Below are positions 1 through 64,000 of a DNA stretch of 64,000 bases, piece by piece. Position 1 is the stretch's first letter, and each line of letters begins with the position of its first letter. The notes below the pieces were generated by a model. That model saw only the letters and a list, made by a program, of their open reading frames with translations, had not been told where the DNA came from and did no database searches. Made by a program: the position numbers and the translations under genes. Source of the DNA: an uncultured Gemmatimonadaceae bacterium (lineage in GTDB: Bacteria; Gemmatimonadota; Gemmatimonadetes; Gemmatimonadales; Gemmatimonadaceae); NCBI GenBank assembly GCA_963829055.1, contig CAWHHI010000016.1, positions 704,001 through 768,000 of the forward strand, given 5' to 3'.

Positions 1-507
1 ACCCGCAACGAGCAGTGTCTTTCGTTCCGCAGCGGAGAGATGAAAGCCCTGCGCGAAGAGGGAGCCAACCGCCCCGCCAGTCATCACGATTGGGCCTTCG
101 GCGCCGAACGGACCACCTGTGCCAATCGCGATCGCCGACGACAACGGCTTGAGCACAGCAACCTTCGCCGACATGCGGCTGCGGCCAATCAGGATTGCCT
201 CGAGCGCCTCGGGAATCCCGTGCCCGCGGATCTTCTCCGACCCGTAACGCGCCATGAGCCCGATGACGAGCCCACCGACAACTGGCACGATTACACCGAT
301 GACGCCGAGGGTGCTCATGGCGGGCGAGACGAGCGCGCTCGAATACCGGTGATACCAGATGAGATTCGTTGCGACCCCAATGAGCCACACGAGCGCGTAG
401 GCTACGAACGAACTCATGACGCCGACGACGACCGCCATCACCGCCATCACCAGGAGTCGGGAATTGGTGGTGAAGTCGGCGAGGCGGTCGTCGTGTCTGG
501 GGATCAC
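1..507 (-). CDS. ClC-family chloride channel/antiporter, N-terminal part (runs off window)
   Basis: Not in the ORF track. Manual translation from GTG at 507: VIPRHDDRLADF...RYGSEKIRGHGIPEALEAILIG...IGTGGPFGAEGPIVMTGGAVGS; matches the ClC GxGIP and GxEGP signatures. Confidence 0.9.
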   Translation of the reverse strand, partial: MIPRHDDRLADFTTNSRLLVMAVMAVVVGVMSSFVAYALVWLIGVATNLIWYHRYSSALVSPAMSTLGVIGVIVPVVGGLVIGLMARYGSEKIRGHGIPEALEAILIGRSRMSAKVAVLKPLSSAIAIGTGGPFGAEGPIVMTGGAVGSLFAQGFHLSAAERKTLLVAG

Positions 508-593
508 GACCAAGCATCACATGCCGCCGGCGCTCGATCAATGAGTCGTTCATCTCGCGGAATGGGACGAATCGCTCATGTGGCGCCGCATGA

Positions 594-1241
594 TCAGATG
601 AGATTTCGCTTGATCGCGTGCGTCACAGCTTCGAGGCGGCTGTGCGTGCGCAGCTTCTTGTTGATGTGGTGCAGGTGATTGCGCAGTGTATGCGCGGAGA
701 TGTCGAGCGTGCGAGCGACGGCGGCGGGCGTGCTTCCCTGCGCGAACATTCGGAGGATGCGCTGCTCCTGTGGCGTCAGCGGCGAGACCGGTGCGGGGCG
801 GCCCGTTTCCGAGCCGAGCGCTCGCAGACGGTCGGCCGCCGCCAGCATTCGCTCGACGAGGTGCTCGCGTGCTCGGCGGAGGTGAATATCCTGCGCGATG
901 AATATCACCAGTCGCGTGCTCGACCGCGCCGGTGCGTGCACGAGCGTCGAGATACTGACCCAGCGGCGGCGCCCATCGCGCGAGCGGATCTCCGCGTCGA
1001 ACGCCGGCAGCGTGTGGCCGGTGAGTGCCATCTCGCACAACTCGCGGCCGATCGACGTCCCGAGCGCACCGCGAGCATCCAGCACCTTCATCCACTCCGC
1101 CCCGATGATATCGACGGCGCTCCAGCCGAACAGTGTGGAGGCCGCGCTGTTCCAGGTTCGCACGATTCCGCGACTGTCGATCGCGAATGCCGCGTCGGCA
1201 GTGGAATCGAGGAGTTGAGCTATTCCGTCGGGGCGGGTCAT
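594..1241 (-). CDS. PAS domain + LuxR-type HTH transcriptional regulator
   Basis: N-terminal PAS-like (DAAFAIDSRGIVRTWNSAASTLFGW); C-terminal LTPQE..IL...AQG...VA..L.IS..T..NHL..I..KL. Confidence 0.9.
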   Translation of the reverse strand: MTRPDGIAQLLDSTADAAFAIDSRGIVRTWNSAASTLFGWSAVDIIGAEWMKVLDARGALGTSIGRELCEMALTGHTLPAFDAEIRSRDGRRRWVSISTLVHAPARSSTRLVIFIAQDIHLRRAREHLVERMLAAADRLRALGSETGRPAPVSPLTPQEQRILRMFAQGSTPAAVARTLDISAHTLRNHLHHINKKLRTHSRLEAVTHAIKRNLI

Positions 1242-1271
1242 GGCCTCGAGCGCACGGTCGAAGGGTGCACG

Positions 1272-2201
1272 TTAGGCGGAGCATAGTACCTGAGGTCGAT
1301 CTGTACAGCGGCCAGGTGATTCGAGGCATCGTACCACCTCGGCGGAGTGAGGCACGACGACCACGGAGCAATTCGCAGTTCTCGCGAGCATGTGCGCGAC
1401 ATCATCGTCATCCGTGGATGCGGGTACGCAACTACCAATGACAATAACGTCCGCGCTCAGCTTTCGAGCGACATCGATGATCATCCGCACTTGCTCACGC
1501 TTCGCTACCGCGTCGCGTCTCTCGACAGGGATACTCGTCTGCCGAGTTGGATACTCGACGCTCGCGAGTGAACCGACTGATGTCCTGTCCGCCAGGCGTA
1601 GCGACTGAACCCGAGCTGTGCAGGACGCCGCGACCATCTGCGCCACGGTGAGAACCGGTCCCGCAACGTCGCCGGCGAGAGCAGCGAGAACGGTCGTAGG
1701 CGCCGCCCGGACGTTGCGCGCAACGAGTCCCGGGCGAGCCAGTCGTCGCAGTAAACGGTGGGTCGTTGCGGTCTCGTGGCGCGGCGCCGCGCGAGACACG
1801 GCGTTCCCGCCAACGACGACGAGATCCGCCGCGACCATATCGGCGTACGCGGCTAGCTGCAGTGCCGGGTCCCCAACTCGTACCTCGACCCTGGTGTCGG
1901 TGCCGCCGACTACTCCCGACAGTCCGTGCAGCGCACCGCGCAGTGACTCGATGCGCCCTTGCAGTCGGCTTTCAAGGTCGGGTATCCGAGCCGAATGCAG
2001 CCGCGATACGTTAGGCGACGGCGGTGGCTCGACTACGTGAACGAGCGTGAGCGCTGCGTCACGTGCGAGATGGCGCCTCACCCACTGAGCGGCGGCTAGC
2101 GACACCTCAGAAAAATCGACGCCGACAACGATGCGATCGAGTGGCCGAGCGGTAACGTCTTGCTGGAATGCGTCTTTCCCGTGCGCGATTGCTGAGAGCA
2201 T
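1272..2201 (-). CDS. universal stress protein (tandem Usp domains)
   Basis: RIVVGVDFSEVS, VRVGDPA..L...A....ADLVVVG, C-terminal ANCSVVVVP; start inferred at ATG 2201. Confidence 0.85.
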   Translation of the reverse strand: MLSAIAHGKDAFQQDVTARPLDRIVVGVDFSEVSLAAAQWVRRHLARDAALTLVHVVEPPPSPNVSRLHSARIPDLESRLQGRIESLRGALHGLSGVVGGTDTRVEVRVGDPALQLAAYADMVAADLVVVGGNAVSRAAPRHETATTHRLLRRLARPGLVARNVRAAPTTVLAALAGDVAGPVLTVAQMVAASCTARVQSLRLADRTSVGSLASVEYPTRQTSIPVERRDAVAKREQVRMIIDVARKLSADVIVIGSCVPASTDDDDVAHMLARTANCSVVVVPHSAEVVRCLESPGRCTDRPQVLCSA

Positions 2202-2244
2202 GGCATTGTCTCCTGCCGTTAGGCACAACGGTTGAATTCCGTCT

Positions 2245-3552
2245 CTATGCGTACACACCGCGCAGCTCGTGCACCGCTGCCACGCGGCTCATCGCGAGCA
2301 TATAGGCGGCGGTGCGCATGCTCACCTGACGGGTCCGCGACAGCTCGTGCACTTCGCGGAAGCTCCGGACCATGGTTTCTTCGAGACGTTCGTTAACGAC
2401 CGTCTCCGTCCACGCGTATCCCGCACGGTTCTGCACCCACTCGAAGTACGACACCGTGACGCCTCCCGCGTTGGCGAGGATGTCCGGGATGACGAAGACC
2501 CCGTTCTCTTCCAGGATCGGATCGGCCGCAGCCGTGGTCGGGCCGTTCGCACCTTCGCAGATGATCTTTGCGCGAACGCGCGCCGCGTTCTTCGTCGTGA
2601 TCACGTTCTCGAGCGCCGCGGGCACGAGCACGTCGACGTCCAGCGTGAGCAGCTCGTCGTTCGTGATCGACGTGCCTTTGACATAGCCCTCGAGCGTCCC
2701 GTGTCTCCGCACCCACGCGGCGGCTTCGACAACATTGATCCCCCGCGCGTCGTACAGCGCGCCGGTTCGGTCGCCGATCGCAACGACACGAGCGCCCGCC
2801 CGCGATAGCTGCAGTGCGGCAACAGAACCCACGTTGCCGAACCCCTGCACTGCGACGGTCGCGCGCATCAACGACATGCCCCGCGCGCTGAGCGCCTCGC
2901 GCGTCGCGATCATGCAGCCGCGCCCGGTCGCCTCCCGCCGCCCGAGCGAGCCGCCCAGCGCCACCGGCTTGCCGGTCACGACCGCGGGGACGCTATGCCC
3001 CACGTGCATCGAGTAGGTGTCCATCACCCACGCCATCACGCGCTCGTTCGTGTTCACGTCTGGCGCGGGGACATCCGAGTCGGGGCCGAGCCCGTCGATG
3101 ATGGCGGACGTGTAGCGACGCGTTAGGCGCTCGAGCTCGCCCGGCGACATCGAGAACGGGTCGCACAACACGCCACCCTTCGCGCCGCCGAACGGCACAT
3201 CGACTACGGCACACTTCCAGGTCATCCAGGCTGCCAGCGCCGACACCTCATCGAGCGAGACGCGGGTGTCGAACCGGATGCCGCCCTTCCCCGGACCTCG
3301 CGCGGTGTTGTGCACCACGCGATGGCCGGTGAACACCTCGATCTCGCCGCTGTCCATTCGAACCGGAATCGCGACGGTGAGCTGCCGCTCGGGCTGGCGG
3401 AGTATCCGGTAGATGCCCGGATCCAGCTCGATCTCGGCTGCAGCGCGATCGAGCCGGGCCGCCATCGCGTCGAATGGATTCTCCTCGTGCGCGACGGAGT
3501 ACGTGGCGGGGAGTTCAGTCCTGCGACCGCGCACGAGCGTGTTCGTCGTCAT
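2245..3552 (-). CDS. gdhA: Glu/Leu/Phe/Val dehydrogenase (glutamate dehydrogenase)
   Basis: GPGKGGIR, MTWKCA, GGAKGG, VPAPDVNT, VQGFGNVG, EGANGP, PDILANAGGVTVSYFEW; GGAG RBS before ATG 3552. Confidence 0.93.
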   Translation of the reverse strand: MTTNTLVRGRRTELPATYSVAHEENPFDAMAARLDRAAAEIELDPGIYRILRQPERQLTVAIPVRMDSGEIEVFTGHRVVHNTARGPGKGGIRFDTRVSLDEVSALAAWMTWKCAVVDVPFGGAKGGVLCDPFSMSPGELERLTRRYTSAIIDGLGPDSDVPAPDVNTNERVMAWVMDTYSMHVGHSVPAVVTGKPVALGGSLGRREATGRGCMIATREALSARGMSLMRATVAVQGFGNVGSVAALQLSRAGARVVAIGDRTGALYDARGINVVEAAAWVRRHGTLEGYVKGTSITNDELLTLDVDVLVPAALENVITTKNAARVRAKIICEGANGPTTAAADPILEENGVFVIPDILANAGGVTVSYFEWVQNRAGYAWTETVVNERLEETMVRSFREVHELSRTRQVSMRTAAYMLAMSRVAAVHELRGVYA

Positions 3553-4457
3553 AATGATCTCCAACGTGACGGGTAAGGTGAATCGCGTCAGCGAGGAGAG
3601 AGATGGCCGGCGGGAATGTGCAGAAGGGCCCGGTAGTGGGAGTCGCGTGTCGCACCCGGGTCGTTACACACCGCGCCGGCGCCTCGCTTGGGTCGCGTGA
3701 CGCCATGATCAATCCATGAGCGATTGCGACCGGCCATGCGGCTGGCACCGATGCACGACGCCCCACCTGCGTTAGGCGCGGGTGGGGCGTTCGGGTGTGA
3801 CCCGTAACCGAGGCGGGCTACGCCGTCGAGCAGCGCTCCCGTCCACCCATCCCGCGTGGGCTCGTCGTGGCCGGCACGGACATCCGAGTTCCTCGGAGGT
3901 CCGCCGCACCACCGGCGCGTTGCAGGCGCTTGGCCGACACACGCGTGAGCCGCGCCCCCCGATTCGCACTCCAGCCGCGCTCCAATCTCTCAGGCGGGCA
4001 CAACCCGATCGGACGGCAGGCCATCGCTCGGCCGCCACCGGAAGTCGCGTCGGCGTGCACATCGTGCGCGCGAAGTGGAGAGAATGAGATCGGCATCATC
4101 ACAGAGTTGAACCCTCGTCGCGAAGATTAGTTCCCGGTCGTCACCGCGATAGCATTGCCGCCGCCGTCGTTGCGTCCGCTATGGATACTGATATGGGCGA
4201 AGTACCGATCGTCACGGCTGGCACGTGTGTTCGGCGCGTCTGACGTTACGGATCGGATCCGACGTCGACATCGGGATGTTTCGCTGTGCCCATCGCATCC
4301 GCAGTCAAGACGCGTAGGACAAACGCCGACACGGGTCGCGGGATGATCCGACAGACGGGGCAAGAAGCCCGGCATAGTTTGATCGCACGATGAGACGTGC
4401 TTGGCGGCGCGCGTGCCCGTACGTCCTGCCAGATGTCAGCGACGCCGGAGGTTTCAA

Positions 4458-4943
4458 ATGGTTGCTCTGTCTGAACGATCGATGGCCGACCGATGCATTG
4501 GGGTGTCGGCGGAACCCGGATGCGCGAAAGAGCATCTGGTCCGTCGCGGTCCAGTGGTTCTCGCCATCGACGGAGCGGAACGCGGCGGGTCAGCCGTCGT
4601 CGCGGCCCGGATGATCGCGGCACGGCTCGACCTCCCGCTCGAGGTCATCACCGTCCTCGAGCCGACACCGATGTCGGCGGCGACACTGGACGTCGGGGCG
4701 CGTGGTGATCCCGCCCACGACGACGCCCGCCGGCAGACGCGCGAGATCGCCATCACCGATTATGTGTGCCGCTTCTCGGGCGGCGACACGCCTCCCCGTG
4801 TTCACGTACGCGTCGGCAACGTCTCGGATGAGATCACGCGCTTCGCGCGCGCGGTATCCGCGACGACCGTCGTGCTGGGCAACGGCCTGACGGCGACACC
4901 GTCCGAGCTCGCCATCGGTCATCGGGTGCCGAACTTGCGTTAG
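4458..4943 (+). CDS. single-domain universal stress protein
   Basis: GGAGG RBS before ATG 4458; PVVLAIDG...A..IA.....LEVITVLEP...VRVGNVSDEI..FA. Confidence 0.7.
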   Translation: MVALSERSMADRCIGVSAEPGCAKEHLVRRGPVVLAIDGAERGGSAVVAARMIAARLDLPLEVITVLEPTPMSAATLDVGARGDPAHDDARRQTREIAITDYVCRFSGGDTPPRVHVRVGNVSDEITRFARAVSATTVVLGNGLTATPSELAIGHRVPNLR

Positions 4944-5162
4944 GCGCGGACGGCTGGTGTCGACAGCGTTGCGGGTGAGCCCGCGCATCCGCGTGTGGCG
5001 CCACCTCTTCGCGTTGGCCGCTTGAACGCGAGTCCGTCCGACCGAGCGCCCCAGCCCGAGAGGGTTGGCGTGACGTGGCCGACGATTTTCGAGACGCTGG
5101 CTCGTGCTCGTAGGGCATTCGATCACCAGCACGACGCAATGTCAGTCATCGGGGATGCAATC

Positions 5163-5348
5163 ATGACGAAAGACGAACGGCCTGATGTCGCGCGACAACC
5201 GCTCGAATCGCCTTCACGCGAGCCCTCTGCTCTTCGTTCGTGGCATTCCGACTCGCTTGACGACGTCGAGGAAGCATCGCTGGATAGCTTTCCGGCGAGT
5301 GACCCGCCAACGTGGTCTTCAATGCGCGCTGGACCTCCGCGCAACTGA
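5163..5348 (+). CDS. small hypothetical protein with DxVxEASxxSFPASDPP motif
   Basis: 61 aa containing DDVEEASLDSFPASDPPTW, a motif I recognise from small bacterial hypothetical proteins. Confidence 0.65.
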   Translation: MTKDERPDVARQPLESPSREPSALRSWHSDSLDDVEEASLDSFPASDPPTWSSMRAGPPRN

Positions 5349-5759
5349 GTCGACAGACGTTAGGTAGCCGAGTTGCATACGCGGTTCGTTCGGCGATCGT
5401 TGCTGAGGCGTGAGTGCCTGTCCAACCCCAGTGGCCGGTGACTGCTGCCCATCCATGTTGGAGCTCCGATGAAACGACTCATGCCTAACGCCAACCGACG
5501 ATTGGCTTACGGCCGCGTGACTCGGCTCGCGGCGGGGTGCGTCACCGAGCGAGACGCGGGCGCCTGGGCGTCCGTCCAGGCGCATCACGCCTACCGAGGA
5601 GCGCAGAAAGGAGCGCAGCCATTCGAATCATGAGTGGCTGACCGCACCTACGTCGGCACTGGGCATCGTCCATCGCCCCGTCTGCGCTCGAAGCGCAGAC
5701 GGGGCGATGTGTTTCCACGGGATTACCAGTTCCTCTACGGATTGTAAAAGGAGGCTACC

Positions 5760-6200
5760 ATGTCATTCAGCGTTTTCGACCGCGGCGACGGCCGCTTCGA
5801 ACTCATGCGCAGCGACGCCGAGATCGGCTGGATCGCAGACCGCGCGATCGGCTTTGGCGGCTTCGAAAATCGAGCAACGGCCCATCGCGCAGCTACCATC
5901 GCGTACAAAGCGCTCACCGGCTGGCTCGCGCGCCAGCGCCGCATCGACGCCGCGCCTCAAAATGCGCGTGCGCTGCGCGTGCGACGCAAAGGCGCGGTCG
6001 ATCAGCTCACGCTCGGCGACGTCTCAGTCGGACGACTCTTGCCGCACAGCGCCCATTTGAATGGAGCTAGTGAGTACGCGTTCGAGTTACTCCTGCCGCC
6101 GCGGGTGGGAGCGTCAGTCGGTGGCGCGCAGATCATGTACCTCGCACTCATGCGCCACGGCCTGATCCGAGAACGGACGAGCGAAGTCCAACCCGCCTGA
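5760..6200 (+). CDS. hypothetical protein, paralog of 11710-12277 and 23200-23871
   Basis: AAGGAGG RBS; shares GWI...(I/V)GF.GF.....A..AA..A...L...L.R and FEL..P...A...Y..L with the two other genes. Confidence 0.75.
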   Translation: MSFSVFDRGDGRFELMRSDAEIGWIADRAIGFGGFENRATAHRAATIAYKALTGWLARQRRIDAAPQNARALRVRRKGAVDQLTLGDVSVGRLLPHSAHLNGASEYAFELLLPPRVGASVGGAQIMYLALMRHGLIRERTSEVQPA

Positions 6201-6325
6201 TGAATCGCACGCTCACCACCTCATCGCTCGAGCGCGGCCGGTAATTCAACGTCGAGGTGCTTGGTCGGTGCGAGGCCGAGGGAGAACGACTCGGTCGGCC
6301 TCGCTCCGCATCGAGAGCGGTCTTG

Positions 6326-7087
6326 TCATTTCCGGATCAAATCCAGCGACAGCGCCAGTCGCACGTATTCCGTGCGATGCGTGATGCCGAGTTTGTGCTC
6401 GATTCGTTGCTTGTACGTGTCGATTGTTTTGGGACTGATCCCGAGTTGCTGCCCGATCTCCACGCCGCTGTACCCTTCGGCCATGAGACGCACGACCGCC
6501 TGCTCGCGATCGCTCAGCGATTCGAACGCCTGACGACGAACGTCCGGAGCGCCGCGACGCCGCATGGACCCCGCGAGCAGCCTCGCGACGTGCGGCCGCA
6601 CGTAGATATCACCCGACGCCACCACGCGGATCGCCGTCACGAGATCCCGGCCCGCCGCTTCCTTCGACAGATATCCAGTCGCCCCGTCCTCGAGCAGCGG
6701 GATCAACTGGTCTTCTTCAGCATGCATGCTCAGAATGAGCACCTTGGGCGCGCGCGCCATTGCGCAGAGCGCCCGCGTCGCTGTCGCTCCATTGCCGCCC
6801 GGCATGTCCAGGTCGAGCACCACCACGTCGGGCAACAGGCGCTCGGCCAACTCGACCGCCTCGAGACCGTTCGAGCCATTGCCCACAACCGTAATGTCGG
6901 GGATGGTAGCGAGTAGTGCTTTGAGGCCCACACGAAGGACGGCGTGGTCGTCGACGAGGAGCACACGAATTGGCGTCTCGCGCGGCGCGACTCCGCGGCG
7001 CATGTAGGGTTGCGCGGCGAGCGCCGTGCCGACGGCGTGCAGCGGGTCGACCGACTCCGAATCCGATGTGGGGCGGAAGAGTGACAT
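6326..7087 (-). CDS. NarL/FixJ-family response regulator (REC + LuxR HTH)
   Basis: IRVLLVDDH, PDVVVLDLDMP, GYLSK, LSDREQAV..LMAEG...IG.QLGISPKTIDTY; start uncertain (7087 or 7003). Confidence 0.92.
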   Translation of the reverse strand: MSLFRPTSDSESVDPLHAVGTALAAQPYMRRGVAPRETPIRVLLVDDHAVLRVGLKALLATIPDITVVGNGSNGLEAVELAERLLPDVVVLDLDMPGGNGATATRALCAMARAPKVLILSMHAEEDQLIPLLEDGATGYLSKEAAGRDLVTAIRVVASGDIYVRPHVARLLAGSMRRRGAPDVRRQAFESLSDREQAVVRLMAEGYSGVEIGQQLGISPKTIDTYKQRIEHKLGITHRTEYVRLALSLDLIRK

Positions 7088-7169
7088 GAGAACCTTTGAC
7101 GAAACTGTAGCACAACGCAGATCCGCTGAGTGGAGCTCCGCGCGACTGCGTCTCGGTGCACAGGCAGTG

Positions 7170-8351
7170 TCACGACCGCTCTGGGAGGACCAGGGTAAAC
7201 GTACTGCCGCGGCCCGGCTGACTTTCAACCTCGATGCGCCCGCCATGCCCTTCGGCGATCCCGTGTGCGATCACGAGGCCCAGCCCAGCCCCGCCTCGAC
7301 CCGATTCGTGCGCCTGCCAGAATCGGTCGAAGAGACGTGGAATGTTTTCGGTCGCGATTCCAACACCATTGTCTTCTACCCGAAATCGAACTGAATTGCC
7401 GTCGCGATTCACGGCAAGTGTCACTTTGCCGCCGCGTGGAGTGAACTTGATGGCGTTGCCGACGAGGTTGCCCACCGCCTGAACGACGCGGTCGACATCG
7501 GCATCGACCCAGAGCGCCGTTCCGACGGGCTCGACGACCAGCGTCACACCAGCAGTCGCCGCGGATGACGCGAACATGGAGCAGATCACCTCCGTGATCG
7601 CCTGAACGATCATCGGCTCTGGGTGGATCGTTAGGCGGCCGGCCTCGATCGCGGTGACGTCGAGCAGATCGCGGATGATTCGGAGCGCCCATTCACTCGA
7701 ACGCACAATCGCGTTCGCCAGTACGGGCAGCTCGCCGCTGCCCTCGAGCAGGGCGTTTGCCGACATGGCAATCGCGCTCAGCGGGCTCCGAAGATCATGC
7801 GAAACCATCCCCAGCACTTCGTCTCGCACACGAGCGGCGCGCTCTGCCGCCGCCCGCGCCGCGCGCTCGCTCGCGAGCAGCGCCTCGCGCTCACGACGCA
7901 GGCAATGGCGGTCGATTGCGTGACTGACGGCGTGTCGTACGATCTCCGCGCCATCACGACCCTTGATCAGGTAGTCCTGGGCACCCGCCTTGACCGCCGC
8001 AACGGCAAGGCTATGGTCGGCAACGTGTGCCATGACCACGATGGGAGCATCGGGAGCAGCGACGCACAGTGACTCGACACCTTCCAGGCCACTGGCGCCG
8101 AGTTGCGACAGGTCGAGCATCACGACGTCGAATCGCTCGGAAGCCAGACGTTCGCACGCCCTTACAACTTGGTCTTCGCGTTCGACGATCGTCTCCGGCG
8201 GGTGTCCGCCCGGGGCCCTGAAGTGGGCTCCGATTGTCGCAGCGTCTTCCGGTGAGGCGATCATCAACACACGCATGACGCTCTTGACGTTAGGCGACGA
8301 CGTAGCCAGGACCGGAGACACCGGCGGAGTCGAGCGAGTGATAGCAGGCAT
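7170..8351 (-). CDS. hybrid REC-histidine kinase
   Basis: REC (FDVVMLDL, GAQDYLIK), H-box SHDLRSPL, N-box NLVGNAIKFT, G-boxes DNGVGI and GAGLGL. Confidence 0.92.
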   Translation of the reverse strand: MPAITRSTPPVSPVLATSSPNVKSVMRVLMIASPEDAATIGAHFRAPGGHPPETIVEREDQVVRACERLASERFDVVMLDLSQLGASGLEGVESLCVAAPDAPIVVMAHVADHSLAVAAVKAGAQDYLIKGRDGAEIVRHAVSHAIDRHCLRREREALLASERAARAAAERAARVRDEVLGMVSHDLRSPLSAIAMSANALLEGSGELPVLANAIVRSSEWALRIIRDLLDVTAIEAGRLTIHPEPMIVQAITEVICSMFASSAATAGVTLVVEPVGTALWVDADVDRVVQAVGNLVGNAIKFTPRGGKVTLAVNRDGNSVRFRVEDNGVGIATENIPRLFDRFWQAHESGRGGAGLGLVIAHGIAEGHGGRIEVESQPGRGSTFTLVLPERS

Positions 8352-8724
8352 GTCGTGTTCACCAGTCGTCGATGAGCCCGTTTGCGCTGAAGGGTCATGC
8401 CTTCCGCTCATTCCAACGTCGTCAGCGTTTGTTGCAGCCGAGCGAAATGCGAGAAATGCCTACGTGCAAATCTCACTGCCAATCGCGCCAGGCGCCGTCA
8501 GCGTTTGTCCGACAACACGCCGTTGGAACATTGATGCACGGGAGATCTTCCGTCGGGCTTATCCCGGCAGAACCGCACGACCATCCGACATACACGTGGC
8601 CGCGAGGATGGTACCATGTCAGATGCGGACTTCGACGCTCGCGACCACGCGTCGGCGACGAGTCGTCCGCACGATATTCAGCCGATCCAGACGCTCCACG
8701 ACGCGAAAACAAAGGAGGGTCACA

Positions 8725-8997
8725 ATGCGGAAGAATGTGGAGTACGCCGTAGCGCGTCATAACGGTCCGATCTCGGTCTCGCTCGACGAAGCCGAGAATC
8801 TCCTCGAAGGTCGCAGGTTAACGGACCCACCAGATTGGGACACTGACGGTGGCACGCCAGCTCGAAAGAATTCGAGACATCATCGAACTGCCGCTGGTCA
8901 ACCGCGCAGCGGCTCGCGACAGCAAGCCTATGGAGCCGGCCGGCGCCTGCGCCGGCTGTTGAGTCGAGCGTGGCACTCTCTATTTCCGGACTCGTAG
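8725..8997 (+). CDS. hypothetical protein (90 aa)
   Basis: AAGGAGG RBS directly upstream; contains WDTDGG; no family recognised. Confidence 0.55.
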   Translation: MRKNVEYAVARHNGPISVSLDEAENLLEGRRLTDPPDWDTDGGTPARKNSRHHRTAAGQPRSGSRQQAYGAGRRLRRLLSRAWHSLFPDS

Positions 8998-9040
8998 CGC
9001 AAGAAGAGATAGTGCGCAGCCTCCGCACAGAGAGTGGAGT

Positions 9041-9556
9041 ATGAGACGTTTCGTAATTCCTGCCCTCGCCGCCGCGTTTTCCTTACGGTTACGCGGCATG
9101 GCTTCCGCTTCCCCAGCGGGCAACCACAACTCGCTCAGGGAAGGCACCACGCTCGGAATCATTGTTGCCACCGCCATTTGGGTGTGGCTCGCTGTGGTCG
9201 ACGCCGCTGCTGGCCAGCCGTTCCGGACGTTCGCGGCGCTGGGCGGTATCACCGTTTTCACCGTCGTGCACTACCTACTGAACATTGTGTACGGCGTGGT
9301 GATCGTGTCGGCGGTCCACGGCGCCGCCCGCGAACCGAGCGTGGCCCTCGCCCTCGCGTTCGGCCTGGTCACGTTCGAGATCGCACTCGCGATGGTAACA
9401 GTGCTGCTCTCACAGCTCGGGCTCGGGCAGCTCGCCTGGGTCCGGATCTTCGGCGGGAGCCTGGTGGGCGTAGCGGTTGCCCTGTTCCTGCTTTCCCGCC
9501 GGCATCCACTCGCGTCACAACTCCGGCACGCCGACCACACACACGACGCCACCTAA
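9041..9556 (+). CDS. hypothetical membrane protein (about 4 TM)
   Basis: GGAG RBS; several long hydrophobic segments. Confidence 0.7.
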   Translation: MRRFVIPALAAAFSLRLRGMASASPAGNHNSLREGTTLGIIVATAIWVWLAVVDAAAGQPFRTFAALGGITVFTVVHYLLNIVYGVVIVSAVHGAAREPSVALALAFGLVTFEIALAMVTVLLSQLGLGQLAWVRIFGGSLVGVAVALFLLSRRHPLASQLRHADHTHDAT

Positions 9557-9806
9557 CGACTATGCCGCCGACGTCGTTTCCTCCCCCGACTGCCAGGGTC
9601 GCGATCAGCGGCTTGGGACGAATCCGGCGCGCGATGCGGCGGCGGGGGCGCTCGCACGCGCGAGGATCTCGAGACGGTGGCCGCGAGAGCCCGGCTGGCG
9701 CCGAGATGCATGTCGGGGCCGCCGGTCCGTGCGGCGCTCGATCGTGGAGGGGGCAACGCCATCCTGTTTGGTAGGAGCAATGAATGCACAATGAAACTCC
9801 TCGAAT

Positions 9807-10877
9807 TCACCCATTGAAGTGCATCCCGTCGGTGCGAGCTCGATCCGGAAGACGTTCTTTTGACGAGGTCACGGCCCAACCCTTTCGGATTCGGTAGTCG
9901 TGCCGTGGGCTGACGTTCCCGGTTCCGCGCAACAGAACGAAACCGTCGAATGCGCGGAGGATTCGGCGCCTCGTACCATGAGAGACACGGTCTGCGACCG
10001 TAGCTGGCTGCCGATCGCCCACCGCAATCAGATCGGCGTTGGCGCGCTCGGCGTACGCCGTTAGGCGCGCGGCCGGCTCGCCGCGCAGTACGCGGCGCTT
10101 GACGGCGGCGATGCCGGAATGCGTGAGCGCTTTCTCGATTTCGGTGAACCTCACCGCCCATCCAACAGTGTCCTCTGCGTCTGCGGGGCCGTACGCCGCG
10201 GGCGCCTCCACGCCGTCGACGTGCACCAGGTGTACGGCCGCGCTCTCGGCGAGGACTCCGATCGTGGACGTCGCAATCGCGACGTCGGCGTCCCTCCCGT
10301 CAACGCCAACGATGGCTCGCGCTGGCAACGTGGAGGCCGACCGTGGTACGACAAGCACGGCAACACCACTACGCTGTGCCACCGCGAGAGCTGTTGGGCG
10401 CCGGAGCCAACGGGTAATCCAGCCACGACGGTTGCCCGTTACGATCAGATCGTGGCCACCGGTTCGCGCTGTTTCAGCAATGCTGTCGACAATGCTGCTG
10501 CTGTCGATGAGTCTGATGGTCCAGAATGGCGTGCCGTTCCCGAGAGCGCGCTGGCCCTGCGGGAGGACAGACGCGAGACGTTCTTCCAGTAGCTCGCCGG
10601 TGATGGCCAGAAACTCAGGGGCAGGAGGCGACTCCCCCCAGCGGGGGAGCACGCTCACCACATCTACCGTCGCGTGGTGCCGCCGTGCCAGAAGGCCCGC
10701 CACGGTGACAGCACCTTCCGATGCCGCCGTACCATCGGTGGCCACAAGGATGCGCGAGAGCCGCCGAGTTGTCCTCGACTCCGGTCGCTTGGCGACGCTA
10801 CGAATCTGCGCGGCGTGGGCCCGCGCGCGCCCGGCTCGGGCCGCGTGATGGACTTCGAACCGGATCGCGTTAGGCAT
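9807..10877 (-). CDS. universal stress protein (tandem Usp domains)
   Basis: RILVATDGT..S..A, DLIVTG, VLVVP, AIVGVDG, GEPA..L..YA....ADLIAVG. Confidence 0.85.
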   Translation of the reverse strand: MPNAIRFEVHHAARAGRARAHAAQIRSVAKRPESRTTRRLSRILVATDGTAASEGAVTVAGLLARRHHATVDVVSVLPRWGESPPAPEFLAITGELLEERLASVLPQGQRALGNGTPFWTIRLIDSSSIVDSIAETARTGGHDLIVTGNRRGWITRWLRRPTALAVAQRSGVAVLVVPRSASTLPARAIVGVDGRDADVAIATSTIGVLAESAAVHLVHVDGVEAPAAYGPADAEDTVGWAVRFTEIEKALTHSGIAAVKRRVLRGEPAARLTAYAERANADLIAVGDRQPATVADRVSHGTRRRILRAFDGFVLLRGTGNVSPRHDYRIRKGWAVTSSKERLPDRARTDGMHFNG

Positions 10878-11103
10878 CGTCGCAGCCCTCCGGATCTGTG
10901 AGTTTGCCGTTCCGCGCACGGCGTCTTGTTGACGCCAGCCGCATCATGGCACGTCGTGGCACCCAACCCCTGGACGTCGAAGACAGACGCAGCAGCACGA
11001 GTCCCATGAGGCCAACGACGGTCAGCGGTGTCGCGAGACTATCGCCGACGGCGAGGGCGAGCAGGAGCAGCGAGATGCTCAGCAGGCCGAGGTATGTGGT
11101 CAT
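10870..11103 (-). CDS. small 2-TM membrane protein
   Basis: GGAG RBS; MTTYLGLLSISLLLLALAVG...LTVVGLMGLVLL; overlaps the start of the downstream Usp. Confidence 0.5.
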   Translation of the reverse strand: MTTYLGLLSISLLLLALAVGDSLATPLTVVGLMGLVLLRLSSTSRGWVPRRAMMRLASTRRRARNGKLTDPEGCDDA

Positions 11104-11165
11104 GGAAGTTTTCTCCGTGATTGGTTCCGGTCCGCCAGTGACGTTCCGGGCATGCGATGGCCGGC

Positions 11166-11513
11166 TTACACGCCGCCACCGCAGCCGACGCAGTACGTCG
11201 CCTCGGGCATAGCGAGCAGCCGTCCGTACGGGATCGGGCTGTGACAACTCACGCAGACTCCGTAGGTCCCCGTCTCGAAGCGGCGCAGCGCCGAGTCGAG
11301 CATCTCGCGCCGATCGAAGATTCGCGTCTCCAGGGCTACGGCGAGTCCGCCCGCGGCGTACGAGCCTCCACGGAGGGGGCTGTCCGTCGACGGCGACGCG
11401 TCGTCTGCTCCTATGCGGGTCGCGATCGAACGCTCCAGGCGTGCGCGCTCGGTCCGCAGTTCCTCTTCGAGGTCCCGCAACTGCGCTTGGGTCAAATGAT
11501 GTGCGGCATTCAT
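11166..11513 (-). CDS. TraR/DksA C4-type zinc-finger protein
   Basis: coiled coil followed by AL.R...GTYGVCVSC...I...RL.A.P.A..CVGC. Confidence 0.9.
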   Translation of the reverse strand: MNAAHHLTQAQLRDLEEELRTERARLERSIATRIGADDASPSTDSPLRGGSYAAGGLAVALETRIFDRREMLDSALRRFETGTYGVCVSCHSPIPYGRLLAMPEATYCVGCGGGV

Positions 11514-11710
11514 CTCAGCCTCCTGCTTCGGAGTAACATCACACTACCAGCGCCCATCCCGGCGAAAAGCACTACCGCCAGAGGGATCGGCACGAATGGG
11601 GCAACACCGACGGCGAGAACGGCCGCGGCAGCGAGCAGTAGAACGGTGAACGCGACTTTCGTTAGGCGTGGCGCACCCTCCCCCGTCACGACGGCTGGTA
11701 GCACCCGCAT
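11510..11710 (-). CDS. small 2-TM membrane protein, translationally coupled
   Basis: TAATG overlap with the upstream gene and ATGA overlap with the DksA-like gene; two hydrophobic helices. Confidence 0.65.
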   Translation of the reverse strand: MRVLPAVVTGEGAPRLTKVAFTVLLLAAAAVLAVGVAPFVPIPLAVVLFAGMGAGSVMLLRSRRLR

Positions 11711-12277
11711 TATGCGGCTGCGCCGTTCGGGACGTCGCTCGTTCCCGCGCTGATGCGCTGAGTGGTCTCGATCACGGTCTCGACGCTCGTCGGCGCGGTC
11801 GATGTCTCATTGGCCGTCGGGACCCCGGGCCGCCACATGGCCCACCGAATTCCCGACTTGCGCAGCGTGCGGTATACCAGATAGGCGATCGCGCGCGTCT
11901 CGCAGCTCGGTAGTGGGCGTCGGGATCATGAGCTCGAACCCGAACGAATCAACGCCGCTCCGACTGTCCGGACCCGGCCTAACGAGAGCTGCGATCGGTC
12001 GGCCGCTTGCGAGGATCATCTCGCTGCGCTCGATCCGTTGAATCGCCAGCGGCTCGATGTCCACCGGAACGGGTCGCGTCCCGTGCGTGCGAGCGAGTCG
12101 GCGCGCAACCGTCCTGTGGGCAACCCAGGCGGCGTGCGCGGCCTCGGTCTCGTCGCCAAACCCGCGAAACCCTACTGCGTTGTCGGCGATCCAGCCTGCC
12201 GCACGGCCGGCGTCGACCAGGTCCAGGTCGAGCGGCGGAGGTAAGGCGAGTCGATCGGGTGCAAGTTGCGTCGTCAT
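11710..12277 (-). CDS. hypothetical protein (paralog family), one frameshift near 11900
   Basis: AGGAGG RBS; after the shift the frame reads AIAYLVYRTLRKSGIRWAMWRP, matching VAYLLYRALRKSGVRWAIWRP of 23200-23871; stop TAA at 11710-11712. Confidence 0.8.
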
Positions 12278-12351
12278 TCGGATCCTCCTGATCTGGTTCG
12301 GTCCATCGCGTACTCGGCGGCACTCCACGCCGCCCGAATATCGCTTGCAAG

Positions 12352-12373
12352 TATTGTCCTTATAAGGACTATA
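12352..12373. promoter_or_regulatory. palindromic operator, putative MarR site
   Basis: TATTGTCCTTATAAGGACTATA with a perfect 14-bp core GTCCTTATAAGGAC; AT-rich island upstream of 12277. Confidence 0.75.
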
Positions 12374-12414
12374 AACACATGGGACTACGTCATCGTGGAT
12401 TGCAGAGGATGGCT

Positions 12415-12897
12415 TTACACCGGCCCTACTTCTGCCGCTTTCTTGAGCAATTTCCTCAACGTCTCGAGCCCTCGCTCGCCGAGCGGCCCGAGCTGACGAG
12501 CGTGCAACGCCGCGACGGGTCCCTCCAGCGTGTCCAGCAGGCGACCTCCCTCGCTCGTGATCCGAGCGGTGACGACCCTGCGGTCCGCGCCCTCCCGCGC
12601 TCGGCGCGCCAGTCCGCGCTGCTCGAGCCGGTCGAGGAGTCGGGTTACGTCGGGGTCACCCGCTGGCGATCGCTCTCCTATTGCCGTCAACGGTGTACCG
12701 TCGGCGCCGGCGTCCTGAAGGATGCGCAGCACGTGGTACTGCTCCGGCGTAATGCCGGCCGGCCTGAGCAACGTCGCGAGCTCGTGAATCAGCTCGCCTG
12801 ACAAGTGTTGGAGGAGCAGGTAGATCTCCCGCTCCAATGTCTCCGCCGTCTCGAACCGCCACGTACGCCTTGTTGCGTCCTTGGGCTGTGCACGCAC
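12415..12897 (-). CDS. MarR-family transcriptional regulator
   Basis: GITPEQYHVLRIL, DVTRLLDRLEQRGL, DRRVV..RITSEG; start placed at in-frame GTG 12897, downstream of the promoter. Confidence 0.92.
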   Translation of the reverse strand: MRAQPKDATRRTWRFETAETLEREIYLLLQHLSGELIHELATLLRPAGITPEQYHVLRILQDAGADGTPLTAIGERSPAGDPDVTRLLDRLEQRGLARRAREGADRRVVTARITSEGGRLLDTLEGPVAALHARQLGPLGERGLETLRKLLKKAAEVGPV

Positions 12898-12939
12898 GGT
12901 CGGGTCCGGTGAAGGAACCAGCGCAAAGTAGTCTAGCAA

Positions 12940-12968
12940 AGGATAGTCCTTATAACGAGCATTGTCAA
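12940..12968 (-). promoter_or_regulatory. sigma70 promoter of marR with an operator copy in the spacer
   Basis: minus strand TTGACA-atgctcgttataaggac(17 nt)-TATCCT; the spacer carries the operator variant. Confidence 0.75.
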
Positions 12969-13334
12969 CCTCTGGTGTCGATTGTCCCGCGCAGTGACGT
13001 GGCCGCTGCGACCTCCACAGTGGCTGGGCGAGCGCGCCTCGCATGTGATGCGACGACCAACACGACGATGTCGACGATGCACTCGACGTTAGGCGCCCCT
13101 GCCAGCGCGGGGAACAGGGCGAGAACGTCGGCACCATGGCAATGTAGCCAGCAAGGATTCTGTCTCGGAACAGCCACCGGCCGTTTGGGGCAGGCCATGG
13201 TAGCCGGAGCGGTCTGGCACTTGCGACCGTCACGTCCTCGTCTGGAGTCTCCGGCGGCGCGCCTGTTGCAGCGCCGGTAGCCGATGCCGATGACCAGAGC
13301 AGCGCGACTTAGCCGTCAGAGGGAGGCAGCGGAC

Positions 13335-13835
13335 GTGAACCAGACACCAGCCGCACGGTCTCGGATCTCGAGCGGTGCATCGCGCGAGCCCACCCGCACG
13401 CGAAACGCTGGAAGGCGAGAACCACTCGCGGATCAGGTGCCCAGGCCAGTGAAGCGGACCGCTGGTCGAGCCCCTGCACCGCTGACGCCCGCGAATATCC
13501 GAGTCGACGGGGTCACCCTTGATGTGGAGGATCGGGCATACATCCGGCGAAGACTCGGCGAAAAGCTCGGGAAGTATGCGAGATCCATCGAGCGCGTCAC
13601 CGTCAGGGTGCGCGACGTCAACGGCCCGCGCGGTGGGATCGACCTCCTGTGCCGCATCAAGGTGGTCCTGAGCGGCCTTCCGAGCGTGGTCGTCGAGCAC
13701 CAAGCCGCCCTCCTCAAACCTGCGCTCACGCGTGCCCTCACCGGAGCGGAGCGAACCGTGCGGCAAACGGTACAGCGCAAACGCATGCGACCCATCAGGT
13801 CGGCGGCCGGCCGCGAAGTCGGACAGGGTCGCTGA
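13335..13835 (+). CDS. HPF/RaiA-like ribosome-associated protein with basic N-terminal extension
   Basis: R.YIRRRL..KL.KY...IERV.VRVRDVNGPRGG.D..CRI; GGGAGG RBS before GTG 13335. Confidence 0.8.
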   Translation: MNQTPAARSRISSGASREPTRTRNAGRREPLADQVPRPVKRTAGRAPAPLTPANIRVDGVTLDVEDRAYIRRRLGEKLGKYARSIERVTVRVRDVNGPRGGIDLLCRIKVVLSGLPSVVVEHQAALLKPALTRALTGAERTVRQTVQRKRMRPIRSAAGREVGQGR

Positions 13836-13878
13836 CCCCGAACGCGATGAAGTTCTGATCCAAGATCAAGGAGCAGCT

Positions 13879-14280
13879 ATGCGAGTCGCAGACCTGATGC
13901 AGAAGAATGTGAGGGCGATTGCCCCCGAGGCCACTGTCGCCGAGCTCGTGCAGGCGATGGCGGATTCACGCGTGTCCGGCCTGCCAGTCGTGACGCCGAC
14001 AGGGCGCGTGGTGGGGGTGGTCTCGGCCACTGACGTGCTGCAGGCAGGCGCGGAGCAGGAGGACGCGACGGCACGTGAGAATCTGTTCGAGCACCACATG
14101 GTGCGCGACCTCATGACGCCGAACCCGTACGTCATTCAGCCGGATGCCGACGTGCGTGAGGCCGCCAAGCACATGCTGTACGCCGACGTTCGACGCCTGT
14201 TCGTGGAAGACCAGGGGCGGCTGGTCGGCGTCATTTCGCAAACAGACATCGCGCACGCCGTCGGCACTGGACGCATATAA
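13879..14280 (+). CDS. CBS domain pair protein
   Basis: AAGGAG RBS; V.DLM, SGLPVV...G.VVGVVS.TD, VRDLMT, RL.V...GRLVGVIS.TDI. Confidence 0.92.
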   Translation: MRVADLMQKNVRAIAPEATVAELVQAMADSRVSGLPVVTPTGRVVGVVSATDVLQAGAEQEDATARENLFEHHMVRDLMTPNPYVIQPDADVREAAKHMLYADVRRLFVEDQGRLVGVISQTDIAHAVGTGRI

Positions 14281-14311
14281 GCACGAGAACCACGGCGATC
14301 GGCCGTCGGCT

Positions 14312-15223
14312 ATGAGCACCGCAGATGCTGTTGGGGCGACTCGTCGCGCGCTTGTCGGTCCGCTCCTTGTCGCGGGAGAGGACGCGAGTCGTATGGACGG
14401 TGCGCTACACGTGGCGCAATTGCTCGCGCGCCGGGACCGCGTCAACGCACACGTGCTCACTGTCGTCCGGCCGCTGGCGCTCCCGGCCTCGCTCTTTGCC
14501 GCCGTTGACCAGGACGCGTGGGCGGAGGTTCGGCGGCAACAACAACTCGCATCCGTTCGACAGCGGCTGCACGAGACCGTGGGGCGGACGGCGTACTTCA
14601 GCGTCAGCGCGGAGAGCGGCAGCCGCGCGCCCGTGATCGCGCGCGCCGCGCGGGAGCGCGGCGCGGAGTTGATCATCGTCGGCATCGACGCGCACGGCGC
14701 ATCCCGCCGCGCGGAGACAGAGGACGCCGCACTGCAGGTGACGAGGACGGCAGACGTGCCGGTCGTCGCCGTCCCGCCTAACGTCGCTCTGCTTCCGCGC
14801 CGCGCTCTGGTCGCGATGGACTTCAGCGAGGCCAGCGCCAGCGCGGCGCGCGCGGCGGCCCTCATGCTCGCCAGCGGCGGCACTCTGACGCTCGCGCACG
14901 TCGCGCCGGACATCGACTTCCGCGAGATGGGGAAGGTCGGGTGGGAACAGATCTACGACAGCGGCGTCGCTGGCTTGTTCGAGCAGCTCGTCGGCGAGCT
15001 GCGCATTCCGGGCGAGTTGGACGTAGATACCGTCCTGGTGCGCGGCGACGCGTCCACACACCTCCTGGGTCTCGCGGCCCGCGGCGCTTTCGAGCTCGTC
15101 GCGGCGGGCTCGCAGGCGACGCCGTGGGTGGAGTGGCACCTCACTGGCAGCGTCTCAACGAGTCTCCTGCGCGGCGCGCGCTGCCCCGTCCTGATTGCGC
15201 CACCTCCGAACGCACGTAGATGA
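14312..15223 (+). CDS. universal stress protein (tandem Usp domains)
   Basis: ELIIVG, VPVVAVP, ALVAMDFS..S, GSVSTSLLRGARCPVLI. Confidence 0.9.
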   Translation: MSTADAVGATRRALVGPLLVAGEDASRMDGALHVAQLLARRDRVNAHVLTVVRPLALPASLFAAVDQDAWAEVRRQQQLASVRQRLHETVGRTAYFSVSAESGSRAPVIARAARERGAELIIVGIDAHGASRRAETEDAALQVTRTADVPVVAVPPNVALLPRRALVAMDFSEASASAARAAALMLASGGTLTLAHVAPDIDFREMGKVGWEQIYDSGVAGLFEQLVGELRIPGELDVDTVLVRGDASTHLLGLAARGAFELVAAGSQATPWVEWHLTGSVSTSLLRGARCPVLIAPPPNARR

Positions 15224-15259
15224 CCGCGGTCGCATTGACCGTGCGTCGCGGCAGCTGCA

Positions 15260-15450
15260 TCATCGTGCACACCAAGTCGCCCCTCGAGCATGGCTCGGGT
15301 AGCGACGAGATGCAGGCGCTCACCACGCTTCACTTCATGACCCGACTCGGCGAAGCCAGCGAGGTCGCGCATCTCGTGCACTTCTTGGCGTCGGGACCGG
15401 GCGTCATTCCTCACCGCGGCATATTTCACCGTCGCTGGCGGGATCTCGTG
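15260..15450 (+). pseudogene. C-terminal fragment of an SDR oxidoreductase
   Basis: LH.M.RLGEASEVAHLVHFLAS, then (shifted frame) DRASFLTAAYFTVAGG; resembles the SDR tail HPLGRLGQPEEVA.LV.FLLSDEASFMTGGYYLVDGG; no N-terminal domain. Confidence 0.6.
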
Positions 15451-15623
15451 CGGGAGAGCAGTCGTCGTGACGACCGCTCCTGCCGTGGAGCAGGCCGGTG
15501 CCGATCGCTGTGGATGATGGTGCGAGTACGATCGAGGTCGGGGAGACCGTTTGAGGATCCAAGCCCTCAGCAACGTCGGTTTATTCGGGACGCAAGCCAC
15601 GACCTGGAGATAGGGAGACCGAC

Positions 15624-16593
15624 ATGGCTGGGTTCACCAATCTGCTCTTCTGCGTTACAGACGATGACGACGCCTCCGTTCGGTATGTGGCGCGACTTGC
15701 GGCACCAACGAGCGCCCGCCTAACGATCGCCGACGTCATCGAGGACGTCCCTCCGATCGCGCGCCGACTCCTTCCGCGCAGCTGGAATCTCCCTGCTCTG
15801 GTGCGCGCGCAGAAGCAAGCCCGCATAGAGAGCACCGCTGCCATAGCCCGGCGCCTCGGCGTCGTGCCGAAAACCGTGCTGTTGACCGGATCTCCGATCA
15901 AAGCACTCGTCCGGGAAGTGCTGCGCGGCGGACACGATCTACTCGCAGCGGGCGCGGCGTCCTCGGGCTCGGTGGAATGCATCGGAGCATCTGCCACGCG
16001 TCTAATGCGCGAGGCCCCATGTCCGGTATTGCTGGTACACCCCGCTCGCCGCTGGCGCCGACCCCGAGTACTCGTCGCAATCGATACTGGCCCGTGGGTC
16101 TCGAAACGCACAAGCGCGCTGACTGCGAAACTCATCAAGACTGGACTCTGGATCGCTGCGAAGCACGGAGGTGAGTTGCACGTGCTGCATGCGTGGGTCC
16201 CGTACGGAGAACGGATGCTAACGCGCGCCGGAGTGTCGGACGCCGAGGCCCGGCGCTTCCTGGCCGGTCAACGCGAGGAGGTACGCCAGGAGGAGCTGGA
16301 GCCGCACGCTCGCCCCGTTCCGCGCGCACATTTCCCCGGCGCGCGTGCACCTCGTGAAGGGAGACCCGAGAGTCGCGATCGGGGACTTCGCGACCAGTCA
16401 TCGGATCGACATCCTCGTCATTGGAACCGTAGCCCGATCCGGCATCGCCGGCCACATCATTGGCAATACCGCCGAGGCGGTGCTGAGCCAACTTCCGTGC
16501 TCGATGCTCGTCGTGAAACCTGATGCTGGGCGAGGCGGGCGATCGAGGCACAAATCGGCCAGTCGCTCCGGGGAACGCGTTGACCTCCCCTGA
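15624..16593 (+). CDS. UspE-like universal stress protein, frameshift near 16300
   Basis: TRLMREAPCPVLLV, VLVAID, LHVLHAW; second frame HLVKGDP...IDILVIGTVARSGIAGHIIGNTAEAVL.QLPCSMLVVKP. Confidence 0.85.
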
Positions 16594-16685
16594 TAGTCGC
16601 GGTCACCACGACAGGCTGAAAGTCTCAGCAGCGCGCCAGGCCGGTCTCGTCTCCTCGGTCGCGCCGGAACCCGGTCGTTAGGCAT

Positions 16686-17387
16686 ATGCAAATCATTCCC
16701 GACGAGAAGGTCATCATCGCGGGGTTCCTGGTCGCGTTCGACCTCCTCGGCACCTTCGTCTTTGCGCTGAGCGGGGCCGTGGCCGGGATCCGACATCGGC
16801 TGGACCTGTTCGGCGTGCTGGTGCTCTCGTTCGCGGCCGCCGCCGCGGGCGGGATCCTCCGCGACGTGCTGATCGGCATGGAGATGCCGGCCGCGATTCG
16901 CGACTGGCGCTATGTCGCCGTGTCGGCGCTCGCAGGACTCGTCACGTTTTACCGGCCATCTGGGATTCACCGGTTCCGGAACGCGGTGCTGTGGTTCGAC
17001 GCGGCGGGGCTTGCGCTCTTCGCGGTCACGGGGACCAGCAAGGCGCTCGCGTATCACGTCAATCCAGTCTCGGCAGCGCTGCTCGGCATGCTCACGGGAA
17101 TCGGGGGCGGCGTTATGCGTGACGTGCTCGTGTCCGAAGTCCCCACTGTGTTCCGCGCCGAGCTGTACGCCCTCACCGCCCTCGCCGGCGCGGCCGTGGT
17201 GGTCGCCGGCCACCTGCTCCGCCTCCCGGATGGCGCGGTCGCGACCGCGGGCGCGGTCCTATGCTTCGCGCTTCGCTTCATGGGCATTCGACACGGTTGG
17301 CGGCTTCCACTCGCCCCCGGAGTCGAACAATTCTCTGCACCAACGCCACCGGCCGGCAACACGCCCCACGACGACGCGGGACGCTGA
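16686..17387 (+). CDS. TRIC/UPF0126 (YadS-like) membrane protein
   Basis: DLLGTFVFALSGA...DLFGV, GGILRDVLIG, DAAGL..F...G, TGIGGGVMRDVL, ELYA. Confidence 0.9.
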   Translation: MQIIPDEKVIIAGFLVAFDLLGTFVFALSGAVAGIRHRLDLFGVLVLSFAAAAAGGILRDVLIGMEMPAAIRDWRYVAVSALAGLVTFYRPSGIHRFRNAVLWFDAAGLALFAVTGTSKALAYHVNPVSAALLGMLTGIGGGVMRDVLVSEVPTVFRAELYALTALAGAAVVVAGHLLRLPDGAVATAGAVLCFALRFMGIRHGWRLPLAPGVEQFSAPTPPAGNTPHDDAGR

Positions 17388-17461
17388 GGCGACTCGGGGC
17401 CACCCGTGACCATAACGTTCCACGACCGCCGCGTATCGGTCCAATGCGTTGCCGTATGTAG

Positions 17462-18217
17462 TCAGACCGCGGTGTAGCCCCCGTCCACCAGGTAGTACCC
17501 TCCCGTCATGAACGACGCTTCGTCGGACAGGAGGAAGCAGACGAGCGAAGCGACCTCCTCAGGTTGTCCGAGCCTGCCAAGAGGATGCCGCGCGACGAGC
17601 GCGCTTTTCTGGTCGGCAGGAAGGTTCGCCAGGAGCGGCGTCTCGATGTACGCGGGGCCCACGCAGTTGACTCTGAGCCCTTGCGGCCCGTACTCCGCAG
17701 CCGCGTTTCTGGTCAGACCGACGACACCGTGCTTGGCGGCGGTGTACGCTCCGTTTCCGACCGCCGCAACCATGCCGTGGATCGAGGCCATGTTGACGAT
17801 CGCGGAGTTGCGCGCACCCGCTTTCAGCATCGCGGGTATCTGGTAACGCATGCCGTACAGCACGCCATTCAGGTTGATGTTGATGACGCGGTCCCAATCC
17901 GCGAGATCGACCTCCCCGGCCGGGGCCGCGGCCCCACCAATGCCGGCGTTGTTGACCGCGTAGTGCAGCGCGCCGTAGGTGGACACTGCGTGGGACACCA
18001 CCCGCTCGTTGTCCTCGGCTTTCGCGGTGTCGTGCTCGACGGCGCTGGCGGTGCCGCCCGCATCCGCGATTTCGTGCGCCACTCGTTCGGCGCCCTTCAG
18101 GTTGATGTCCGAAACGACAACTTTGACGCCTTTGCTCACGAGCGCCTTCGCGATCGCCTCGCCGATTCCGGAGCCTCCGCCCGTGACGATCGCAACCTTC
18201 CCATCAAGCCCTCTCAT
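17462..18217 (-). CDS. SDR family NAD(P)-dependent oxidoreductase
   Basis: TGGGSGIG, NNAG, YTAAK, VDGGY; GGAGGG RBS. Confidence 0.95.
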   Translation of the reverse strand: MRGLDGKVAIVTGGGSGIGEAIAKALVSKGVKVVVSDINLKGAERVAHEIADAGGTASAVEHDTAKAEDNERVVSHAVSTYGALHYAVNNAGIGGAAAPAGEVDLADWDRVININLNGVLYGMRYQIPAMLKAGARNSAIVNMASIHGMVAAVGNGAYTAAKHGVVGLTRNAAAEYGPQGLRVNCVGPAYIETPLLANLPADQKSALVARHPLGRLGQPEEVASLVCFLLSDEASFMTGGYYLVDGGYTAV

Positions 18218-18310
18218 GTCGCCCTCCATGAGTCTCAGGTGAATAGCCAGAAGGAGTCTGAGTCGGTGTGAATACCTCCCGATCGTTAGGCTGGAAACGA
18301 TGGGACGGTG

Positions 18311-19479
18311 TCAGCGCAGGTAGCCTTCCGTCAGGGCTACCCAGTACGCGGCTCCTTTTGGCAGGATGCCCTGGTTCAGGATGAATTGCGGGTGATGCAC
18401 CATCGGCGTGTCACCGTTGCCGATGAAGCAGTAGGTGCCCTTCTTCTCCTGCAGCATGAAGGCGAAGTCCTCCGAGCCCAGAAACGTGGGCCCCGGGATA
18501 GACGACATTGTCCTCGCCGAAGGCGGCCCGCGCGATTTCGGCCGCCCGGAGGGTCTCCTCCTTGTCGTTGACGAGGACCGCCCCCGGCACGCCCTCGCGG
18601 ATCTCGTACGTGCAGCCATACCCCTCGGCCTGCGTCCGCGTTAGGTCGCGTACCTTGTTGAGCACCAACTCTCGATCGGCGGGCGTCTTGGTACGGATCG
18701 ACAGGCGCAGGATTGCGGACTGCGCGATGACGTTGCCAGCATTGCCCGACAGGAACGCGCCGACCGTCACCACCGCGCTGTTGTGCGGCGAGACGTTACG
18801 CGACACGATCGTCTGCAGCGCCATCACGAGCGAGGATCCAGCGACCACCGGGTCGATGCTCAGCTCGGGCATCGAGCCATGCCCACCCTTGCCCGTCAGT
18901 TCGATCTCCCAGTTGTCGACCGCCGCCATGACGTCGCCATGGGCAAAGTACAGTTTGCCCAACTCGAGCCCGGGCATGTTGTGCATGCCGAAAACCGCGT
19001 CGACCGGAAAGCGGGCGAACAGCCCATCCCTGATCATCGCCGGACCACCTTCCATCGTCTCCTCACCGGGCTGGAAAATCAGCCGGACCGTCCCGTTGAA
19101 GTTCCTGGTCTCGGCGAGGTACTTGCCCGCGGCGAGCAGCATGGTGGTGTGCCCGTCATGACCGCACAGATGTGCAACGCCCTCGACCCCGCTCTTGTAG
19201 TCGAGGGTATTGACCTCCTGGATCGGCAGCGCGTCGAAATCCGCGCGTAACCCGATCGCCTTGCCGCCGTCCCCAACGGTCATCGAGGCGACGATGCCGT
19301 GCTTGCCGATGCCGGTTTCGACGTCGTATCCCCAGTGCCTAACGGCGCTCGCGATGTATTCCGCGGTTTCCTGCTCCTGCATCGACAGCTCTGGGTTGCG
19401 ATGCATGTGCTCGAACCACTCCTTCATCTGCGCCGTGATCCGCTTCCAGCGCCTCGAGCAGCGTGTTCATGGTTTTCAT
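18311..19479 (-). CDS. M20 family amidohydrolase (hippuricase-like), frameshifts near 19440 and 18495
   Basis: H..PELS.QE, LRADFDALPI, HLCGHDGH, FQPGEE, GKGGHG, GSEDF, HHPQF; ATGA overlap with the MFS gene. Confidence 0.9.
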
Positions 19480-20974
19480 GGTAACGCCTCCCTGTCGGGC
19501 TTCCGCTTCGGGATCGTCACCATGATCGAGACGATCGCCGCCACCACCATCAGCAGATTGATCGCCAGCGCGAAGAACGCCGCCTGGCGCACGGCGAGAT
19601 TGTCCTGCCGGCCGATATAGCTGATCACACCCTCGATCCACGCGATCGAGCGGTTGCTGCCGCTCAGCGCCGTGAAGACAGTGGCCGAGATGGCGACACC
19701 GAACGACGCGCCTAACGATGACGCCATCTTGTAAATCCCGGCACCACTACCGGCCTGGTGTCGGGCAACGCGGACAGCGCCGCGTCCGTGGACGGCGTCG
19801 CGTAGAACGCGAGGCCGAGGCCGAACAACGTGAAGCCCACGACCGCGAGGACCTTGTAGGTGCCAAGCGTTAGGTTGGTCGGCAACAGACACGCGATGGA
19901 GGCGCCCACGATCAGCGATCCCCAGATCATCGGCCGCCGCGGACCGAACCGCTGCAGCAGCTTCTCGCCAACTCGGATGAACGCCACGATGGCGATGGCA
20001 TAGCCGATCGTCAGGAACCCGGCCTCCTGCGCCGTCATCCCGCCCCCGACCTGCACCAGCATCATCGCCACGATCAGGATGCCGGCAGTTGCGTTGAGCA
20101 GGAAGTTCGAGATCGTGGCGCCGGTGTAGGTCATGTTCCGGAACAGCTTGAAGTCGACGAAGCCGTTGGGGTTGTTGGACTCGATTCGGAAGAACAGCAC
20201 GGCGAAGATGACGCTGGCCGCGAGGAGTCCCAGCGTCGGCAGGCTGGTCCACCCCATGGTCCCGCCCTGAGTGGCCAACACCTGGAGCGAGACCATCATG
20301 ACCATGAAAGTCAGGACTCCCGCGGTGTCGAACTTGTACGCCCCGGTCGACTCGGCTTTGCTCTCGGGCGTTCCGGCTACCATGAGCATTCCGACCAGCG
20401 AGATCGCCGCCGCGGCGAAGAAGATCCAGCGCCAACCGATGTTCGCGGCCATGAGGCCCCCGAAGAGCGCAGCAAAGCCAGAACCGCCCCAGGAGCCTAT
20501 GGACCAGAGCGAGACCGCCCGCTGGCGCGCCGCCCCATGCCAGTACGCCTTCACGAGGGCGAGGCTGGCCGACATGATGAACGCGCCTGACAGTCCCTGA
20601 AGGATTCGACCGAACATCAGGAACGCCGAGGCAAGGCTGCCGGATGGCGCGAACCCGACCAGCAGCGAACCGATGATGCTGAGGACGAAGCCGATCTGCA
20701 CCATCTTCACGCGGCCGAAGCGGTCGGCCAGGCTGCCGACGACGACGATGAAAATGCCGGAGAACAGCGCCGTGATCGACACGGCGATGTTCATCACGCT
20801 GGTCTCGATCCCGAGATCATCCGCCATCACCGGCGAGATGTTCAGCGTCGTCTGCGCAAACAGCCAGAACGCGAGAACGCCGAAGATGATGCCGAACAGG
20901 ACACGATCATTCCCGACGAACCGCGCGCTTTCGTTCATCTGGGACGGTTGCGTGGCCATCGCCGCCTCTTTCAT
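19476..20974 (-). CDS. 14-TM MFS transporter (NorB-like DHA2), frameshift near 19750
   Basis: FWLFAQTTLN, G.LADRFGR, GRILQGLS, WSIGSWGGSG, TPSTD, (shift) GIYKMASSLG. Confidence 0.88.
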
Positions 20975-21008
20975 AGCGTCTCCCATTGTTGGCTCCGGGA
21001 TGTAGGCC

Positions 21009-22685
21009 TCAGCGCGGCGGAGTCACGACGGGCCGCGTGCGAAAGCGAAAGGGCTCGTCCAGCGCGCGCGCCAATCGCACATCGCGTTGGTAGATGTCGG
21101 GCCGGAAGTTCACGCGTCCCGCATCGTCGACCCATGCCGTCCAGTAGAGCAGCAGCACCGGCACTGGGCGCGGCAGATGAACGGTGCGAGTCCGCCGCGT
21201 TCCCGTCGCGCGGGCAGTCGAGTCCGAATTCCAATTCGCGTCGCCGAGAAGAAGCTGCGCGAGCTCGAACGGTCGCTCCACCCTGATGCATCCGGAGCTG
21301 AACGCGCGCGCGGACTCGTCGAATAGCTCGCGACTGGGCGTGTCGTGCAGGTACACGAGATAACGATTCGGGAACATGAACTTGATCAGGCCGAGCGAGT
21401 TCTGCGGCCCGGGGTCCTGGCGCAGTGTGAAGGGAAACGAGGACGCCGAGTATGCCGACCAGTCGATGCGCGACGCGTCCACGGGGCGACCGGAGCGGTT
21501 GAGGACCCGCATTCCTTCGGGCAGCGCGCGGACTCCTCCCCGCTTGAGGCGGGGGAGCATGTCGCGCGCGAGGATACCTGGCGGTACCGTCCACGTGGGA
21601 TTGAAAACGAGGTACGTGATCGAATCCCGAAAGATCGGAGTGCGCCGGTAGGGCAATCCCACGACGGCGCGGCTCCGCCACACGGTGCGCCCATCCCGCA
21701 CGTAGGCAACACTGTATCCCGCGATGTTGACGACGACGAAGGTGCCGTCCAGGTGATGCAGCACCCAGCGGCCGCGCTCGAGGTTGAGGCGGATCTGCTG
21801 GATGCGCTTTCCCACTGGCACGTTCATAGCCGAGCGCGTCCCCTCGCCAAGCACTCCGTCATCGGCGAGGCCAACGCGCGCCTGAAAGCTGCGCACTGCG
21901 GTGGCGAGTGTCGAATCGTAGCGCGTCGAGGTGTCGTGCCCTTGCCTAACGAGGTCACCAGTCGCCTCGAGGCGGCGCTTCAACACCGGCACGCGTGCGT
22001 CAGCGACGCCGACGCGAAAGGCCGGCCCCGCGGGCACTAGCGGCCAGCCGCCGGCGGCCTCGATCTGTCGATAGCGCGCCAGTTCACGCTTGAGCCCAGC
22101 GTAGACTTGGTGGCCGGGCTTCTCGCGCTCCAGCGCCTGATACACGTCGCCGGCGTCGAGCATCCGCTGGATATCCAAGGCCGGCTCGAAACCGCGAATC
22201 TGGCGTGCCATATTCCAGTTTGGATCCACACGTTCGGGATCGACCTTGCCGAACATCAGGTGGTAGCCGAGCCGCACCAGTGCGTCCGTGAGCAGCAGGT
22301 CGTAATCGGCCAGCAACGCGGCGTCCGACTGCCCACTCGCCGCAACCTCGCCGCGGAGGCGCTCGAGGAGCGCTTGATGGTAATCGCGTGGATCGAGCCC
22401 GTCGGCCGCGGCGTCAGCAATGGCGCGGACGAGTTGCTCGATCGTGCGCGCGTCGCGCCACGCCGGGCGGAATCCGCGCCGCTCGTAGAGGTCGGGGAGG
22501 ACGATGACGGACGCGATGCGACTTCCTCTGACGTCGAGCCGACCGGTCTCGCGCAGCGCCTCGACGCGACTCCTCAGCACCTCGCGGATGGCATCGTCCT
22601 GCGCCTCCGCACTCGCCGCCATGCAGTGGAGCGAGAGCATGACGCCAGCGCACAGCGTCGCACGGCGGAGACCATCAGTAGTCAT
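21009..22685 (-). CDS. L,D-transpeptidase (YcbB/LdtD type) with peptidoglycan-binding domain
   Basis: signal peptide, GL.P.DY scaffold, AV..FQ...GL..DG..G, NPTWTVP, YLHDTP, SSGCIRV. Confidence 0.92.
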   Translation of the reverse strand: MTTDGLRRATLCAGVMLSLHCMAASAEAQDDAIREVLRSRVEALRETGRLDVRGSRIASVIVLPDLYERRGFRPAWRDARTIEQLVRAIADAAADGLDPRDYHQALLERLRGEVAASGQSDAALLADYDLLLTDALVRLGYHLMFGKVDPERVDPNWNMARQIRGFEPALDIQRMLDAGDVYQALEREKPGHQVYAGLKRELARYRQIEAAGGWPLVPAGPAFRVGVADARVPVLKRRLEATGDLVRQGHDTSTRYDSTLATAVRSFQARVGLADDGVLGEGTRSAMNVPVGKRIQQIRLNLERGRWVLHHLDGTFVVVNIAGYSVAYVRDGRTVWRSRAVVGLPYRRTPIFRDSITYLVFNPTWTVPPGILARDMLPRLKRGGVRALPEGMRVLNRSGRPVDASRIDWSAYSASSFPFTLRQDPGPQNSLGLIKFMFPNRYLVYLHDTPSRELFDESARAFSSGCIRVERPFELAQLLLGDANWNSDSTARATGTRRTRTVHLPRPVPVLLLYWTAWVDDAGRVNFRPDIYQRDVRLARALDEPFRFRTRPVVTPPR

Positions 22686-22732
22686 GCGCCGGAAGTGAAA
22701 ACCCGATCGTGGACCGCGAAGACATCTGAGCG

Positions 22733-22810
22733 CGCGACGTCAACGGCCCGCGAGGCGGTGTCGATCTGCTGTGCGGCATCAACGTAGTCCTGTGGGCGGT
22801 CTTCCGAGCA
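22733..22810 (+). pseudogene. fragment of an HPF/RaiA-like gene
   Basis: encodes RDVNGPRGGVDLLCGINVVL; nucleotide match to about 13611-13686. Confidence 0.7.
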
Positions 22811-22915
22811 TATTAGGGGCCGCGCGTCCGCCGCATTACCATCGGCACAGGCCACTTCGCCCAGTTGGATGGTCGCGGCGCGGATCGCCCTCTGCTCCGA
22901 GGTGACAGGGCGGTG

Positions 22916-23203
22916 TCACTCAGTGCGACGGCGAAGCGCGAGCCAACGGTCGCCGGTCGCGACGAGGACGCTAGAGATGATGCCAGAACCAAGCACCGCT
23001 GCAAGCGGGACCGTCACGGTGGGAGGGGCCGTCGCTATCAGCGCGGCCCCCACGGCCATCGTAGTCGTGACCAACCCAATTGCCGAGATGAACCCGATCG
23101 CCGAGGACTCTCTCGGCGTCGCGTGACTCGTCGGGCGGCCACCCATTCTGGACACGCTCGCGGATGGCACCCACATGCGGTTTGGTGCGAGACGTCCATT
23201 CAT
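22916..23203 (-). CDS. small 2-TM membrane protein, translationally coupled
   Basis: ATGA overlap with the upstream gene; GGAGG upstream; two hydrophobic helices. Confidence 0.6.
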   Translation of the reverse strand: MNGRLAPNRMWVPSASVSRMGGRPTSHATPRESSAIGFISAIGLVTTTMAVGAALIATAPPTVTVPLAAVLGSGIISSVLVATGDRWLALRRRTE

Positions 23204-23871
23204 GGGTGTATCCTCCGAATCGAAGGAGGTGTGGTGGTGCCTAACGACGAAACCCTGCGGATCACGTCGGTCGTTCGGCGCAGCCAGGTGCCGATCCGCT
23301 GGAACGGCCGTCGGGCGAGTGTCCACGCGGGTCGGCGTGGTCGTCGAACCGGCTCGCGTGCCCGAGCCGCCACCACGCCAGCCGCTTCGGTCATCTGTTC
23401 TGTACGCGGCGCCGGGTCAGGGCGCCATATCGCCCACCGGACACCGGACTTTCGCAGCGCGCGGTAAAGCAGATACGCCACGCCACGCAGCTCGAACTCG
23501 GTCATTGGCGACGGGACGGCGAGTTCGAACCCGAACGAGTCACCCGTGCGGCTGTGGCTGCCCGGCCTGATGAGGGTGGCGATCGGACGATTGCTGGCGA
23601 GGATGACGTCTGTCTCTCCAGCGTCGCTCCGCTCGAGCGCCAGCGGCTCAATGTCAACAGGAACGAGTCGCGTGCCGTGTGTGCGCGAGAGACGGCGCGC
23701 CAGCGTCCGATGCGCAACCCAGGCGGCATGCGTCGCCTCGGTCTCGTCCCCGAACCCTCGGAACCCAATCGTGTCGCCGACGATCCAACCCACCGCCCTG
23801 TCGGCGTCCACCAGGTCCATCTCGAACGGAGGCGGATGGGCGAGCATGTCACGCATAAGCTGGGTAGTCAT
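23200..23871 (-). CDS. hypothetical protein (paralog family)
   Basis: GAGGGAG RBS; closely similar to 11710-12277 (GFRGFGDETEA.HAAWVAHRT.ARRL.RTHGTR.VPVDIEPLA). Confidence 0.82.
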   Translation of the reverse strand: MTTQLMRDMLAHPPPFEMDLVDADRAVGWIVGDTIGFRGFGDETEATHAAWVAHRTLARRLSRTHGTRLVPVDIEPLALERSDAGETDVILASNRPIATLIRPGSHSRTGDSFGFELAVPSPMTEFELRGVAYLLYRALRKSGVRWAIWRPDPAPRTEQMTEAAGVVAARAREPVRRPRRPAWTLARRPFQRIGTWLRRTTDVIRRVSSLGTTTPPSIRRIHP

Positions 23872-23944
23872 TGTCTCCCTCTCGGTTGAGGTGTTGGCCG
23901 CGTCGGAACCTTCTAACACGGCAGATTAATCACGCGTTACGAGA

Positions 23945-23964
23945 TATATCCTTGTAAGGAGTAT
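23945..23964. promoter_or_regulatory. third copy of the putative MarR operator
   Basis: TATATCCTTGTAAGGAGTAT; core TCCTT-GT-AAGGA, about 75-95 bp upstream of 23871. Confidence 0.65.
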
Positions 23965-23999
23965 TTGGTTCCCACAATCTCGGTGCGGCAATGGACGCG

Positions 24000-24404
24000 T
24001 CAGGAAGCGCGCTTCGGACTCACCGATGTGTCGCTTTCAGCTCCGGCTGGTCGAGCCTGAGTTGTATCCGCCGCTGGCCGATCGAGGACTCCGGCCAGAG
24101 GATCGCCACGGTCGAGCCCCTCGATCGGAGCACCCGAGAGGTACGCCGCGCGGGCGAGTAGCTGGGACGCGACCGAGAGCGTCAGCAGCATGAACGCGAT
24201 AGTGAGGACGCCGGTCAGCGGCCGCGCCACTCCACCAGCCACGAGCACGCCCAACACGACCAGACTCGTGCCGATGCCGCCCGCCTTCGTGGCTGCGTGC
24301 ATCCGCTGAAATACGTCGGGCAACCGAGCGACGCCGATGCTGGCGATGGTGATGAACACCACGCCGGCGCCGAGCAGCACTGTCGCCACAAGGAGACGCG
24401 TCAC
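24000..24404 (-). CDS. mrpG: Mrp Na+/H+ antiporter subunit G
   Basis: G..RLPD.F.RMHAATK...G; GTGA overlap with mrpF. Confidence 0.9.
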   Translation of the reverse strand: MTRLLVATVLLGAGVVFITIASIGVARLPDVFQRMHAATKAGGIGTSLVVLGVLVAGGVARPLTGVLTIAFMLLTLSVASQLLARAAYLSGAPIEGLDRGDPLAGVLDRPAADTTQARPAGAESDTSVSPKRAS

Positions 24405-24682
24405 TGGCCGCCCCGCTTGCGCTCGAGGAACGCCGCGAAGGCACACGTGGACGCGAAGTTGATGAGTGCAGCCCCGAGGCCGACGTCGAGGAAGGCACTG
24501 CGGCCGGTTGCCAACGAGGTCAAGGCCGAGAGAGAGACCACGACGGCGGTGAGCATATCCAGCGCGACTATGCGGTCGGCGTACCCGGGCCCCTTGAGCA
24601 TCCGATACGCCGCGAGGGCGAGTGACAGCGCGAGCACCGCGATCATCACCGTTGCCATCGTCGAGAGGTCGAACATCGTCAT
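24401..24682 (-). CDS. mrpF: Mrp antiporter subunit F
   Basis: R..KGP..ADRIVALD. Confidence 0.9.
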   Translation of the reverse strand: MTMFDLSTMATVMIAVLALSLALAAYRMLKGPGYADRIVALDMLTAVVVSLSALTSLATGRSAFLDVGLGAALINFASTCAFAAFLERKRGGQ

Positions 24683-25044
24683 CGAGAGATCTCCCGGGCT
24701 TCGTGCGGTTGACCTTCCATCTGGATGATCCACCGCTCGTAGAGCGCCTTCATTCCGGCGGCGGACGCCCGCGTGTCGGGCGCGTCGAGAAAGTGCACGT
24801 AAATGGTGCGCCGATCGTCAGCCACGTGGAGACACGTCGAGCCCGGCGTCGCCGACACGAAGTAGGCGAAGAGCGCGACACCCCACTCGGTGCGTGCGTC
24901 CACGGGCACGGCAACGATCGCCGGCTGGTTCCGCCGCCCCGGTGCCAGAACGATCCGGGCCACCGCGAGCGAGGCGACAACGAGATCGTAGGCGAACGTG
25001 CCGACCAGCGACACCGCGGCCCAGAACCGCTGGAGTCCGCTCAT
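24679..25044 (-). CDS. mrpE: Mrp antiporter subunit E
   Basis: P.IVAVP, TPGS, IYVHFLD. Confidence 0.88.
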   Translation of the reverse strand: MSGLQRFWAAVSLVGTFAYDLVVASLAVARIVLAPGRRNQPAIVAVPVDARTEWGVALFAYFVSATPGSTCLHVADDRRTIYVHFLDAPDTRASAAGMKALYERWIIQMEGQPHEAREISR

Positions 25045-26587
25045 CGTGGCGGTCTCGCCGTGCCGACGGACGGCGCCACGTTAGGCATGGCCGCATCGGG
25101 CGTCAGTTGCTTCGCGGCGATGCGCGACAGCCGTACGGCCGGCTCGATGGCCAGCCCCAGGCCTAACGTGCACGCCGCCAACAGCGCCACGCCGGCAACC
25201 ATCGCGGGCGGAATAGGGCGAGCCGCCTGCCCCTCGCGCGCTCGCGGTCGCCAGAACGCCTGCGTCCACAGCATGCTCATCGAATAGAGCGTCAGGAAAC
25301 CGGTGACCAGGGCGACCGCGACCAGCCATCCCGCTCCGGACGTCCCGCTGCGAAAGGCGGCGTCGATCACGAGCGCCTTCGCCCAGAAACCAGAGAGCGG
25401 CGGGACCCCGGAGATCGAGAGCGCGAGCGCGGCGAACAGCACGGAGAAACGCGGGTGCTCGCGAATCAGGCCACCGAGGGCACGGAGATCGTAGCCTCCG
25501 CTGGCCCGCGCGATCGCGCCGGCACCAAGGAAGAGACCCGTCTGCACGAGCATCGTATGCATTGTATAGAAGATGGCGGCGGCGCTCCCCTGCCAGGATG
25601 CGAGCGCCAGCCCCATCATCAGATAGGCTACCTGCCCGACGACGTGGAACGCCAACAGCCGGCGCACGTCCACCTGGGCGATCGCGGCGAGCACGCTGAC
25701 GAGCATCGTCGCCGTCGCGAGCAGCGCGAAGAGCGGCGGCAATCCCGGACACGACCGCCGTGCCCGTTCCGACGCCGAACACGGCAACGAAGATGCGAAG
25801 GCAGGCGTAGAAGGCGACCTTCGTCAGCAAACCGGCGAGTGCCGCCGCGACGCTGATCGGCGCCGTGTGATACGATGCAGGCAGCCAGAAGAACAGCGGA
25901 AAGAGGCCCGCCTTCAGCACCAACCCGGTGAGCAACAGGTACGCGGCGACGGTCGAGGTCACCGAGGGCACACGACCCGCGAGCGTGGTGGCCAGGTGCG
26001 TCAGGTCCAGCGTGCCCGCCTCACCGTACAGCAGCCCGATACCCACGAGCATGAACGTCGCTCCCATCATGCTCATGGCCGCATAACGAAGCGCGCCGTC
26101 GATCTGGGCGCGACCGCCGATCGAGCGTCATGAGTCCGAGGGCCGTGACGAGCATCAGCTCGAACCAGACGTACAGGTTGAAGAGGTCGCCCGTCAGGAA
26201 CGCACCGTTGACCGCCGCGAGCATCCCGAGGAAGAGCGGGTCGAAACCGGATCGTCTGCGCCGGGCGCGCACGTCGGCGCGCGCGAAGATCGCGACCGCG
26301 AGCGCAACGATGCCGGCGGCCGTGCACAGTGCCCCGCTCAGCGCGTCGGCCACGAACGTCACGCCGAACGGCGTGCCCCACCCGCCGAACTTCATCACGA
26401 TGACGTCGCCGCCCCGCGTCCGCGCGAGCAACAGCGCGGACGCGACGAGCATCGCCGCGACCGCCACTTCCATCACGCTGCGCTGCAGCGCCGGCCAGCG
26501 GCGGACGACTACCGTCAGCGCGGCCGCGCCGAGTGGGATGATGACGGGCCATATCGCGAGGCCGTTCGCGAGCGCATCAGTGCTCAA
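25041..26587 (-). CDS. mrpD: Mrp antiporter subunit D, frameshifts near 26110 and 25750
   Basis: GAFLTGDLFNLYVWFE, KAGLFPLFFWLPASY, LLTKV, GVPPLSGFWAK spread over three frames. Confidence 0.88.
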
Positions 26588-26962
26588 CGTCCGGCCCCGG
26601 TGCGAGAGGATTGCCGAGGTCCTGTGCGGAATGCAGCTCGTCGCTCCTCAGCGTCTTGTGCGCCCCGCCAGGCGCGGAGCACGAGCGCGGCGAGAATCAC
26701 CGTGAGGGCAAACCCGATCACGATCGCCGTCAGCACGAGGGCCTGCGGCACCGGGTCGGCGGATTCGCCCAGTCGCTCGGCGCCCTCCGCGATCAGCGGC
26801 GGCTGCTGCCGTGCGAATCCGTCCCGCCTGGAACAGCACGAGATTCACCGCCGTCGTGAGCAGCGACAGACCGAGTAGCATGCGCACGACGTGCCGCGAG
26901 AGCACCATGTAGAGCCCGCAGCCGAACAGCCCGGCGGCGACGAACGCATAGAGGACGGTCAC
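26578..26962 (-). CDS. mrpC: Mrp antiporter subunit C, frameshifted
   Basis: G.Y..LSR...R..LG..LL...VNL, then (shift) ADPVPQALVLTAIVIGFA; 3' end approximate. Confidence 0.85.
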
Positions 26963-29704
26963 GACTCCACTTCCCTCGTTAGGCCGAAGAGGAAGGCGAG
27001 CACGGTTCCCAGCACCGCGAGGTAGACGCCGAGGTCGAAGAGAAGCGTCGTGCCCTGCTTGACGTGCACGCCGAGCACGGTCACCTCGATCCAGATGTGC
27101 CGCAGGTAATCGCCGTACACCACGAGCCCGGGGAGTCCGCTCGCCACCGCGAGCAGCAGGCCGCCGCCGACGAGCGTCAGCGGATGGTACCGCAGCTTCT
27201 CACGCGCCCGATCCACCCCGTGGGTGAGCGCGACGATCGCGAAGGCGAGGGCGGCCATGAGACCGCCCACGAAACCGCCACCGATCTCGTTGTGGCCGCG
27301 AAGCAGCACGATCACCGACAGCGCGGCGAGCAACCAGAAGAAGAGCGGGCTGGCGAACGCGAGGACGAACACCGAGCGTCGCGCGCCGCCGGACCTGTCC
27401 TCGAGAGGCAGACGCGGCCCGAGCAGCGACCACGCGATGACGGCCGAAAGCGCGATCACGGTGGTCTCGCCTAACGTGTCGAAGCCCCGGAAGTCCACGA
27501 GGATGACGTTCACGACGTTCCGGCCGAACGCCTCGAGGTAGCTGCGCGCGCCGAAGAACGCAGAGACTTCCGTGTTCTGCGGCGCGGCGCTCATGTCGAG
27601 CAGCGCGACGAAGAGCAGCACGGAGAGCACCGTGGCCACCGCGGCGTCACGCCCTCGCGCGCCACGCGAGCGGGTCGTCGGAGCGCTGAGCGGCAGCACG
27701 AGCAAGGCGGCGGTGAGCAGCACGACGACCAGAGACTCCACCGCGAACTGCGTGAGCGCCAGGTCGGGCGCGCCGTTCATGAGGAACGTGAGCGCGGCGA
27801 CGAGCCCCGTCAGGCCGGTCGCGATCATCGCCGCGAGGAGCGATCGGGCGCGGATGGCGGCGAGACCACCGGCGAGTCCGACCAGCGCCAGTGCCGCCGG
27901 CCCTACGCGCATCGCACCCAGATCGGCCGGCACTCGCGGCCCGCGGCCCGTCGCGACGAGCCCCCAGACCACGAATGCCGCCGCGGCAACGAAGATGACC
28001 CCGAGGTGGTCACGCAGGTCCCCCTGCTGCAGGCGCGCTGGCGATGCCCCGAGAAATCGCGTAGAGGCGCCGACGGAGCGCGTCGTAGGCATGCTCCACA
28101 TCGTACCGGCCGACCCAGATGATGCGCAGTCGATGGTGGATGGGCACCCAGAAGGCGAGAATCAACGCGCCGATGCCGACCACGGCGGTGCTGAGCAGGA
28201 GCATCGGCGTCACGCCGTGCCACAGCGCGACTCTCGCCTCCACCGGCCTGCCGTAGATGGCTGCCACGGCCGGCCGCAACACCACACGGTCCACCCACGT
28301 CGGCTCCAGGCTGATGACCAGCCCGAGGAGCGCCAGGAGCATCGGCCCCACGAGCAGCCCGACCACTTCCCGGTGCCTAACGCTTTCAACCCGCCCGGCG
28401 CCCATGAAGAACGGCCGCAGCGTGACGATGCCGGCGACGCCCACCATCACGGCATTGACGAGCACCGCCACGGCCATTGGCAGCGCATCCCAGGAGCTCT
28501 GGATCTGTGCCTCGAACAGAAACTCCTTGGAGATGAATCCGAGGAAGGGCGGCAGCCCGGCCATCGAGAGGCTCGCGAGGACGGACGCGACCGCCGTGAC
28601 GGGCAGGAACCGCCAGAGGCCGCCCATCTGGCGCAGCTTGGTCAGGCCGGTCGCGTGAATCACCGTCCCCGCACAGAAGAACAGCGTCGCCTTGTACAGC
28701 GCGTGGGCGAGGAGAAACCCGATCGTCGCGACGCTGGCCATGGGTCCATCGAGCCCCACGAGCATGACGAGGATGCCGAGCGAAGCGATCGTAGAGTACG
28801 CGAGCACCGTCTTGTAGTTCTCGGCGCGGATGGCCTGGAACGCCGCGACCAGCATCGTGACCATCGCCACCGTGATGAGCATGTCACGGCCGCCGCGCAC
28901 GGAGCCGATGACGGGCTCGAAGCGCGCCAGCAGGTAGATGCCCAGCTTCACCATCGTCGCCGAGTGCAGGTACGCCGAGGCGGGCGTGGGCGCCTGCATG
29001 GCGTTAGGCAGCCAGAAGTGAAACGGGAACTGGGCCGACTTGGTGAAGGCGCCGAGGAAGATCCCCGCGAGGATCGGGACGATCCAGGGACTCCGCGCCA
29101 GCTCGGGCGCCCGCGCGACCGCGCCGCTCAGCGAATAGCTGCCCAGCGTCACGCCGATGAGGAGGATCGCGGCCAGCAGCGCGAGCCCGCCACCGGCGGT
29201 GACATGCAACGCCATCAGCGCCGATCGCCGCGCTGAAGGACTGTCGACGTCGAAGCCGATGAGCAGGAACGAGAACAGGCTGGTCGCCTCCCAGAAGAGG
29301 AACAGGACGACCAGGTTGTCGGCGAGCACGGTGCCCAGCATCGCCGTCATGAAGAACAGGATCAGGGCGAGGAACCGGGCCCGGTCCGACGGCGCGCGCT
29401 CGACGAGGTAGGCGTCGGCGTAGATCACGACGAGCGCGCCGACGCCGGTGACGAGCAGGCAGAAGAGAAAGGCGAAGCCGTCCAGCCGCAGCGTGAACTC
29501 GACGCCGAGCGATGGAGCCCAGGCCAGCCGCTCCGTCACGGTCTGTCCCGCCTCGATCGTCCCGTGGAAGCCGAGGAAGCCGACGAAGAGCGCCGCGGGC
29601 ACGAGCGCGAGCAGCCAGCCCACTCCTCGGCGGCAGAGGAGTCGACCGACGGGCAACGACAGGGCGCTAGCGACCGACGACGTGGCGAGCAAGACCGCGA
29701 TCAT
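26959..29704 (-). CDS. mrpA: Mrp antiporter fused subunit A/B, frameshift near 28050
   Basis: FWE..S..SF.LIGF, FTKSAQFPFHFWLPNAMQAPTPASAYLHSATMVK, APDLALTQ, NVVNVILVDFRGFDTLGE, GHN..GGGF. Confidence 0.92.
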
Positions 29705-29876
29705 ACGCGTCCTGAGACGGAATTTTCGGGCGTGTGCAGTCGGCTAGACTGCCTTAGTTCCGGCGCCGCCGCAATCGCAGAGTCGTCGCTCAGTCCCAGG
29801 CTCACTGGCGACAAACCCACCAATCGGGGTCATTGCCCGGGGGACTCACGTCGCGCATTCCGTTACCGGCACTGTG

Positions 29877-30200
29877 CTATCCCTTCCGCGCCCGCTTCTT
29901 CGCGTCGCGCTCGAGCCGCAACCGGAGCTCCTCGAGGGCACGCGTGACTTCGTCGCGCTCCGCGTCGGTCAGCACCACGGCCTGGTCGCCAGTGCGAGCG
30001 AGCCGCTCCGTCACCACGTCGTAGGCCTCCAGCGCCAACCCGCGGCGCCGCTCGTCTGCTGCGCGATCCGCGCTTGCGTCGATGGCATCGAGCAGAGTGA
30101 GGCCGGTGTTCACCTCGGTCAGCAGGAACGCCGCGGCGACGTGGCGTGCGTCCTCGCCGAGACGCTGGGCATGGCGCAAGGCATCGGAGTGCTCAGACAT
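29877..30200 (-). CDS. hypothetical helical protein
   Basis: 107 aa ORF with GAGGG RBS-like site and GC-rich codon usage. Confidence 0.6.
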   Translation of the reverse strand: MSEHSDALRHAQRLGEDARHVAAAFLLTEVNTGLTLLDAIDASADRAADERRRGLALEAYDVVTERLARTGDQAVVLTDAERDEVTRALEELRLRLERDAKKRARKG

Positions 30201-30479
30201 GTGCCCTCACCCTTTCCGCCCGCGCTTCTTCTCGTCCGCGCGCGAACACCTCGCCGAGATCGACTGATTCGTCGTCGACCCGCAGTCGCAGCACGTCGAG
30301 ATTGTCGCCGTAGTAGAGCCGGTTGGTGGTCATGCGGGAAAACTGACAGATGCAAAACGCCGCCGCTACGGGTTGCGTAGTCGGCGGCGTTTTGACTCGC
30401 GATCGAGCATCGCCTCGAAGTCCTCGAGGACGCCTCGGGGACAGCGCGCGGTCGCGGCGTCGCGCTCGAATGCATCACC

Positions 30480-31329
30480 GTGGGCCTTGATGGCATGCTC
30501 GCGCTCGAGATCGCCGGCAACTACCCCACGTTGGCTACCGCTGGGCGTGGCAATCGGAGTCGTCGCGGGTACACTGGGCCTGTGGCGGGCGCTCATTCTC
30601 GGCGGGTATGCACCGTTCGCGTTACTTCCCACCGTCGTGCTCGTGCTCGGCGGCATCCTCGCACCGATCTTCGCGTGGACGGTCCACCTCGCGCAGCGCG
30701 GACACGCGCAGGCGGCGGCGCTGCGACGAAGTCAAGCCTTCCTGGCCGAGGCACAGCGTCTCAGTCGCACTGGCAGCTTTGCCTGGCGTGTGGCGACCGA
30801 CGAGATCACGCTGTCAGACGAGGTCTATCGCATCTTTCAGCTGGACCGCGCGGTGCCCGTGACACTCGCGACGATCGACACGCGCGTTCACGCGGATGAC
30901 ATCCCCGGCCTGCACGAGATCATTGGCGGAGCGCGCATCGCAGGCAGCGATTTCGAGTACGAGCACCGGATGCTGATGCCGGACCAGTCGATCAAGTACC
31001 TCCACCTGGTCGCGCACGCGGCGCGCGACCAGGCTGGCCGGTTGGAGTACATCGGGGCGATTCAGGACGTGACGCAGCGACGCGTCTCGGAAGAGGCACT
31101 CTCGAAGGCTCGGTCCGAGCTCGCCCACGTGGCCCGGGTGACGACGCTCGGCGCGCTGACGGCGTCCATCGCGCACGAGGTCAATCAGCCGCTCTCGGGC
31201 ATTGTCACCAACGCCAGCACGTGCCTCCGGATGCTGGCCGCCGACCCGCCTAACGTCGAAGGGGCGCGCGAAACCGCAGGGAAGGACCGGCAGAGTCGGT
31301 CGACCTGGAAGAAGCAACACCCCGCCTGA
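30480..31329 (+). pseudogene. truncated TM-PAS-HisKA sensor kinase lacking the HATPase domain
   Basis: LAEAQRLSRTGSF.W PAS, ASIAHEVNQPL; kinase-like sequence stops at about 31280 where the att-like repeat starts; 5' end uncertain. Confidence 0.75.
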
Positions 31330-31398
31330 CGTCGGAACGTCAAGCGGAGCTGACGGATGGAGCGAGATTCGAACTCGCGGTACGCTTCACGTACATAC
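31284..31398. repeat. degenerate copy of tRNA-Ser(GGA) 3' end plus downstream hairpin (att-like scar)
   Basis: ccccgcctgacgtcggaacgtcaa...ggatggagcgagattcgaactcgcggtacgcttcacgtaca matches about 44200-44310. Confidence 0.85.
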
Positions 31399-31492
31399 TC
31401 ATTCCGCGGACTTGCGGGAGTTGCTCAAAACGGCGAGGCGGCGAGCTTGTCGATCGACGTTAGGCGGTTGATTCTGAAGGCTTACTCCCGCG

Positions 31493-32708
31493 TTACGTCG
31501 GTATCCCGAACCCGTCGACGTTCACGTTCTTCCCGTTCTTGTCTTTCGCACCAACCAACTTTCCGCCCTTGTACCTGTAACGAAGAACGTCTCCCTGGTT
31601 CGGCGGGGGCGTGAGCACCAGACTGACCCGGTCGTCCGGCGACGGGCGCTCGCAGCAGTTGTTGTGGCGCGGCGTCGCGCCGCGGCCCCAGGAGTCGTCG
31701 CCGGCGTACGTCGGCGCCTGCTTGGGCAGGTCCCAGCGGGGGATTCGCGCGTAGTCGACCTCGGTGAAGTAGTCGCCGAAGTTTGGACCCGTCGCGTCGC
31801 CGTCCGCGTCGGGCGTGACCTTGGTCCGCAGCTTCGTGACGGCCGCTGCCCACTCCTGGAGCGCCGCGTCGTTGCCGGTCCCGTTCCGGTCCACCGCGGC
31901 CGGGTGGTCGAGCTTGAACACGGGCACCGCGTTGGCCGCTGCGTTCGACGCCGCCCAGAGGTCGTACGCCTGGTGCGCCGGCCCGCCGAACGCGACGATC
32001 GCCTGCAGGGCGCCGCCGGCCAACAGCCGGTCGTACAGACCGTGGCGGGCAGCGCGGATGGCCGCGTTGTTCTTCATGACCTGCAGCCCTTTCGTTTTCT
32101 TGCTCGGGTGCAGCGCGACGGCGAAGACGTTGACGAGCACGTATGACCGCGTTAGGCCGAGCTTCGCGAGGAAGCCCTGCGTCTTCTGCCCGGAGTCGCC
32201 GACCAGCGTGCGGCGCATGAACGGCAGGCATTCGGTCGGGCCGGGGTCCGAGGCGATGCACAGCACGCGCGCGGTCCCGTCCAGGCGCCCGCGGTAGAGG
32301 ACCGGGCCCGAAGTCATACCAGAAGGTCGTCGCGTCGCCGACCTCGGCGCGGTAGTCGGGGGTGGAGTCCATGAACGCCTTCATCGCGCCGGTCGGGCCG
32401 GGGTCCGACTGCGCCATCTCCGCCGGCGGGATCGGGCGCAGCACGGACCGCTTCAGCTCCAAGGTATCGCCGTCGACCGTGCCCGTGAGGAGACCCCGCT
32501 TCACGATCGTGAGTTCGACGACGGACCCGCCCCCGGTTCCCCGAAAGGTCTTCGCCGCCGGGTCACCCTTGAGGTTCCACCGCTGGCCCGCCAGTGACAG
32601 CGTCCCCTTTGTGGCGTTCTTCATCCGGAGCGTCGCCTCCCCGACGACCGCTCCCGCGCGCGTCGCTTCGAAGTACCCTGTGGCGCCGATCGTGACTGGG
32701 GCCGCCAT
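31493..32708 (-). CDS. uracil-DNA glycosylase superfamily protein with N-terminal beta-rich domain, frameshift near 32310
   Basis: GGGAGG RBS; motif-1-like RVLCIASDPG..E, LVG.SG, YVLVN, IVAFG..A, motif-2-like HPA. Confidence 0.75.
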
Positions 32709-32835
32709 GTCCGCCTCCCGTGTTGTTACGTCCCGCGTTGAATCGTTAGGCGTCGCCGCTGCAGGGCGGTGCCGCCGGAGAACTCGACCACCTCGACGAC
32801 GCTGCGCCGCTTGCCCGCCCTGCCCTGCTTGGTGG

Positions 32836-34377
32836 TCATGCGTAGAACCCCGCGAGTCCGTCGAGCAGCGTCCCGTGGAAGCCCCGCCCCTTGATCGCCT
32901 TGAAGAACGCGGCGTCGTGCACGAGCGAGGGCAGCGGCGGGATCACGATCTCCGCCGCGCGGTCGACGATATCGCCGGCGGGACCGAACCCGCCGGCGGG
33001 CATGTCGAGCACCAGCTCGAGCGGCGCGTCCGCCGCATCCAGCGGGCCCGCGAACGCCCGACGCCGCCGGTCCGCATGTGTAAGGGCTGCGACGGGGTCC
33101 TTGCGGACGGCATCGAGCCGGCCCTTGATGTCCTTCCACGACCACGCGTCGGCCGGCGCCTTCGGGTCGGCGATCGCGAACCGCCGCGGGATGCCCCGCA
33201 CGGTGACCGCGCTGGACTTCGTGAGCGCGGCTTGCGTCATCAACTTCGGCGTCGCCGTACCGCGGGATGCCACCGTACACCACCAGCATGACTTCGCGCT
33301 CCGTCGACTCGACGATCTGCGTCCACACGCTCTTGGTCCCGCTCGCGCGGAACACGGCGACGTCGCCTAACGCGCCCGGTTCGAGGCGGCCGACCGTCGT
33401 GCCCCAGCACCGCGAGAGGGCGTCACCCGGGTTGGTCGTCACCATCGAGACGAGTTCACGATCGGTCAGCCCGAGACCGAGCTTCTGGCTCGCAAGCCTC
33501 GCGACCTTGAGCTCCCCTTGTACGTTCTTTGTGCCGGACGGGCCCCAGTCGGACCCGATGCAGACCGACACGCCCTGCTCGCGCGCGGCCTCGATGTCCG
33601 TCGTCGTGCCGTAGAGCCAGAAGTTGGAGAAGGGCGACCAGACGACCGCGCCCGCCTTGGTCTTGTCCCAGCGCTGCCAGTCCGCCGCGGTGACCGCGTT
33701 GCAGTGGATGCCGATGAACGTTTTCTCCAGGCAGCCGGCGTTCGACGCATCAATGAACTCGCGGGCGACCAGCGAACCCGGCTGCCCCTCGGCGCAGTGG
33801 TAGATGAACCCGGCGCCCTGTTTCTGCGCCTGGGCGATCTTGCCTAGCTCGAGCGCGTCCAGGGTTAGCGTCGAGGTGCGAATGCGATTGCGGTCCGTAC
33901 CGCCGGCTGTCTCGTCGTCGACGTTACGGAGCGCCTGCACGAACTTCCGGTTGGCACTCGGCCAGCCTTGGATCGAGGTCGTCCCACCGACCAGGGCGCG
34001 GAGTTGCACGTAGGCGAGGACCGCTTCGGGCGCCGCCTGCACCAATGCGCGGGACGGGCCAGCTGATCGACGACTGATACGTCGGGGAGCTCGTCCAACT
34101 GTTGTGGTGGGCGAAGGCGATCTTCTGCTTCGGTTCCGCCCAGAGTGGCAGGGCGTTGTAGCCGATGTGGTTGTGCAGGTCGATCAGGCCCGGGACGCAC
34201 GAACGCGTTTCCGACGTCGAGGACCGGCGCGGCTGCGAACCCGCTCGGCGCCGGATCGGCGCCCTTCGTCACGCGGTCGATGCTCCCGTCGTCGGCGATG
34301 AACACCCGGCCTTGGAATACAGCGTCGGGATCGGAGCGGTCAAACGCGACTACGCGACCGGATATGACCAGCGCCAT
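32836..34377 (-). CDS. metal-dependent amidohydrolase (nucleobase/nucleoside deaminase type), about 3 frameshifts
   Basis: GGAGGT RBS; PGLIDLHNH, GGTTS, HCAEG, IHC, WSPFSN, GSDWGPSG, T.NP, GRLEPG..GD across frames. Confidence 0.85.
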
Positions 34378-34812
34378 GGCACCTCCGAGTGTTTGTATTA
34401 TCGCCCCGCCGGAGCGATCGACGCGCCCATTCGGTCTGGCCAACGGGCTTCTTGGACAGGAAGTCGGCCGCCAACCCCTTCTCTCCTCATCAGGACGTGT
34501 CGAATGCGAACAATCTGGCGCGGTTCGACGTTCAAGTCATCTAATCGCGGAGCGCAATTCGTAGCGCGCTACCAGCGCTGATACGACCGAGGCGCTCCTG
34601 TTGGCTTTATTCGCGGCGGACTAACGAGCTCCAACACCGGTCGCTCGTCGCTTTCGGCCGCGATGAGTCGGAATACCCATGTCGCGACACGGCGGGAAAA
34701 CCCAGTGGCGCGTCCGTCAAACCTAGCGAGAACGTTCTCACCAACGGACTCGAAGTGGCGGCGTACTGTAAGCAGCAGTACGCGTGCGTCCATTTTTCGG
34801 AGATCACCGACA

Positions 34813-36792
34813 ATGCGTACCTCTGCACTCGTCGTCATTCTCGCCATTGCGCCGGGGCAACCGACGAGCCGCACCGCGGCATCCGGTGCAGAGTGTCGCC
34901 ATCTGCCGGCGGCTCCGTCTGCTCGAGCAGTTGCCAACGATAACCGGTCTGCTGCTGGTACGGTCCGCGACGGTGTGCTCACGGTCAGACTCGTCGCGCA
35001 CAACGTCGCATGGCGTCCTGACGGAGCGAATGGTTGTGCGCTGACAGTCAACGCCTTCTCTGAGGAAGGGCGACAGACGCAGATCCCGGGGCCGCTCGTT
35101 CGAGTGCGCGCGGGAACCGAAGTGCGCGTGAGCGTCCGCAACGCACTGACGAAGAGCCTCTGGGTTCGGGGACTCCAGGACCGCGCCCCCGGCGTACTGG
35201 ACTCCACCGAGATCGCTCCCGGAACAAGTCACGACTTCCGCTTCATCGCGAACACGCCAGGAGCTCGGTCCTACTGGGCGGGTCGCATCGATGCGGGCTT
35301 TCCCGTCTCCGACGCGGACGGACAACTCGTCGGAGCATTGGTGGTCGATCCACCGAACGAGGCGGGCAGCAAACCGGTGCGTGACCGCGTCATGGTACTC
35401 ACGCGATGGACCCCGGGCGGCACGCCGGAGAACCGGGGCTTCCAGGTGAATGCGTTCAACGGACGCTCATGGCCAAATACGGAGCGCCTGACCTACACGG
35501 CCGGCGACTCCGTGTTCTGGCACGTGATCAACGGGTCGGACGTTAGACACGAGATGCATTTGCACGGCTTCTACTTTCGAACCGATGCGGCCGGATTCGT
35601 CATGGAGGACGCGGGCCCGCCGCGCCTCAGCACGGGCGGAATGCGGGTGACCACCGCGTTAGGCCCAGGCATGTGGACGTCCATCGCCTGGTCGCCGGAT
35701 CGACCGGGGAACTGGCTCTTCCACTGCCACCTGCTGACGCACATGAGCGGCGCCCAGCGGCTCAATCGAATGCCCGGGGCGAGCGCCGCGAGCGCGGCTC
35801 ATGATCACGCGCCAGGCGCCGCCGCCAATCACGCGCTCGACGACATGGGCGGACTCGTGCTCAGTCTCGAGGTGCGTCCGTCTCGCGCGGCGACCGTGGC
35901 GGCGAGCGGGAACCCTGCTGCACCGCCACCGCGCCGGTCCATCGATATTTTCGCCGGCAAACGGGCCCGCACGTTCGGCGAGGCTCCGGGATATGGTTTC
36001 GTCGCGCAGGAAGGGTCCGAACCGCCCGCCCTCGATTCGATCCGGATCCCCGGTTCGCCGCTCATCCTGACGCGGGGAGAGCCGGTCCGCATCACAGTGC
36101 ACAACCGCCTAACGACTCCGCTCAGCGTGCATTGGCACGGGATCGAGCTGGACAGCTACTTCGACGGCGTCGGCGATTTCAGCGGCGCCGGGAAACGAAT
36201 TGCCCCGATGATCGCTCCCAACGACTCGTTCGTCGTGCGTTTCACGCCGCCGCGCGCCGGGACGTTCATGTATCACACGCACGGCGAGAGCGGCGAGGAA
36301 TTGGCCTCGGGTCTCTACGCGCCGTTGATCGTGCTCGAACCCGGCGCGACGTTCGACGCGCGAACGGACCGCGTCTTCATGTTGGCCGACGGCGGTCCCG
36401 GCGAGGGAAAGCCGATCTTCGTCAACGGCACCAGCACGCCCGACAGCACGCAGATGGTGGTCGGAACCACGTATCGCCTTCGCTTCATGGCCATCTCAGC
36501 CAACGAGGCGTTCGTGAGCGCGATGATCGGCCCCAGCGGCCCGGTGTCGTGGAAGCCGCTCGCGGTCGACGGCTACGAGGCGTCGTCGATTGCCCAATCG
36601 ACCGCCAGGCCGGCGCGGTACATCGCCGGCCCGGGCAAGACGACCGATGTCGCGTTCACCCCCGCGACACCCGGCGACTATGCGTTAGTGGTCGGGCAGA
36701 GCGTCGGCGGCGGTACCGCCACGAAAGGCCCCACGACGACGGTTCCGATTCGGGTCCGCGCTAACGCATCGGCTGCTCCAGGCTCGCGTTGA
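34813..36792 (+). CDS. exported multicopper oxidase
   Basis: signal-like N-terminus, IPGPL.R, HEMHLHG, WLFHCHLLTH, VHWHG, MYHTH. Confidence 0.88.
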   Translation: MRTSALVVILAIAPGQPTSRTAASGAECRHLPAAPSARAVANDNRSAAGTVRDGVLTVRLVAHNVAWRPDGANGCALTVNAFSEEGRQTQIPGPLVRVRAGTEVRVSVRNALTKSLWVRGLQDRAPGVLDSTEIAPGTSHDFRFIANTPGARSYWAGRIDAGFPVSDADGQLVGALVVDPPNEAGSKPVRDRVMVLTRWTPGGTPENRGFQVNAFNGRSWPNTERLTYTAGDSVFWHVINGSDVRHEMHLHGFYFRTDAAGFVMEDAGPPRLSTGGMRVTTALGPGMWTSIAWSPDRPGNWLFHCHLLTHMSGAQRLNRMPGASAASAAHDHAPGAAANHALDDMGGLVLSLEVRPSRAATVAASGNPAAPPPRRSIDIFAGKRARTFGEAPGYGFVAQEGSEPPALDSIRIPGSPLILTRGEPVRITVHNRLTTPLSVHWHGIELDSYFDGVGDFSGAGKRIAPMIAPNDSFVVRFTPPRAGTFMYHTHGESGEELASGLYAPLIVLEPGATFDARTDRVFMLADGGPGEGKPIFVNGTSTPDSTQMVVGTTYRLRFMAISANEAFVSAMIGPSGPVSWKPLAVDGYEASSIAQSTARPARYIAGPGKTTDVAFTPATPGDYALVVGQSVGGGTATKGPTTTVPIRVRANASAAPGSR

Positions 36793-37040
36793 CTGACGAA
36801 CGAGACGCTACAACTGTGCTTGGTGGAACAGCACGTAACGAGTGCGTTAGGCGCCTCGCATCGGCGTTTACGCCCTGAGTTACAGCCGCGTTGTGCATCG
36901 TCTGCGACGGAGACACGCGATGGCGGCTTGTGGCCACTGACGTCGAAACAGCTTGCGATCGTGGCAACCGCTTCGTTGAGGTTCATCTATGATTGGGCGC
37001 TCCCTCTCCTCACGCGACGTCACACCTTGAAGGGGTCATC

Positions 37041-37515
37041 ATGGGCATCAATACCGGACGCGTCATCGTCGGTGGCCTAATCGCGGGCGCCATCAGACTC
37101 GTAGGTGATGGTGTAACAACCGCGTTAATCTTCGCCCCCGTCTACGGGGCCGAGATGGCCAGGGTGAGTCCCGGCGCCGCCCGCCCCATCGGCGATGATC
37201 GGCGTCGTTACAATCAACCTCCTCTTGGGAATTGCGCTGGTGTTCGTGTACGCGGCCATGCGACCACGCTTCGGTCCCGGCGCCGGAACCGCGGTCAGGG
37301 CAGGCCTGACGCTGTGGTCCGTCGCGGCACTGGTCTGGGGCGTCACGGTCACGATGGGCATTTTCTCGTTGGGTTTTTGGATCGCGAGATCCATAGGATC
37401 GCTCGTGACGGTGCTGCTGGCGGCCTACGTCGGCGCGATGCTCTATAAGGAAGCAGAGGACGCACCGCGGGCGGCACCGTCAAGGGAGCGGCCCGCGGCG
37501 GCGCCCACGCTCTAA
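37041..37515 (+). CDS. hypothetical 4-TM membrane protein, frameshift near 37190
   Basis: MGINTGRVIVGGLIAG continues in another frame as YAAMRPRFGPG..TA..AG. Confidence 0.7.
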
Positions 37516-37641
37516 CGACAAACGAGCAGGATCGGAGCGGGGACGCAGGCCCGGGCGCGCGCCTGTGAACGAATGGACCATTGTCCACAACGTGGCACGC
37601 GGGAACGACGAACGCATGGGCGCCGTTCGGTTCTCTCTACC

Positions 37642-37710
37642 GGTGTGATCGAGCGCATAGCGTTTGCGTGATCTGCGTTTTTGCGCCCGGAGTTAACACC
37701 GGAGTCAACG
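37642..37710. repeat. about 68-bp direct repeat (copy 1), contains tandem CCGGAGTYAAC
   Basis: near-identical to 43973-44040. Confidence 0.9.
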
Positions 37711-37752
37711 CTCTGCTGACCCCGCGATCAACCTGAGGCGGCGCAGAGAGCG

Positions 37753-37887
37753 GGGGTGGGGCTCGCCATCAACCGTCGCATCGCCCGACTCCTGGGCGGC
37801 GACGTGACCGTCCAGAGCGAGGTCGGCCGGGGCTCGAGCTTCACTCTCCGGGTGCCGCGGTCCGGCCCGCAAGAACCGGCGCCCTGA
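37753..37887 (+). pseudogene. C-terminal HATPase fragment
   Basis: [35 protein letters not shown] then stop; no upstream kinase body. Confidence 0.7.
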
Positions 37888-37912
37888 GCGTTCCGGCCTA
37901 ACGTCCGACGCA

Positions 37913-39050
37913 TCACACTGGCAGCTCGAACCAGAACGTACTGCCTGCGACTCACGCGGGAATCGACCCCGATGGTCCCGCCATGGGCTTCGATGGCCAG
38001 CTTGCAGAAGGCAAGCCCCAGCCCCGCGGAGTGGTAGCTCCTCGCCCATTGAGTCTCGACCGACTCGAACTTCTCGAAGATTCTCTCTCGGGCTTCCGCG
38101 GGCACTCCGGGACCCTCGTCGTGCACGGCGACACGAACACGGTCGTCCCCGCCGGCAATGGAGATACGCAGACGGCTGCCCGACGGCGTGTGCCCGATAC
38201 CGTTGGCGACGAGGTTCTCCACCACCCGCCGGACCAGAGCGCCATCACAGTTCACGGCCACCACCCCCGGGCTTTCGATGTCGATGTGCCGGTCGCGGTC
38301 CAGCGTTCCCAGCGCCGAACGCACGTCGCAGGCCATCTGCGTCAGGTCCCACACCGCGCGCTGGAGCGGCATCTTGTCGTCTTCGAGCCGGCTCACGTCG
38401 AGCAGGTTGTTGGCCATCCGGTTGAGCGCTTCCGCCGACTGGATCGCATCCTCCAGCGTCTCGCGGCTCTCGTCGTTGAGAGCGGATCCCGGCCGCTTCA
38501 GGACGCGGAGGTTGACGAGCAGCGCCAGGAGCGGCGACCTCATGTCGTGCACGACCATGTGCACGAGATTGTCGCGCAGCTGTTCGAGGCTGTGCAGACG
38601 CCGGTAGCTGCCCGCCAGCGCGACCCGCGCCTGCCTGAGGGTGACGTGCGTCTTCACTCGCGCCAGCACTTCCTCGAGCTGAAACGGCTTGGTCACGTAG
38701 TCGACGCCACCGGCGTCGAACGCCCGCACCTTGTCCGCGGTGTCGGTCAACGCCGTCAGGAAGATCACCGGCACGTCCTTCGAGCGATCGCGTGCCTTGA
38801 GGCGTCGGCACACCTCGTAGCCGTCCATCTCCGGCATGTTGATGTCCAGCAGGATGACATCGGGCGGGTCGCGCTCCACCGCCTCGAGCGCCTGCGGGCC
38901 GTTGGTCACGGCCCGCACGTCGTAACCCTCCTCACTCAGCATGTTCGACAGCAGCCGCAAGTTCTCGATCGTGTCGTCGACCACCAGCACGCACGCTGGA
39001 GAAGCCGCTTCCTGATTCAGCGCGGTGTCTGCCGAGGTCTCATGCGTCAT
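37913..39050 (-). CDS. REC-histidine kinase hybrid, frameshift near 37950
   Basis: [44 protein letters not shown]; shifted end [10 protein letters not shown]. Confidence 0.88.
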
Positions 39051-42000
39051 CGCGCGTTCTCGATGGCAGCGCCGACACCAGTGTGCCATACTCGAAGTTT
39101 CGGGCCAGCAGTCGAATCTCGGCCGAGACGGCTTCTGAATGTTCCTCCGCCTGATCGGCGAGCGCTTCGAGCCGCTTGGCGCGGCCCTCGAGCGCTGCAT
39201 CCCGCAACTGATCTATCAGCGCCGATGGCAGGCTGCTGAACTGCTGCAATAGCGTCGTTCGTCCGACGGGTTTGCGGTGCGCGACCGACGAGTCGCCACC
39301 CGTCGATGCATACACGTAACGCACGCCGAGACGCTCACCAATGAGCGAGAGCAGCTCGCTCGCGCGGTACGGTTTCCGCACGAACGCATCGACACCGGCT
39401 TCGCGCGCCTCGCCTTCGGTGTCGGCCAGACCGCTCGCCGTGACGGCGATGATCGTGGCCTTCGACCGACTCTCTCGTAACCGCCGCACGGCTTCGAGTC
39501 CGCTCATGCCGGGCATGCGCACATCCATGAGCACGAGATCGGGCTGCCACTCGTGGTGCATAACGATGGCTTCCTCGCCGCTCGCTGCCATGCGTGTGGT
39601 GAAGCCTATCCGCGACAACAGCTCGTCGAGTAGATCGCGGTTGGTCGCCACGTCGTCCACGATGAGCACTTTCCAGGCGGGTTCATCCTGGGCGAGCCCC
39701 ACCGGTAGCGGACTCACGACGGGTGACGAGACCGCGCTGACCGACGTGGTGGCCGCCTCGAACCGGAATGTGAACACGCTGCCTTTCCCGGGCGTGCTCT
39801 CCACGACGACGTCTCCGTCCATCAGGCGCGCGTAGTTCCTGCTGATGGCGAGCCCCAGCCCGGTGCCGCCCTTGCCGACCCTCGGACTCCGCCTGATGAA
39901 ACGCGTCGAAGACTCTGACGAGGTCCTTCTCGCTCGATGCCCGGCCCGGTGTCCTCGACGGTGATGACGACGGCGTGCCGGTCCACTCCCGCCGGGCGAG
40001 AAGAGGCGTGAACGGCGACTCGCCCGCGCTCGGTGAACTTGACGGCGTTGCTCAACAGGTTGATCACGACCTGTCGGACCTTCCCCTCGTCGCCCAGGAG
40101 CACACGCGGCAGCTCGGCATCCTGCTCGAACGTGAGCTCGAGTCCCTTGTTCTCCGTCAGCTCGCGGAACATCCACTTCACGTCGTTCAGCAGCGCGTGC
40201 AAGGCAAATGGTTCGACCGCCAGCCTCGCACGACCCGCCTCGATCTTCGACATCTCCAGAATGTCGTTGATCAACGTCAGCAGATGATCGCCGCTGGAGT
40301 GGATGATGTCGATCTTCCGCTTCTGATCGTCGCCAAGCGCCTCGTCGTGCCGAAGCAGTTGTGCATAGCCGAGGATGGCGTTCATCGGCGTGCGGATTTC
40401 GTGGGACATGTTGGCGAGGAAGGCGCTCTTCGCCTGACTGGCGCCTTCTGCGACCTCCTTGGCGGTGCGAAGCTCCGTCGTGCGGCTGGTGCACGAGCTC
40501 CTCCACTCGCACCTCCAGCTCGCGGACGAGCTGTTCGCGTTCGCGCTCGGCGCTGATCAGATCCGTCACATCGCGGTTGATACCGACCATACGAATGGGC
40601 CGGCCCTCCGTACTGCGGATGGTCTGCGCCACGCCGCGAATGATGCGGATGGCACCGTCCCGTCGCCGCACCCTGAAATCGGACATGTACTCGCGGTCGC
40701 CGCGAAGCGCGGCCTCGACGTCAGCGGTGGCGCGCGCGACGTCTTCCGGCAAAAGGCACCGTGACCACGCGTCGAGAGCGCCGCTGAACTCGTCCGCGCG
40801 AACACCATAGAGCCGGTACATGGAGTCGTCCCACACGAGGCGGTCCTGCTCCACGTCCCAGTCCCAGATTCCGAGACCAGCCGCGTCGACGGCGAGCTGC
40901 AGGCGATCTTCGCTCTCGCGCAGACGACCTTCGCTTTCCTTCAGCTCGCGCTCGCGACTCTTCCGTGTCTCGACCTCTCCGACCAGATCGTCGAACGACG
41001 TCTTGAGCCTGCCGGCCATGTCGTTGAACGATTGCGCGAGCGCACCCAGCTCGCCCAGCTTGCTGCCCGGCACCCGCGCGCTCAGGTCTCCGCGAGCCAT
41101 GGCCTGGCTAGCGCGCGCCACGCGCCGGAGCGGCGCGGTCACCGTCGACGCCAGCGCGGCGGCCAGGACGAGGGAGAGCACCAGCGCCACCGCGAACACC
41201 ATCGCGGAACGACTGCTCGCCATCCGCAGGCCCGCCATATAGAACGCTTGAGGCGTGGCCGTGACCAGAATCCAGTGACGGCCGGCGCTGTCGTCGCGAT
41301 ACGTCGTTGCGTAGGTCAGCCACGTGTCCCGCGAGGGCGGCTTCGCCGTCACGTGGTCGAAGCGGAACTCCCTCGCGACTGTGGACATGCTCCGGACACC
41401 CTGCCGGCTCAGGCCCGCGATCGCACTCGCCACCACTGGGTCGTCGTACGGAAGCCGACGAAGCGACAACCGCACCCGCGCTGTCGAGGATGAACGCGCG
41501 ACCATCGGTGCCGGCAGCCTGGCTTCGGAGCAACGCGACGAACGTGTCTTTGTGTCGGGCGTCCATCGGCAGCGGCGATTGCGCGAGGTAATCATCCAGC
41601 CGCATGCGAAGATTCGCCGACAACTGCTCATGGAGCTTCGTGGCCAACCTCTCCGCATCATCGTCCGCGCTCCGCAGGGCGACAGTCGCGGTGCCGCCAA
41701 CCATCAGGAGCACCAGCGCGATGAACGGCGTGAAGATGAAGATCCGGATCGGCAGGCCTTCCGTGCACCGGGACCGGGTCACCTCGGGCCTCCCCGCGAC
41801 CCGACTTCCCAGATCCATTCGCTGCTTCCAATCGCGCGTTCTCTGACGTGTCCGGGGATCTCAGCCCAGAACCATCCGAACCGCCTCGCCACGGGCAGCG
41901 CGACCAGAAACGCAGCCGGGGCGAGGAGCCACGTCACGATCAACGTGAAGGCCAGCGCTGACGAGATGTTCCGGTAGGAAATAGCGGACGTGAATTGGGC

Positions 42001-42570
42001 CGAGCAGATGAACCCCCACATCACCGGGTCGAACAGCATGATCAACGCGACGAACACGGCGTAGCGCCGCCACGTTTGCATGCGGCGGAAATCCGGGTTT
42101 CGACCGATGAGCTGATAGGCCATCCACACGAAGGCCGTCCAAAAGAAATAGCCCTCCGCCCAACTGAGGACGAAGCCTGGCGGCACTCCCTCGATCAGAT
42201 CCGAGAGCATGTACGCCGGCGGGACGGCGATCAGCGCGGGATAACCGAAGAGCACGATGCACAGCAGGACGACCAGGTCTTTCAGGGACTCGAATGTCTG
42301 TGCACCCGGCACCAGCACGATGGACGATCCGACGTAGCCGCTTGCGCTGACAGGACGAACGTCAGAGGCATAGCCAGGAACGCCTTCGTGTCCCACCGCT
42401 GCTGCTTCCGGCCGAACTTGCCACCGCTCGCCGATTCGGAAGGTGAAGCCGCCGTACGCACAGACCGCCAACACCAGGCCGGCGAGATAACTGAATCGAC
42501 CCCACACCTCCAGCAGCGGGAGTGGGATGGCGGCGACGATCGCCTCGAGCCAGTTGATGACAGCGGTCAT
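39040..42570 (-). CDS. large multi-TM-HAMP-PAS-HisKA-HATPase-REC hybrid sensor kinase, several frameshifts
   Basis: polytopic N-terminus (41779-42570), [65 protein letters not shown]. Confidence 0.82.
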
Positions 42571-42940
42571 GACCGATTACCTCGGCGACCGTTGCTCGAT
42601 CGCCGGAACCTTCGGTCAGTATTCACGATTCAAACGCTCACCACAATTCCCGAATCTGGCGGGACCCGACTCGGCCGAAAGGGCCGACTCGTACGGGGTC
42701 GGAGGGCCACACCGTGGCGCAGCCGACAGCCACGCAGCCCAGCAGTCCCCGTGCCGGCGGCGAGCGTACGGGGAATGCGTTAGGAGGCGCGCACGGGAGT
42801 GGGCGGCGTGCCCGCCTAACGTCTGACTGCTGGGACTGCCTCAAGGTCGCGCGGTCCTGACGACTTTCATATTGGACCAAGGTCGGACAATGCGTCCCGA
42901 GCACATTGCCGACCTCTGTTCGGCGTTCATCCCTCCCCGC

Positions 42941-43130
42941 CGCCCAAGGGATTCGTCAGGACGTTGTACATTCGCGATGGGCTCTCGACGAACGGACAGC
43001 AGGAACGGACAGCACGGCCGATTTGCCGGGAAAACAACGCCCCGCCTAACGTCGGAACGTCAAACGGGGCATACGCGATGGGGCGAGATTCGAACTCGCG
43101 GTAGCTTTCAGTACACACGCTCTCCAGGCG
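42941..43130. repeat. about 190-bp direct repeat of 44135-44323, including tRNA-Ser(GGA) from the anticodon arm to the 3' end (att-like)
   Basis: aligned by eye; only a few substitutions and indels. Confidence 0.9.
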
Positions 43131-43371
43131 GCGCCGGTGAAGCGGGACTTCGGGCGCGGCCGTTGCCGTCGATCCAGTCGTAGAGCTGCTGGATGGAGCC
43201 GCTCAACAGCGTGCCGCCGGCGTAACCCACCATGGTGGCGTCAGGGAGGAAGCCGGGGCGCATGAGTGAACTCTTGCCCGCCCGTCCACCGTCGATGTAG
43301 TACCTCAACGTCGCGACGATGGCGTCGTACTCCGTCGCGTAGGCGGCCGGTGTCTGGATGGCGTGCGGCAT
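43131..43371 (-). pseudogene. NTF2-like (lumazine-binding type) protein truncated by the att-like repeat
   Basis: GGAGG RBS; EYDAI...L..YIDG...G....M...F..DATM.GY.G..L..G.I..LY.WID; C-terminal part missing. Confidence 0.7.
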
Positions 43372-43972
43372 GACGACATCCTCCGGGGTTGATGTGCGCC
43401 CGCGTGTGAGTCGGCATCGGGTCCGCCCCATGGCACACGGGCGAGCCATGGGCCGGCCGGCTCTGACGCCCCCGCGATGATGCCGGCCACTGGAACTCAC
43501 GTCAAGAACGGGTCTGGGGACAGGTATCCCGAGGGTATCGGGCCCGCGGTTTGCGCTGCCGTGCCGCGCCATCACGTCGCCGCACGGAAGGCCCGCCTAG
43601 GATTGGCCGGAGGGAAACCTCTTCAACAGGCGTGGCCGGCGACCCGCGTGCAGTCCGGAAGGGCCAAGGCCGGCGCGTGGTTCGTCGGCGCCGATCATCG
43701 ATGAACTTGAACCAAAGGGTCAGGGAGATGAGGCGCGCGCAGCGCCATAGATTCCCGCGGCCCGGCGAGCTGGCGTCGTTTGAGGCGCGGACGTTCAGGC
43801 AGTGGGGACCGCGCGTCGTTAGGCGCGCCGCGGCGGGCGATCGAGCGGCGGCGGAATGACCGGGACGGCAGCGGCGTGGACCTCTACTGGTGGATCGCCG
43901 CCCAGCGTGCGGCGCGCGGCCAAGCGCGTCGACGATCGGGCCGATCGAGTGAGTCAGCCGAACACGTCACCG

Positions 43973-44040
43973 GGTGTGATCGAGCGCATAGCGGTGCGTG
44001 ATCTGCGTTTTTGCGCCCGGAGTTAACACCGGAGTCAACG
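43973..44040. repeat. about 68-bp direct repeat (copy 2)
   Basis: near-identical to 37642-37710. Confidence 0.9.
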
Positions 44041-44235
44041 TTGGTTTGGAAAGCCCCCAAACGTTGCTGGCGGTCTACCAGCGCGCCGATGAAACGACCA
44101 TGCGGGCAGGGCTCGCCGGTCGTGATGGGCGGCGCGCCCACGGGATTCGTTAGGACGCTGTACGTTCGCGATGGGCTCTCGACGAACGGACAGCAGGAAC
44201 GGACAGCAACGGCCGATTCGCCTGGAAAAACGACG

Positions 44236-44265
44236 CCCCGCCTGACGTCGGAACGTCAAACGGGG
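44236..44265 (-). terminator. hairpin immediately 3' of tRNA-Ser(GGA)
   Basis: minus strand CCCCGTTTGACGT-TCCG-ACGTCAGGCGGGG (two G-U pairs), followed shortly by TTTTT. Confidence 0.55.
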
Positions 44266-44352
44266 CGGATGGGGCGAGATTCGAACTCGCGGTACGCTTT
44301 CACGTACACACGCTTTCCAGGCGTGCGCCTTAAACCACTCGGCCACCCATCC
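44266..44352 (-). tRNA. tRNA-Ser (GGA)
   Basis: GGATGGG/CCCATCC acceptor stem, anticodon arm CACGC-CTGGAAA-GCGTG, long variable arm, GTTCGAAT; CCA not encoded. Confidence 0.96.
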
Positions 44353-44446
44353 CGAGAGGGGCGTGACGTCCAAGCCGCGGCCGCCAGCGTACCCTCGACA
44401 CCACGTGTGCTGTGACTCCGTGGGCACCCACGGCGGTCGGTTGGTA

Positions 44447-44535
44447 CGGACAGGGAGAGATTCGAACTCTCGATACCGCGTAAACGGTATGCCGGTTTTC
44501 GAGACCGGTGCCTTCAACCACTCGGCCACCTGTCC
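44447..44535 (-). tRNA. tRNA-Ser (CGA)
   Basis: GGACAGG/CCTGTCC acceptor stem, CCGGT-CTCGAAA-ACCGG, long variable arm, GTTCGAAT. Confidence 0.96.
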
Positions 44536-44548
44536 AGCAGAGCCGAGA

Positions 44549-44577
44549 AACCTAGTCAGGCGAAAATCCATGGTCAA
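44549..44577 (-). promoter_or_regulatory. sigma70 promoter of the tRNA-Ser pair
   Basis: TTGACC-17 nt-TAGGTT, 13 nt upstream of the tRNA. Confidence 0.7.
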
Positions 44578-44732
44578 CGCGCGCAAGCACCTATTCTCGC
44601 GCCGCCCGAGGCCCTGCACGTAGCGCCAAATGGCGAGCAGGTGGCGGCAGCTCGTCGACCAGCAACCAGCACGAGCGACCAGCCCTCAGCCGAGCTTCCG
44701 GTTCCCCGTTCCCGGTTCGCCGTTCCGTTGGC

Positions 44733-46451
44733 TTACGGCTCTCCCGGGAACTCGACGTGATACGCCACTGTGCTCCCCTGACGACGCTCCATCACCAGTC
44801 GCACGTTCCGCCGCTGGAGCTCGGCCACGAGGCCCGGTTCGGCACCGTCGAGCGCGAACATGTGCGACCCAAAGACCCAGAGACGGGGCCGCGCAATCGC
44901 CGCCATGCGCGTGACCTCGAGCTCGGCCCAGCCACTATCGGGCTGCAGCGGCAGGGCAAGCTGGTCCGGCGTGAGCGTGGGGTTCAATGATCGCGTAGAC
45001 GTGCGATACTGCCGGCCCGTTGGCATGCCTATGATCTCGGCTCGTCCGCGGTAGCGGCGCGCGAGCAGCTCGGCCGAATCGAGTCGCGCACGCCCCCGTG
45101 GAGGCGCATTGTTGTGTGCCGGTGCCCCTGCCCCGGCGATCGAGGCTGCCCAGCGCAGGCGATCCACGTCGGGCGCATTCCAGTCCGTCGTGTAGAAGAT
45201 CCAGAGCGGAAACGACCGCGCCGCGACGTACACCGGTTCGCCTCGACTCATGCTGTCGACGTCCGCGATGATCTGCTTCCCGACGGCGAAGTAGACCGGA
45301 TGCGCGATGCGGTCGACGTGCGTTGGCGCCACGGCAATCGCGATCGCGCCGGTGGCAGCCGCCAGCGCGCCAGTCGCGACGCGCACCGGCGCGAGCTCCA
45401 CCAGCCGCGCGACGAGCGATGCGTACGCGATGAGCGTGAGCGGCGCCGCGAACAGGAAGAGCCGATCCATCACCGGATACAGACCGAGCGCGCACGCCAC
45501 CGCGCTCAACACCAGAGGGGCCGCCACGAGCACAGCACCAACCCGTCCGCGTCGCCAGAGGGTCCAGACGCCAGCGAGCCACAGCAACGCGAAGACGCTA
45601 CCAGGCACGAACAGCGCAGCGCGGAGTGTCGGCGCGGCAAGCGCCGAGATTGCGAAGAATCGAAGACGCTGCACGAAATCGGGCGCGCGCGGATCCAGGA
45701 AGGTCCCGTCCCAGAAGGCGCGCATATACGCGCTCGATGCGGCCGATCGGTAGATGAGCAGGTACAGCATCGAGAACACGATCGCCCACGACACCGCCGC
45801 AATCGCCAACCGTCGACGGCCGTCGCTCGAGCGGCGAGTCTCGCGATCGACGAGCAGCGCGATGACGACGCCGCCTAACGTGAACACAGCCGGCTGCGAA
45901 AGCAGCAGGCAGACGACGCCACCGGCTGTGAGCTGTAGCCACGCGGTACGCGCGTGCGGATTCGCGGCGACGCGCAGCGCGAGCCACACGGCCAGTCCGG
46001 TCGCCAACGGGTCCACCCCGTACTGCTTCGCTTCGGCGGCGAACGTCACGAGCGTGACGGACACGGCAACGAGCACGATCGCGACGGATGCCGTCGCAGC
46101 ACCGGCGATCCGCCGCGCCAGGACCCAGGTCAACGGAATGAGCGCGACGCCAGCGACGAACGGCAACACGCGAAGTGATCGCTCACTCACACCGCCGACA
46201 CTGACCGCAATCCGCTCGATCCAGAGATAGAGGAGCGGCGCGGTCTGATCGTAATCGAGCGGCCGAGCGAGCTGTCCCATCGACCGCGCGCCGATGTTCA
46301 ACGCGAGCATCGCCTCGTCGAGCCACAGCGGCCGATCGCGCATGAACTCGGCTATGCGCAGCCCGATCCCCACAACGCTCGCCAGAATCGCGATGACGAT
46401 GGGAACGAGCGCAGAGCGGTTGTGGTTGGCGGCGGGCGCGCCCTGCTCCAT
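44733..46451 (-). CDS. polytopic glycosyltransferase (GT-C / family 39-83-like)
   Basis: LWLDE, Q.APL.Y, E..LR, AEAKQY and many TM helices. Confidence 0.75.
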   Translation of the reverse strand: MEQGAPAANHNRSALVPIVIAILASVVGIGLRIAEFMRDRPLWLDEAMLALNIGARSMGQLARPLDYDQTAPLLYLWIERIAVSVGGVSERSLRVLPFVAGVALIPLTWVLARRIAGAATASVAIVLVAVSVTLVTFAAEAKQYGVDPLATGLAVWLALRVAANPHARTAWLQLTAGGVVCLLLSQPAVFTLGGVVIALLVDRETRRSSDGRRRLAIAAVSWAIVFSMLYLLIYRSAASSAYMRAFWDGTFLDPRAPDFVQRLRFFAISALAAPTLRAALFVPGSVFALLWLAGVWTLWRRGRVGAVLVAAPLVLSAVACALGLYPVMDRLFLFAAPLTLIAYASLVARLVELAPVRVATGALAAATGAIAIAVAPTHVDRIAHPVYFAVGKQIIADVDSMSRGEPVYVAARSFPLWIFYTTDWNAPDVDRLRWAASIAGAGAPAHNNAPPRGRARLDSAELLARRYRGRAEIIGMPTGRQYRTSTRSLNPTLTPDQLALPLQPDSGWAELEVTRMAAIARPRLWVFGSHMFALDGAEPGLVAELQRRNVRLVMERRQGSTVAYHVEFPGEP

Positions 46452-46610
46452 CGTGTCACGATTCGAGACCGGTCGCGCCGAGTGCGCGTGAGAGAAGGAC
46501 GCGCAGGATGGCGCCCGAGGCACGCGGACTGGAGCTCGCTCGGCGTCCGTCATCCGCTGTCGCCGTCCGGCCATTGGCCTCCTTCCTCCGGCCTCCTCCT
46601 TCCTAAGGCC

Positions 46611-47096
46611 TCAGCCCCTCCGCTCCCGAAAAAACCCAGAGAGTAGAGCAGCACAGTCGTCCGCTAAAACGCCCGCCACCACTTCCGGCCGGTGATTGAG
46701 CCGCGGATGTCGCAACAGGTCGCCCACTGATCCACCCATGCCAGCTTTCTCGTCCCACGCCCCGAAAACGACACGCGCCATGCGCGCGAGGACGATAGCC
46801 CCCGCACACATGGCGCATGGCTCGAGCGTTACCACCAGCGTGCAGTCGTCGAGGCGCCAGCGGCCGAGTGCGCGCGACGCCTCGCGGATCGCGAGCACCT
46901 CGGCGTGCGCGGTGGGGTCCTGATCGCGAACCGTGCGGTTCGCGCCACGCGCGAGGATCCGGTCGTGCTGAATCACCACCGCGCCCACGGGCACGTCGCC
47001 GACCGCAGCGCTATCCGCAGCGGCGGCGAGCGCCTCACGCATCCACGTGTCCCACGCGCCGCTGCTCACCTGATCGATGCTCGAACGAGCAATCAA
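46611..47096 (-). CDS. tadA: tRNA adenosine(34) deaminase
   Basis: [25 protein letters not shown]. Confidence 0.93.
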
Positions 47097-49714
47097 CGAG
47101 CTGCGACGACGGGCTCCTCCTGCTGCGCCTCCGCCTTCGTGAACACGATCTCCCCGTCGGCACCCTCGGTGGCGAGGATCGCGTCGCCGTCGTGGAACTG
47201 ACCGCCGAGCAACGCCATCGATAGCGGGTTCTGAATCATCCGCTGGATCGCCCGCTTGAGCGGACGTGCACCGTATGTCGGATCATACCCCTCCGACGTG
47301 AGCGCATGCTTCGCCTCCGGCGAGAGCTCGAGCGTGATCTTCTTCTCAGCCAACAGCTGCCGGAGGCGCGTGAGCTGCAGTTCCACGATGTCCTCCAACT
47401 GCTCTCGGCTGAGCGGACGGAACACGATGATGTCATCGACGCGGTTCAGGAACTCGGGGCGGAAATGCCCGCGCAGCGCGCCGAGCACCTGCGACTCGAC
47501 TTCGGCCCAGTCGGCCGTGCCGCGCTCGAGAATGATCTGACTGCCCACGTTGGACGTCATGATGATGACGGTGTTCCGGAAGTCCACCGTGCGGCCCTGC
47601 GAGTCCGTGAGCCGACCGTCATCGAGAATCTGCAGCAGGATGTTGAACACGTCCGGATGCGCTTTCTCGATCTCGTCGAACAGGATCACGGAGTACGGCC
47701 GGCGCCTAACGGCTTCCGTCAGCTGACCACCTTCCTCGAAGCCGACGTATCCCGGAGGCGCACCGATGAGGCGAGCGACGGCGTGCTTCTCCATGTACTC
47801 GGACATGTCGATGCGCACCATCGCGTGCTCGTCGTCGAACAGGAAGTCCGCGAGTGCCCGCGCCGTCTCGGTCTTTCCAACGCCCGTGGGGCCGAGGAAG
47901 ATGAACGAGCCGATCGGACGATTCGGATCCTGCAACCCGGCACGCGAGCGGCGGACCGCGTTCGCGACGGCTTCCACCGCCTCACGCTGTCCGACGACGC
48001 GATGCGCCAGCTCATCCTCGAGCTTCGTTAGGCGCTCGCGCTCGCTTTCCAGCATGCGCGTGATTGGAATTCCAGTCCACCGCGACACGACCTCGGCGAT
48101 GTCATCCGCCGCGACTTCCTCCTTCAGGAACTGGGGGCGCCCCGAGGCGCTCGCGAGACGCTGCTCCGCATCGCGCATCTGCTGCTCGAGCTGCGGAATC
48201 CTCCCGTACGTGATCTCGGCCGCCTTGCCGAGGTCACCTCGGCGCGTCGCCTGGTCTGCCTCGATGCGCGCCTGTTCGATCTCCTGCTTGATGCGTCCAA
48301 CAGCGCCGAGCGTTTCCTTCTCGTGCTGCCACTGCGCCTTCATGCCTTGCGAGCGCTCGCGTAGCTCCGCGAGCTCACGCTCGAGGTTCTCGCGGCGCTC
48401 CACAGACGCGGGATCCTTCTCCTTCTGCAGCGCCTGTCGTTCGATCTCGAGCTGCACGATGCGGCGCTCTACTTCGTCGATCTCCTGCGGCATCGAGTCG
48501 ATCTCGATGCGGAGGCGAGATGCGGCCTCGTCGATGAGGTCGATGGCCTTGTCCGGCAGGAAGCGGTCGCCGATGTAGCGGTTCGACAGCGTGGCGGCAG
48601 CAACCACCGCACCGTCGGTGATACGCACACCATGGTGTGCCTCGTAGCGCTCCTTGAGGCCGCGCAGGATGGCGATCGTGCTCTCGACGCTTGGCTCCCC
48701 AACGAACACCGGCTGGAAGCGCCGCTCCAGCGCCGCATCCTTTTCGATGTATTTGCGATACTCGTCGAGCGTGGTTGCGCCGACCACGCGCAGCTCGCCG
48801 CGAGCGAGCATCGGCTTGAGCATGTTGCCCGCATCCATCGCGCCTTCGGCCTTCCCTGCACCAACGAGCGTGTGCAGCTCGTCGATGAACACGACGAACA
48901 GCCCCTGGCTGTCGGTGATCTCCTTGAGGACGGCCTTGAGCCGCTCCTCGAACTCACCGCGGAACTTGGCGCCAGCGATGAGCGCGCCGAGGTCGAGCGC
49001 GATGAGACGCTTGTTGCGCAGACTCTCGGGGACGTCGCCGTTCACGATGCGCTGCGCGAGCCCTTCGGCGATGGCGGTCTTGCCGACGCCGGGTTCGCCG
49101 ATGAGAACCGGGTTGTTCTTCGTGCGCCGCGAGAGCACCTGCATAACGCGGCGAATCTCCTCGTCGCGACCGATGACCGGATCCAGTTTGCCCTTGCGAG
49201 CAGCATCGGTGAGGTCGCGCGTGTAACGCTGAAGCGCCTGGTACTGGTTTTCTGGCGTCTGATCCGTGACGCGGTGCGAGCCGCGCACGGCCTGCAATGC
49301 CTCGAGCAGCGCGTCGCGAGTTGCGCCGAGGGCGCCGAGAATGGTTCGGCTCTCGGAGCCCTTCGTCTCGGCGAGCGCGAGCAGCAGGTGCTCGGTCGAG
49401 ATGTACTCGTCGCCGAGCGCCTTTGCCTCATCCTCGGCCTTGTCGAGGACCTGGTTCATCTCGCGCGACATCGACGGCTGCGCGTTGCTCTGCTTGGGGA
49501 ACCGCGCGGACTCCCGCTCGACCTGCTCGCGGAGCTGCGTGACATTGACGCCGAGCTTTTGCAGGATGGGCACGACGATCCCCTCGTCCTGCCCAAGCAG
49601 GGCGGACAGGAGATGGAGGTCGTACACCAACGGATTGCCGGCGCGCCGGGCCTGTGCAATGGCCTCGTTCAGCGCTTCGGCTGATTTGACGGTAAGACGG
49701 TCGGCGTTGATCAT
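47093..49714 (-). CDS. clpB: ATP-dependent chaperone ClpB
   Basis: GEPGVGKT and GPTGVGKT Walker A motifs, [13 protein letters not shown], middle coiled coil, GAPPGYVG. Confidence 0.97.
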
Positions 49715-49796
49715 GTGCTGAGCAATAGGAACTGGGGAAGCGGGCCGAGCCCGCTTCCCTCGTCTTGATACCTGGTTGAAGTAGGCACCCCTAGAG

Positions 49797-49812
49797 GGCA
49801 ACCGCAATGCCG
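49797..49812 (-). promoter_or_regulatory. possible sigma54 (-24/-12) promoter of clpB
   Basis: minus strand CGGCATtgcggTTGCC; GG-N10-GC spacing. Confidence 0.4.
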
Positions 49813-49861
49813 CATGCAGTGCGCCGTTGTGGCGCACTTTTGCCAACTTCGCCGACCGCGT

Positions 49862-50548
49862 TCAGCGCTCCTGTGCCCGAGCGGCAGCGACGCGACGCAA
49901 AGCGGCTGCGGCGTCGTCGACCAGCCGCGTGAGGGCGCGAGAGGTGGCGGCCGAGAGCGCCGCCACGACGGAGTCGATGTTTCGGGACTCGGCAACCAGT
50001 TCCACCTCGTGCGCCGCGCCCGACCAGACGACGGAGTCGTCGGCAACGCGGATCAGCCTAGCCGCCAGAGACACCGACGTGGAGACGGACGTGGGCCCAT
50101 CGACTTCGTCGAACTCGCGCACGACGCCGCGCCACTCGTACTCACCCGGCCGAGCCGCCGACCGGTCGAATGCGACGCGCCCAGACGTGAGGACGCCGCC
50201 ACCGGCGATCGTCTCCGTTCGCGTCGCGAGCATGTCGGCAAGCGGAATCGCCCACTCACGCGATGGGTACTTTCCGTAGCCCGTCGCACCCACGCGGTAC
50301 ACGAGCGATCCGTCGCCGTAGATGCCGGGTGTCTCGTACGCGAGGATCGCGATCGTCCCCGTGAGAGGCGCTGCGGCCGTTGCCGGAGCCGTGGTAGCCG
50401 CCGAGTCGACCGGGGCGAGTCGATAGAACTCGCGCGGTGGTAGCGTGCCGCGGAAGCATCCCGTCTGCACCACGTAAACGGCCACGGCCGCGACGGTCGC
50501 AAGCGCTCGCGCGCCGGTCCGGCGCCACGCTCGTCGCGGACTACTCAC
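49862..50548 (-). CDS. ABC transport auxiliary lipoprotein (PqiC-like)
   Basis: lipobox-like QTGC, FYRL, LVYR, W..P...ML; follows mlaD-like gene. Confidence 0.75.
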   Translation of the reverse strand: MSSPRRAWRRTGARALATVAAVAVYVVQTGCFRGTLPPREFYRLAPVDSAATTAPATAAAPLTGTIAILAYETPGIYGDGSLVYRVGATGYGKYPSREWAIPLADMLATRTETIAGGGVLTSGRVAFDRSAARPGEYEWRGVVREFDEVDGPTSVSTSVSLAARLIRVADDSVVWSGAAHEVELVAESRNIDSVVAALSAATSRALTRLVDDAAAALRRVAAARAQER

Positions 50549-51449
50549 GGAGGGGCGGTCCCAAAGGCTTCGGAGCGAGCGTGCGACGCTTGAGCAGACT
50601 CGAAGGGTCGCGCTCGAGCCGCGCGGACAGCTTCGCAAAATTCTCCGATGCGGAATTGAGGTTCTGCACGAGCTGGTTCACGCCGCCGCCCTGGTCCATC
50701 GCGCTCCGCAGCTCGATGACGAGCGATCGCGTCTCGCGCAGCGTCTCGAGCGCCTCGCGCTGCGTGTTGGCGAGTCCGGGGCTCGCGCCTGCCACCGCGG
50801 TATCGATCGTTCCAACGAGGCGCTCCGAATGCGCGAGCAGTTCACCGAGCTGGCGCGACGCGGCGTCGAGTCGATTCAGAAGTCGCTCCGAGCCCACCGT
50901 CGCGCCGCGCACGAGCGTGTCCGCGCGCGCGAGCGTCGAATCCAGTCGTGCAAGTGGATTCGCCTGCGTGAGCCGCTCGACGGAAGCGAACACGCTGTCC
51001 GCGCGATCCAGCGACACAGCGAGCCGGCGCATCGCATCCTGGACACTCAGGTTTGTCTCGCTCGGAATGCGCGCACCGGTCGCCAGGGTCGGCCCCTCTC
51101 CTGCGCCCGGCTCGAGCGCGAGGTAGGGCTGTCCGAGCAGGCCGAGTTGCGTGATGCTCGCGCGCGTCCCGGCGCGAACCGGCGTTAGGCTGCGCACGCG
51201 AAACCGAACCACGATGGCGGACGGCGGGGCTGAGTCGATGTCGAGCGCGGTCACCGCCCCAACACGGAGGCCGCCGTAACGCACCTCGTCACCCACGTTC
51301 AACCCGGCCACGTCGCGAAACGTGGTGCTGTACTCGTGCTGTCGATCGAGCAATGGCGTGCGTCGCGCGAACAATACGAGGCTGATGAACGCGATCGTGC
51401 CGACTCCCACGAGAACGGCAACACGCGCTCGCTCCCTTCGTGCGCTCAC
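50541..51449 (-). CDS. MlaD/MCE family protein
   Basis: F.DVAGL.VG..VRYGGL.VG.V, GLLG..Y..L.PG. Confidence 0.9.
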   Translation of the reverse strand: MSARRERARVAVLVGVGTIAFISLVLFARRTPLLDRQHEYSTTFRDVAGLNVGDEVRYGGLRVGAVTALDIDSAPPSAIVVRFRVRSLTPVRAGTRASITQLGLLGQPYLALEPGAGEGPTLATGARIPSETNLSVQDAMRRLAVSLDRADSVFASVERLTQANPLARLDSTLARADTLVRGATVGSERLLNRLDAASRQLGELLAHSERLVGTIDTAVAGASPGLANTQREALETLRETRSLVIELRSAMDQGGGVNQLVQNLNSASENFAKLSARLERDPSSLLKRRTLAPKPLGPPLRE

Positions 51450-52192
51450 GCCGCGCCTCGGCGATCGATGAAACGACGCACAGCCTGGTGTTGACTCCGG
51501 CGTAGGTGGTCGAGATCACCATGTTCGACGACTCGCCCGGCGGACAGCACGGACACGGCATCCGGGGACCGGAATGCGTAGCGCACCTCCTGCGAGCAGA
51601 TGAGCGCCGCGCAGCCGTATCGCAGCTGGAGCGCGGCGAGCGTGTCGTCGAGCTCCGTCGCGGCATGTGGATCGAGCCCGTGGCCTGGCTCGTCGATGAG
51701 CAGCAGTGGTGGCTCGAGGATGAGCGCCCGCGCCAGCGCCGCGCGGCGACGATCGAGTCGTGACAGGAACTCTGGCGTCCGGTCGATATCGCCTTCCACG
51801 CCCACCTCGCGAAGCAGCTCGGCGGCGCGGTCTCGCGCGGCACGAGCATCCATGTCCGTGTGCTCGACGAGTGGTAACTCCACGTTCTCCAGCATCGTCA
51901 GGCGTGAAACGAGCGCCGAGCTGTCGAACAGCACACCGACTCGACGACGCGCGCGGGCGAGCTGCTCGTCGTTAGGCGCGGCGGCATCGAACGAGATGCC
52001 GTCGATGGTCACCGTCCCGTGTTCGGAGCGTTGGAGCCCGAGCAGGAGTCGAAGCAACAACGATTTTCCGGAGTGCATCGGGCCCAGCACGATGTGCGTG
52101 CCGCCGCGCGGCACCGTGAGCGACACGTGCCGCATGATGGGTGAACCGGCGGGACCCGTCAGGTCCTGGACCTCCAGCGCAACGGAGCTCAC
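51446..52192 (-). CDS. MlaF-like ABC ATP-binding protein
   Basis: GPMHSGKS, ENV.LPL, degenerate signature LSRLD, IDEP..GLDP. Confidence 0.88.
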   Translation of the reverse strand: MSSVALEVQDLTGPAGSPIMRHVSLTVPRGGTHIVLGPMHSGKSLLLRLLLGLQRSEHGTVTIDGISFDAAAPNDEQLARARRRVGVLFDSSALVSRLTMLENVELPLVEHTDMDARAARDRAAELLREVGVEGDIDRTPEFLSRLDRRRAALARALILEPPLLLIDEPGHGLDPHAATELDDTLAALQLRYGCAALICSQEVRYAFRSPDAVSVLSAGRVVEHGDLDHLRRSQHQAVRRFIDRRGAA

Positions 52193-52983
52193 GTGAGCCC
52201 CGGGATGAAGTACACGAACGCGTTCACCATCGTGTCGGCGGCGAGCACGCTGATGAGACAGTGCACGACGGCCCGCGTCGCGGCATCGCCAATCGCGCTC
52301 ACGCGACGCTCGACGCGCAACCCCTCGTCGGCCGCAATGAGTCCGATGAGAATCGCGAACATGACCGACTTGGCGAGGCCCACGCCCACGTCCCCTAACG
52401 CGAGCGATTCATGCACGTGCTGCAGGTACAGCGCGCTGTTGTAGCCGAGCGCGACGGACGTACCGAGCCATCCACCAACGACCGCGAGCATCACCGCGAC
52501 CGCTGTCAGCGCCGGCAGCGCGATCAGGAGCGCGGCGAGCTTCGGCACCACGAGATACTTCACCGGATCGAGGCCCATCGCACGAAGCGCGTCGATCTCG
52601 CCGTTCGCGCTCATCGATGCGAATTCACCGGCGATGGCGGCCGCGCTCCGCGCGACGACGAGGATCGCGACGACAATCGGACCGATCTCGCGAGCGACGA
52701 ACCAGGCGAGCGCACGGGCGCTCACGACTTCGGCGCCATAGGGCGCGAGTTGGTACGCCACCTGGAACACCGTGATGAGGCCCACGAGCAGCGCTGACGC
52801 GGCGACCAGTCGAATCGCGCCGAAGCCCAGGACGTCGAGCTCGCGCGTGACGCTCGCCGCCACCGGAGTCGGACGATCCGAGGCACTGGGCGCGAGCAGC
52901 GACGCGAGCCAGTAGGCCGAGCGCAGGGCGAGGCGACCACGCGTGATGAATCGGCCGCCGGGAATGCCGAACGACTGCGACAT
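52189..52983 (-). CDS. MlaE family ABC permease
   Basis: REIGP, EIDALRAMGLDP..YLVVP; GGAGG RBS. Confidence 0.9.
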   Translation of the reverse strand: MSQSFGIPGGRFITRGRLALRSAYWLASLLAPSASDRPTPVAASVTRELDVLGFGAIRLVAASALLVGLITVFQVAYQLAPYGAEVVSARALAWFVAREIGPIVVAILVVARSAAAIAGEFASMSANGEIDALRAMGLDPVKYLVVPKLAALLIALPALTAVAVMLAVVGGWLGTSVALGYNSALYLQHVHESLALGDVGVGLAKSVMFAILIGLIAADEGLRVERRVSAIGDAATRAVVHCLISVLAADTMVNAFVYFIPGLT

Positions 52984-53060
52984 GTCCTCCGTCGCGTCGG
53001 CGTCGCCGGGCGTCACGCTCGCTTGACGCATTCGAGGCCGGTGGATAGCCTTGCCGCCAC

Positions 53061-53429
53061 ATGGGAACGCCGTCGATCGCCAGGCATGTCTCGCTGATTG
53101 TTCTGGTAGCTCTCGCTGCAGTCACAGGCTGCCAGCGCTCACGCTCCGCCAACGGCGTGAGCGACGCGACGTTCGTGGCCGTGATGGCAGACCTGAAGCG
53201 CGTGCAGGACGCTCCGGGGTTGAACGCCAGCCAGAAGGCGGCTCGTCGCGACTCGGTGTTGCAAAGTCGGGGCCTCACGCCAGCTCAGCTGGAACAAGCG
53301 GCGAGGGAGCTCGCCCAGAATCCGACGCGCGCGCAGACGGTCTGGCAGGCGGTCCAGCGTCGCGCCGCCGATACGGCGGCTAAGGCCGTTGCGCCTCCGG
53401 CGCCCGCGGCGCCGCCCACTCCCAAGTAG
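53061..53429 (+). CDS. hypothetical lipoprotein
   Basis: lipobox VTGC after a hydrophobic stretch; helical body. Confidence 0.7.
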   Translation: MGTPSIARHVSLIVLVALAAVTGCQRSRSANGVSDATFVAVMADLKRVQDAPGLNASQKAARRDSVLQSRGLTPAQLEQAARELAQNPTRAQTVWQAVQRRAADTAAKAVAPPAPAAPPTPK

Positions 53430-53460
53430 CGCAGTACGGCCGTATCGCCGCGCATAACGC

Positions 53461-53491
53461 GAGCGCCCCCCGGAATTCCCGGGGGGCGCTC
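53461..53491. terminator. hairpin between convergent genes
   Basis: GAGCGCCCCCCGG-AATTC-CCGGGGGGCGCTC, perfect 13-bp stem. Confidence 0.75.
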
Positions 53492-53512
53492 GACACCTGC
53501 ACGATATGTTCG

Positions 53513-53964
53513 CTACTTCGTGACGAGCATTCGTTTGACGAGAGGATTTCCGTCAATTCGGAGCTCGTAGAGGTAGACGCCCGAGGCGACCTCTGTTTTG
53601 GTTCCCATCCACTTGCCGTCCCAGTACGCGACGTAGTCTCCGCACGTCAGCATGACGTCGACGAGTCGGACTCCACCTGCCACGCCTCCTGCCCCGCCCT
53701 GCAGAACCGGTATCGCCACCAGTTGCGACAAGAATGTTGTAGATCCGCAGGGAGACTTTGTACTGCCTGCCCGGATCCTCACACTTCTCGTCGATCGTGA
53801 ACGGGATCCGGGTCTCAGGGTTGAAAGGGTTCGGATAATTCTGCTTCAGAACCCCGGGTTTTCGATCACGGGCAGGGTTCTGGTTCCCCTGCGCCGTCAG
53901 GACACGTGGCATGAGCGCGCTGAGAACAAGCACGGTACACAGTGCCCCCCAACGATAGCTTCAT
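53513..53964 (-). CDS. exported FlgD-Ig / T9SS-CTD-like protein, 2 frameshifts
   Basis: signal peptide, L.QNYPNPFNP.T.I.F, V.L.IYNIL, WDG, ASGVY.Y.L, K.M...K. Confidence 0.75.
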
Positions 53965-54056
53965 GTTGACTTCTCCAGCTGACGAAATAGGTCCGAAACG
54001 CTAACTCCTGAGCCAGGTTGACGGTTTACTACGGTTCGCTAAGCCTACTTCGCGCG

Positions 54057-54085
54057 AACATAGAACCGGCGGAAACACTTGTCAA
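54057..54085 (-). promoter_or_regulatory. sigma70 promoter
   Basis: TTGACA-17 nt-TATGTT upstream of 53964. Confidence 0.65.
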
Positions 54086-54141
54086 GCAACTACATCACTG
54101 CTTGCACAGTACACGATCCCGCAATACCGCCGCTATGCGAC

Positions 54142-55998
<1,857 letters not shown>

Positions 55999-56002
<4 letters not shown>

Positions 56003-56772
56003 GGTGCCACCTCGGCCGCGCCCCAACTGTTCCGCTCCCACACGTCGTACGCGCGAAGCGGACGGCCGTCCGTGAGATGTTCGGACAGGAATTCGCGCAA
56101 CAGTCGCTGGTGCGCGCGCCGCGCCAGCGCGTCCGCGAGCGGCGCGCGCGTTCCACCGATCCATGTGCGGAGCGTCGCCCGCGCCTCGGCGGGAAGCAGG
56201 CGCCTGCTGCTCGCGAGCGAAGCGCACCGGCTGCACAGCGCGCCGCCCGCAGGGTGACTGAACGCGGCCGCCGAGTCGGGGCCAAGGCTGCTGTGGCACG
56301 ACGCACACTCGTCGAGCGACGGCGCGAACCCCATATGGGCGAGGATATACCAGGCGCCACCGAGGGCCGCGTCGATGCTCGCGCCCGCCGAGCTGTCGCC
56401 GATCACGTCCAGTGTGCTCACGAGCGCGTCGTACAACTCGGTGTGCGACTCGCCGGTGCCGAAGCGCATGCCCAGCTCCGCGATCGCGGACGCGGCTGTG
56501 AACCGCTCGAGGTCCGCCGCGAGCCGCCCGCGAGAGCGGCTCACGTCGAAGCTCGCGAGCGTGTGGAGCTCGCGACCAGGCTTGATGAAGATCTCCGCGG
56601 ATCCCGAGGCGAAGAGGTCGAGCGCCGTACCGTACCTGCTCTTTGGCCGTCGAGCGCCGCGGGCCAGCACAGACTGCAGGCCGGCCTCACGGGTCGCGAG
56701 CTTGAAGATTCGCGACGTTTCGAGGTAGTCGAAGACATGCAGGACGACGGCGTCGGTGCGCAGGGACGGCAT
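55999..56772 (-). CDS. recO: DNA repair protein RecO
   Basis: A.VL...DY.ETS.I....TRE.G....ARGAR..KSR; C..C...C..C zinc site. Confidence 0.92.
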
Positions 56773-56830
56773 GGCGAAAATCTACTGCCCGGCGCACCGG
56801 TCGTTCGAAATTGTGTGTACGATCCGCGAT

Positions 56831-58779
56831 CTACGGCCGCGGGCCACCAAGCGTCGCGCGCGCTCCGAGGAGCACCGTTCGGCCAGGTGCCGCGAACCCG
56901 AAGGTTGGTTCGTACTCGTGATCGAGCGCGTTCTCGATGCGCGCGGTCAGCGTTAGGTGCGACGCGCCCGCCCACAGGCGATCCAACGCTGCCTCAGCGC
57001 TCAGATCCAGGAGCGTGTAGGACGGCAGCTCGACACGCGCTTCCGCATTGAAGTCGCGGTCGTCGCGTGGCCCGATGAATCGAACGGCAGCCCCGACGCG
57101 AGATCCGCGCGCGAGCCGGTAGTCGGCGTTGAACGCCGCGGTGTGTGCGGGTCGCCGCAACAAGCGCTCCCCATTCACGAACGTGCCGAACGCGCCGTTC
57201 CCGGCGTCCGTGACGCGGGTTCGGAGCAAGGTGACGTTCGCGCCGAGGTCGAACGCGCCAACCATCGGTGCTCGCGCTTCGAGCTCCACTCCACGGGCGG
57301 ACGCGGCACCGAGGTTCTCATAGGTGCTCCGAAACTCGGTCGACGCGTCACCGGAGACATACTGGATGAGATCGCGGAAGCGCTGGTCGAAGTACGTCGC
57401 GCTTGCGAGCACGCGCTCACCGAATCGGTGCTGGGCGGACGCTTCCCAGCTCATGGTCCGTTCGGGCTGCAGATCGGGGTTCCCGATGCTGAACGCGGAT
57501 GAGAGCGCCTCCTCGAACGCCGGTGCCTTGAATGCATTCCCGACGGCGGCGCGTACGCTTGTCAATGCGAGGAGCTGCCAGGCGAGCGAAGCACGCCCGG
57601 TGACGAACGTACCGTACGTCGCGTTGTCGTCCACGCGGCCGCTGGCCGTATACGTTAGGCGCCCGAGTCCGGCGCCGATGAGCTGCGCGTACGACGGCTT
57701 CGTTCGTTCGATGCGCTGCCGTAGACGACGTCGATACCGGGAATGTCATGAACTGGCTCTCGCCCGAGCTCCGGACCTGCTCTCGCTCGACCGCTCCGCC
57801 GACCGAGAATGTCGTCTTGTCGTTGGCGTGCACATCAGCGCGCAGGTCTGCGCTCCGCCGCTCGATGCGCGAATCATCGCGGCTGTAGAACCCCGCGCTG
57901 TCGCCGGGGCTGTCGGGATCGTTCGACGATTCACCGTCCAGGCGCGATGCGGCTCCCAACAGTCGCAGATCGATACGCGACGTTAGGCGGTGGGTCGCAT
58001 CGAGTCCGATCACCGTCCGGTGATCGCGACGGACGGAATTGCTATCGACCACCGCACCGGAGCCGTCCGTTGGAAAATGGTACGTCGCGTCCGTGTGCCG
58101 AGCAGTGAGGTCCACCGACGCGAACGACGGAGCGAACGAGAGGCGTGCGCTCTCCGACCTGATTTCGATAGTCGTTGTTGAACGCGAAGATGCCGTCGCT
58201 CTGACGCCTCGACGCACCGAGCGAGTAGCCGACCCGCGGCGTTCCTCCGGCGATGTTGGCTTCTCCCTCGAGGCTCCCATACGACCCGCCCCGAACGTCG
58301 GCGAATCCATGTGCGGAACCGGCGCCGCGCCGCGTGAAGAGTTGCACGACACCGGCGACGGCATCCGATCCGTACACGACGCTCGCGGGGCCGCGCACGA
58401 CTTCGATGCGATCGAGGTTCTCCGTGGTGAGATTCGCGAAATCGAAGGCGCCGCCGGGGTTGTTCAGCGGCACGCCGTCCACGAGCACCTTCACGTAGTC
58501 ACTCTCCCCTCCGCGGGCGAAGAGCGACGTCGTCGCGCCGAACGAGCCACTTCGAACGACCATCAAGCCCGGGACGGAGGCGAGCGCGTCGCTCACGTTG
58601 GCGATGCCGCGCGATCGCAGGTCCTCGCCGCGAATGACGGTCACGGACGCCGGCGCACGCTGCTGGTCGATCGGTACGCGGGTCGCGCTGATGACGACCG
58701 GGCGAAGCACCGTCGTGTCGGTCGACTGCTGGGCAAGCAAAGGTGTGGCGAGAAGGCAGAGACTGAAAAGCAGTTTCAT
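56831..58779 (-). CDS. btuB: TonB-dependent vitamin B12 receptor, frameshifts near 58165 and 57700
   Basis: signal peptide, VVISATR, VDGVPLN, RIEVVRGPASVVYGSDAVAGVV, GNPDL.PE, EN.LD..Y; lies in the riboswitch-led operon. Confidence 0.82.
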
Positions 58780-58880
58780 TGTCTGACGGGAAGCGGGAAC
58801 GGCGGCTGGTGGCTGGGTGGTCGTGCTTGTTGCTGGGTGACGCTGGATGCTGCTGAGTGCTGCTTGCCGATTGCTGCTCG

Positions 58881-59670
58881 TTAGGATCTCCTCCCTGCGC
58901 GCAGCGGCACGAGCGCCGGGGCGCCGACGGCCGGGTCGCGCGTGACCACGAGTGGCCAGTCGTACACACGCTCCAGCACGTCGCCGCGCATCACGTCAGC
59001 CGGCGTCCCCGCGGCGGCGACGGCCCCGCGGTGCAGCAACACGACGTGCTGCGCGAAACGCGCGACGAGGTTCAGCTGGTGGCTCACGACGAGAATCGCC
59101 TGGCCACGTCGTGCAAGGACGTCGAGCAGCTCGAACGCCGACATCTCGTGCGCAATGTCGAGGTACGTGGTCGGCTCATCGAGCACGAGTGCCTTCGCGT
59201 CCTGCGCGAGCGCTCGGGCAATGCGCACGCGCTGCCACTCGCCCCCCGACAGCTCGTCCGTCGTGCGACCCATGAACGCGGCGACCTCGGCCTCGTCGAC
59301 GGCGCGGGCAACGGCGGCCGCGCCTAACGGGTCGGCGGTGCTCCACAGACGCGTATGCGGGTGACGCCCAAGCGCAATGTACTCGCGCACGGCGAGCGGG
59401 AAGGCAGGTTCCTCGCGCTGCGACACCACCGCCACTCGCCGCGCCAGTTCGCGACGGTCGAGGTGCGCCGTGTCCTCACCATCGACATTGATGGCACCCC
59501 CGCTCAACGGCACGCGGCCGAGCAGGGCGCGGACGAGCGTGCTCTTTCCGCTCCCGTTAGGCCCCGCGACCGCGGTGATAGCGCCCGGGAGGCACCTCGA
59601 ACGACACGTGATTCACCGCAGGCTCGGCCGCCTTCGGATATCGCACGACGACGTCGTCGAAGCGGATCAT
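58881..59670 (-). CDS. btuD: cobalamin ABC ATP-binding protein, frameshift near 59580
   Basis: GPNGSGKS, LSGGEWQR, LDEPT..LD. Confidence 0.85.
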
Positions 59671-60653
59671 CGGTAGCGACGGAGCTGAACGAGGAAAAAC
59701 GGGACGCCGGCGAGCGCTGTCACGGCGCCAAGCGGCAGCTCGCTCGGCGCGCGCAACGTGCGGGCGACGAGATCCGCCGCAATGAGCAGCGCCGCACCCG
59801 CAAGCCCGGCCGCCGCAATGACCGCACGGTGGCGCCGACCGGCGCGCGAGCGCACGAGGTGTGGCACCACCAGGCCGACGAAGCCGACAAGCCCTGCGGC
59901 CGCGACAGTCGCAGCGGCCAGCAGCGATGCGAGGATGTACGCGCGGCGGCCGGCTCGGTCGACGTCGACACCGAGCCCCGCGGCCGCGTCGTCGCCGAGC
60001 GCGAGCACGTCGATCTCTGGCGCCCAGAGCAGCAGCGCACTTGCCGAAGCGATCGCGTACGCCGCGAGCCATCCAACCTGCACCCAGGTCGCGCCGGCGA
60101 CGGAGCCCATCATCCACCACAGCGCATTGCGGACCGCGTCCGGTGGCGCCGACGCCAGCGCGACCATGATCACGGCGTTCGCGAACGCACCGACGACTAC
60201 GCCCGCCATGAGAAGCACGCGTGGATCTGGCCGCCCGGCGCCTGCACGCGCGATCGCGAGGACGAGCACGACGGCGACGACAGCACCCCCGAACGCACCC
60301 ACCGGCACGAACCCGAACGGCGCTCGGCTCGCGACCGCGATGACCGCGCCGACCGCCGCACCGCCGGACACGCCCAGCAGATACGGCTCGGCGAGTGGGT
60401 TGCGCATCGTGCCCTGGAGTGCGGCTCCGCTCATCGCGAGCGCCGCCCCGACGAGCGCCGCGAGGACGACGCGAGGCGCCCTGATGTCGCGCATGATGGC
60501 GACGGCCGTAAGGTCGCCCCGTCCAGCGAGCGCCGTCCACACTTCGGCTGGCGTTAGGCGCACCGGCCCGATCCCGAGTCCGAGGAGGGCAGCGACTCCC
60601 ACCGCGGCCAAGAGCCCGACCCAGAGCGCGACGTTCGATCGCGTCACCGTCAC
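59667..60653 (-). CDS. btuC: cobalamin ABC permease (FecCD family)
   Basis: IRAPR, RNPLAEPYLLGVSGGA, GFVGLVVPH, ELPLG..TA..G.PFF. Confidence 0.88.
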   Translation of the reverse strand: MTVTRSNVALWVGLLAAVGVAALLGLGIGPVRLTPAEVWTALAGRGDLTAVAIMRDIRAPRVVLAALVGAALAMSGAALQGTMRNPLAEPYLLGVSGGAAVGAVIAVASRAPFGFVPVGAFGGAVVAVVLVLAIARAGAGRPDPRVLLMAGVVVGAFANAVIMVALASAPPDAVRNALWWMMGSVAGATWVQVGWLAAYAIASASALLLWAPEIDVLALGDDAAAGLGVDVDRAGRRAYILASLLAAATVAAAGLVGFVGLVVPHLVRSRAGRRHRAVIAAAGLAGAALLIAADLVARTLRAPSELPLGAVTALAGVPFFLVQLRRYR

Positions 60654-61592
60654 GGCACGGCCCCTGGGTGGAGCAGGCGCGCGAGCGACACTGCCGCCTC
60701 GCCTAACCGCACCCCCGGCCGGCCCACCAGCATTGTGTCCACGATGAGGACGCGGCCGTCTCGCACGGCACGCAGCGCGCGCCAGGCGGGCGCCGCGCGC
60801 ATGCGCCGGGCGGATTCCGGGCCCGCGAGGACGACATCCGGGTCGCGCCTAACGACGTCTTCGATGGTCACGTCGAGTGACGGCCGCGGATCATCGCCGT
60901 AAATGTTGCGGCCGCCGGCAATCTCCACCAGCTCGGTGAGAAAACTGCCGCCGCCGATCGCGATCACCGGGGAATCCCAGGCCTTCCAGAACGCCGCGGG
61001 CCTCACCGCGCCCTGTGTCGCGGCCCGAACGCGTGCGAGCGTCCGGTCGACGGAGTCGACGACGGCATGCGCGGCGGTGGTGTCGCCGAGCACGCGTCCC
61101 AGCACCAACACCGTGCGGCGAAATTCCGCGATGCGATCGACGCGAAGGGTGAGCGTCGGAACGCCGGCCGCGCGGAATCGCTTCGCCGCGTCGCGGTTCT
61201 CGTTGCTGGCGTAAAGCACGACGAGGTCCGGACGCGCGCCGAGCACTGCCTCGACGTTAGGCTGCATGCCATTCCCGAGGTCAGGCACGGCGAGCGCGGC
61301 GCTCGGATAGAGATCGTAGTGCGTGCGGCCGACGAGGCGGTCACCAGCGCCGAGCACGAAGAACAGCTCGGTGGTCGCCGGATTCAGCGAGACGATGCGG
61401 CGCGGCGACGGGCCCAGCACGAGTGTATCGCCGAAATCATCCTGGATCGTCGAGACCCCGAGCGGCCGAACTGGCTTGCGCACGCGGTGATGCCCGTTCG
61501 GCGGATGGCCGATCACACGCCGCGCTCGCGCCCAGCAACGCCGCGAGGGCGACGAACGGGAACCGCGACCGGCGATGATGCACGAAGGGCAT
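60650..61592 (-). CDS. btuF: cobalamin-binding lipoprotein, frameshift near 61455
   Basis: lipobox SAAC, DD.G, RIVSL.P..TE..F.LG, P.VE.VL...PDLV; start 61592 or GTG 61583. Confidence 0.85.
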
Positions 61593-61687
61593 CCTCCTGA
61601 TGGGAAGATGCCCGGGCAGATGCGCCGCGCCTGGTGCGAAGCCGCAAATTGCCACAAGCCCCTCCCCCGAGGGCGTGTGTACGTGGC

Positions 61688-61832
61688 GCGGACGACGAGT
61701 CGTCTCCTGGCTCCGGGCCGCGTCGCTCGCCTTCCCGACCGAAGTCAGTGGCGTGCCGAGCGCGCGTGTATGCCCGTTACAGTGGCGGGGCCGCACCGGC
61801 ATTGCACCGGTTTCCGGGTCTCCCGTCCGCTT
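61688..61832 (-). promoter_or_regulatory. cobalamin (B12) riboswitch
   Basis: minus strand GGAAACCGGTGCAATGCCGGTGCGGCCCCGCCACTGTAA...GCCACTG...GGGAAGGC...AGCCAGGAGAC, upstream of btuF; ends approximate. Confidence 0.92.
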
Positions 61833-61850
61833 TCGAGTTGTGCCGCGAAT

Positions 61851-63044
61851 CTAGACCGCGACTTCCTCGTTGGCAAGCACCGCGGTGAGTTGCGCCTTCA
61901 GTGCATCGCGTCGCGCCTGATACGATGCGCGCTGCGCATCGGTCGCCGATGCGTTGCGCGCGAACGCCTCGTCGAGGTCGGCAATGTCACGCGCGAGGTG
62001 AGCGGCATCAGGCGGCGCGTTGTCGCCCGCGACGACCGTGACGGGACGTCGCCTCGTTAGGGCGACCGCCAGCGCGAGACACATGATCGTCCCCGCCGCA
62101 ATCATGAGCACCGGGAGAAAGCGGTTGCCGCGCGGCGCGGTTGGCGCGCCAACGCCGATGGTGATCTGCCCACCCTGACGCACATCCTGTCCGAGGAATC
62201 GTCGGAATCGACGACCCTCCAACGTGGCGACGGGTTGCTCTGCAAGGCCACCACCGGCGACCGTCGCATCCGGATCCTCGACGAGCACCTCGAACACGCC
62301 GACCGACTCGGCAACGGGAACGGCGAGCGGAAAGTCCGCAGCCGGTACCGAATACGAGAACGCGACTTGGCGAATGCCCGGCGAGATCGACGCGTACGCG
62401 AGGACGCGGCCGTCGCGGAATTGCACCGCGTTGCTGCCGATGTCGCTCTGGCCGACCTGGAAGTCCGTCGCGTTAGGCGGCAGCGCCGTGCTCCAGGTGG
62501 CGCGGCCGCGCGCGCCCGGCACTGCCGTGACTGTGGTGTCGTTGGAGAGCTCGAACACCTCGACCAGCGTTCGTCGTCCGTCGACGCCGCTCGCGGACAC
62601 GACGAGATGCCGTCCTCGCGTACGCACCGGGACCGGGGCCAATGTCGTGTCGAAGACGGTGATCTCTCCGGCGTCACCAGCCGCATCGGTCGCAGGAAGT
62701 GGCGCGGTGAAATACGCGACGCCACCGAACATGCTCGCCGCGAAGTACACCGCGTCGCCGGCGACGGGCTTGTAGCGCATCGAGTATCGTCCGTTCGCGT
62801 CCGAGCGAACGGAGTCCACCGGTCCGCTGCTGTCGGCCGCGACACGGTGCAGCGTCACCCACGCGCCCGGCACCGTGATCATGCCGCTCCGACCGGGACG
62901 CACCACGCGCCCACTCACCGTACGCGGTGCCAGAGACTGCGGAGCAGCGCGACTGGCCGTATCCTGCGCGATCGCCACCTGGGCGCTCAGCATCGCGCCG
63001 AGCGCGAGTCCAGCACCACGCGCGAACGCCGACCGAGCACTCAC
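61851..63044 (-). CDS. hypothetical exported, membrane-anchored protein (N-terminal beta-sandwich)
   Basis: signal peptide, VSGRV..PGA.VTL..SDANGRY, C-terminal TM and LA..IA.LD..F coil. Confidence 0.7.
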   Translation of the reverse strand: MSARSAFARGAGLALGAMLSAQVAIAQDTASRAAPQSLAPRTVSGRVVRPGRSGMITVPGAWVTLHRVAADSSGPVDSVRSDANGRYSMRYKPVAGDAVYFAASMFGGVAYFTAPLPATDAAGDAGEITVFDTTLAPVPVRTRGRHLVVSASGVDGRRTLVEVFELSNDTTVTAVPGARGRATWSTALPPNATDFQVGQSDIGSNAVQFRDGRVLAYASISPGIRQVAFSYSVPAADFPLAVPVAESVGVFEVLVEDPDATVAGGGLAEQPVATLEGRRFRRFLGQDVRQGGQITIGVGAPTAPRGNRFLPVLMIAAGTIMCLALAVALTRRRPVTVVAGDNAPPDAAHLARDIADLDEAFARNASATDAQRASYQARRDALKAQLTAVLANEEVAV

Positions 63045-63559
63045 AAGTTGAATTTGCCGAAGTCTTCAGGGCGAAGATTCTCGAGATACTCCTTCAACTG
63101 CTCGGCGTTGAGCTCCTCGGCGCTCTTGGCCGGCTCGAGCTCGGGTGTCTCGATCTCCTCTTCCTCATCGGCCTCGACGGCGGTGAGGAGTGCGTCCTGC
63201 GCGTAGATCGGCGCTGACAGACGGAGCGCGACGGCGATGCTATCAGAGGGACGGGCATCGATCTGCACCAGCACGTCACCGCGCATGATGTGCAGCTCGG
63301 CGAAGTACGTGCTCTTCTGCACCTTCGTGATCTGCACCCGGCGCAGCTGTCCGCCGAGCCCGACGATGAGGTTCTTGCAGAGGTCATGTGTCAGCGGGCG
63401 ATCGCGCTTGATGCTGTTGATGTGCATCGCGATCGATTCTGCTTCGGGCTGCCCGATCCAGATGGGCAGCAGCCGTGAGCCTCCCTTCTCCTGGAGGATC
63501 ACCACGTACGAATTGGTCGAGCTGTCGAGCCCGAGACGGGCGACCGTGACTTCCACCAT
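63041..63559 (-). CDS. bifunctional nuclease family (DUF151/BFN) protein
   Basis: LPIWIG..EA..I, RPLTHDL, DARPSD.IA.ALR. Confidence 0.92.
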   Translation of the reverse strand: MVEVTVARLGLDSSTNSYVVILQEKGGSRLLPIWIGQPEAESIAMHINSIKRDRPLTHDLCKNLIVGLGGQLRRVQITKVQKSTYFAELHIMRGDVLVQIDARPSDSIAVALRLSAPIYAQDALLTAVEADEEEEIETPELEPAKSAEELNAEQLKEYLENLRPEDFGKFNL

Positions 63560-63716
63560 CAACGATTCCTGCGAGGGTGATCTGGTGTCGTCTGCCGAAA
63601 AATGCGCGAGGGCGCGCAGGGGTGGAAGTCACGCCCTCGCCCGCCCTCGAACTCTTCCGCGGATTTCCGCAAGATTTACACGTCGCTCACCAACTTACCC
63701 CAGCCTGCCGCCAACC

Positions 63717-64000
63717 TCAGCGGACTGCCTTCTTGAGCGCCGCCGCGCGATCCGTGCGCTCCCACGTGAACAGCGTCGCTGAACCGCGGCCGTTCTTGAT
63801 CGTCTCCGGCGTGCGTCCGAAATGCCCATACGCGGACGTCGGCGAGTAAATCGGCTTGCGAAGATCCAACGCAGCGCCAATGCCACGCGGCGTGAGATCG
63901 AACGTCTCGCTCACGGCGCGCATGATGTCGGCTTCGGGAACCTCACTCGTGCCGAACGTATCGACCATGACCGAGACCGGCTCGGCGACACCAATGGCAT
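63717..64000 (-). CDS. metK: S-adenosylmethionine synthetase, C-terminal part
   Basis: [22 protein letters not shown]...LDL..PIY..T.AYGHFGR, WE. Confidence 0.95.

What the first reader, a model, noticed from the sequence alone, without database searches (positions are those of the whole stretch)
1270..62478. Highly iterated non-palindromic octamer CGTTAGGC/GCCTAACG, written into coding sequence
Seen: by manual scan, at least 54 exact copies (about 33 on +, 21 on -; e.g. 1270, 2009, 3121, 7629, 13087, 27469, 36845, 48026, 55855, 62471), plus about 9 CGTTAGG-N variants. A base-composition estimate at about 68% GC predicts only 2-3. Copies occur in core and accessory genes in several reading frames, forcing codons that are rare here: ACG-TTA-GGC for the conserved MrpB DTLGE (27469), TCG-TTA-GGC in the MFS ASSLG (19710), GTT-AGG and CTA-ACG in clpB, and several stop codons (1272, 4943, 10870). 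The duplicated att repeats differ exactly at this motif (GCCTAACG at 43044 vs GCCTGACG at 44240; CGTTAGGA at 44148 vs CGTCAGGA at 42954), suggesting ongoing drive toward it. Inference: a lineage-specific chromosomal signal comparable to cyanobacterial HIP1, DNA-uptake sequences, Chi or a nucleoid-protein site. I know of no description of this motif.
Basis: partly seen in the sequence, partly recalled or inferred. Interest (0 to 1): 0.88.

Follow-up and report, generated by a model that had tools for sequence, protein, structure and literature searches.

The report
Genome-wide integron-core DNA word
This soil bacterium has written the eight-letter DNA word CGTTAGGC about 5,000 times, evenly spaced, through its genes and spacers against its own codon habits, much like the self-recognition tags that Neisseria and Haemophilus use for DNA uptake, and the word is spelled like the recombination core of integron gene cassettes; what reads it is unknown.

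Summary
In detail: 54 exact copies in the window against about 1 expected, and 5,004 in the 7.78-Mb genome. In confident genes the word is 46 times commoner than a codon-aware null predicts.

The word has no conserved flanks, no replichore skew, and sits in every frame that avoids its own stop codons. It fills 23.5% of all synonymous opportunities. Copies avoid each other below about 300 bp whichever strand they lie on. 55% of sites are kept in a congener, against 19% of all octamers.

The word is enriched in 64 of 201 genomes of the family and in 25 of 41 Chthoniobacterales (Verrucomicrobiota), where it is extended to TCGTTAGGC.

It equals the GTTAGGC box at the ends of the integron attC sites of both clades. 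Integrase presence does not track the enrichment. ComEC and a PilQ-like secretin are found almost everywhere. RecC was not found, and ComP and Vsr do not track it.

This scan has found the same word before in other genomes. I found no published description.

The parts
1270..1277 (+). exact copy; no gene called here
2009..2016 (+). exact copy; no gene called here
2217..2224 (+). exact copy; no gene called here
3121..3128 (+). exact copy in glutamate dehydrogenase gene 2245-3564(-), read as xGC-CTA-ACG
3770..3777 (+). exact copy; no gene called here
4938..4945 (+). exact copy; its TAG is the stop of ORF 4554-4943(+)
5483..5490 (-). exact copy; no gene called here
7629..7636 (+). exact copy in ORF 7170-8123(-), xGC-CTA-ACG
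8288..8295 (+). exact copy; no gene called here
10059..10066 (+). exact copy in ORF 9807-10661(-), xGC-CTA-ACG
10868..10875 (+). exact copy; its TAA (minus strand) is the stop of ORF 10870-11103(-)
11660..11667 (+). exact copy; no gene called here
11977..11984 (-). exact copy in ORF 11807-12277(-), xxC-GTT-AGG-C
13087..13094 (+). exact copy; no gene called here
14776..14783 (-). exact copy in ORF 14393-15223(+), xxG-CCT-AAC-G
15718..15725 (-). exact copy; missed by my gene caller, lies in the frameshifted stress-protein-like ORF 15624-16523(+)
16676..16683 (+). exact copy just upstream of ORF 16686-17387(+)
18284..18291 (+). exact copy; no gene called here
19337..19344 (-). exact copy in ORF 18411-19427(-), xxC-GTT-AGG-C
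19710..19717 (-). exact copy at the 3' end of the MFS transporter gene (19712-20986, -), xCG-TTA-GGC in ORF 19476-19727(-)
21944..21951 (-). exact copy in L,D-transpeptidase gene 21009-22685(-), xxC-GTT-AGG-C
23239..23246 (-). exact copy in ORF 23200-23919(-), xCG-TTA-GGC
25079..25086 (+). exact copy in ORF 25041-25742(-), xxG-CCT-AAC-G
25161..25168 (-). exact copy in ORF 25041-25742(-), xCG-TTA-GGC
26977..26984 (+). exact copy near the 3' end of MnhB-like ORF 26959-28101(-)
27469..27476 (-). exact copy in MnhB-like ORF 26959-28101(-): ACG-TTA-GGC = T-L-G of DTLGE
28375..28382 (-). exact copy in Mrp antiporter gene 28010-29704(-), xxC-GTT-AGG-C
29002..29009 (+). exact copy in Mrp antiporter gene 28010-29704(-), xxG-CCT-AAC-G
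31248..31255 (-). exact copy in ORF 30547-31329(+), xxG-CCT-AAC-G
31458..31465 (+). exact copy; no gene called here
32150..32157 (+). exact copy in ORF 31493-32317(-), xGC-CTA-ACG
32744..32751 (+). exact copy in amidohydrolase-like ORF 32726-34045(-), xGC-CTA-ACG
33365..33372 (-). exact copy in ORF 32726-34045(-), xCG-TTA-GGC
35657..35664 (+). exact copy in multicopper oxidase gene 34663-36792(+), xCG-TTA-GGC
36107..36114 (-). exact copy in multicopper oxidase gene, xGC-CTA-ACG
36845..36852 (+). exact copy; no gene called here
37896..37903 (-). exact copy in ORF 37728-38990(-), xCG-TTA-GGC
42814..42821 (-). exact copy; no gene called here
43044..43051 (-). exact copy inside the left att repeat; the right repeat has GCCTGACG at the same place
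43817..43824 (+). exact copy; no gene called here
45873..45880 (-). exact copy in glycosyltransferase-like ORF 44733-46574(-), xCG-TTA-GGC; kept in G001
47704..47711 (-). exact copy in clpB (47093-49846, -), xxC-GTT-AGG-C; kept in 3 of 3 aligned congeners
48026..48033 (+). exact copy in clpB, xGC-CTA-ACG; not kept in 3 aligned congeners
51183..51190 (+). exact copy in ORF 50541-51410(-); not kept in 3 aligned congeners
51970..51977 (+). exact copy in ORF 51446-52192(-); not kept in 3 aligned congeners
55855..55862 (+). exact copy in SelB-like elongation factor gene 54773-56308(-), xxG-CCT-AAC-G; kept in 5 of 5 congeners
57653..57660 (+). exact copy; no gene called; not kept in 5 congeners
57981..57988 (+). 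exact copy; no gene called; kept in 1 of 5, one-letter variants in the others
59322..59329 (-). exact copy in ORF 58881-59513(-); not kept in 5 congeners
59555..59562 (+). exact copy; no gene called; kept in 3 of 5 congeners
60552..60559 (+). exact copy in ORF 59667-60653(-); kept in 3 of 4 congeners
60847..60854 (-). exact copy in ORF 60650-61516(-); kept in 3 of 4 congeners
61255..61262 (+). exact copy in ORF 60650-61516(-); kept in 3 of 4 congeners, CGTTAGGT in the fourth
62471..62478 (+). exact copy in ORF 61851-63044(-); kept in 4 of 4 congeners
5358..5365 (+). last-letter variant CGTTAGGT
9551..9558 (-). last-letter variant CGTTAGGT
18639..18646 (+). last-letter variant CGTTAGGT
19868..19875 (+). 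last-letter variant CGTTAGGT
42778..42785 (+). last-letter variant CGTTAGGA
44148..44155 (+). last-letter variant CGTTAGGA in the right att repeat (left repeat: CGTCAGGA)
52393..52400 (-). last-letter variant CGTTAGGG
56951..56958 (+). last-letter variant CGTTAGGT
58879..58886 (+). last-letter variant CGTTAGGA
62055..62062 (+). last-letter variant CGTTAGGG

Best explanation
CGTTAGGC is a genome-wide recognition word of the uptake-sequence kind (DUS of Neisseriaceae, USS of Pasteurellaceae).

Proposed mechanism: a protein reads the duplex word in either orientation. DNA segments that carry one copy are favoured, most plausibly during uptake and recombination of DNA from relatives. That bias, or selection on it, writes the word by point changes wherever the protein sequence allows, until roughly every 0.5-1.5 kb holds one copy.

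Shown here:
- the size of the excess;
- its independence of reading frame, strand and codon bias;
- the strict inner GTTAGG with tolerant outer letters;
- short-range, orientation-independent mutual exclusion of copies;
- positional conservation between species;
- an on/off distribution among relatives and a second phylum with a longer dialect;
- identity with the integron attC core.

Inferred, not shown:
- that the favoured step is DNA uptake;
- that any protein binds the word;
- that the integron match is causal.
For: Size of the excess. There are 5,004 copies, 2,547 on one strand and 2,457 on the other, making it the 14th commonest octamer in a 66.7% GC genome. Confident CDS hold 2,793 against 60.6 expected under a codon-aware null.

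DNA-level signal. No flank carries information. All four stop-free frames are used, with the rare codons TTA, AGG, CTA and CCT.

Saturation. 2,791 of 11,875 synonymous opportunities are filled; for P-N contexts it is 756 of 1,291. My arithmetic gives a log odds of 3.9-5.1 in all four contexts, as if one uniform pressure acted on each site.

Density is held constant. It stays at 0.55-0.63 per kb across codon-bias quintiles while occupancy rises from 19.8% to 29.4%.

Even spacing. Genome-wide there are 215 gaps under 200 bp against 611 expected. Against a null that picks sites at random among the real opportunities, within-gene pairs under 100 bp number 21 against 148 +/- 10, and pairs under 200 bp number 76 against 276 +/- 14.

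The exclusion is the same for same-strand and opposite-strand pairs and ends near 500 bp. A nearby copy in either orientation therefore makes a second one redundant. This is expected for a per-fragment tag and not for a site-by-site mutational bias.

Conservation. 84 of 153 sites are exact in G001 at 79% overall identity, against 19.1% of all octamers. In the window, 26 of 54 comparisons with five congeners are exact. Sites that are not conserved mostly differ by several letters, as reported for new DUS (PMC2397512, passages read).

Variants. Only outer-letter variants are enriched: CGTTAGGT 440 observed against 18.5 expected, TGTTAGGC 289 against 14.9. Inner-letter variants sit at the general level of TTAG-containing words.

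Distribution. 64 of 201 family genomes are at 2x or more of the reversed control and 116 are below 0.3x. One genus holds three rich genomes and one poor one. 25 of 41 Chthoniobacterales relatives are rich. There the word carries T before it in 94-95% of copies, which parallels DUS dialects (PMC3630211, abstract seen in a search listing).

Uptake hardware. ComEC is present in 31 of 31 genomes and a PilQ-like secretin in 195 of 201, though below the family's curated cut-off.
Against: - No uptake experiment exists, and none of the genomes examined is identified as a cultured organism.
- ComEC and the secretin are equally present in word-poor genomes, so they explain nothing about the on/off pattern.
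- The Neisseria receptor family ComP_DUS was not found in G000. Its 21 of 201 hits are mostly weak, and the genus that matched in all its sampled genomes (g11, 4 of 4) is word-poor.
- ComEA is only a weak, short hit in G000.
- DUS are reported as rare in accessory DNA. Here the parts of a 383-kb G001 sample that do not align to G000 hold 0.87 copies per kb, against 0.52 in the aligned parts.
- One integrase-bearing mobile element is richer than the host, with 22 copies in 18.7 kb.
- The redundancy range of about 300 bp is short for typical transforming fragments.
- Two phyla sharing one word is not expected from independent uptake systems.
Confidence: 0.45

Rival explanations
1. The word is the binding or recombination site of an integron-type tyrosine recombinase (IntI), or of another chromosomal DNA-binding protein that shares the attC R-box specificity. 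It would be kept at regular spacing for a local chromosomal function, such as landing or mobilisation sites for gene cassettes, or a nucleoid-protein site.
For: The word contains GTTAGGC, which fits the integron core GTTRRRY; its reverse fits RYYYAAC (PMC3053210, passages read).

In word-poor relatives nearly all copies sit at attC ends in one-strand cassette arrays beside intI.

The R' box is GTTAGGC in 38 of 38 Gemmatimonadales attCs and 27 of 36 Verrucomicrobial attCs. The letter C before it matches the Gemmatimonadales R' side in 36 of 38. The Verrucomicrobial extension (C)TC matches the bases next to R'': G in 36 of 36, A in 32 of 36, G in 30 of 36.

G000 has an IntI, at 265.7 bits against a cut-off of 265, with attC-like sites beside it. 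IntI-like genes occur in 127 of 201 family genomes.

IntI1 inserts cassettes at short GWT genome sites as duplex DNA (bioRxiv 10.1101/2022.09.11.507474, passages read).
Against: - IntI presence does not track the enrichment: 46 of 64 rich against 81 of 137 other genomes, Fisher p = 0.087 with no correction for kinship.
- No IntI-like hit at E <= 1e-30 in the richest Verrucomicrobial genome, G032, or at E <= 1e-45 in G004 (92% complete); in G014 the gene is in pieces.
- Genome-wide copies have no attC-like flanks.
- Of 60 indel breakpoint ends between G000 and G001, 6 lie within 40 bp of a copy, against about 3 expected.
- In Gemmatimonadaceae the attC letters further out (C or T, then T) are not seen genome-wide.
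- It is unclear what would select 5,000 such sites, 60% of them inside genes.
Confidence: 0.22
2. The word is a by-product of a methylation-linked or repair-linked drive, as proposed for cyanobacterial HIP1 and for Dcm/Vsr sites. A methyltransferase marks the word and a mismatch nickase converts near-matches into it.
For: - The on/off distribution among close relatives and the sharing between phyla suit a mobile modification system.
- The reverse strand CCTAAC has the form of the asymmetric 6-7 bp adenine-methylation sites of MmeI- and BREX-type enzymes (recalled, not tested).
- Mobile elements living in such hosts also carry the word.
Against: - A site-by-site conversion process predicts independent sites. 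Copies instead exclude each other below about 300 bp, and density per kb is constant whatever the number of opportunities.
- Vsr was found in 34 of 201 genomes, 9 of them among the 64 rich ones (my hand count), and in none of the sampled genomes of genera g1 or g9, G000 included.
- The word is not palindromic.
- Near-match words are not specifically depleted once the general avoidance of TTAG is allowed for.
- Methyltransferases were not tested.
Confidence: 0.08
3. The word is a Chi-like signal that tames a helicase-nuclease at double-strand breaks.
For: - It is a non-palindromic octamer like E. coli Chi (recalled).
- Its density of one per roughly 3 kb per orientation would serve two-ended breaks.
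- It is scarce in three long stretches that may be foreign DNA.
Against: - RecC was found in 0 of 31 genomes.
- On contig C16 only 366 of 665 copies (55%) lie on the G-rich strand (my sums).
- Chi acts in one orientation only, yet opposite-strand copies exclude each other as strongly as same-strand copies.
- The excess is far above that known for Chi.
- AddAB and AdnAB were not tested.
Confidence: 0.05
4. The copies are an assembly or basecalling artefact of a long-read metagenome assembly.
For: - G000 has only 20 contigs and carries single-base indels relative to other studies' contigs at 53733, 53956/53957, 54115 and 61461.
- It has at least one frameshifted gene.
Against: - The same word is at comparable density in six congeners assembled into 260-1,170 contigs, and at the same aligned positions.
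- It is found in 64 of 201 family genomes and in a second phylum.
- None of the 40 listed differences to four independent runs' contigs lies in a copy.
Confidence: 0.01

Closest known systems
DNA uptake sequences: DUS of Neisseriaceae and USS of Pasteurellaceae
   Same: - A short non-palindromic word at about 0.6-1.5 copies per kb, in equal numbers on both strands.
- Inside genes in several frames and also between genes.
- Highly conserved in otherwise variable surroundings; new copies differ by several letters from the homologous sequence.
- Spacing more even than chance.
- Lineage dialects.
- Long word-free stretches.

(PMC2397512 passages read; PMC3630211 abstract from a search listing.)
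   Different: - 8 letters rather than 9-12.
- No paired copies forming terminators: only 12 opposite-strand neighbours lie within 60 bp.
- Not depleted in unalignable DNA.
- ComP not found in G000.
- One core word shared by two phyla.
- Identical to the integron core site.
- Uptake bias untested.
Integron recombination sites: attC R' and R'' boxes, the attI core, and the non-classical genomic attG sites
   Same: The word has the spelling GTTAGGC / GCCTAAC, which fits GTTRRRY / RYYYAAC. The attC sites of integrons in the same two clades end with exactly this word (PMC3053210).
   Different: - Genome-wide copies lack the attC palindrome.
- They lie mostly inside ordinary conserved genes, arose by point changes that keep the protein, and occur in genomes with no detectable IntI.
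- attG sites need only GWT (bioRxiv 10.1101/2022.09.11.507474).
HIP1 of cyanobacteria
   Same: A hyper-abundant octamer at about one per kb, written into genes, patchy among lineages, function unknown (recalled).
   Different: HIP1 is a palindrome with a GATC centre and has been linked to methyltransferases (recalled). This word is asymmetric, and Vsr does not track it.
Chi and the FtsK-orienting KOPS words
   Same: Non-palindromic octamers read by DNA motors (recalled).
   Different: Those words are strongly co-oriented with replication. This one is 55:45 on the one contig with a clear GC-skew switch. RecC was not found.

Membership tests
DUS/USS uptake sequences | Short word hundreds to thousands of times per genome, about one per kb, equal on both strands | tested here: met
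   5,004 copies in 7.78 Mb, 2,547 and 2,457 by strand. The forward share is 0.466-0.532 in all 42 genomes with a ratio of 5 or more.
DUS/USS uptake sequences | A DNA-level signal: inside genes in several frames and against codon usage | tested here: met
   2,793 observed against 60.6 expected under a codon-aware null; all four stop-free frames used. 23.5% of synonymous opportunities are filled.
DUS/USS uptake sequences | Spacing more even than chance, on the scale of recombined fragments | tested here: met
   Copies exclude each other below about 300 bp in both relative orientations. The fragment size in this organism is unknown.
DUS/USS uptake sequences | Copies conserved between species more than their surroundings | tested here: met
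   84 of 153 sites (55%) against 19.1% of all octamers in G000 versus G001; 26 of 54 in the window.
DUS/USS uptake sequences | Rare in recently acquired or accessory DNA | tested here: inconclusive
   Three stretches of 31-50 kb at contig ends hold no copy, and two of them have a higher GC. However, the unaligned parts of the G001 sample hold 0.87 per kb against 0.52 in the aligned parts.
DUS/USS uptake sequences | DNA import machinery present | tested here: met
   ComEC in 31 of 31 genomes. PilQ-like secretin in 195 of 201, all below the curated cut-off. Both are equally present in word-poor genomes.
DUS/USS uptake sequences | A dedicated receptor (ComP minor pilin in Neisseria) | tested here: not met
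   PF16732 has no hit in G000. Its 21 of 201 hits do not follow the enrichment. The one strong hit, in G230, lies in a pilin cluster found in one of five genomes of that genus.
DUS/USS uptake sequences | Word-dependent bias of DNA uptake or transformation | not testable with these tools
   Needs an isolate and labelled-DNA competition.
Integron att sites | Core GTTRRRY / RYYYAAC | tested here: met
   GTTAGGC lies within the word. It is identical to the R' box of 38 of 38 and 27 of 36 local attCs. Definition from PMC3053210.
Integron att sites | Imperfect palindrome (attC) or integrase-proximal position (attI) | tested here: not met
   No flank information around the 5,004 copies. Only a handful near C20:202790-207189 look like attC sites.
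Integron att sites | Integron integrase in the genome | tested here: inconclusive
   G000 has one, at 265.7 bits. Across the family it is 46 of 64 rich against 81 of 137 others. Metagenome bins often lose integrons.
Chi | Read by RecBCD or AddAB; co-oriented with replication; acts in one orientation | tested here: not met
   RecC in 0 of 31 genomes. 55% on the G-rich strand of C16. Opposite-strand copies are mutually redundant. AddAB not tested.
HIP1 / very-short-patch repair words | Palindrome tied to a methyltransferase and Vsr-type repair | tested here: not met
   The word is asymmetric. Vsr is in 34 of 201 genomes, 9 of them rich, and in none of genera g1 or g9. Methyltransferases not tested.
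REP/MITE-type dispersed repeats | Conserved sequence beyond the core, spread by copying | tested here: not met
   The information content of the flanks is 0.13 bit or less per position. Copies sit in conserved codons of orthologous genes.

The most novel reading that the evidence does not exclude
The word is not an arbitrary self tag. It would be a reader specificity aimed at the conserved end of integron attC sites.

Two unrelated soil clades, some Gemmatimonadaceae and some Chthoniobacterales, would have evolved or exchanged a DNA-recognition step that prefers DNA ending in the local attC box. That step is most likely at uptake. The boxes are CGTTAGGC in one clade and (C)TCGTTAGGC in the other, the latter matching the bases beside R''. 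These bacteria would therefore preferentially import gene cassettes, which incoming single strands can hand directly to an integron (shown for Vibrio in PMC12614218). The same preference, acting on DNA from relatives, would have driven the word through their own chromosomes.

A bolder variant: with a core site beside almost every gene, IntI could mobilise any chromosomal gene, which would make these lineages the long-sought birthplaces of new cassettes.
Probability: 0.15. Interest if true: 0.95.

Novelty: new variant of a known kind. Interest (0 to 1): 0.78.

Why it matters
Sequence-tagged self-recognition of DNA is known experimentally from only two proteobacterial families. A word of the same behaviour in abundant, mostly uncultured soil phyla would widen that biology.

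It would also give a direct handle on gene flow in soil. The word marks native DNA, islands and mis-binned contigs, and its dialects mark lineages.

Its identity with the integron core site in two phyla links two fields that have not been joined: genome-wide iterated words, and the origin and traffic of gene cassettes.

Practically, the word alone explains most TTA codons: 1,410 of 2,401 in confident genes lie in it. It also accounts for a quarter of TAA stops, 133 of 543. Codon-usage and gene-finding models for these genomes should allow for this.

Tried and rejected
Calls that failed
I checked the format on the window and ran the scan with a 400-425 gap.
- One search failed because 'of' needs a genome handle. 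I obtained handles and repeated the search.

Checks of the repeat itself
- Tandem-repeat origin of the one-strand arrays in relatives: none found. They are cassette arrays.
- Special loci with clustered copies in G000: 24 places with three or more copies within 400 bp, none standing out.
- Copies as recombination breakpoints: 6 of 60 indel ends lie within 40 bp of a copy, against about 3 expected. BLAST alignment ends are imprecise, so this gives no signal.

Searches for a reader
- Unusual cross-phylum similarity: a tblastn of 436 well-covered G000 proteins against 400 kb of G031 gave only EF-Tu and other housekeeping genes at the top. This covers about a tenth of that genome and is not informative.
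- Reader candidates by family: ComEC, ComEA-type HHH_3, PilQ, ComP_DUS, RecC, Vsr, IntI. None separates rich from poor genomes.

Other words in word-poor relatives
- None in G008 or G066.
- Only weak words, at 0.12-0.15 per kb, in G063 and G065.

Viral contigs
- The paired-word pattern hit only 32 of 2.9 million contigs.
- Most hits are chance pairs, one is an attC array (L220), one is a word-rich integrative element (L223), and four are copies of one 46% GC phage.

Read laying
- Contigs only, so there is no methylation or start/end information.
- Parts of the differences table were not shown.

Flank tracking
- My first attC-end script used a filter that was too strict. It was replaced.
- I then dropped my earlier idea that Gemmatimonadales attC flanks are variable; they are C or T, then T.
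- The flank-tracking argument therefore rests on the Verrucomicrobial dialect alone, roughly a 1-in-16 to 1-in-32 coincidence.

Gene calls
- They come from a crude caller of my own (73-78% coding).
- It misses frameshifted genes, so 'no gene called' is not proof of a spacer.

Full report
WHAT IS THERE

The window is G000:C16:704001-768000 of a 7.78-Mb, 20-contig genome of 66.7% GC. Random stretches of about 430 bp from two MAGs titled 'Gemmatimonadaceae bacterium' match it at 76% and 70% DNA identity, about the level of its own congeners (65-97% per aligned piece, 70-86% for the long pieces). I therefore take it to be a member of that family.

CGTTAGGC occurs 54 times in the window, 33 on + and 21 on -, against a mean of 1.06 in shuffles. 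Genome-wide it occurs 5,004 times (2,547 and 2,457 by strand), the 14th commonest octamer although it contains TTA. No position outside the eight letters carries more than 0.13 bit, so it is not part of a longer repeat.

A DNA-LEVEL SIGNAL

Gene calls are my own rough ones. With them the word is found as:
- xCG-TTA-GGC: 1,217 copies
- xxC-GTT-AGG-C: 444
- xGC-CTA-ACG: 577
- xxG-CCT-AAC-G: 873
- almost never in the two frames where it reads TAG or TAA: 10
- at gene edges: 332
- outside called genes: 1,551

In 4,301 confident CDS an exact codon-aware expectation, with codon usage computed after masking the word, is 60.6 against 2,793 observed. Other words of the form NNTTAGNN reach only 0.13 of that null when two or more letters away from the word. 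The true excess is therefore several hundred-fold.

Of 2,401 TTA codons in those genes, 1,410 lie in the word. 133 of 543 TAA stops and 104 of 1,126 TAG stops are supplied by it. Density peaks modestly at stop codons, at 1.5 per kb against about 0.6.

Only outer-letter variants are enriched:
- CGTTAGGT: 440 observed, 18.5 expected
- TGTTAGGC: 289 observed, 14.9 expected
- CGTTAGGG: 230 observed, 54 expected
- the double variant TGTTAGGT: only 5 copies

CGTCAGGC (1,082 against 420) and CGTTATGC (380 against 74) are mildly enriched. The other inner-letter variants sit at the TTAG baseline.

SATURATION AND SPACING

Of 11,875 places where the protein sequence allows the word synonymously, 2,791 carry it:
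- [SPTA]-L-G: 23.5%
- [CRSG]-L-T: 20.6%
- V-R: 11.7%
- P-N-[VADEG]: 58.6%

Against the expectations this is a log odds of 3.9-5.1 in each context (my arithmetic), as if one uniform pressure acted on every site.

Density is 0.55-0.63 per kb in every codon-bias quintile, while occupancy rises from 19.8% to 29.4% as opportunities fall. Strongly biased genes do not avoid the word.

Copies avoid each other:
- Genome-wide, 215 neighbour gaps are under 200 bp against 611 expected from an exponential distribution.
- When the same number of sites is drawn at random from the real opportunities, within-gene pairs under 100 bp number 148 +/- 10 against 21 observed. Pairs under 200 bp number 276 +/- 14 against 76 observed. 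More genes than expected hold at least one copy: 1,972 against 1,882 +/- 17.
- The pair-correlation function is 0.1-0.3 below 100 bp, about 0.5 at 150-200 bp, and reaches 1 near 500 bp. It is the same for same-strand, convergent and divergent pairs.

I regard this as the most informative new result. A second copy within about 300 bp is redundant whichever strand it is on. This speaks against any site-by-site mutational or repair bias and against an orientation-dependent reader such as Chi. It speaks for a per-segment requirement.

STRAND AND REPLICATION

There is no replichore skew. On C16, where GC skew changes sign near 570 kb, 163 of 280 copies lie on the G-rich strand on one side and 203 of 385 on the other, 55% overall (my sums).

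CONSERVATION

Congeners are only about 72-79% identical in DNA. Even so, 84 of 153 aligned G000 sites are the exact word in G001, and 13 more are CGTTAGGT, against 19.1% of all octamers. In the window, 26 of 54 site-by-genome comparisons with five congeners are exact. Sites that are not kept usually differ by two to four letters.

DISTRIBUTION

All seven genomes of the genus are rich, with 2,501-5,112 copies.

In 201 genomes of 77 genera of the family, the ratio to the reversed control word is:
- 2 or more in 64 genomes (28 genera)
- 10 or more in 23 genomes (8 genera)
- below 0.3 in 116 genomes

One genus has three genomes at 12-16 and one at 0.35.

A collection scan for two opposed copies 400-425 bp apart hit mostly Gemmatimonadaceae and Chthoniobacterales, Verrucomicrobiae or Spartobacteria MAGs. 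Four such Verrucomicrobial genomes hold 2,494-4,562 copies in 3.2-4.2 Mb, while an Acidobacteriota genome holds 76. 25 of 41 relatives of G032 are rich and 16 have fewer than 80 copies.

In Verrucomicrobia the word is longer. T precedes it in 95% of copies in G031 and 94% in G032. In G031, C precedes that T in 72%.

A word-poor family member (G008) and a word-poor Verrucomicrobial genome (G066) have no other hyper-abundant word of 7-11 letters. G063 and G065 have only weak ones.

These tallies include genomes flagged unpublished (G013, G039, G096, G097, G195).

THE INTEGRON CONNECTION

In word-poor relatives the few copies cluster on one strand at spacings of about 500-600 bp. These clusters are cassette arrays. 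Each copy ends a conserved attC of about 95 nt, and an integron integrase lies beside the array in G021:C80 and G031:C7.

In 38 Gemmatimonadales attCs:
- R' is GTTAGGC in 38 of 38, preceded by C in 36
- R'' is followed by A

In 36 Verrucomicrobial attCs:
- R' is GTTAGGC in 27 and GTTAGGT in 9, preceded by TG
- R'' is followed by G (36), A (32), G (30); read on the other strand this is (C)TC-GTTAGGC, the Verrucomicrobial genome-wide dialect

GTTRRRY and RYYYAAC are the defining integron core sites (PMC3053210, passages read).

The core match is far beyond chance. By my estimate an octamer contains the consensus heptamer by chance at about 2 in 8,192. The flank match is only suggestive.

IntI is common in the whole family, with IntI-like hits in 127 of 201 genomes. 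It does not track enrichment: 46 of 64 rich against 81 of 137 others. No IntI-like hit passed the thresholds used in rich G032 (E <= 1e-30) or G004 (E <= 1e-45). G000 has one integrase with attC-like sites on the same strand.

CANDIDATE READERS TESTED

- ComEC: 31 of 31 genomes
- PilQ-like secretin: 195 of 201
- ComEA-type: nearly all, weak in G000
- ComP_DUS: 21 of 201, not following enrichment, none in G000
- RecC: 0 of 31
- Vsr: 34 of 201, 9 of them rich, none in the genus

None explains the on/off pattern.

MOBILE DNA

Three stretches of 31-50 kb at contig ends have no copy, and two of them have 70-73% GC. They are either islands or chimeric joins.

One 'viral' contig (L223, 72% GC) carries an integrase, a replication initiator, an HNH endonuclease and repressors. 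It holds 22 copies in 18.7 kb. By my reading of the coordinates, about 10 of them sit at junctions of minus-strand genes.

A 46% GC phage contig, present four times in the collection, has 7 copies in about 12 kb.

ARTEFACT CHECK

The assembly has single-base indels relative to other studies' contigs and a frameshifted gene. The word is nonetheless confirmed by other genomes and by aligned positions.

LITERATURE

- The octamer as a string occurs in 478 papers. The 20 listed were unrelated uses such as primers.
- Searches joining Gemmatimonadetes/-ota, Verrucomicrobia, Gemmatimonas or Chthoniobacter with uptake sequences, octamers or attC found nothing relevant.
- Papers read in passages: the attG preprint, PMC12614218 on transformation feeding integrons, PMC3053210, and PMC2397512 on DUS evolution.
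- Supplements were not consulted.

EARLIER NOTES OF THIS SCAN

The same word has been reported several times in other Gemmatimonadaceae windows, and TCGTTAGGC in Chthoniobacterales windows, with the same uptake-like reading, the integron match and an unknown reader. I saw the attC arrays before the first look-up. The cross-phylum hint prompted.

VERDICT

This is a real, very strong, DNA-level genome word. Its behaviour fits uptake-type self tags best (0.45). An integron-recombinase or other chromosomal binding site is the main rival (0.22). The integron-core identity in two phyla is the feature that no known system explains.

Noticed in passing
window 42945-43125 and 44140-44320; tRNA-Ser(gga) 44264-44352(-): A direct repeat of about 180 bp that includes the 3' part of tRNA-Ser brackets a 1.2-kb insert. 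The insert holds one small ORF (43108-43575, -, weak lumazine-binding-like hit). This looks like the scar of a small integrated element. The two repeats differ at two word positions.
   Followed up: partly
window 15624-16593; 53733, 53956-53957, 54115, 61461: A stress-protein-like gene is split by a frameshift. Contigs of three or four other studies lack single bases present in this assembly. These look like long-read indel errors and explain the low coding density (73-78%) of my gene calls.
   Followed up: partly
window 58785-58876 and 44696-44726: A stretch of about 60-90 bp between two genes has dozens of 78-90% identical copies across G001. A 29-31-bp stretch recurs at 94-97% identity in all five congeners. 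These are unexamined dispersed repeats.
   Followed up: no
G000 C6:5440-55037, C11:1-46789, C6:591808-623330: Three word-free stretches of 31-50 kb, all at contig ends, two with 70-73% GC against 66.7%. They are either acquired islands or chimeric joins in the bin.
   Followed up: partly
G000 C20:200000-209000: The genome's integron: an integrase at 208041-208958(-), just at the family cut-off. Five or more attC-like sites ending in the word lie downstream on the same strand, so the integrase appears to point towards the array.
   Followed up: partly
L223 (IMGVR_UViG_3300031938_000010), 1-18690: An integrative element or temperate phage of 72% GC with 1.18 word copies per kb, about twice the host density. 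By my reading of the gene and copy coordinates, about 10 copies serve as the GCC-TAA-CG stop between tightly packed genes.
   Followed up: partly
L211, L217, L222, L230 (four IMG/VR contigs, same sequence): A 46% GC phage contig with 7 word copies in about 12 kb, roughly 20 times chance by my estimate, without shared flanks. Its host is unknown and may belong to another word-using lineage.
   Followed up: no
G000 C12:39890-43880 and C20:368410-378713: Eight EF-Tu-like ORFs in two clusters all hit the single tuf region of the Verrucomicrobial sample. They may be fragmented or duplicated tuf genes, or bin contamination.
   Followed up: no
G063:C2:1-200000 (L312-L321): This word-poor Verrucomicrobial genome has two weak words at about 0.12-0.15 per kb. 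One (TCCTAACA / TGTTAGGA) shares the GTTAGG centre with different outer letters.
   Followed up: no
window 32970-33054, 44264-44352, 44446-44536: Three tRNA-Ser genes lie in the window, two of them with anticodon CGA.
   Followed up: no
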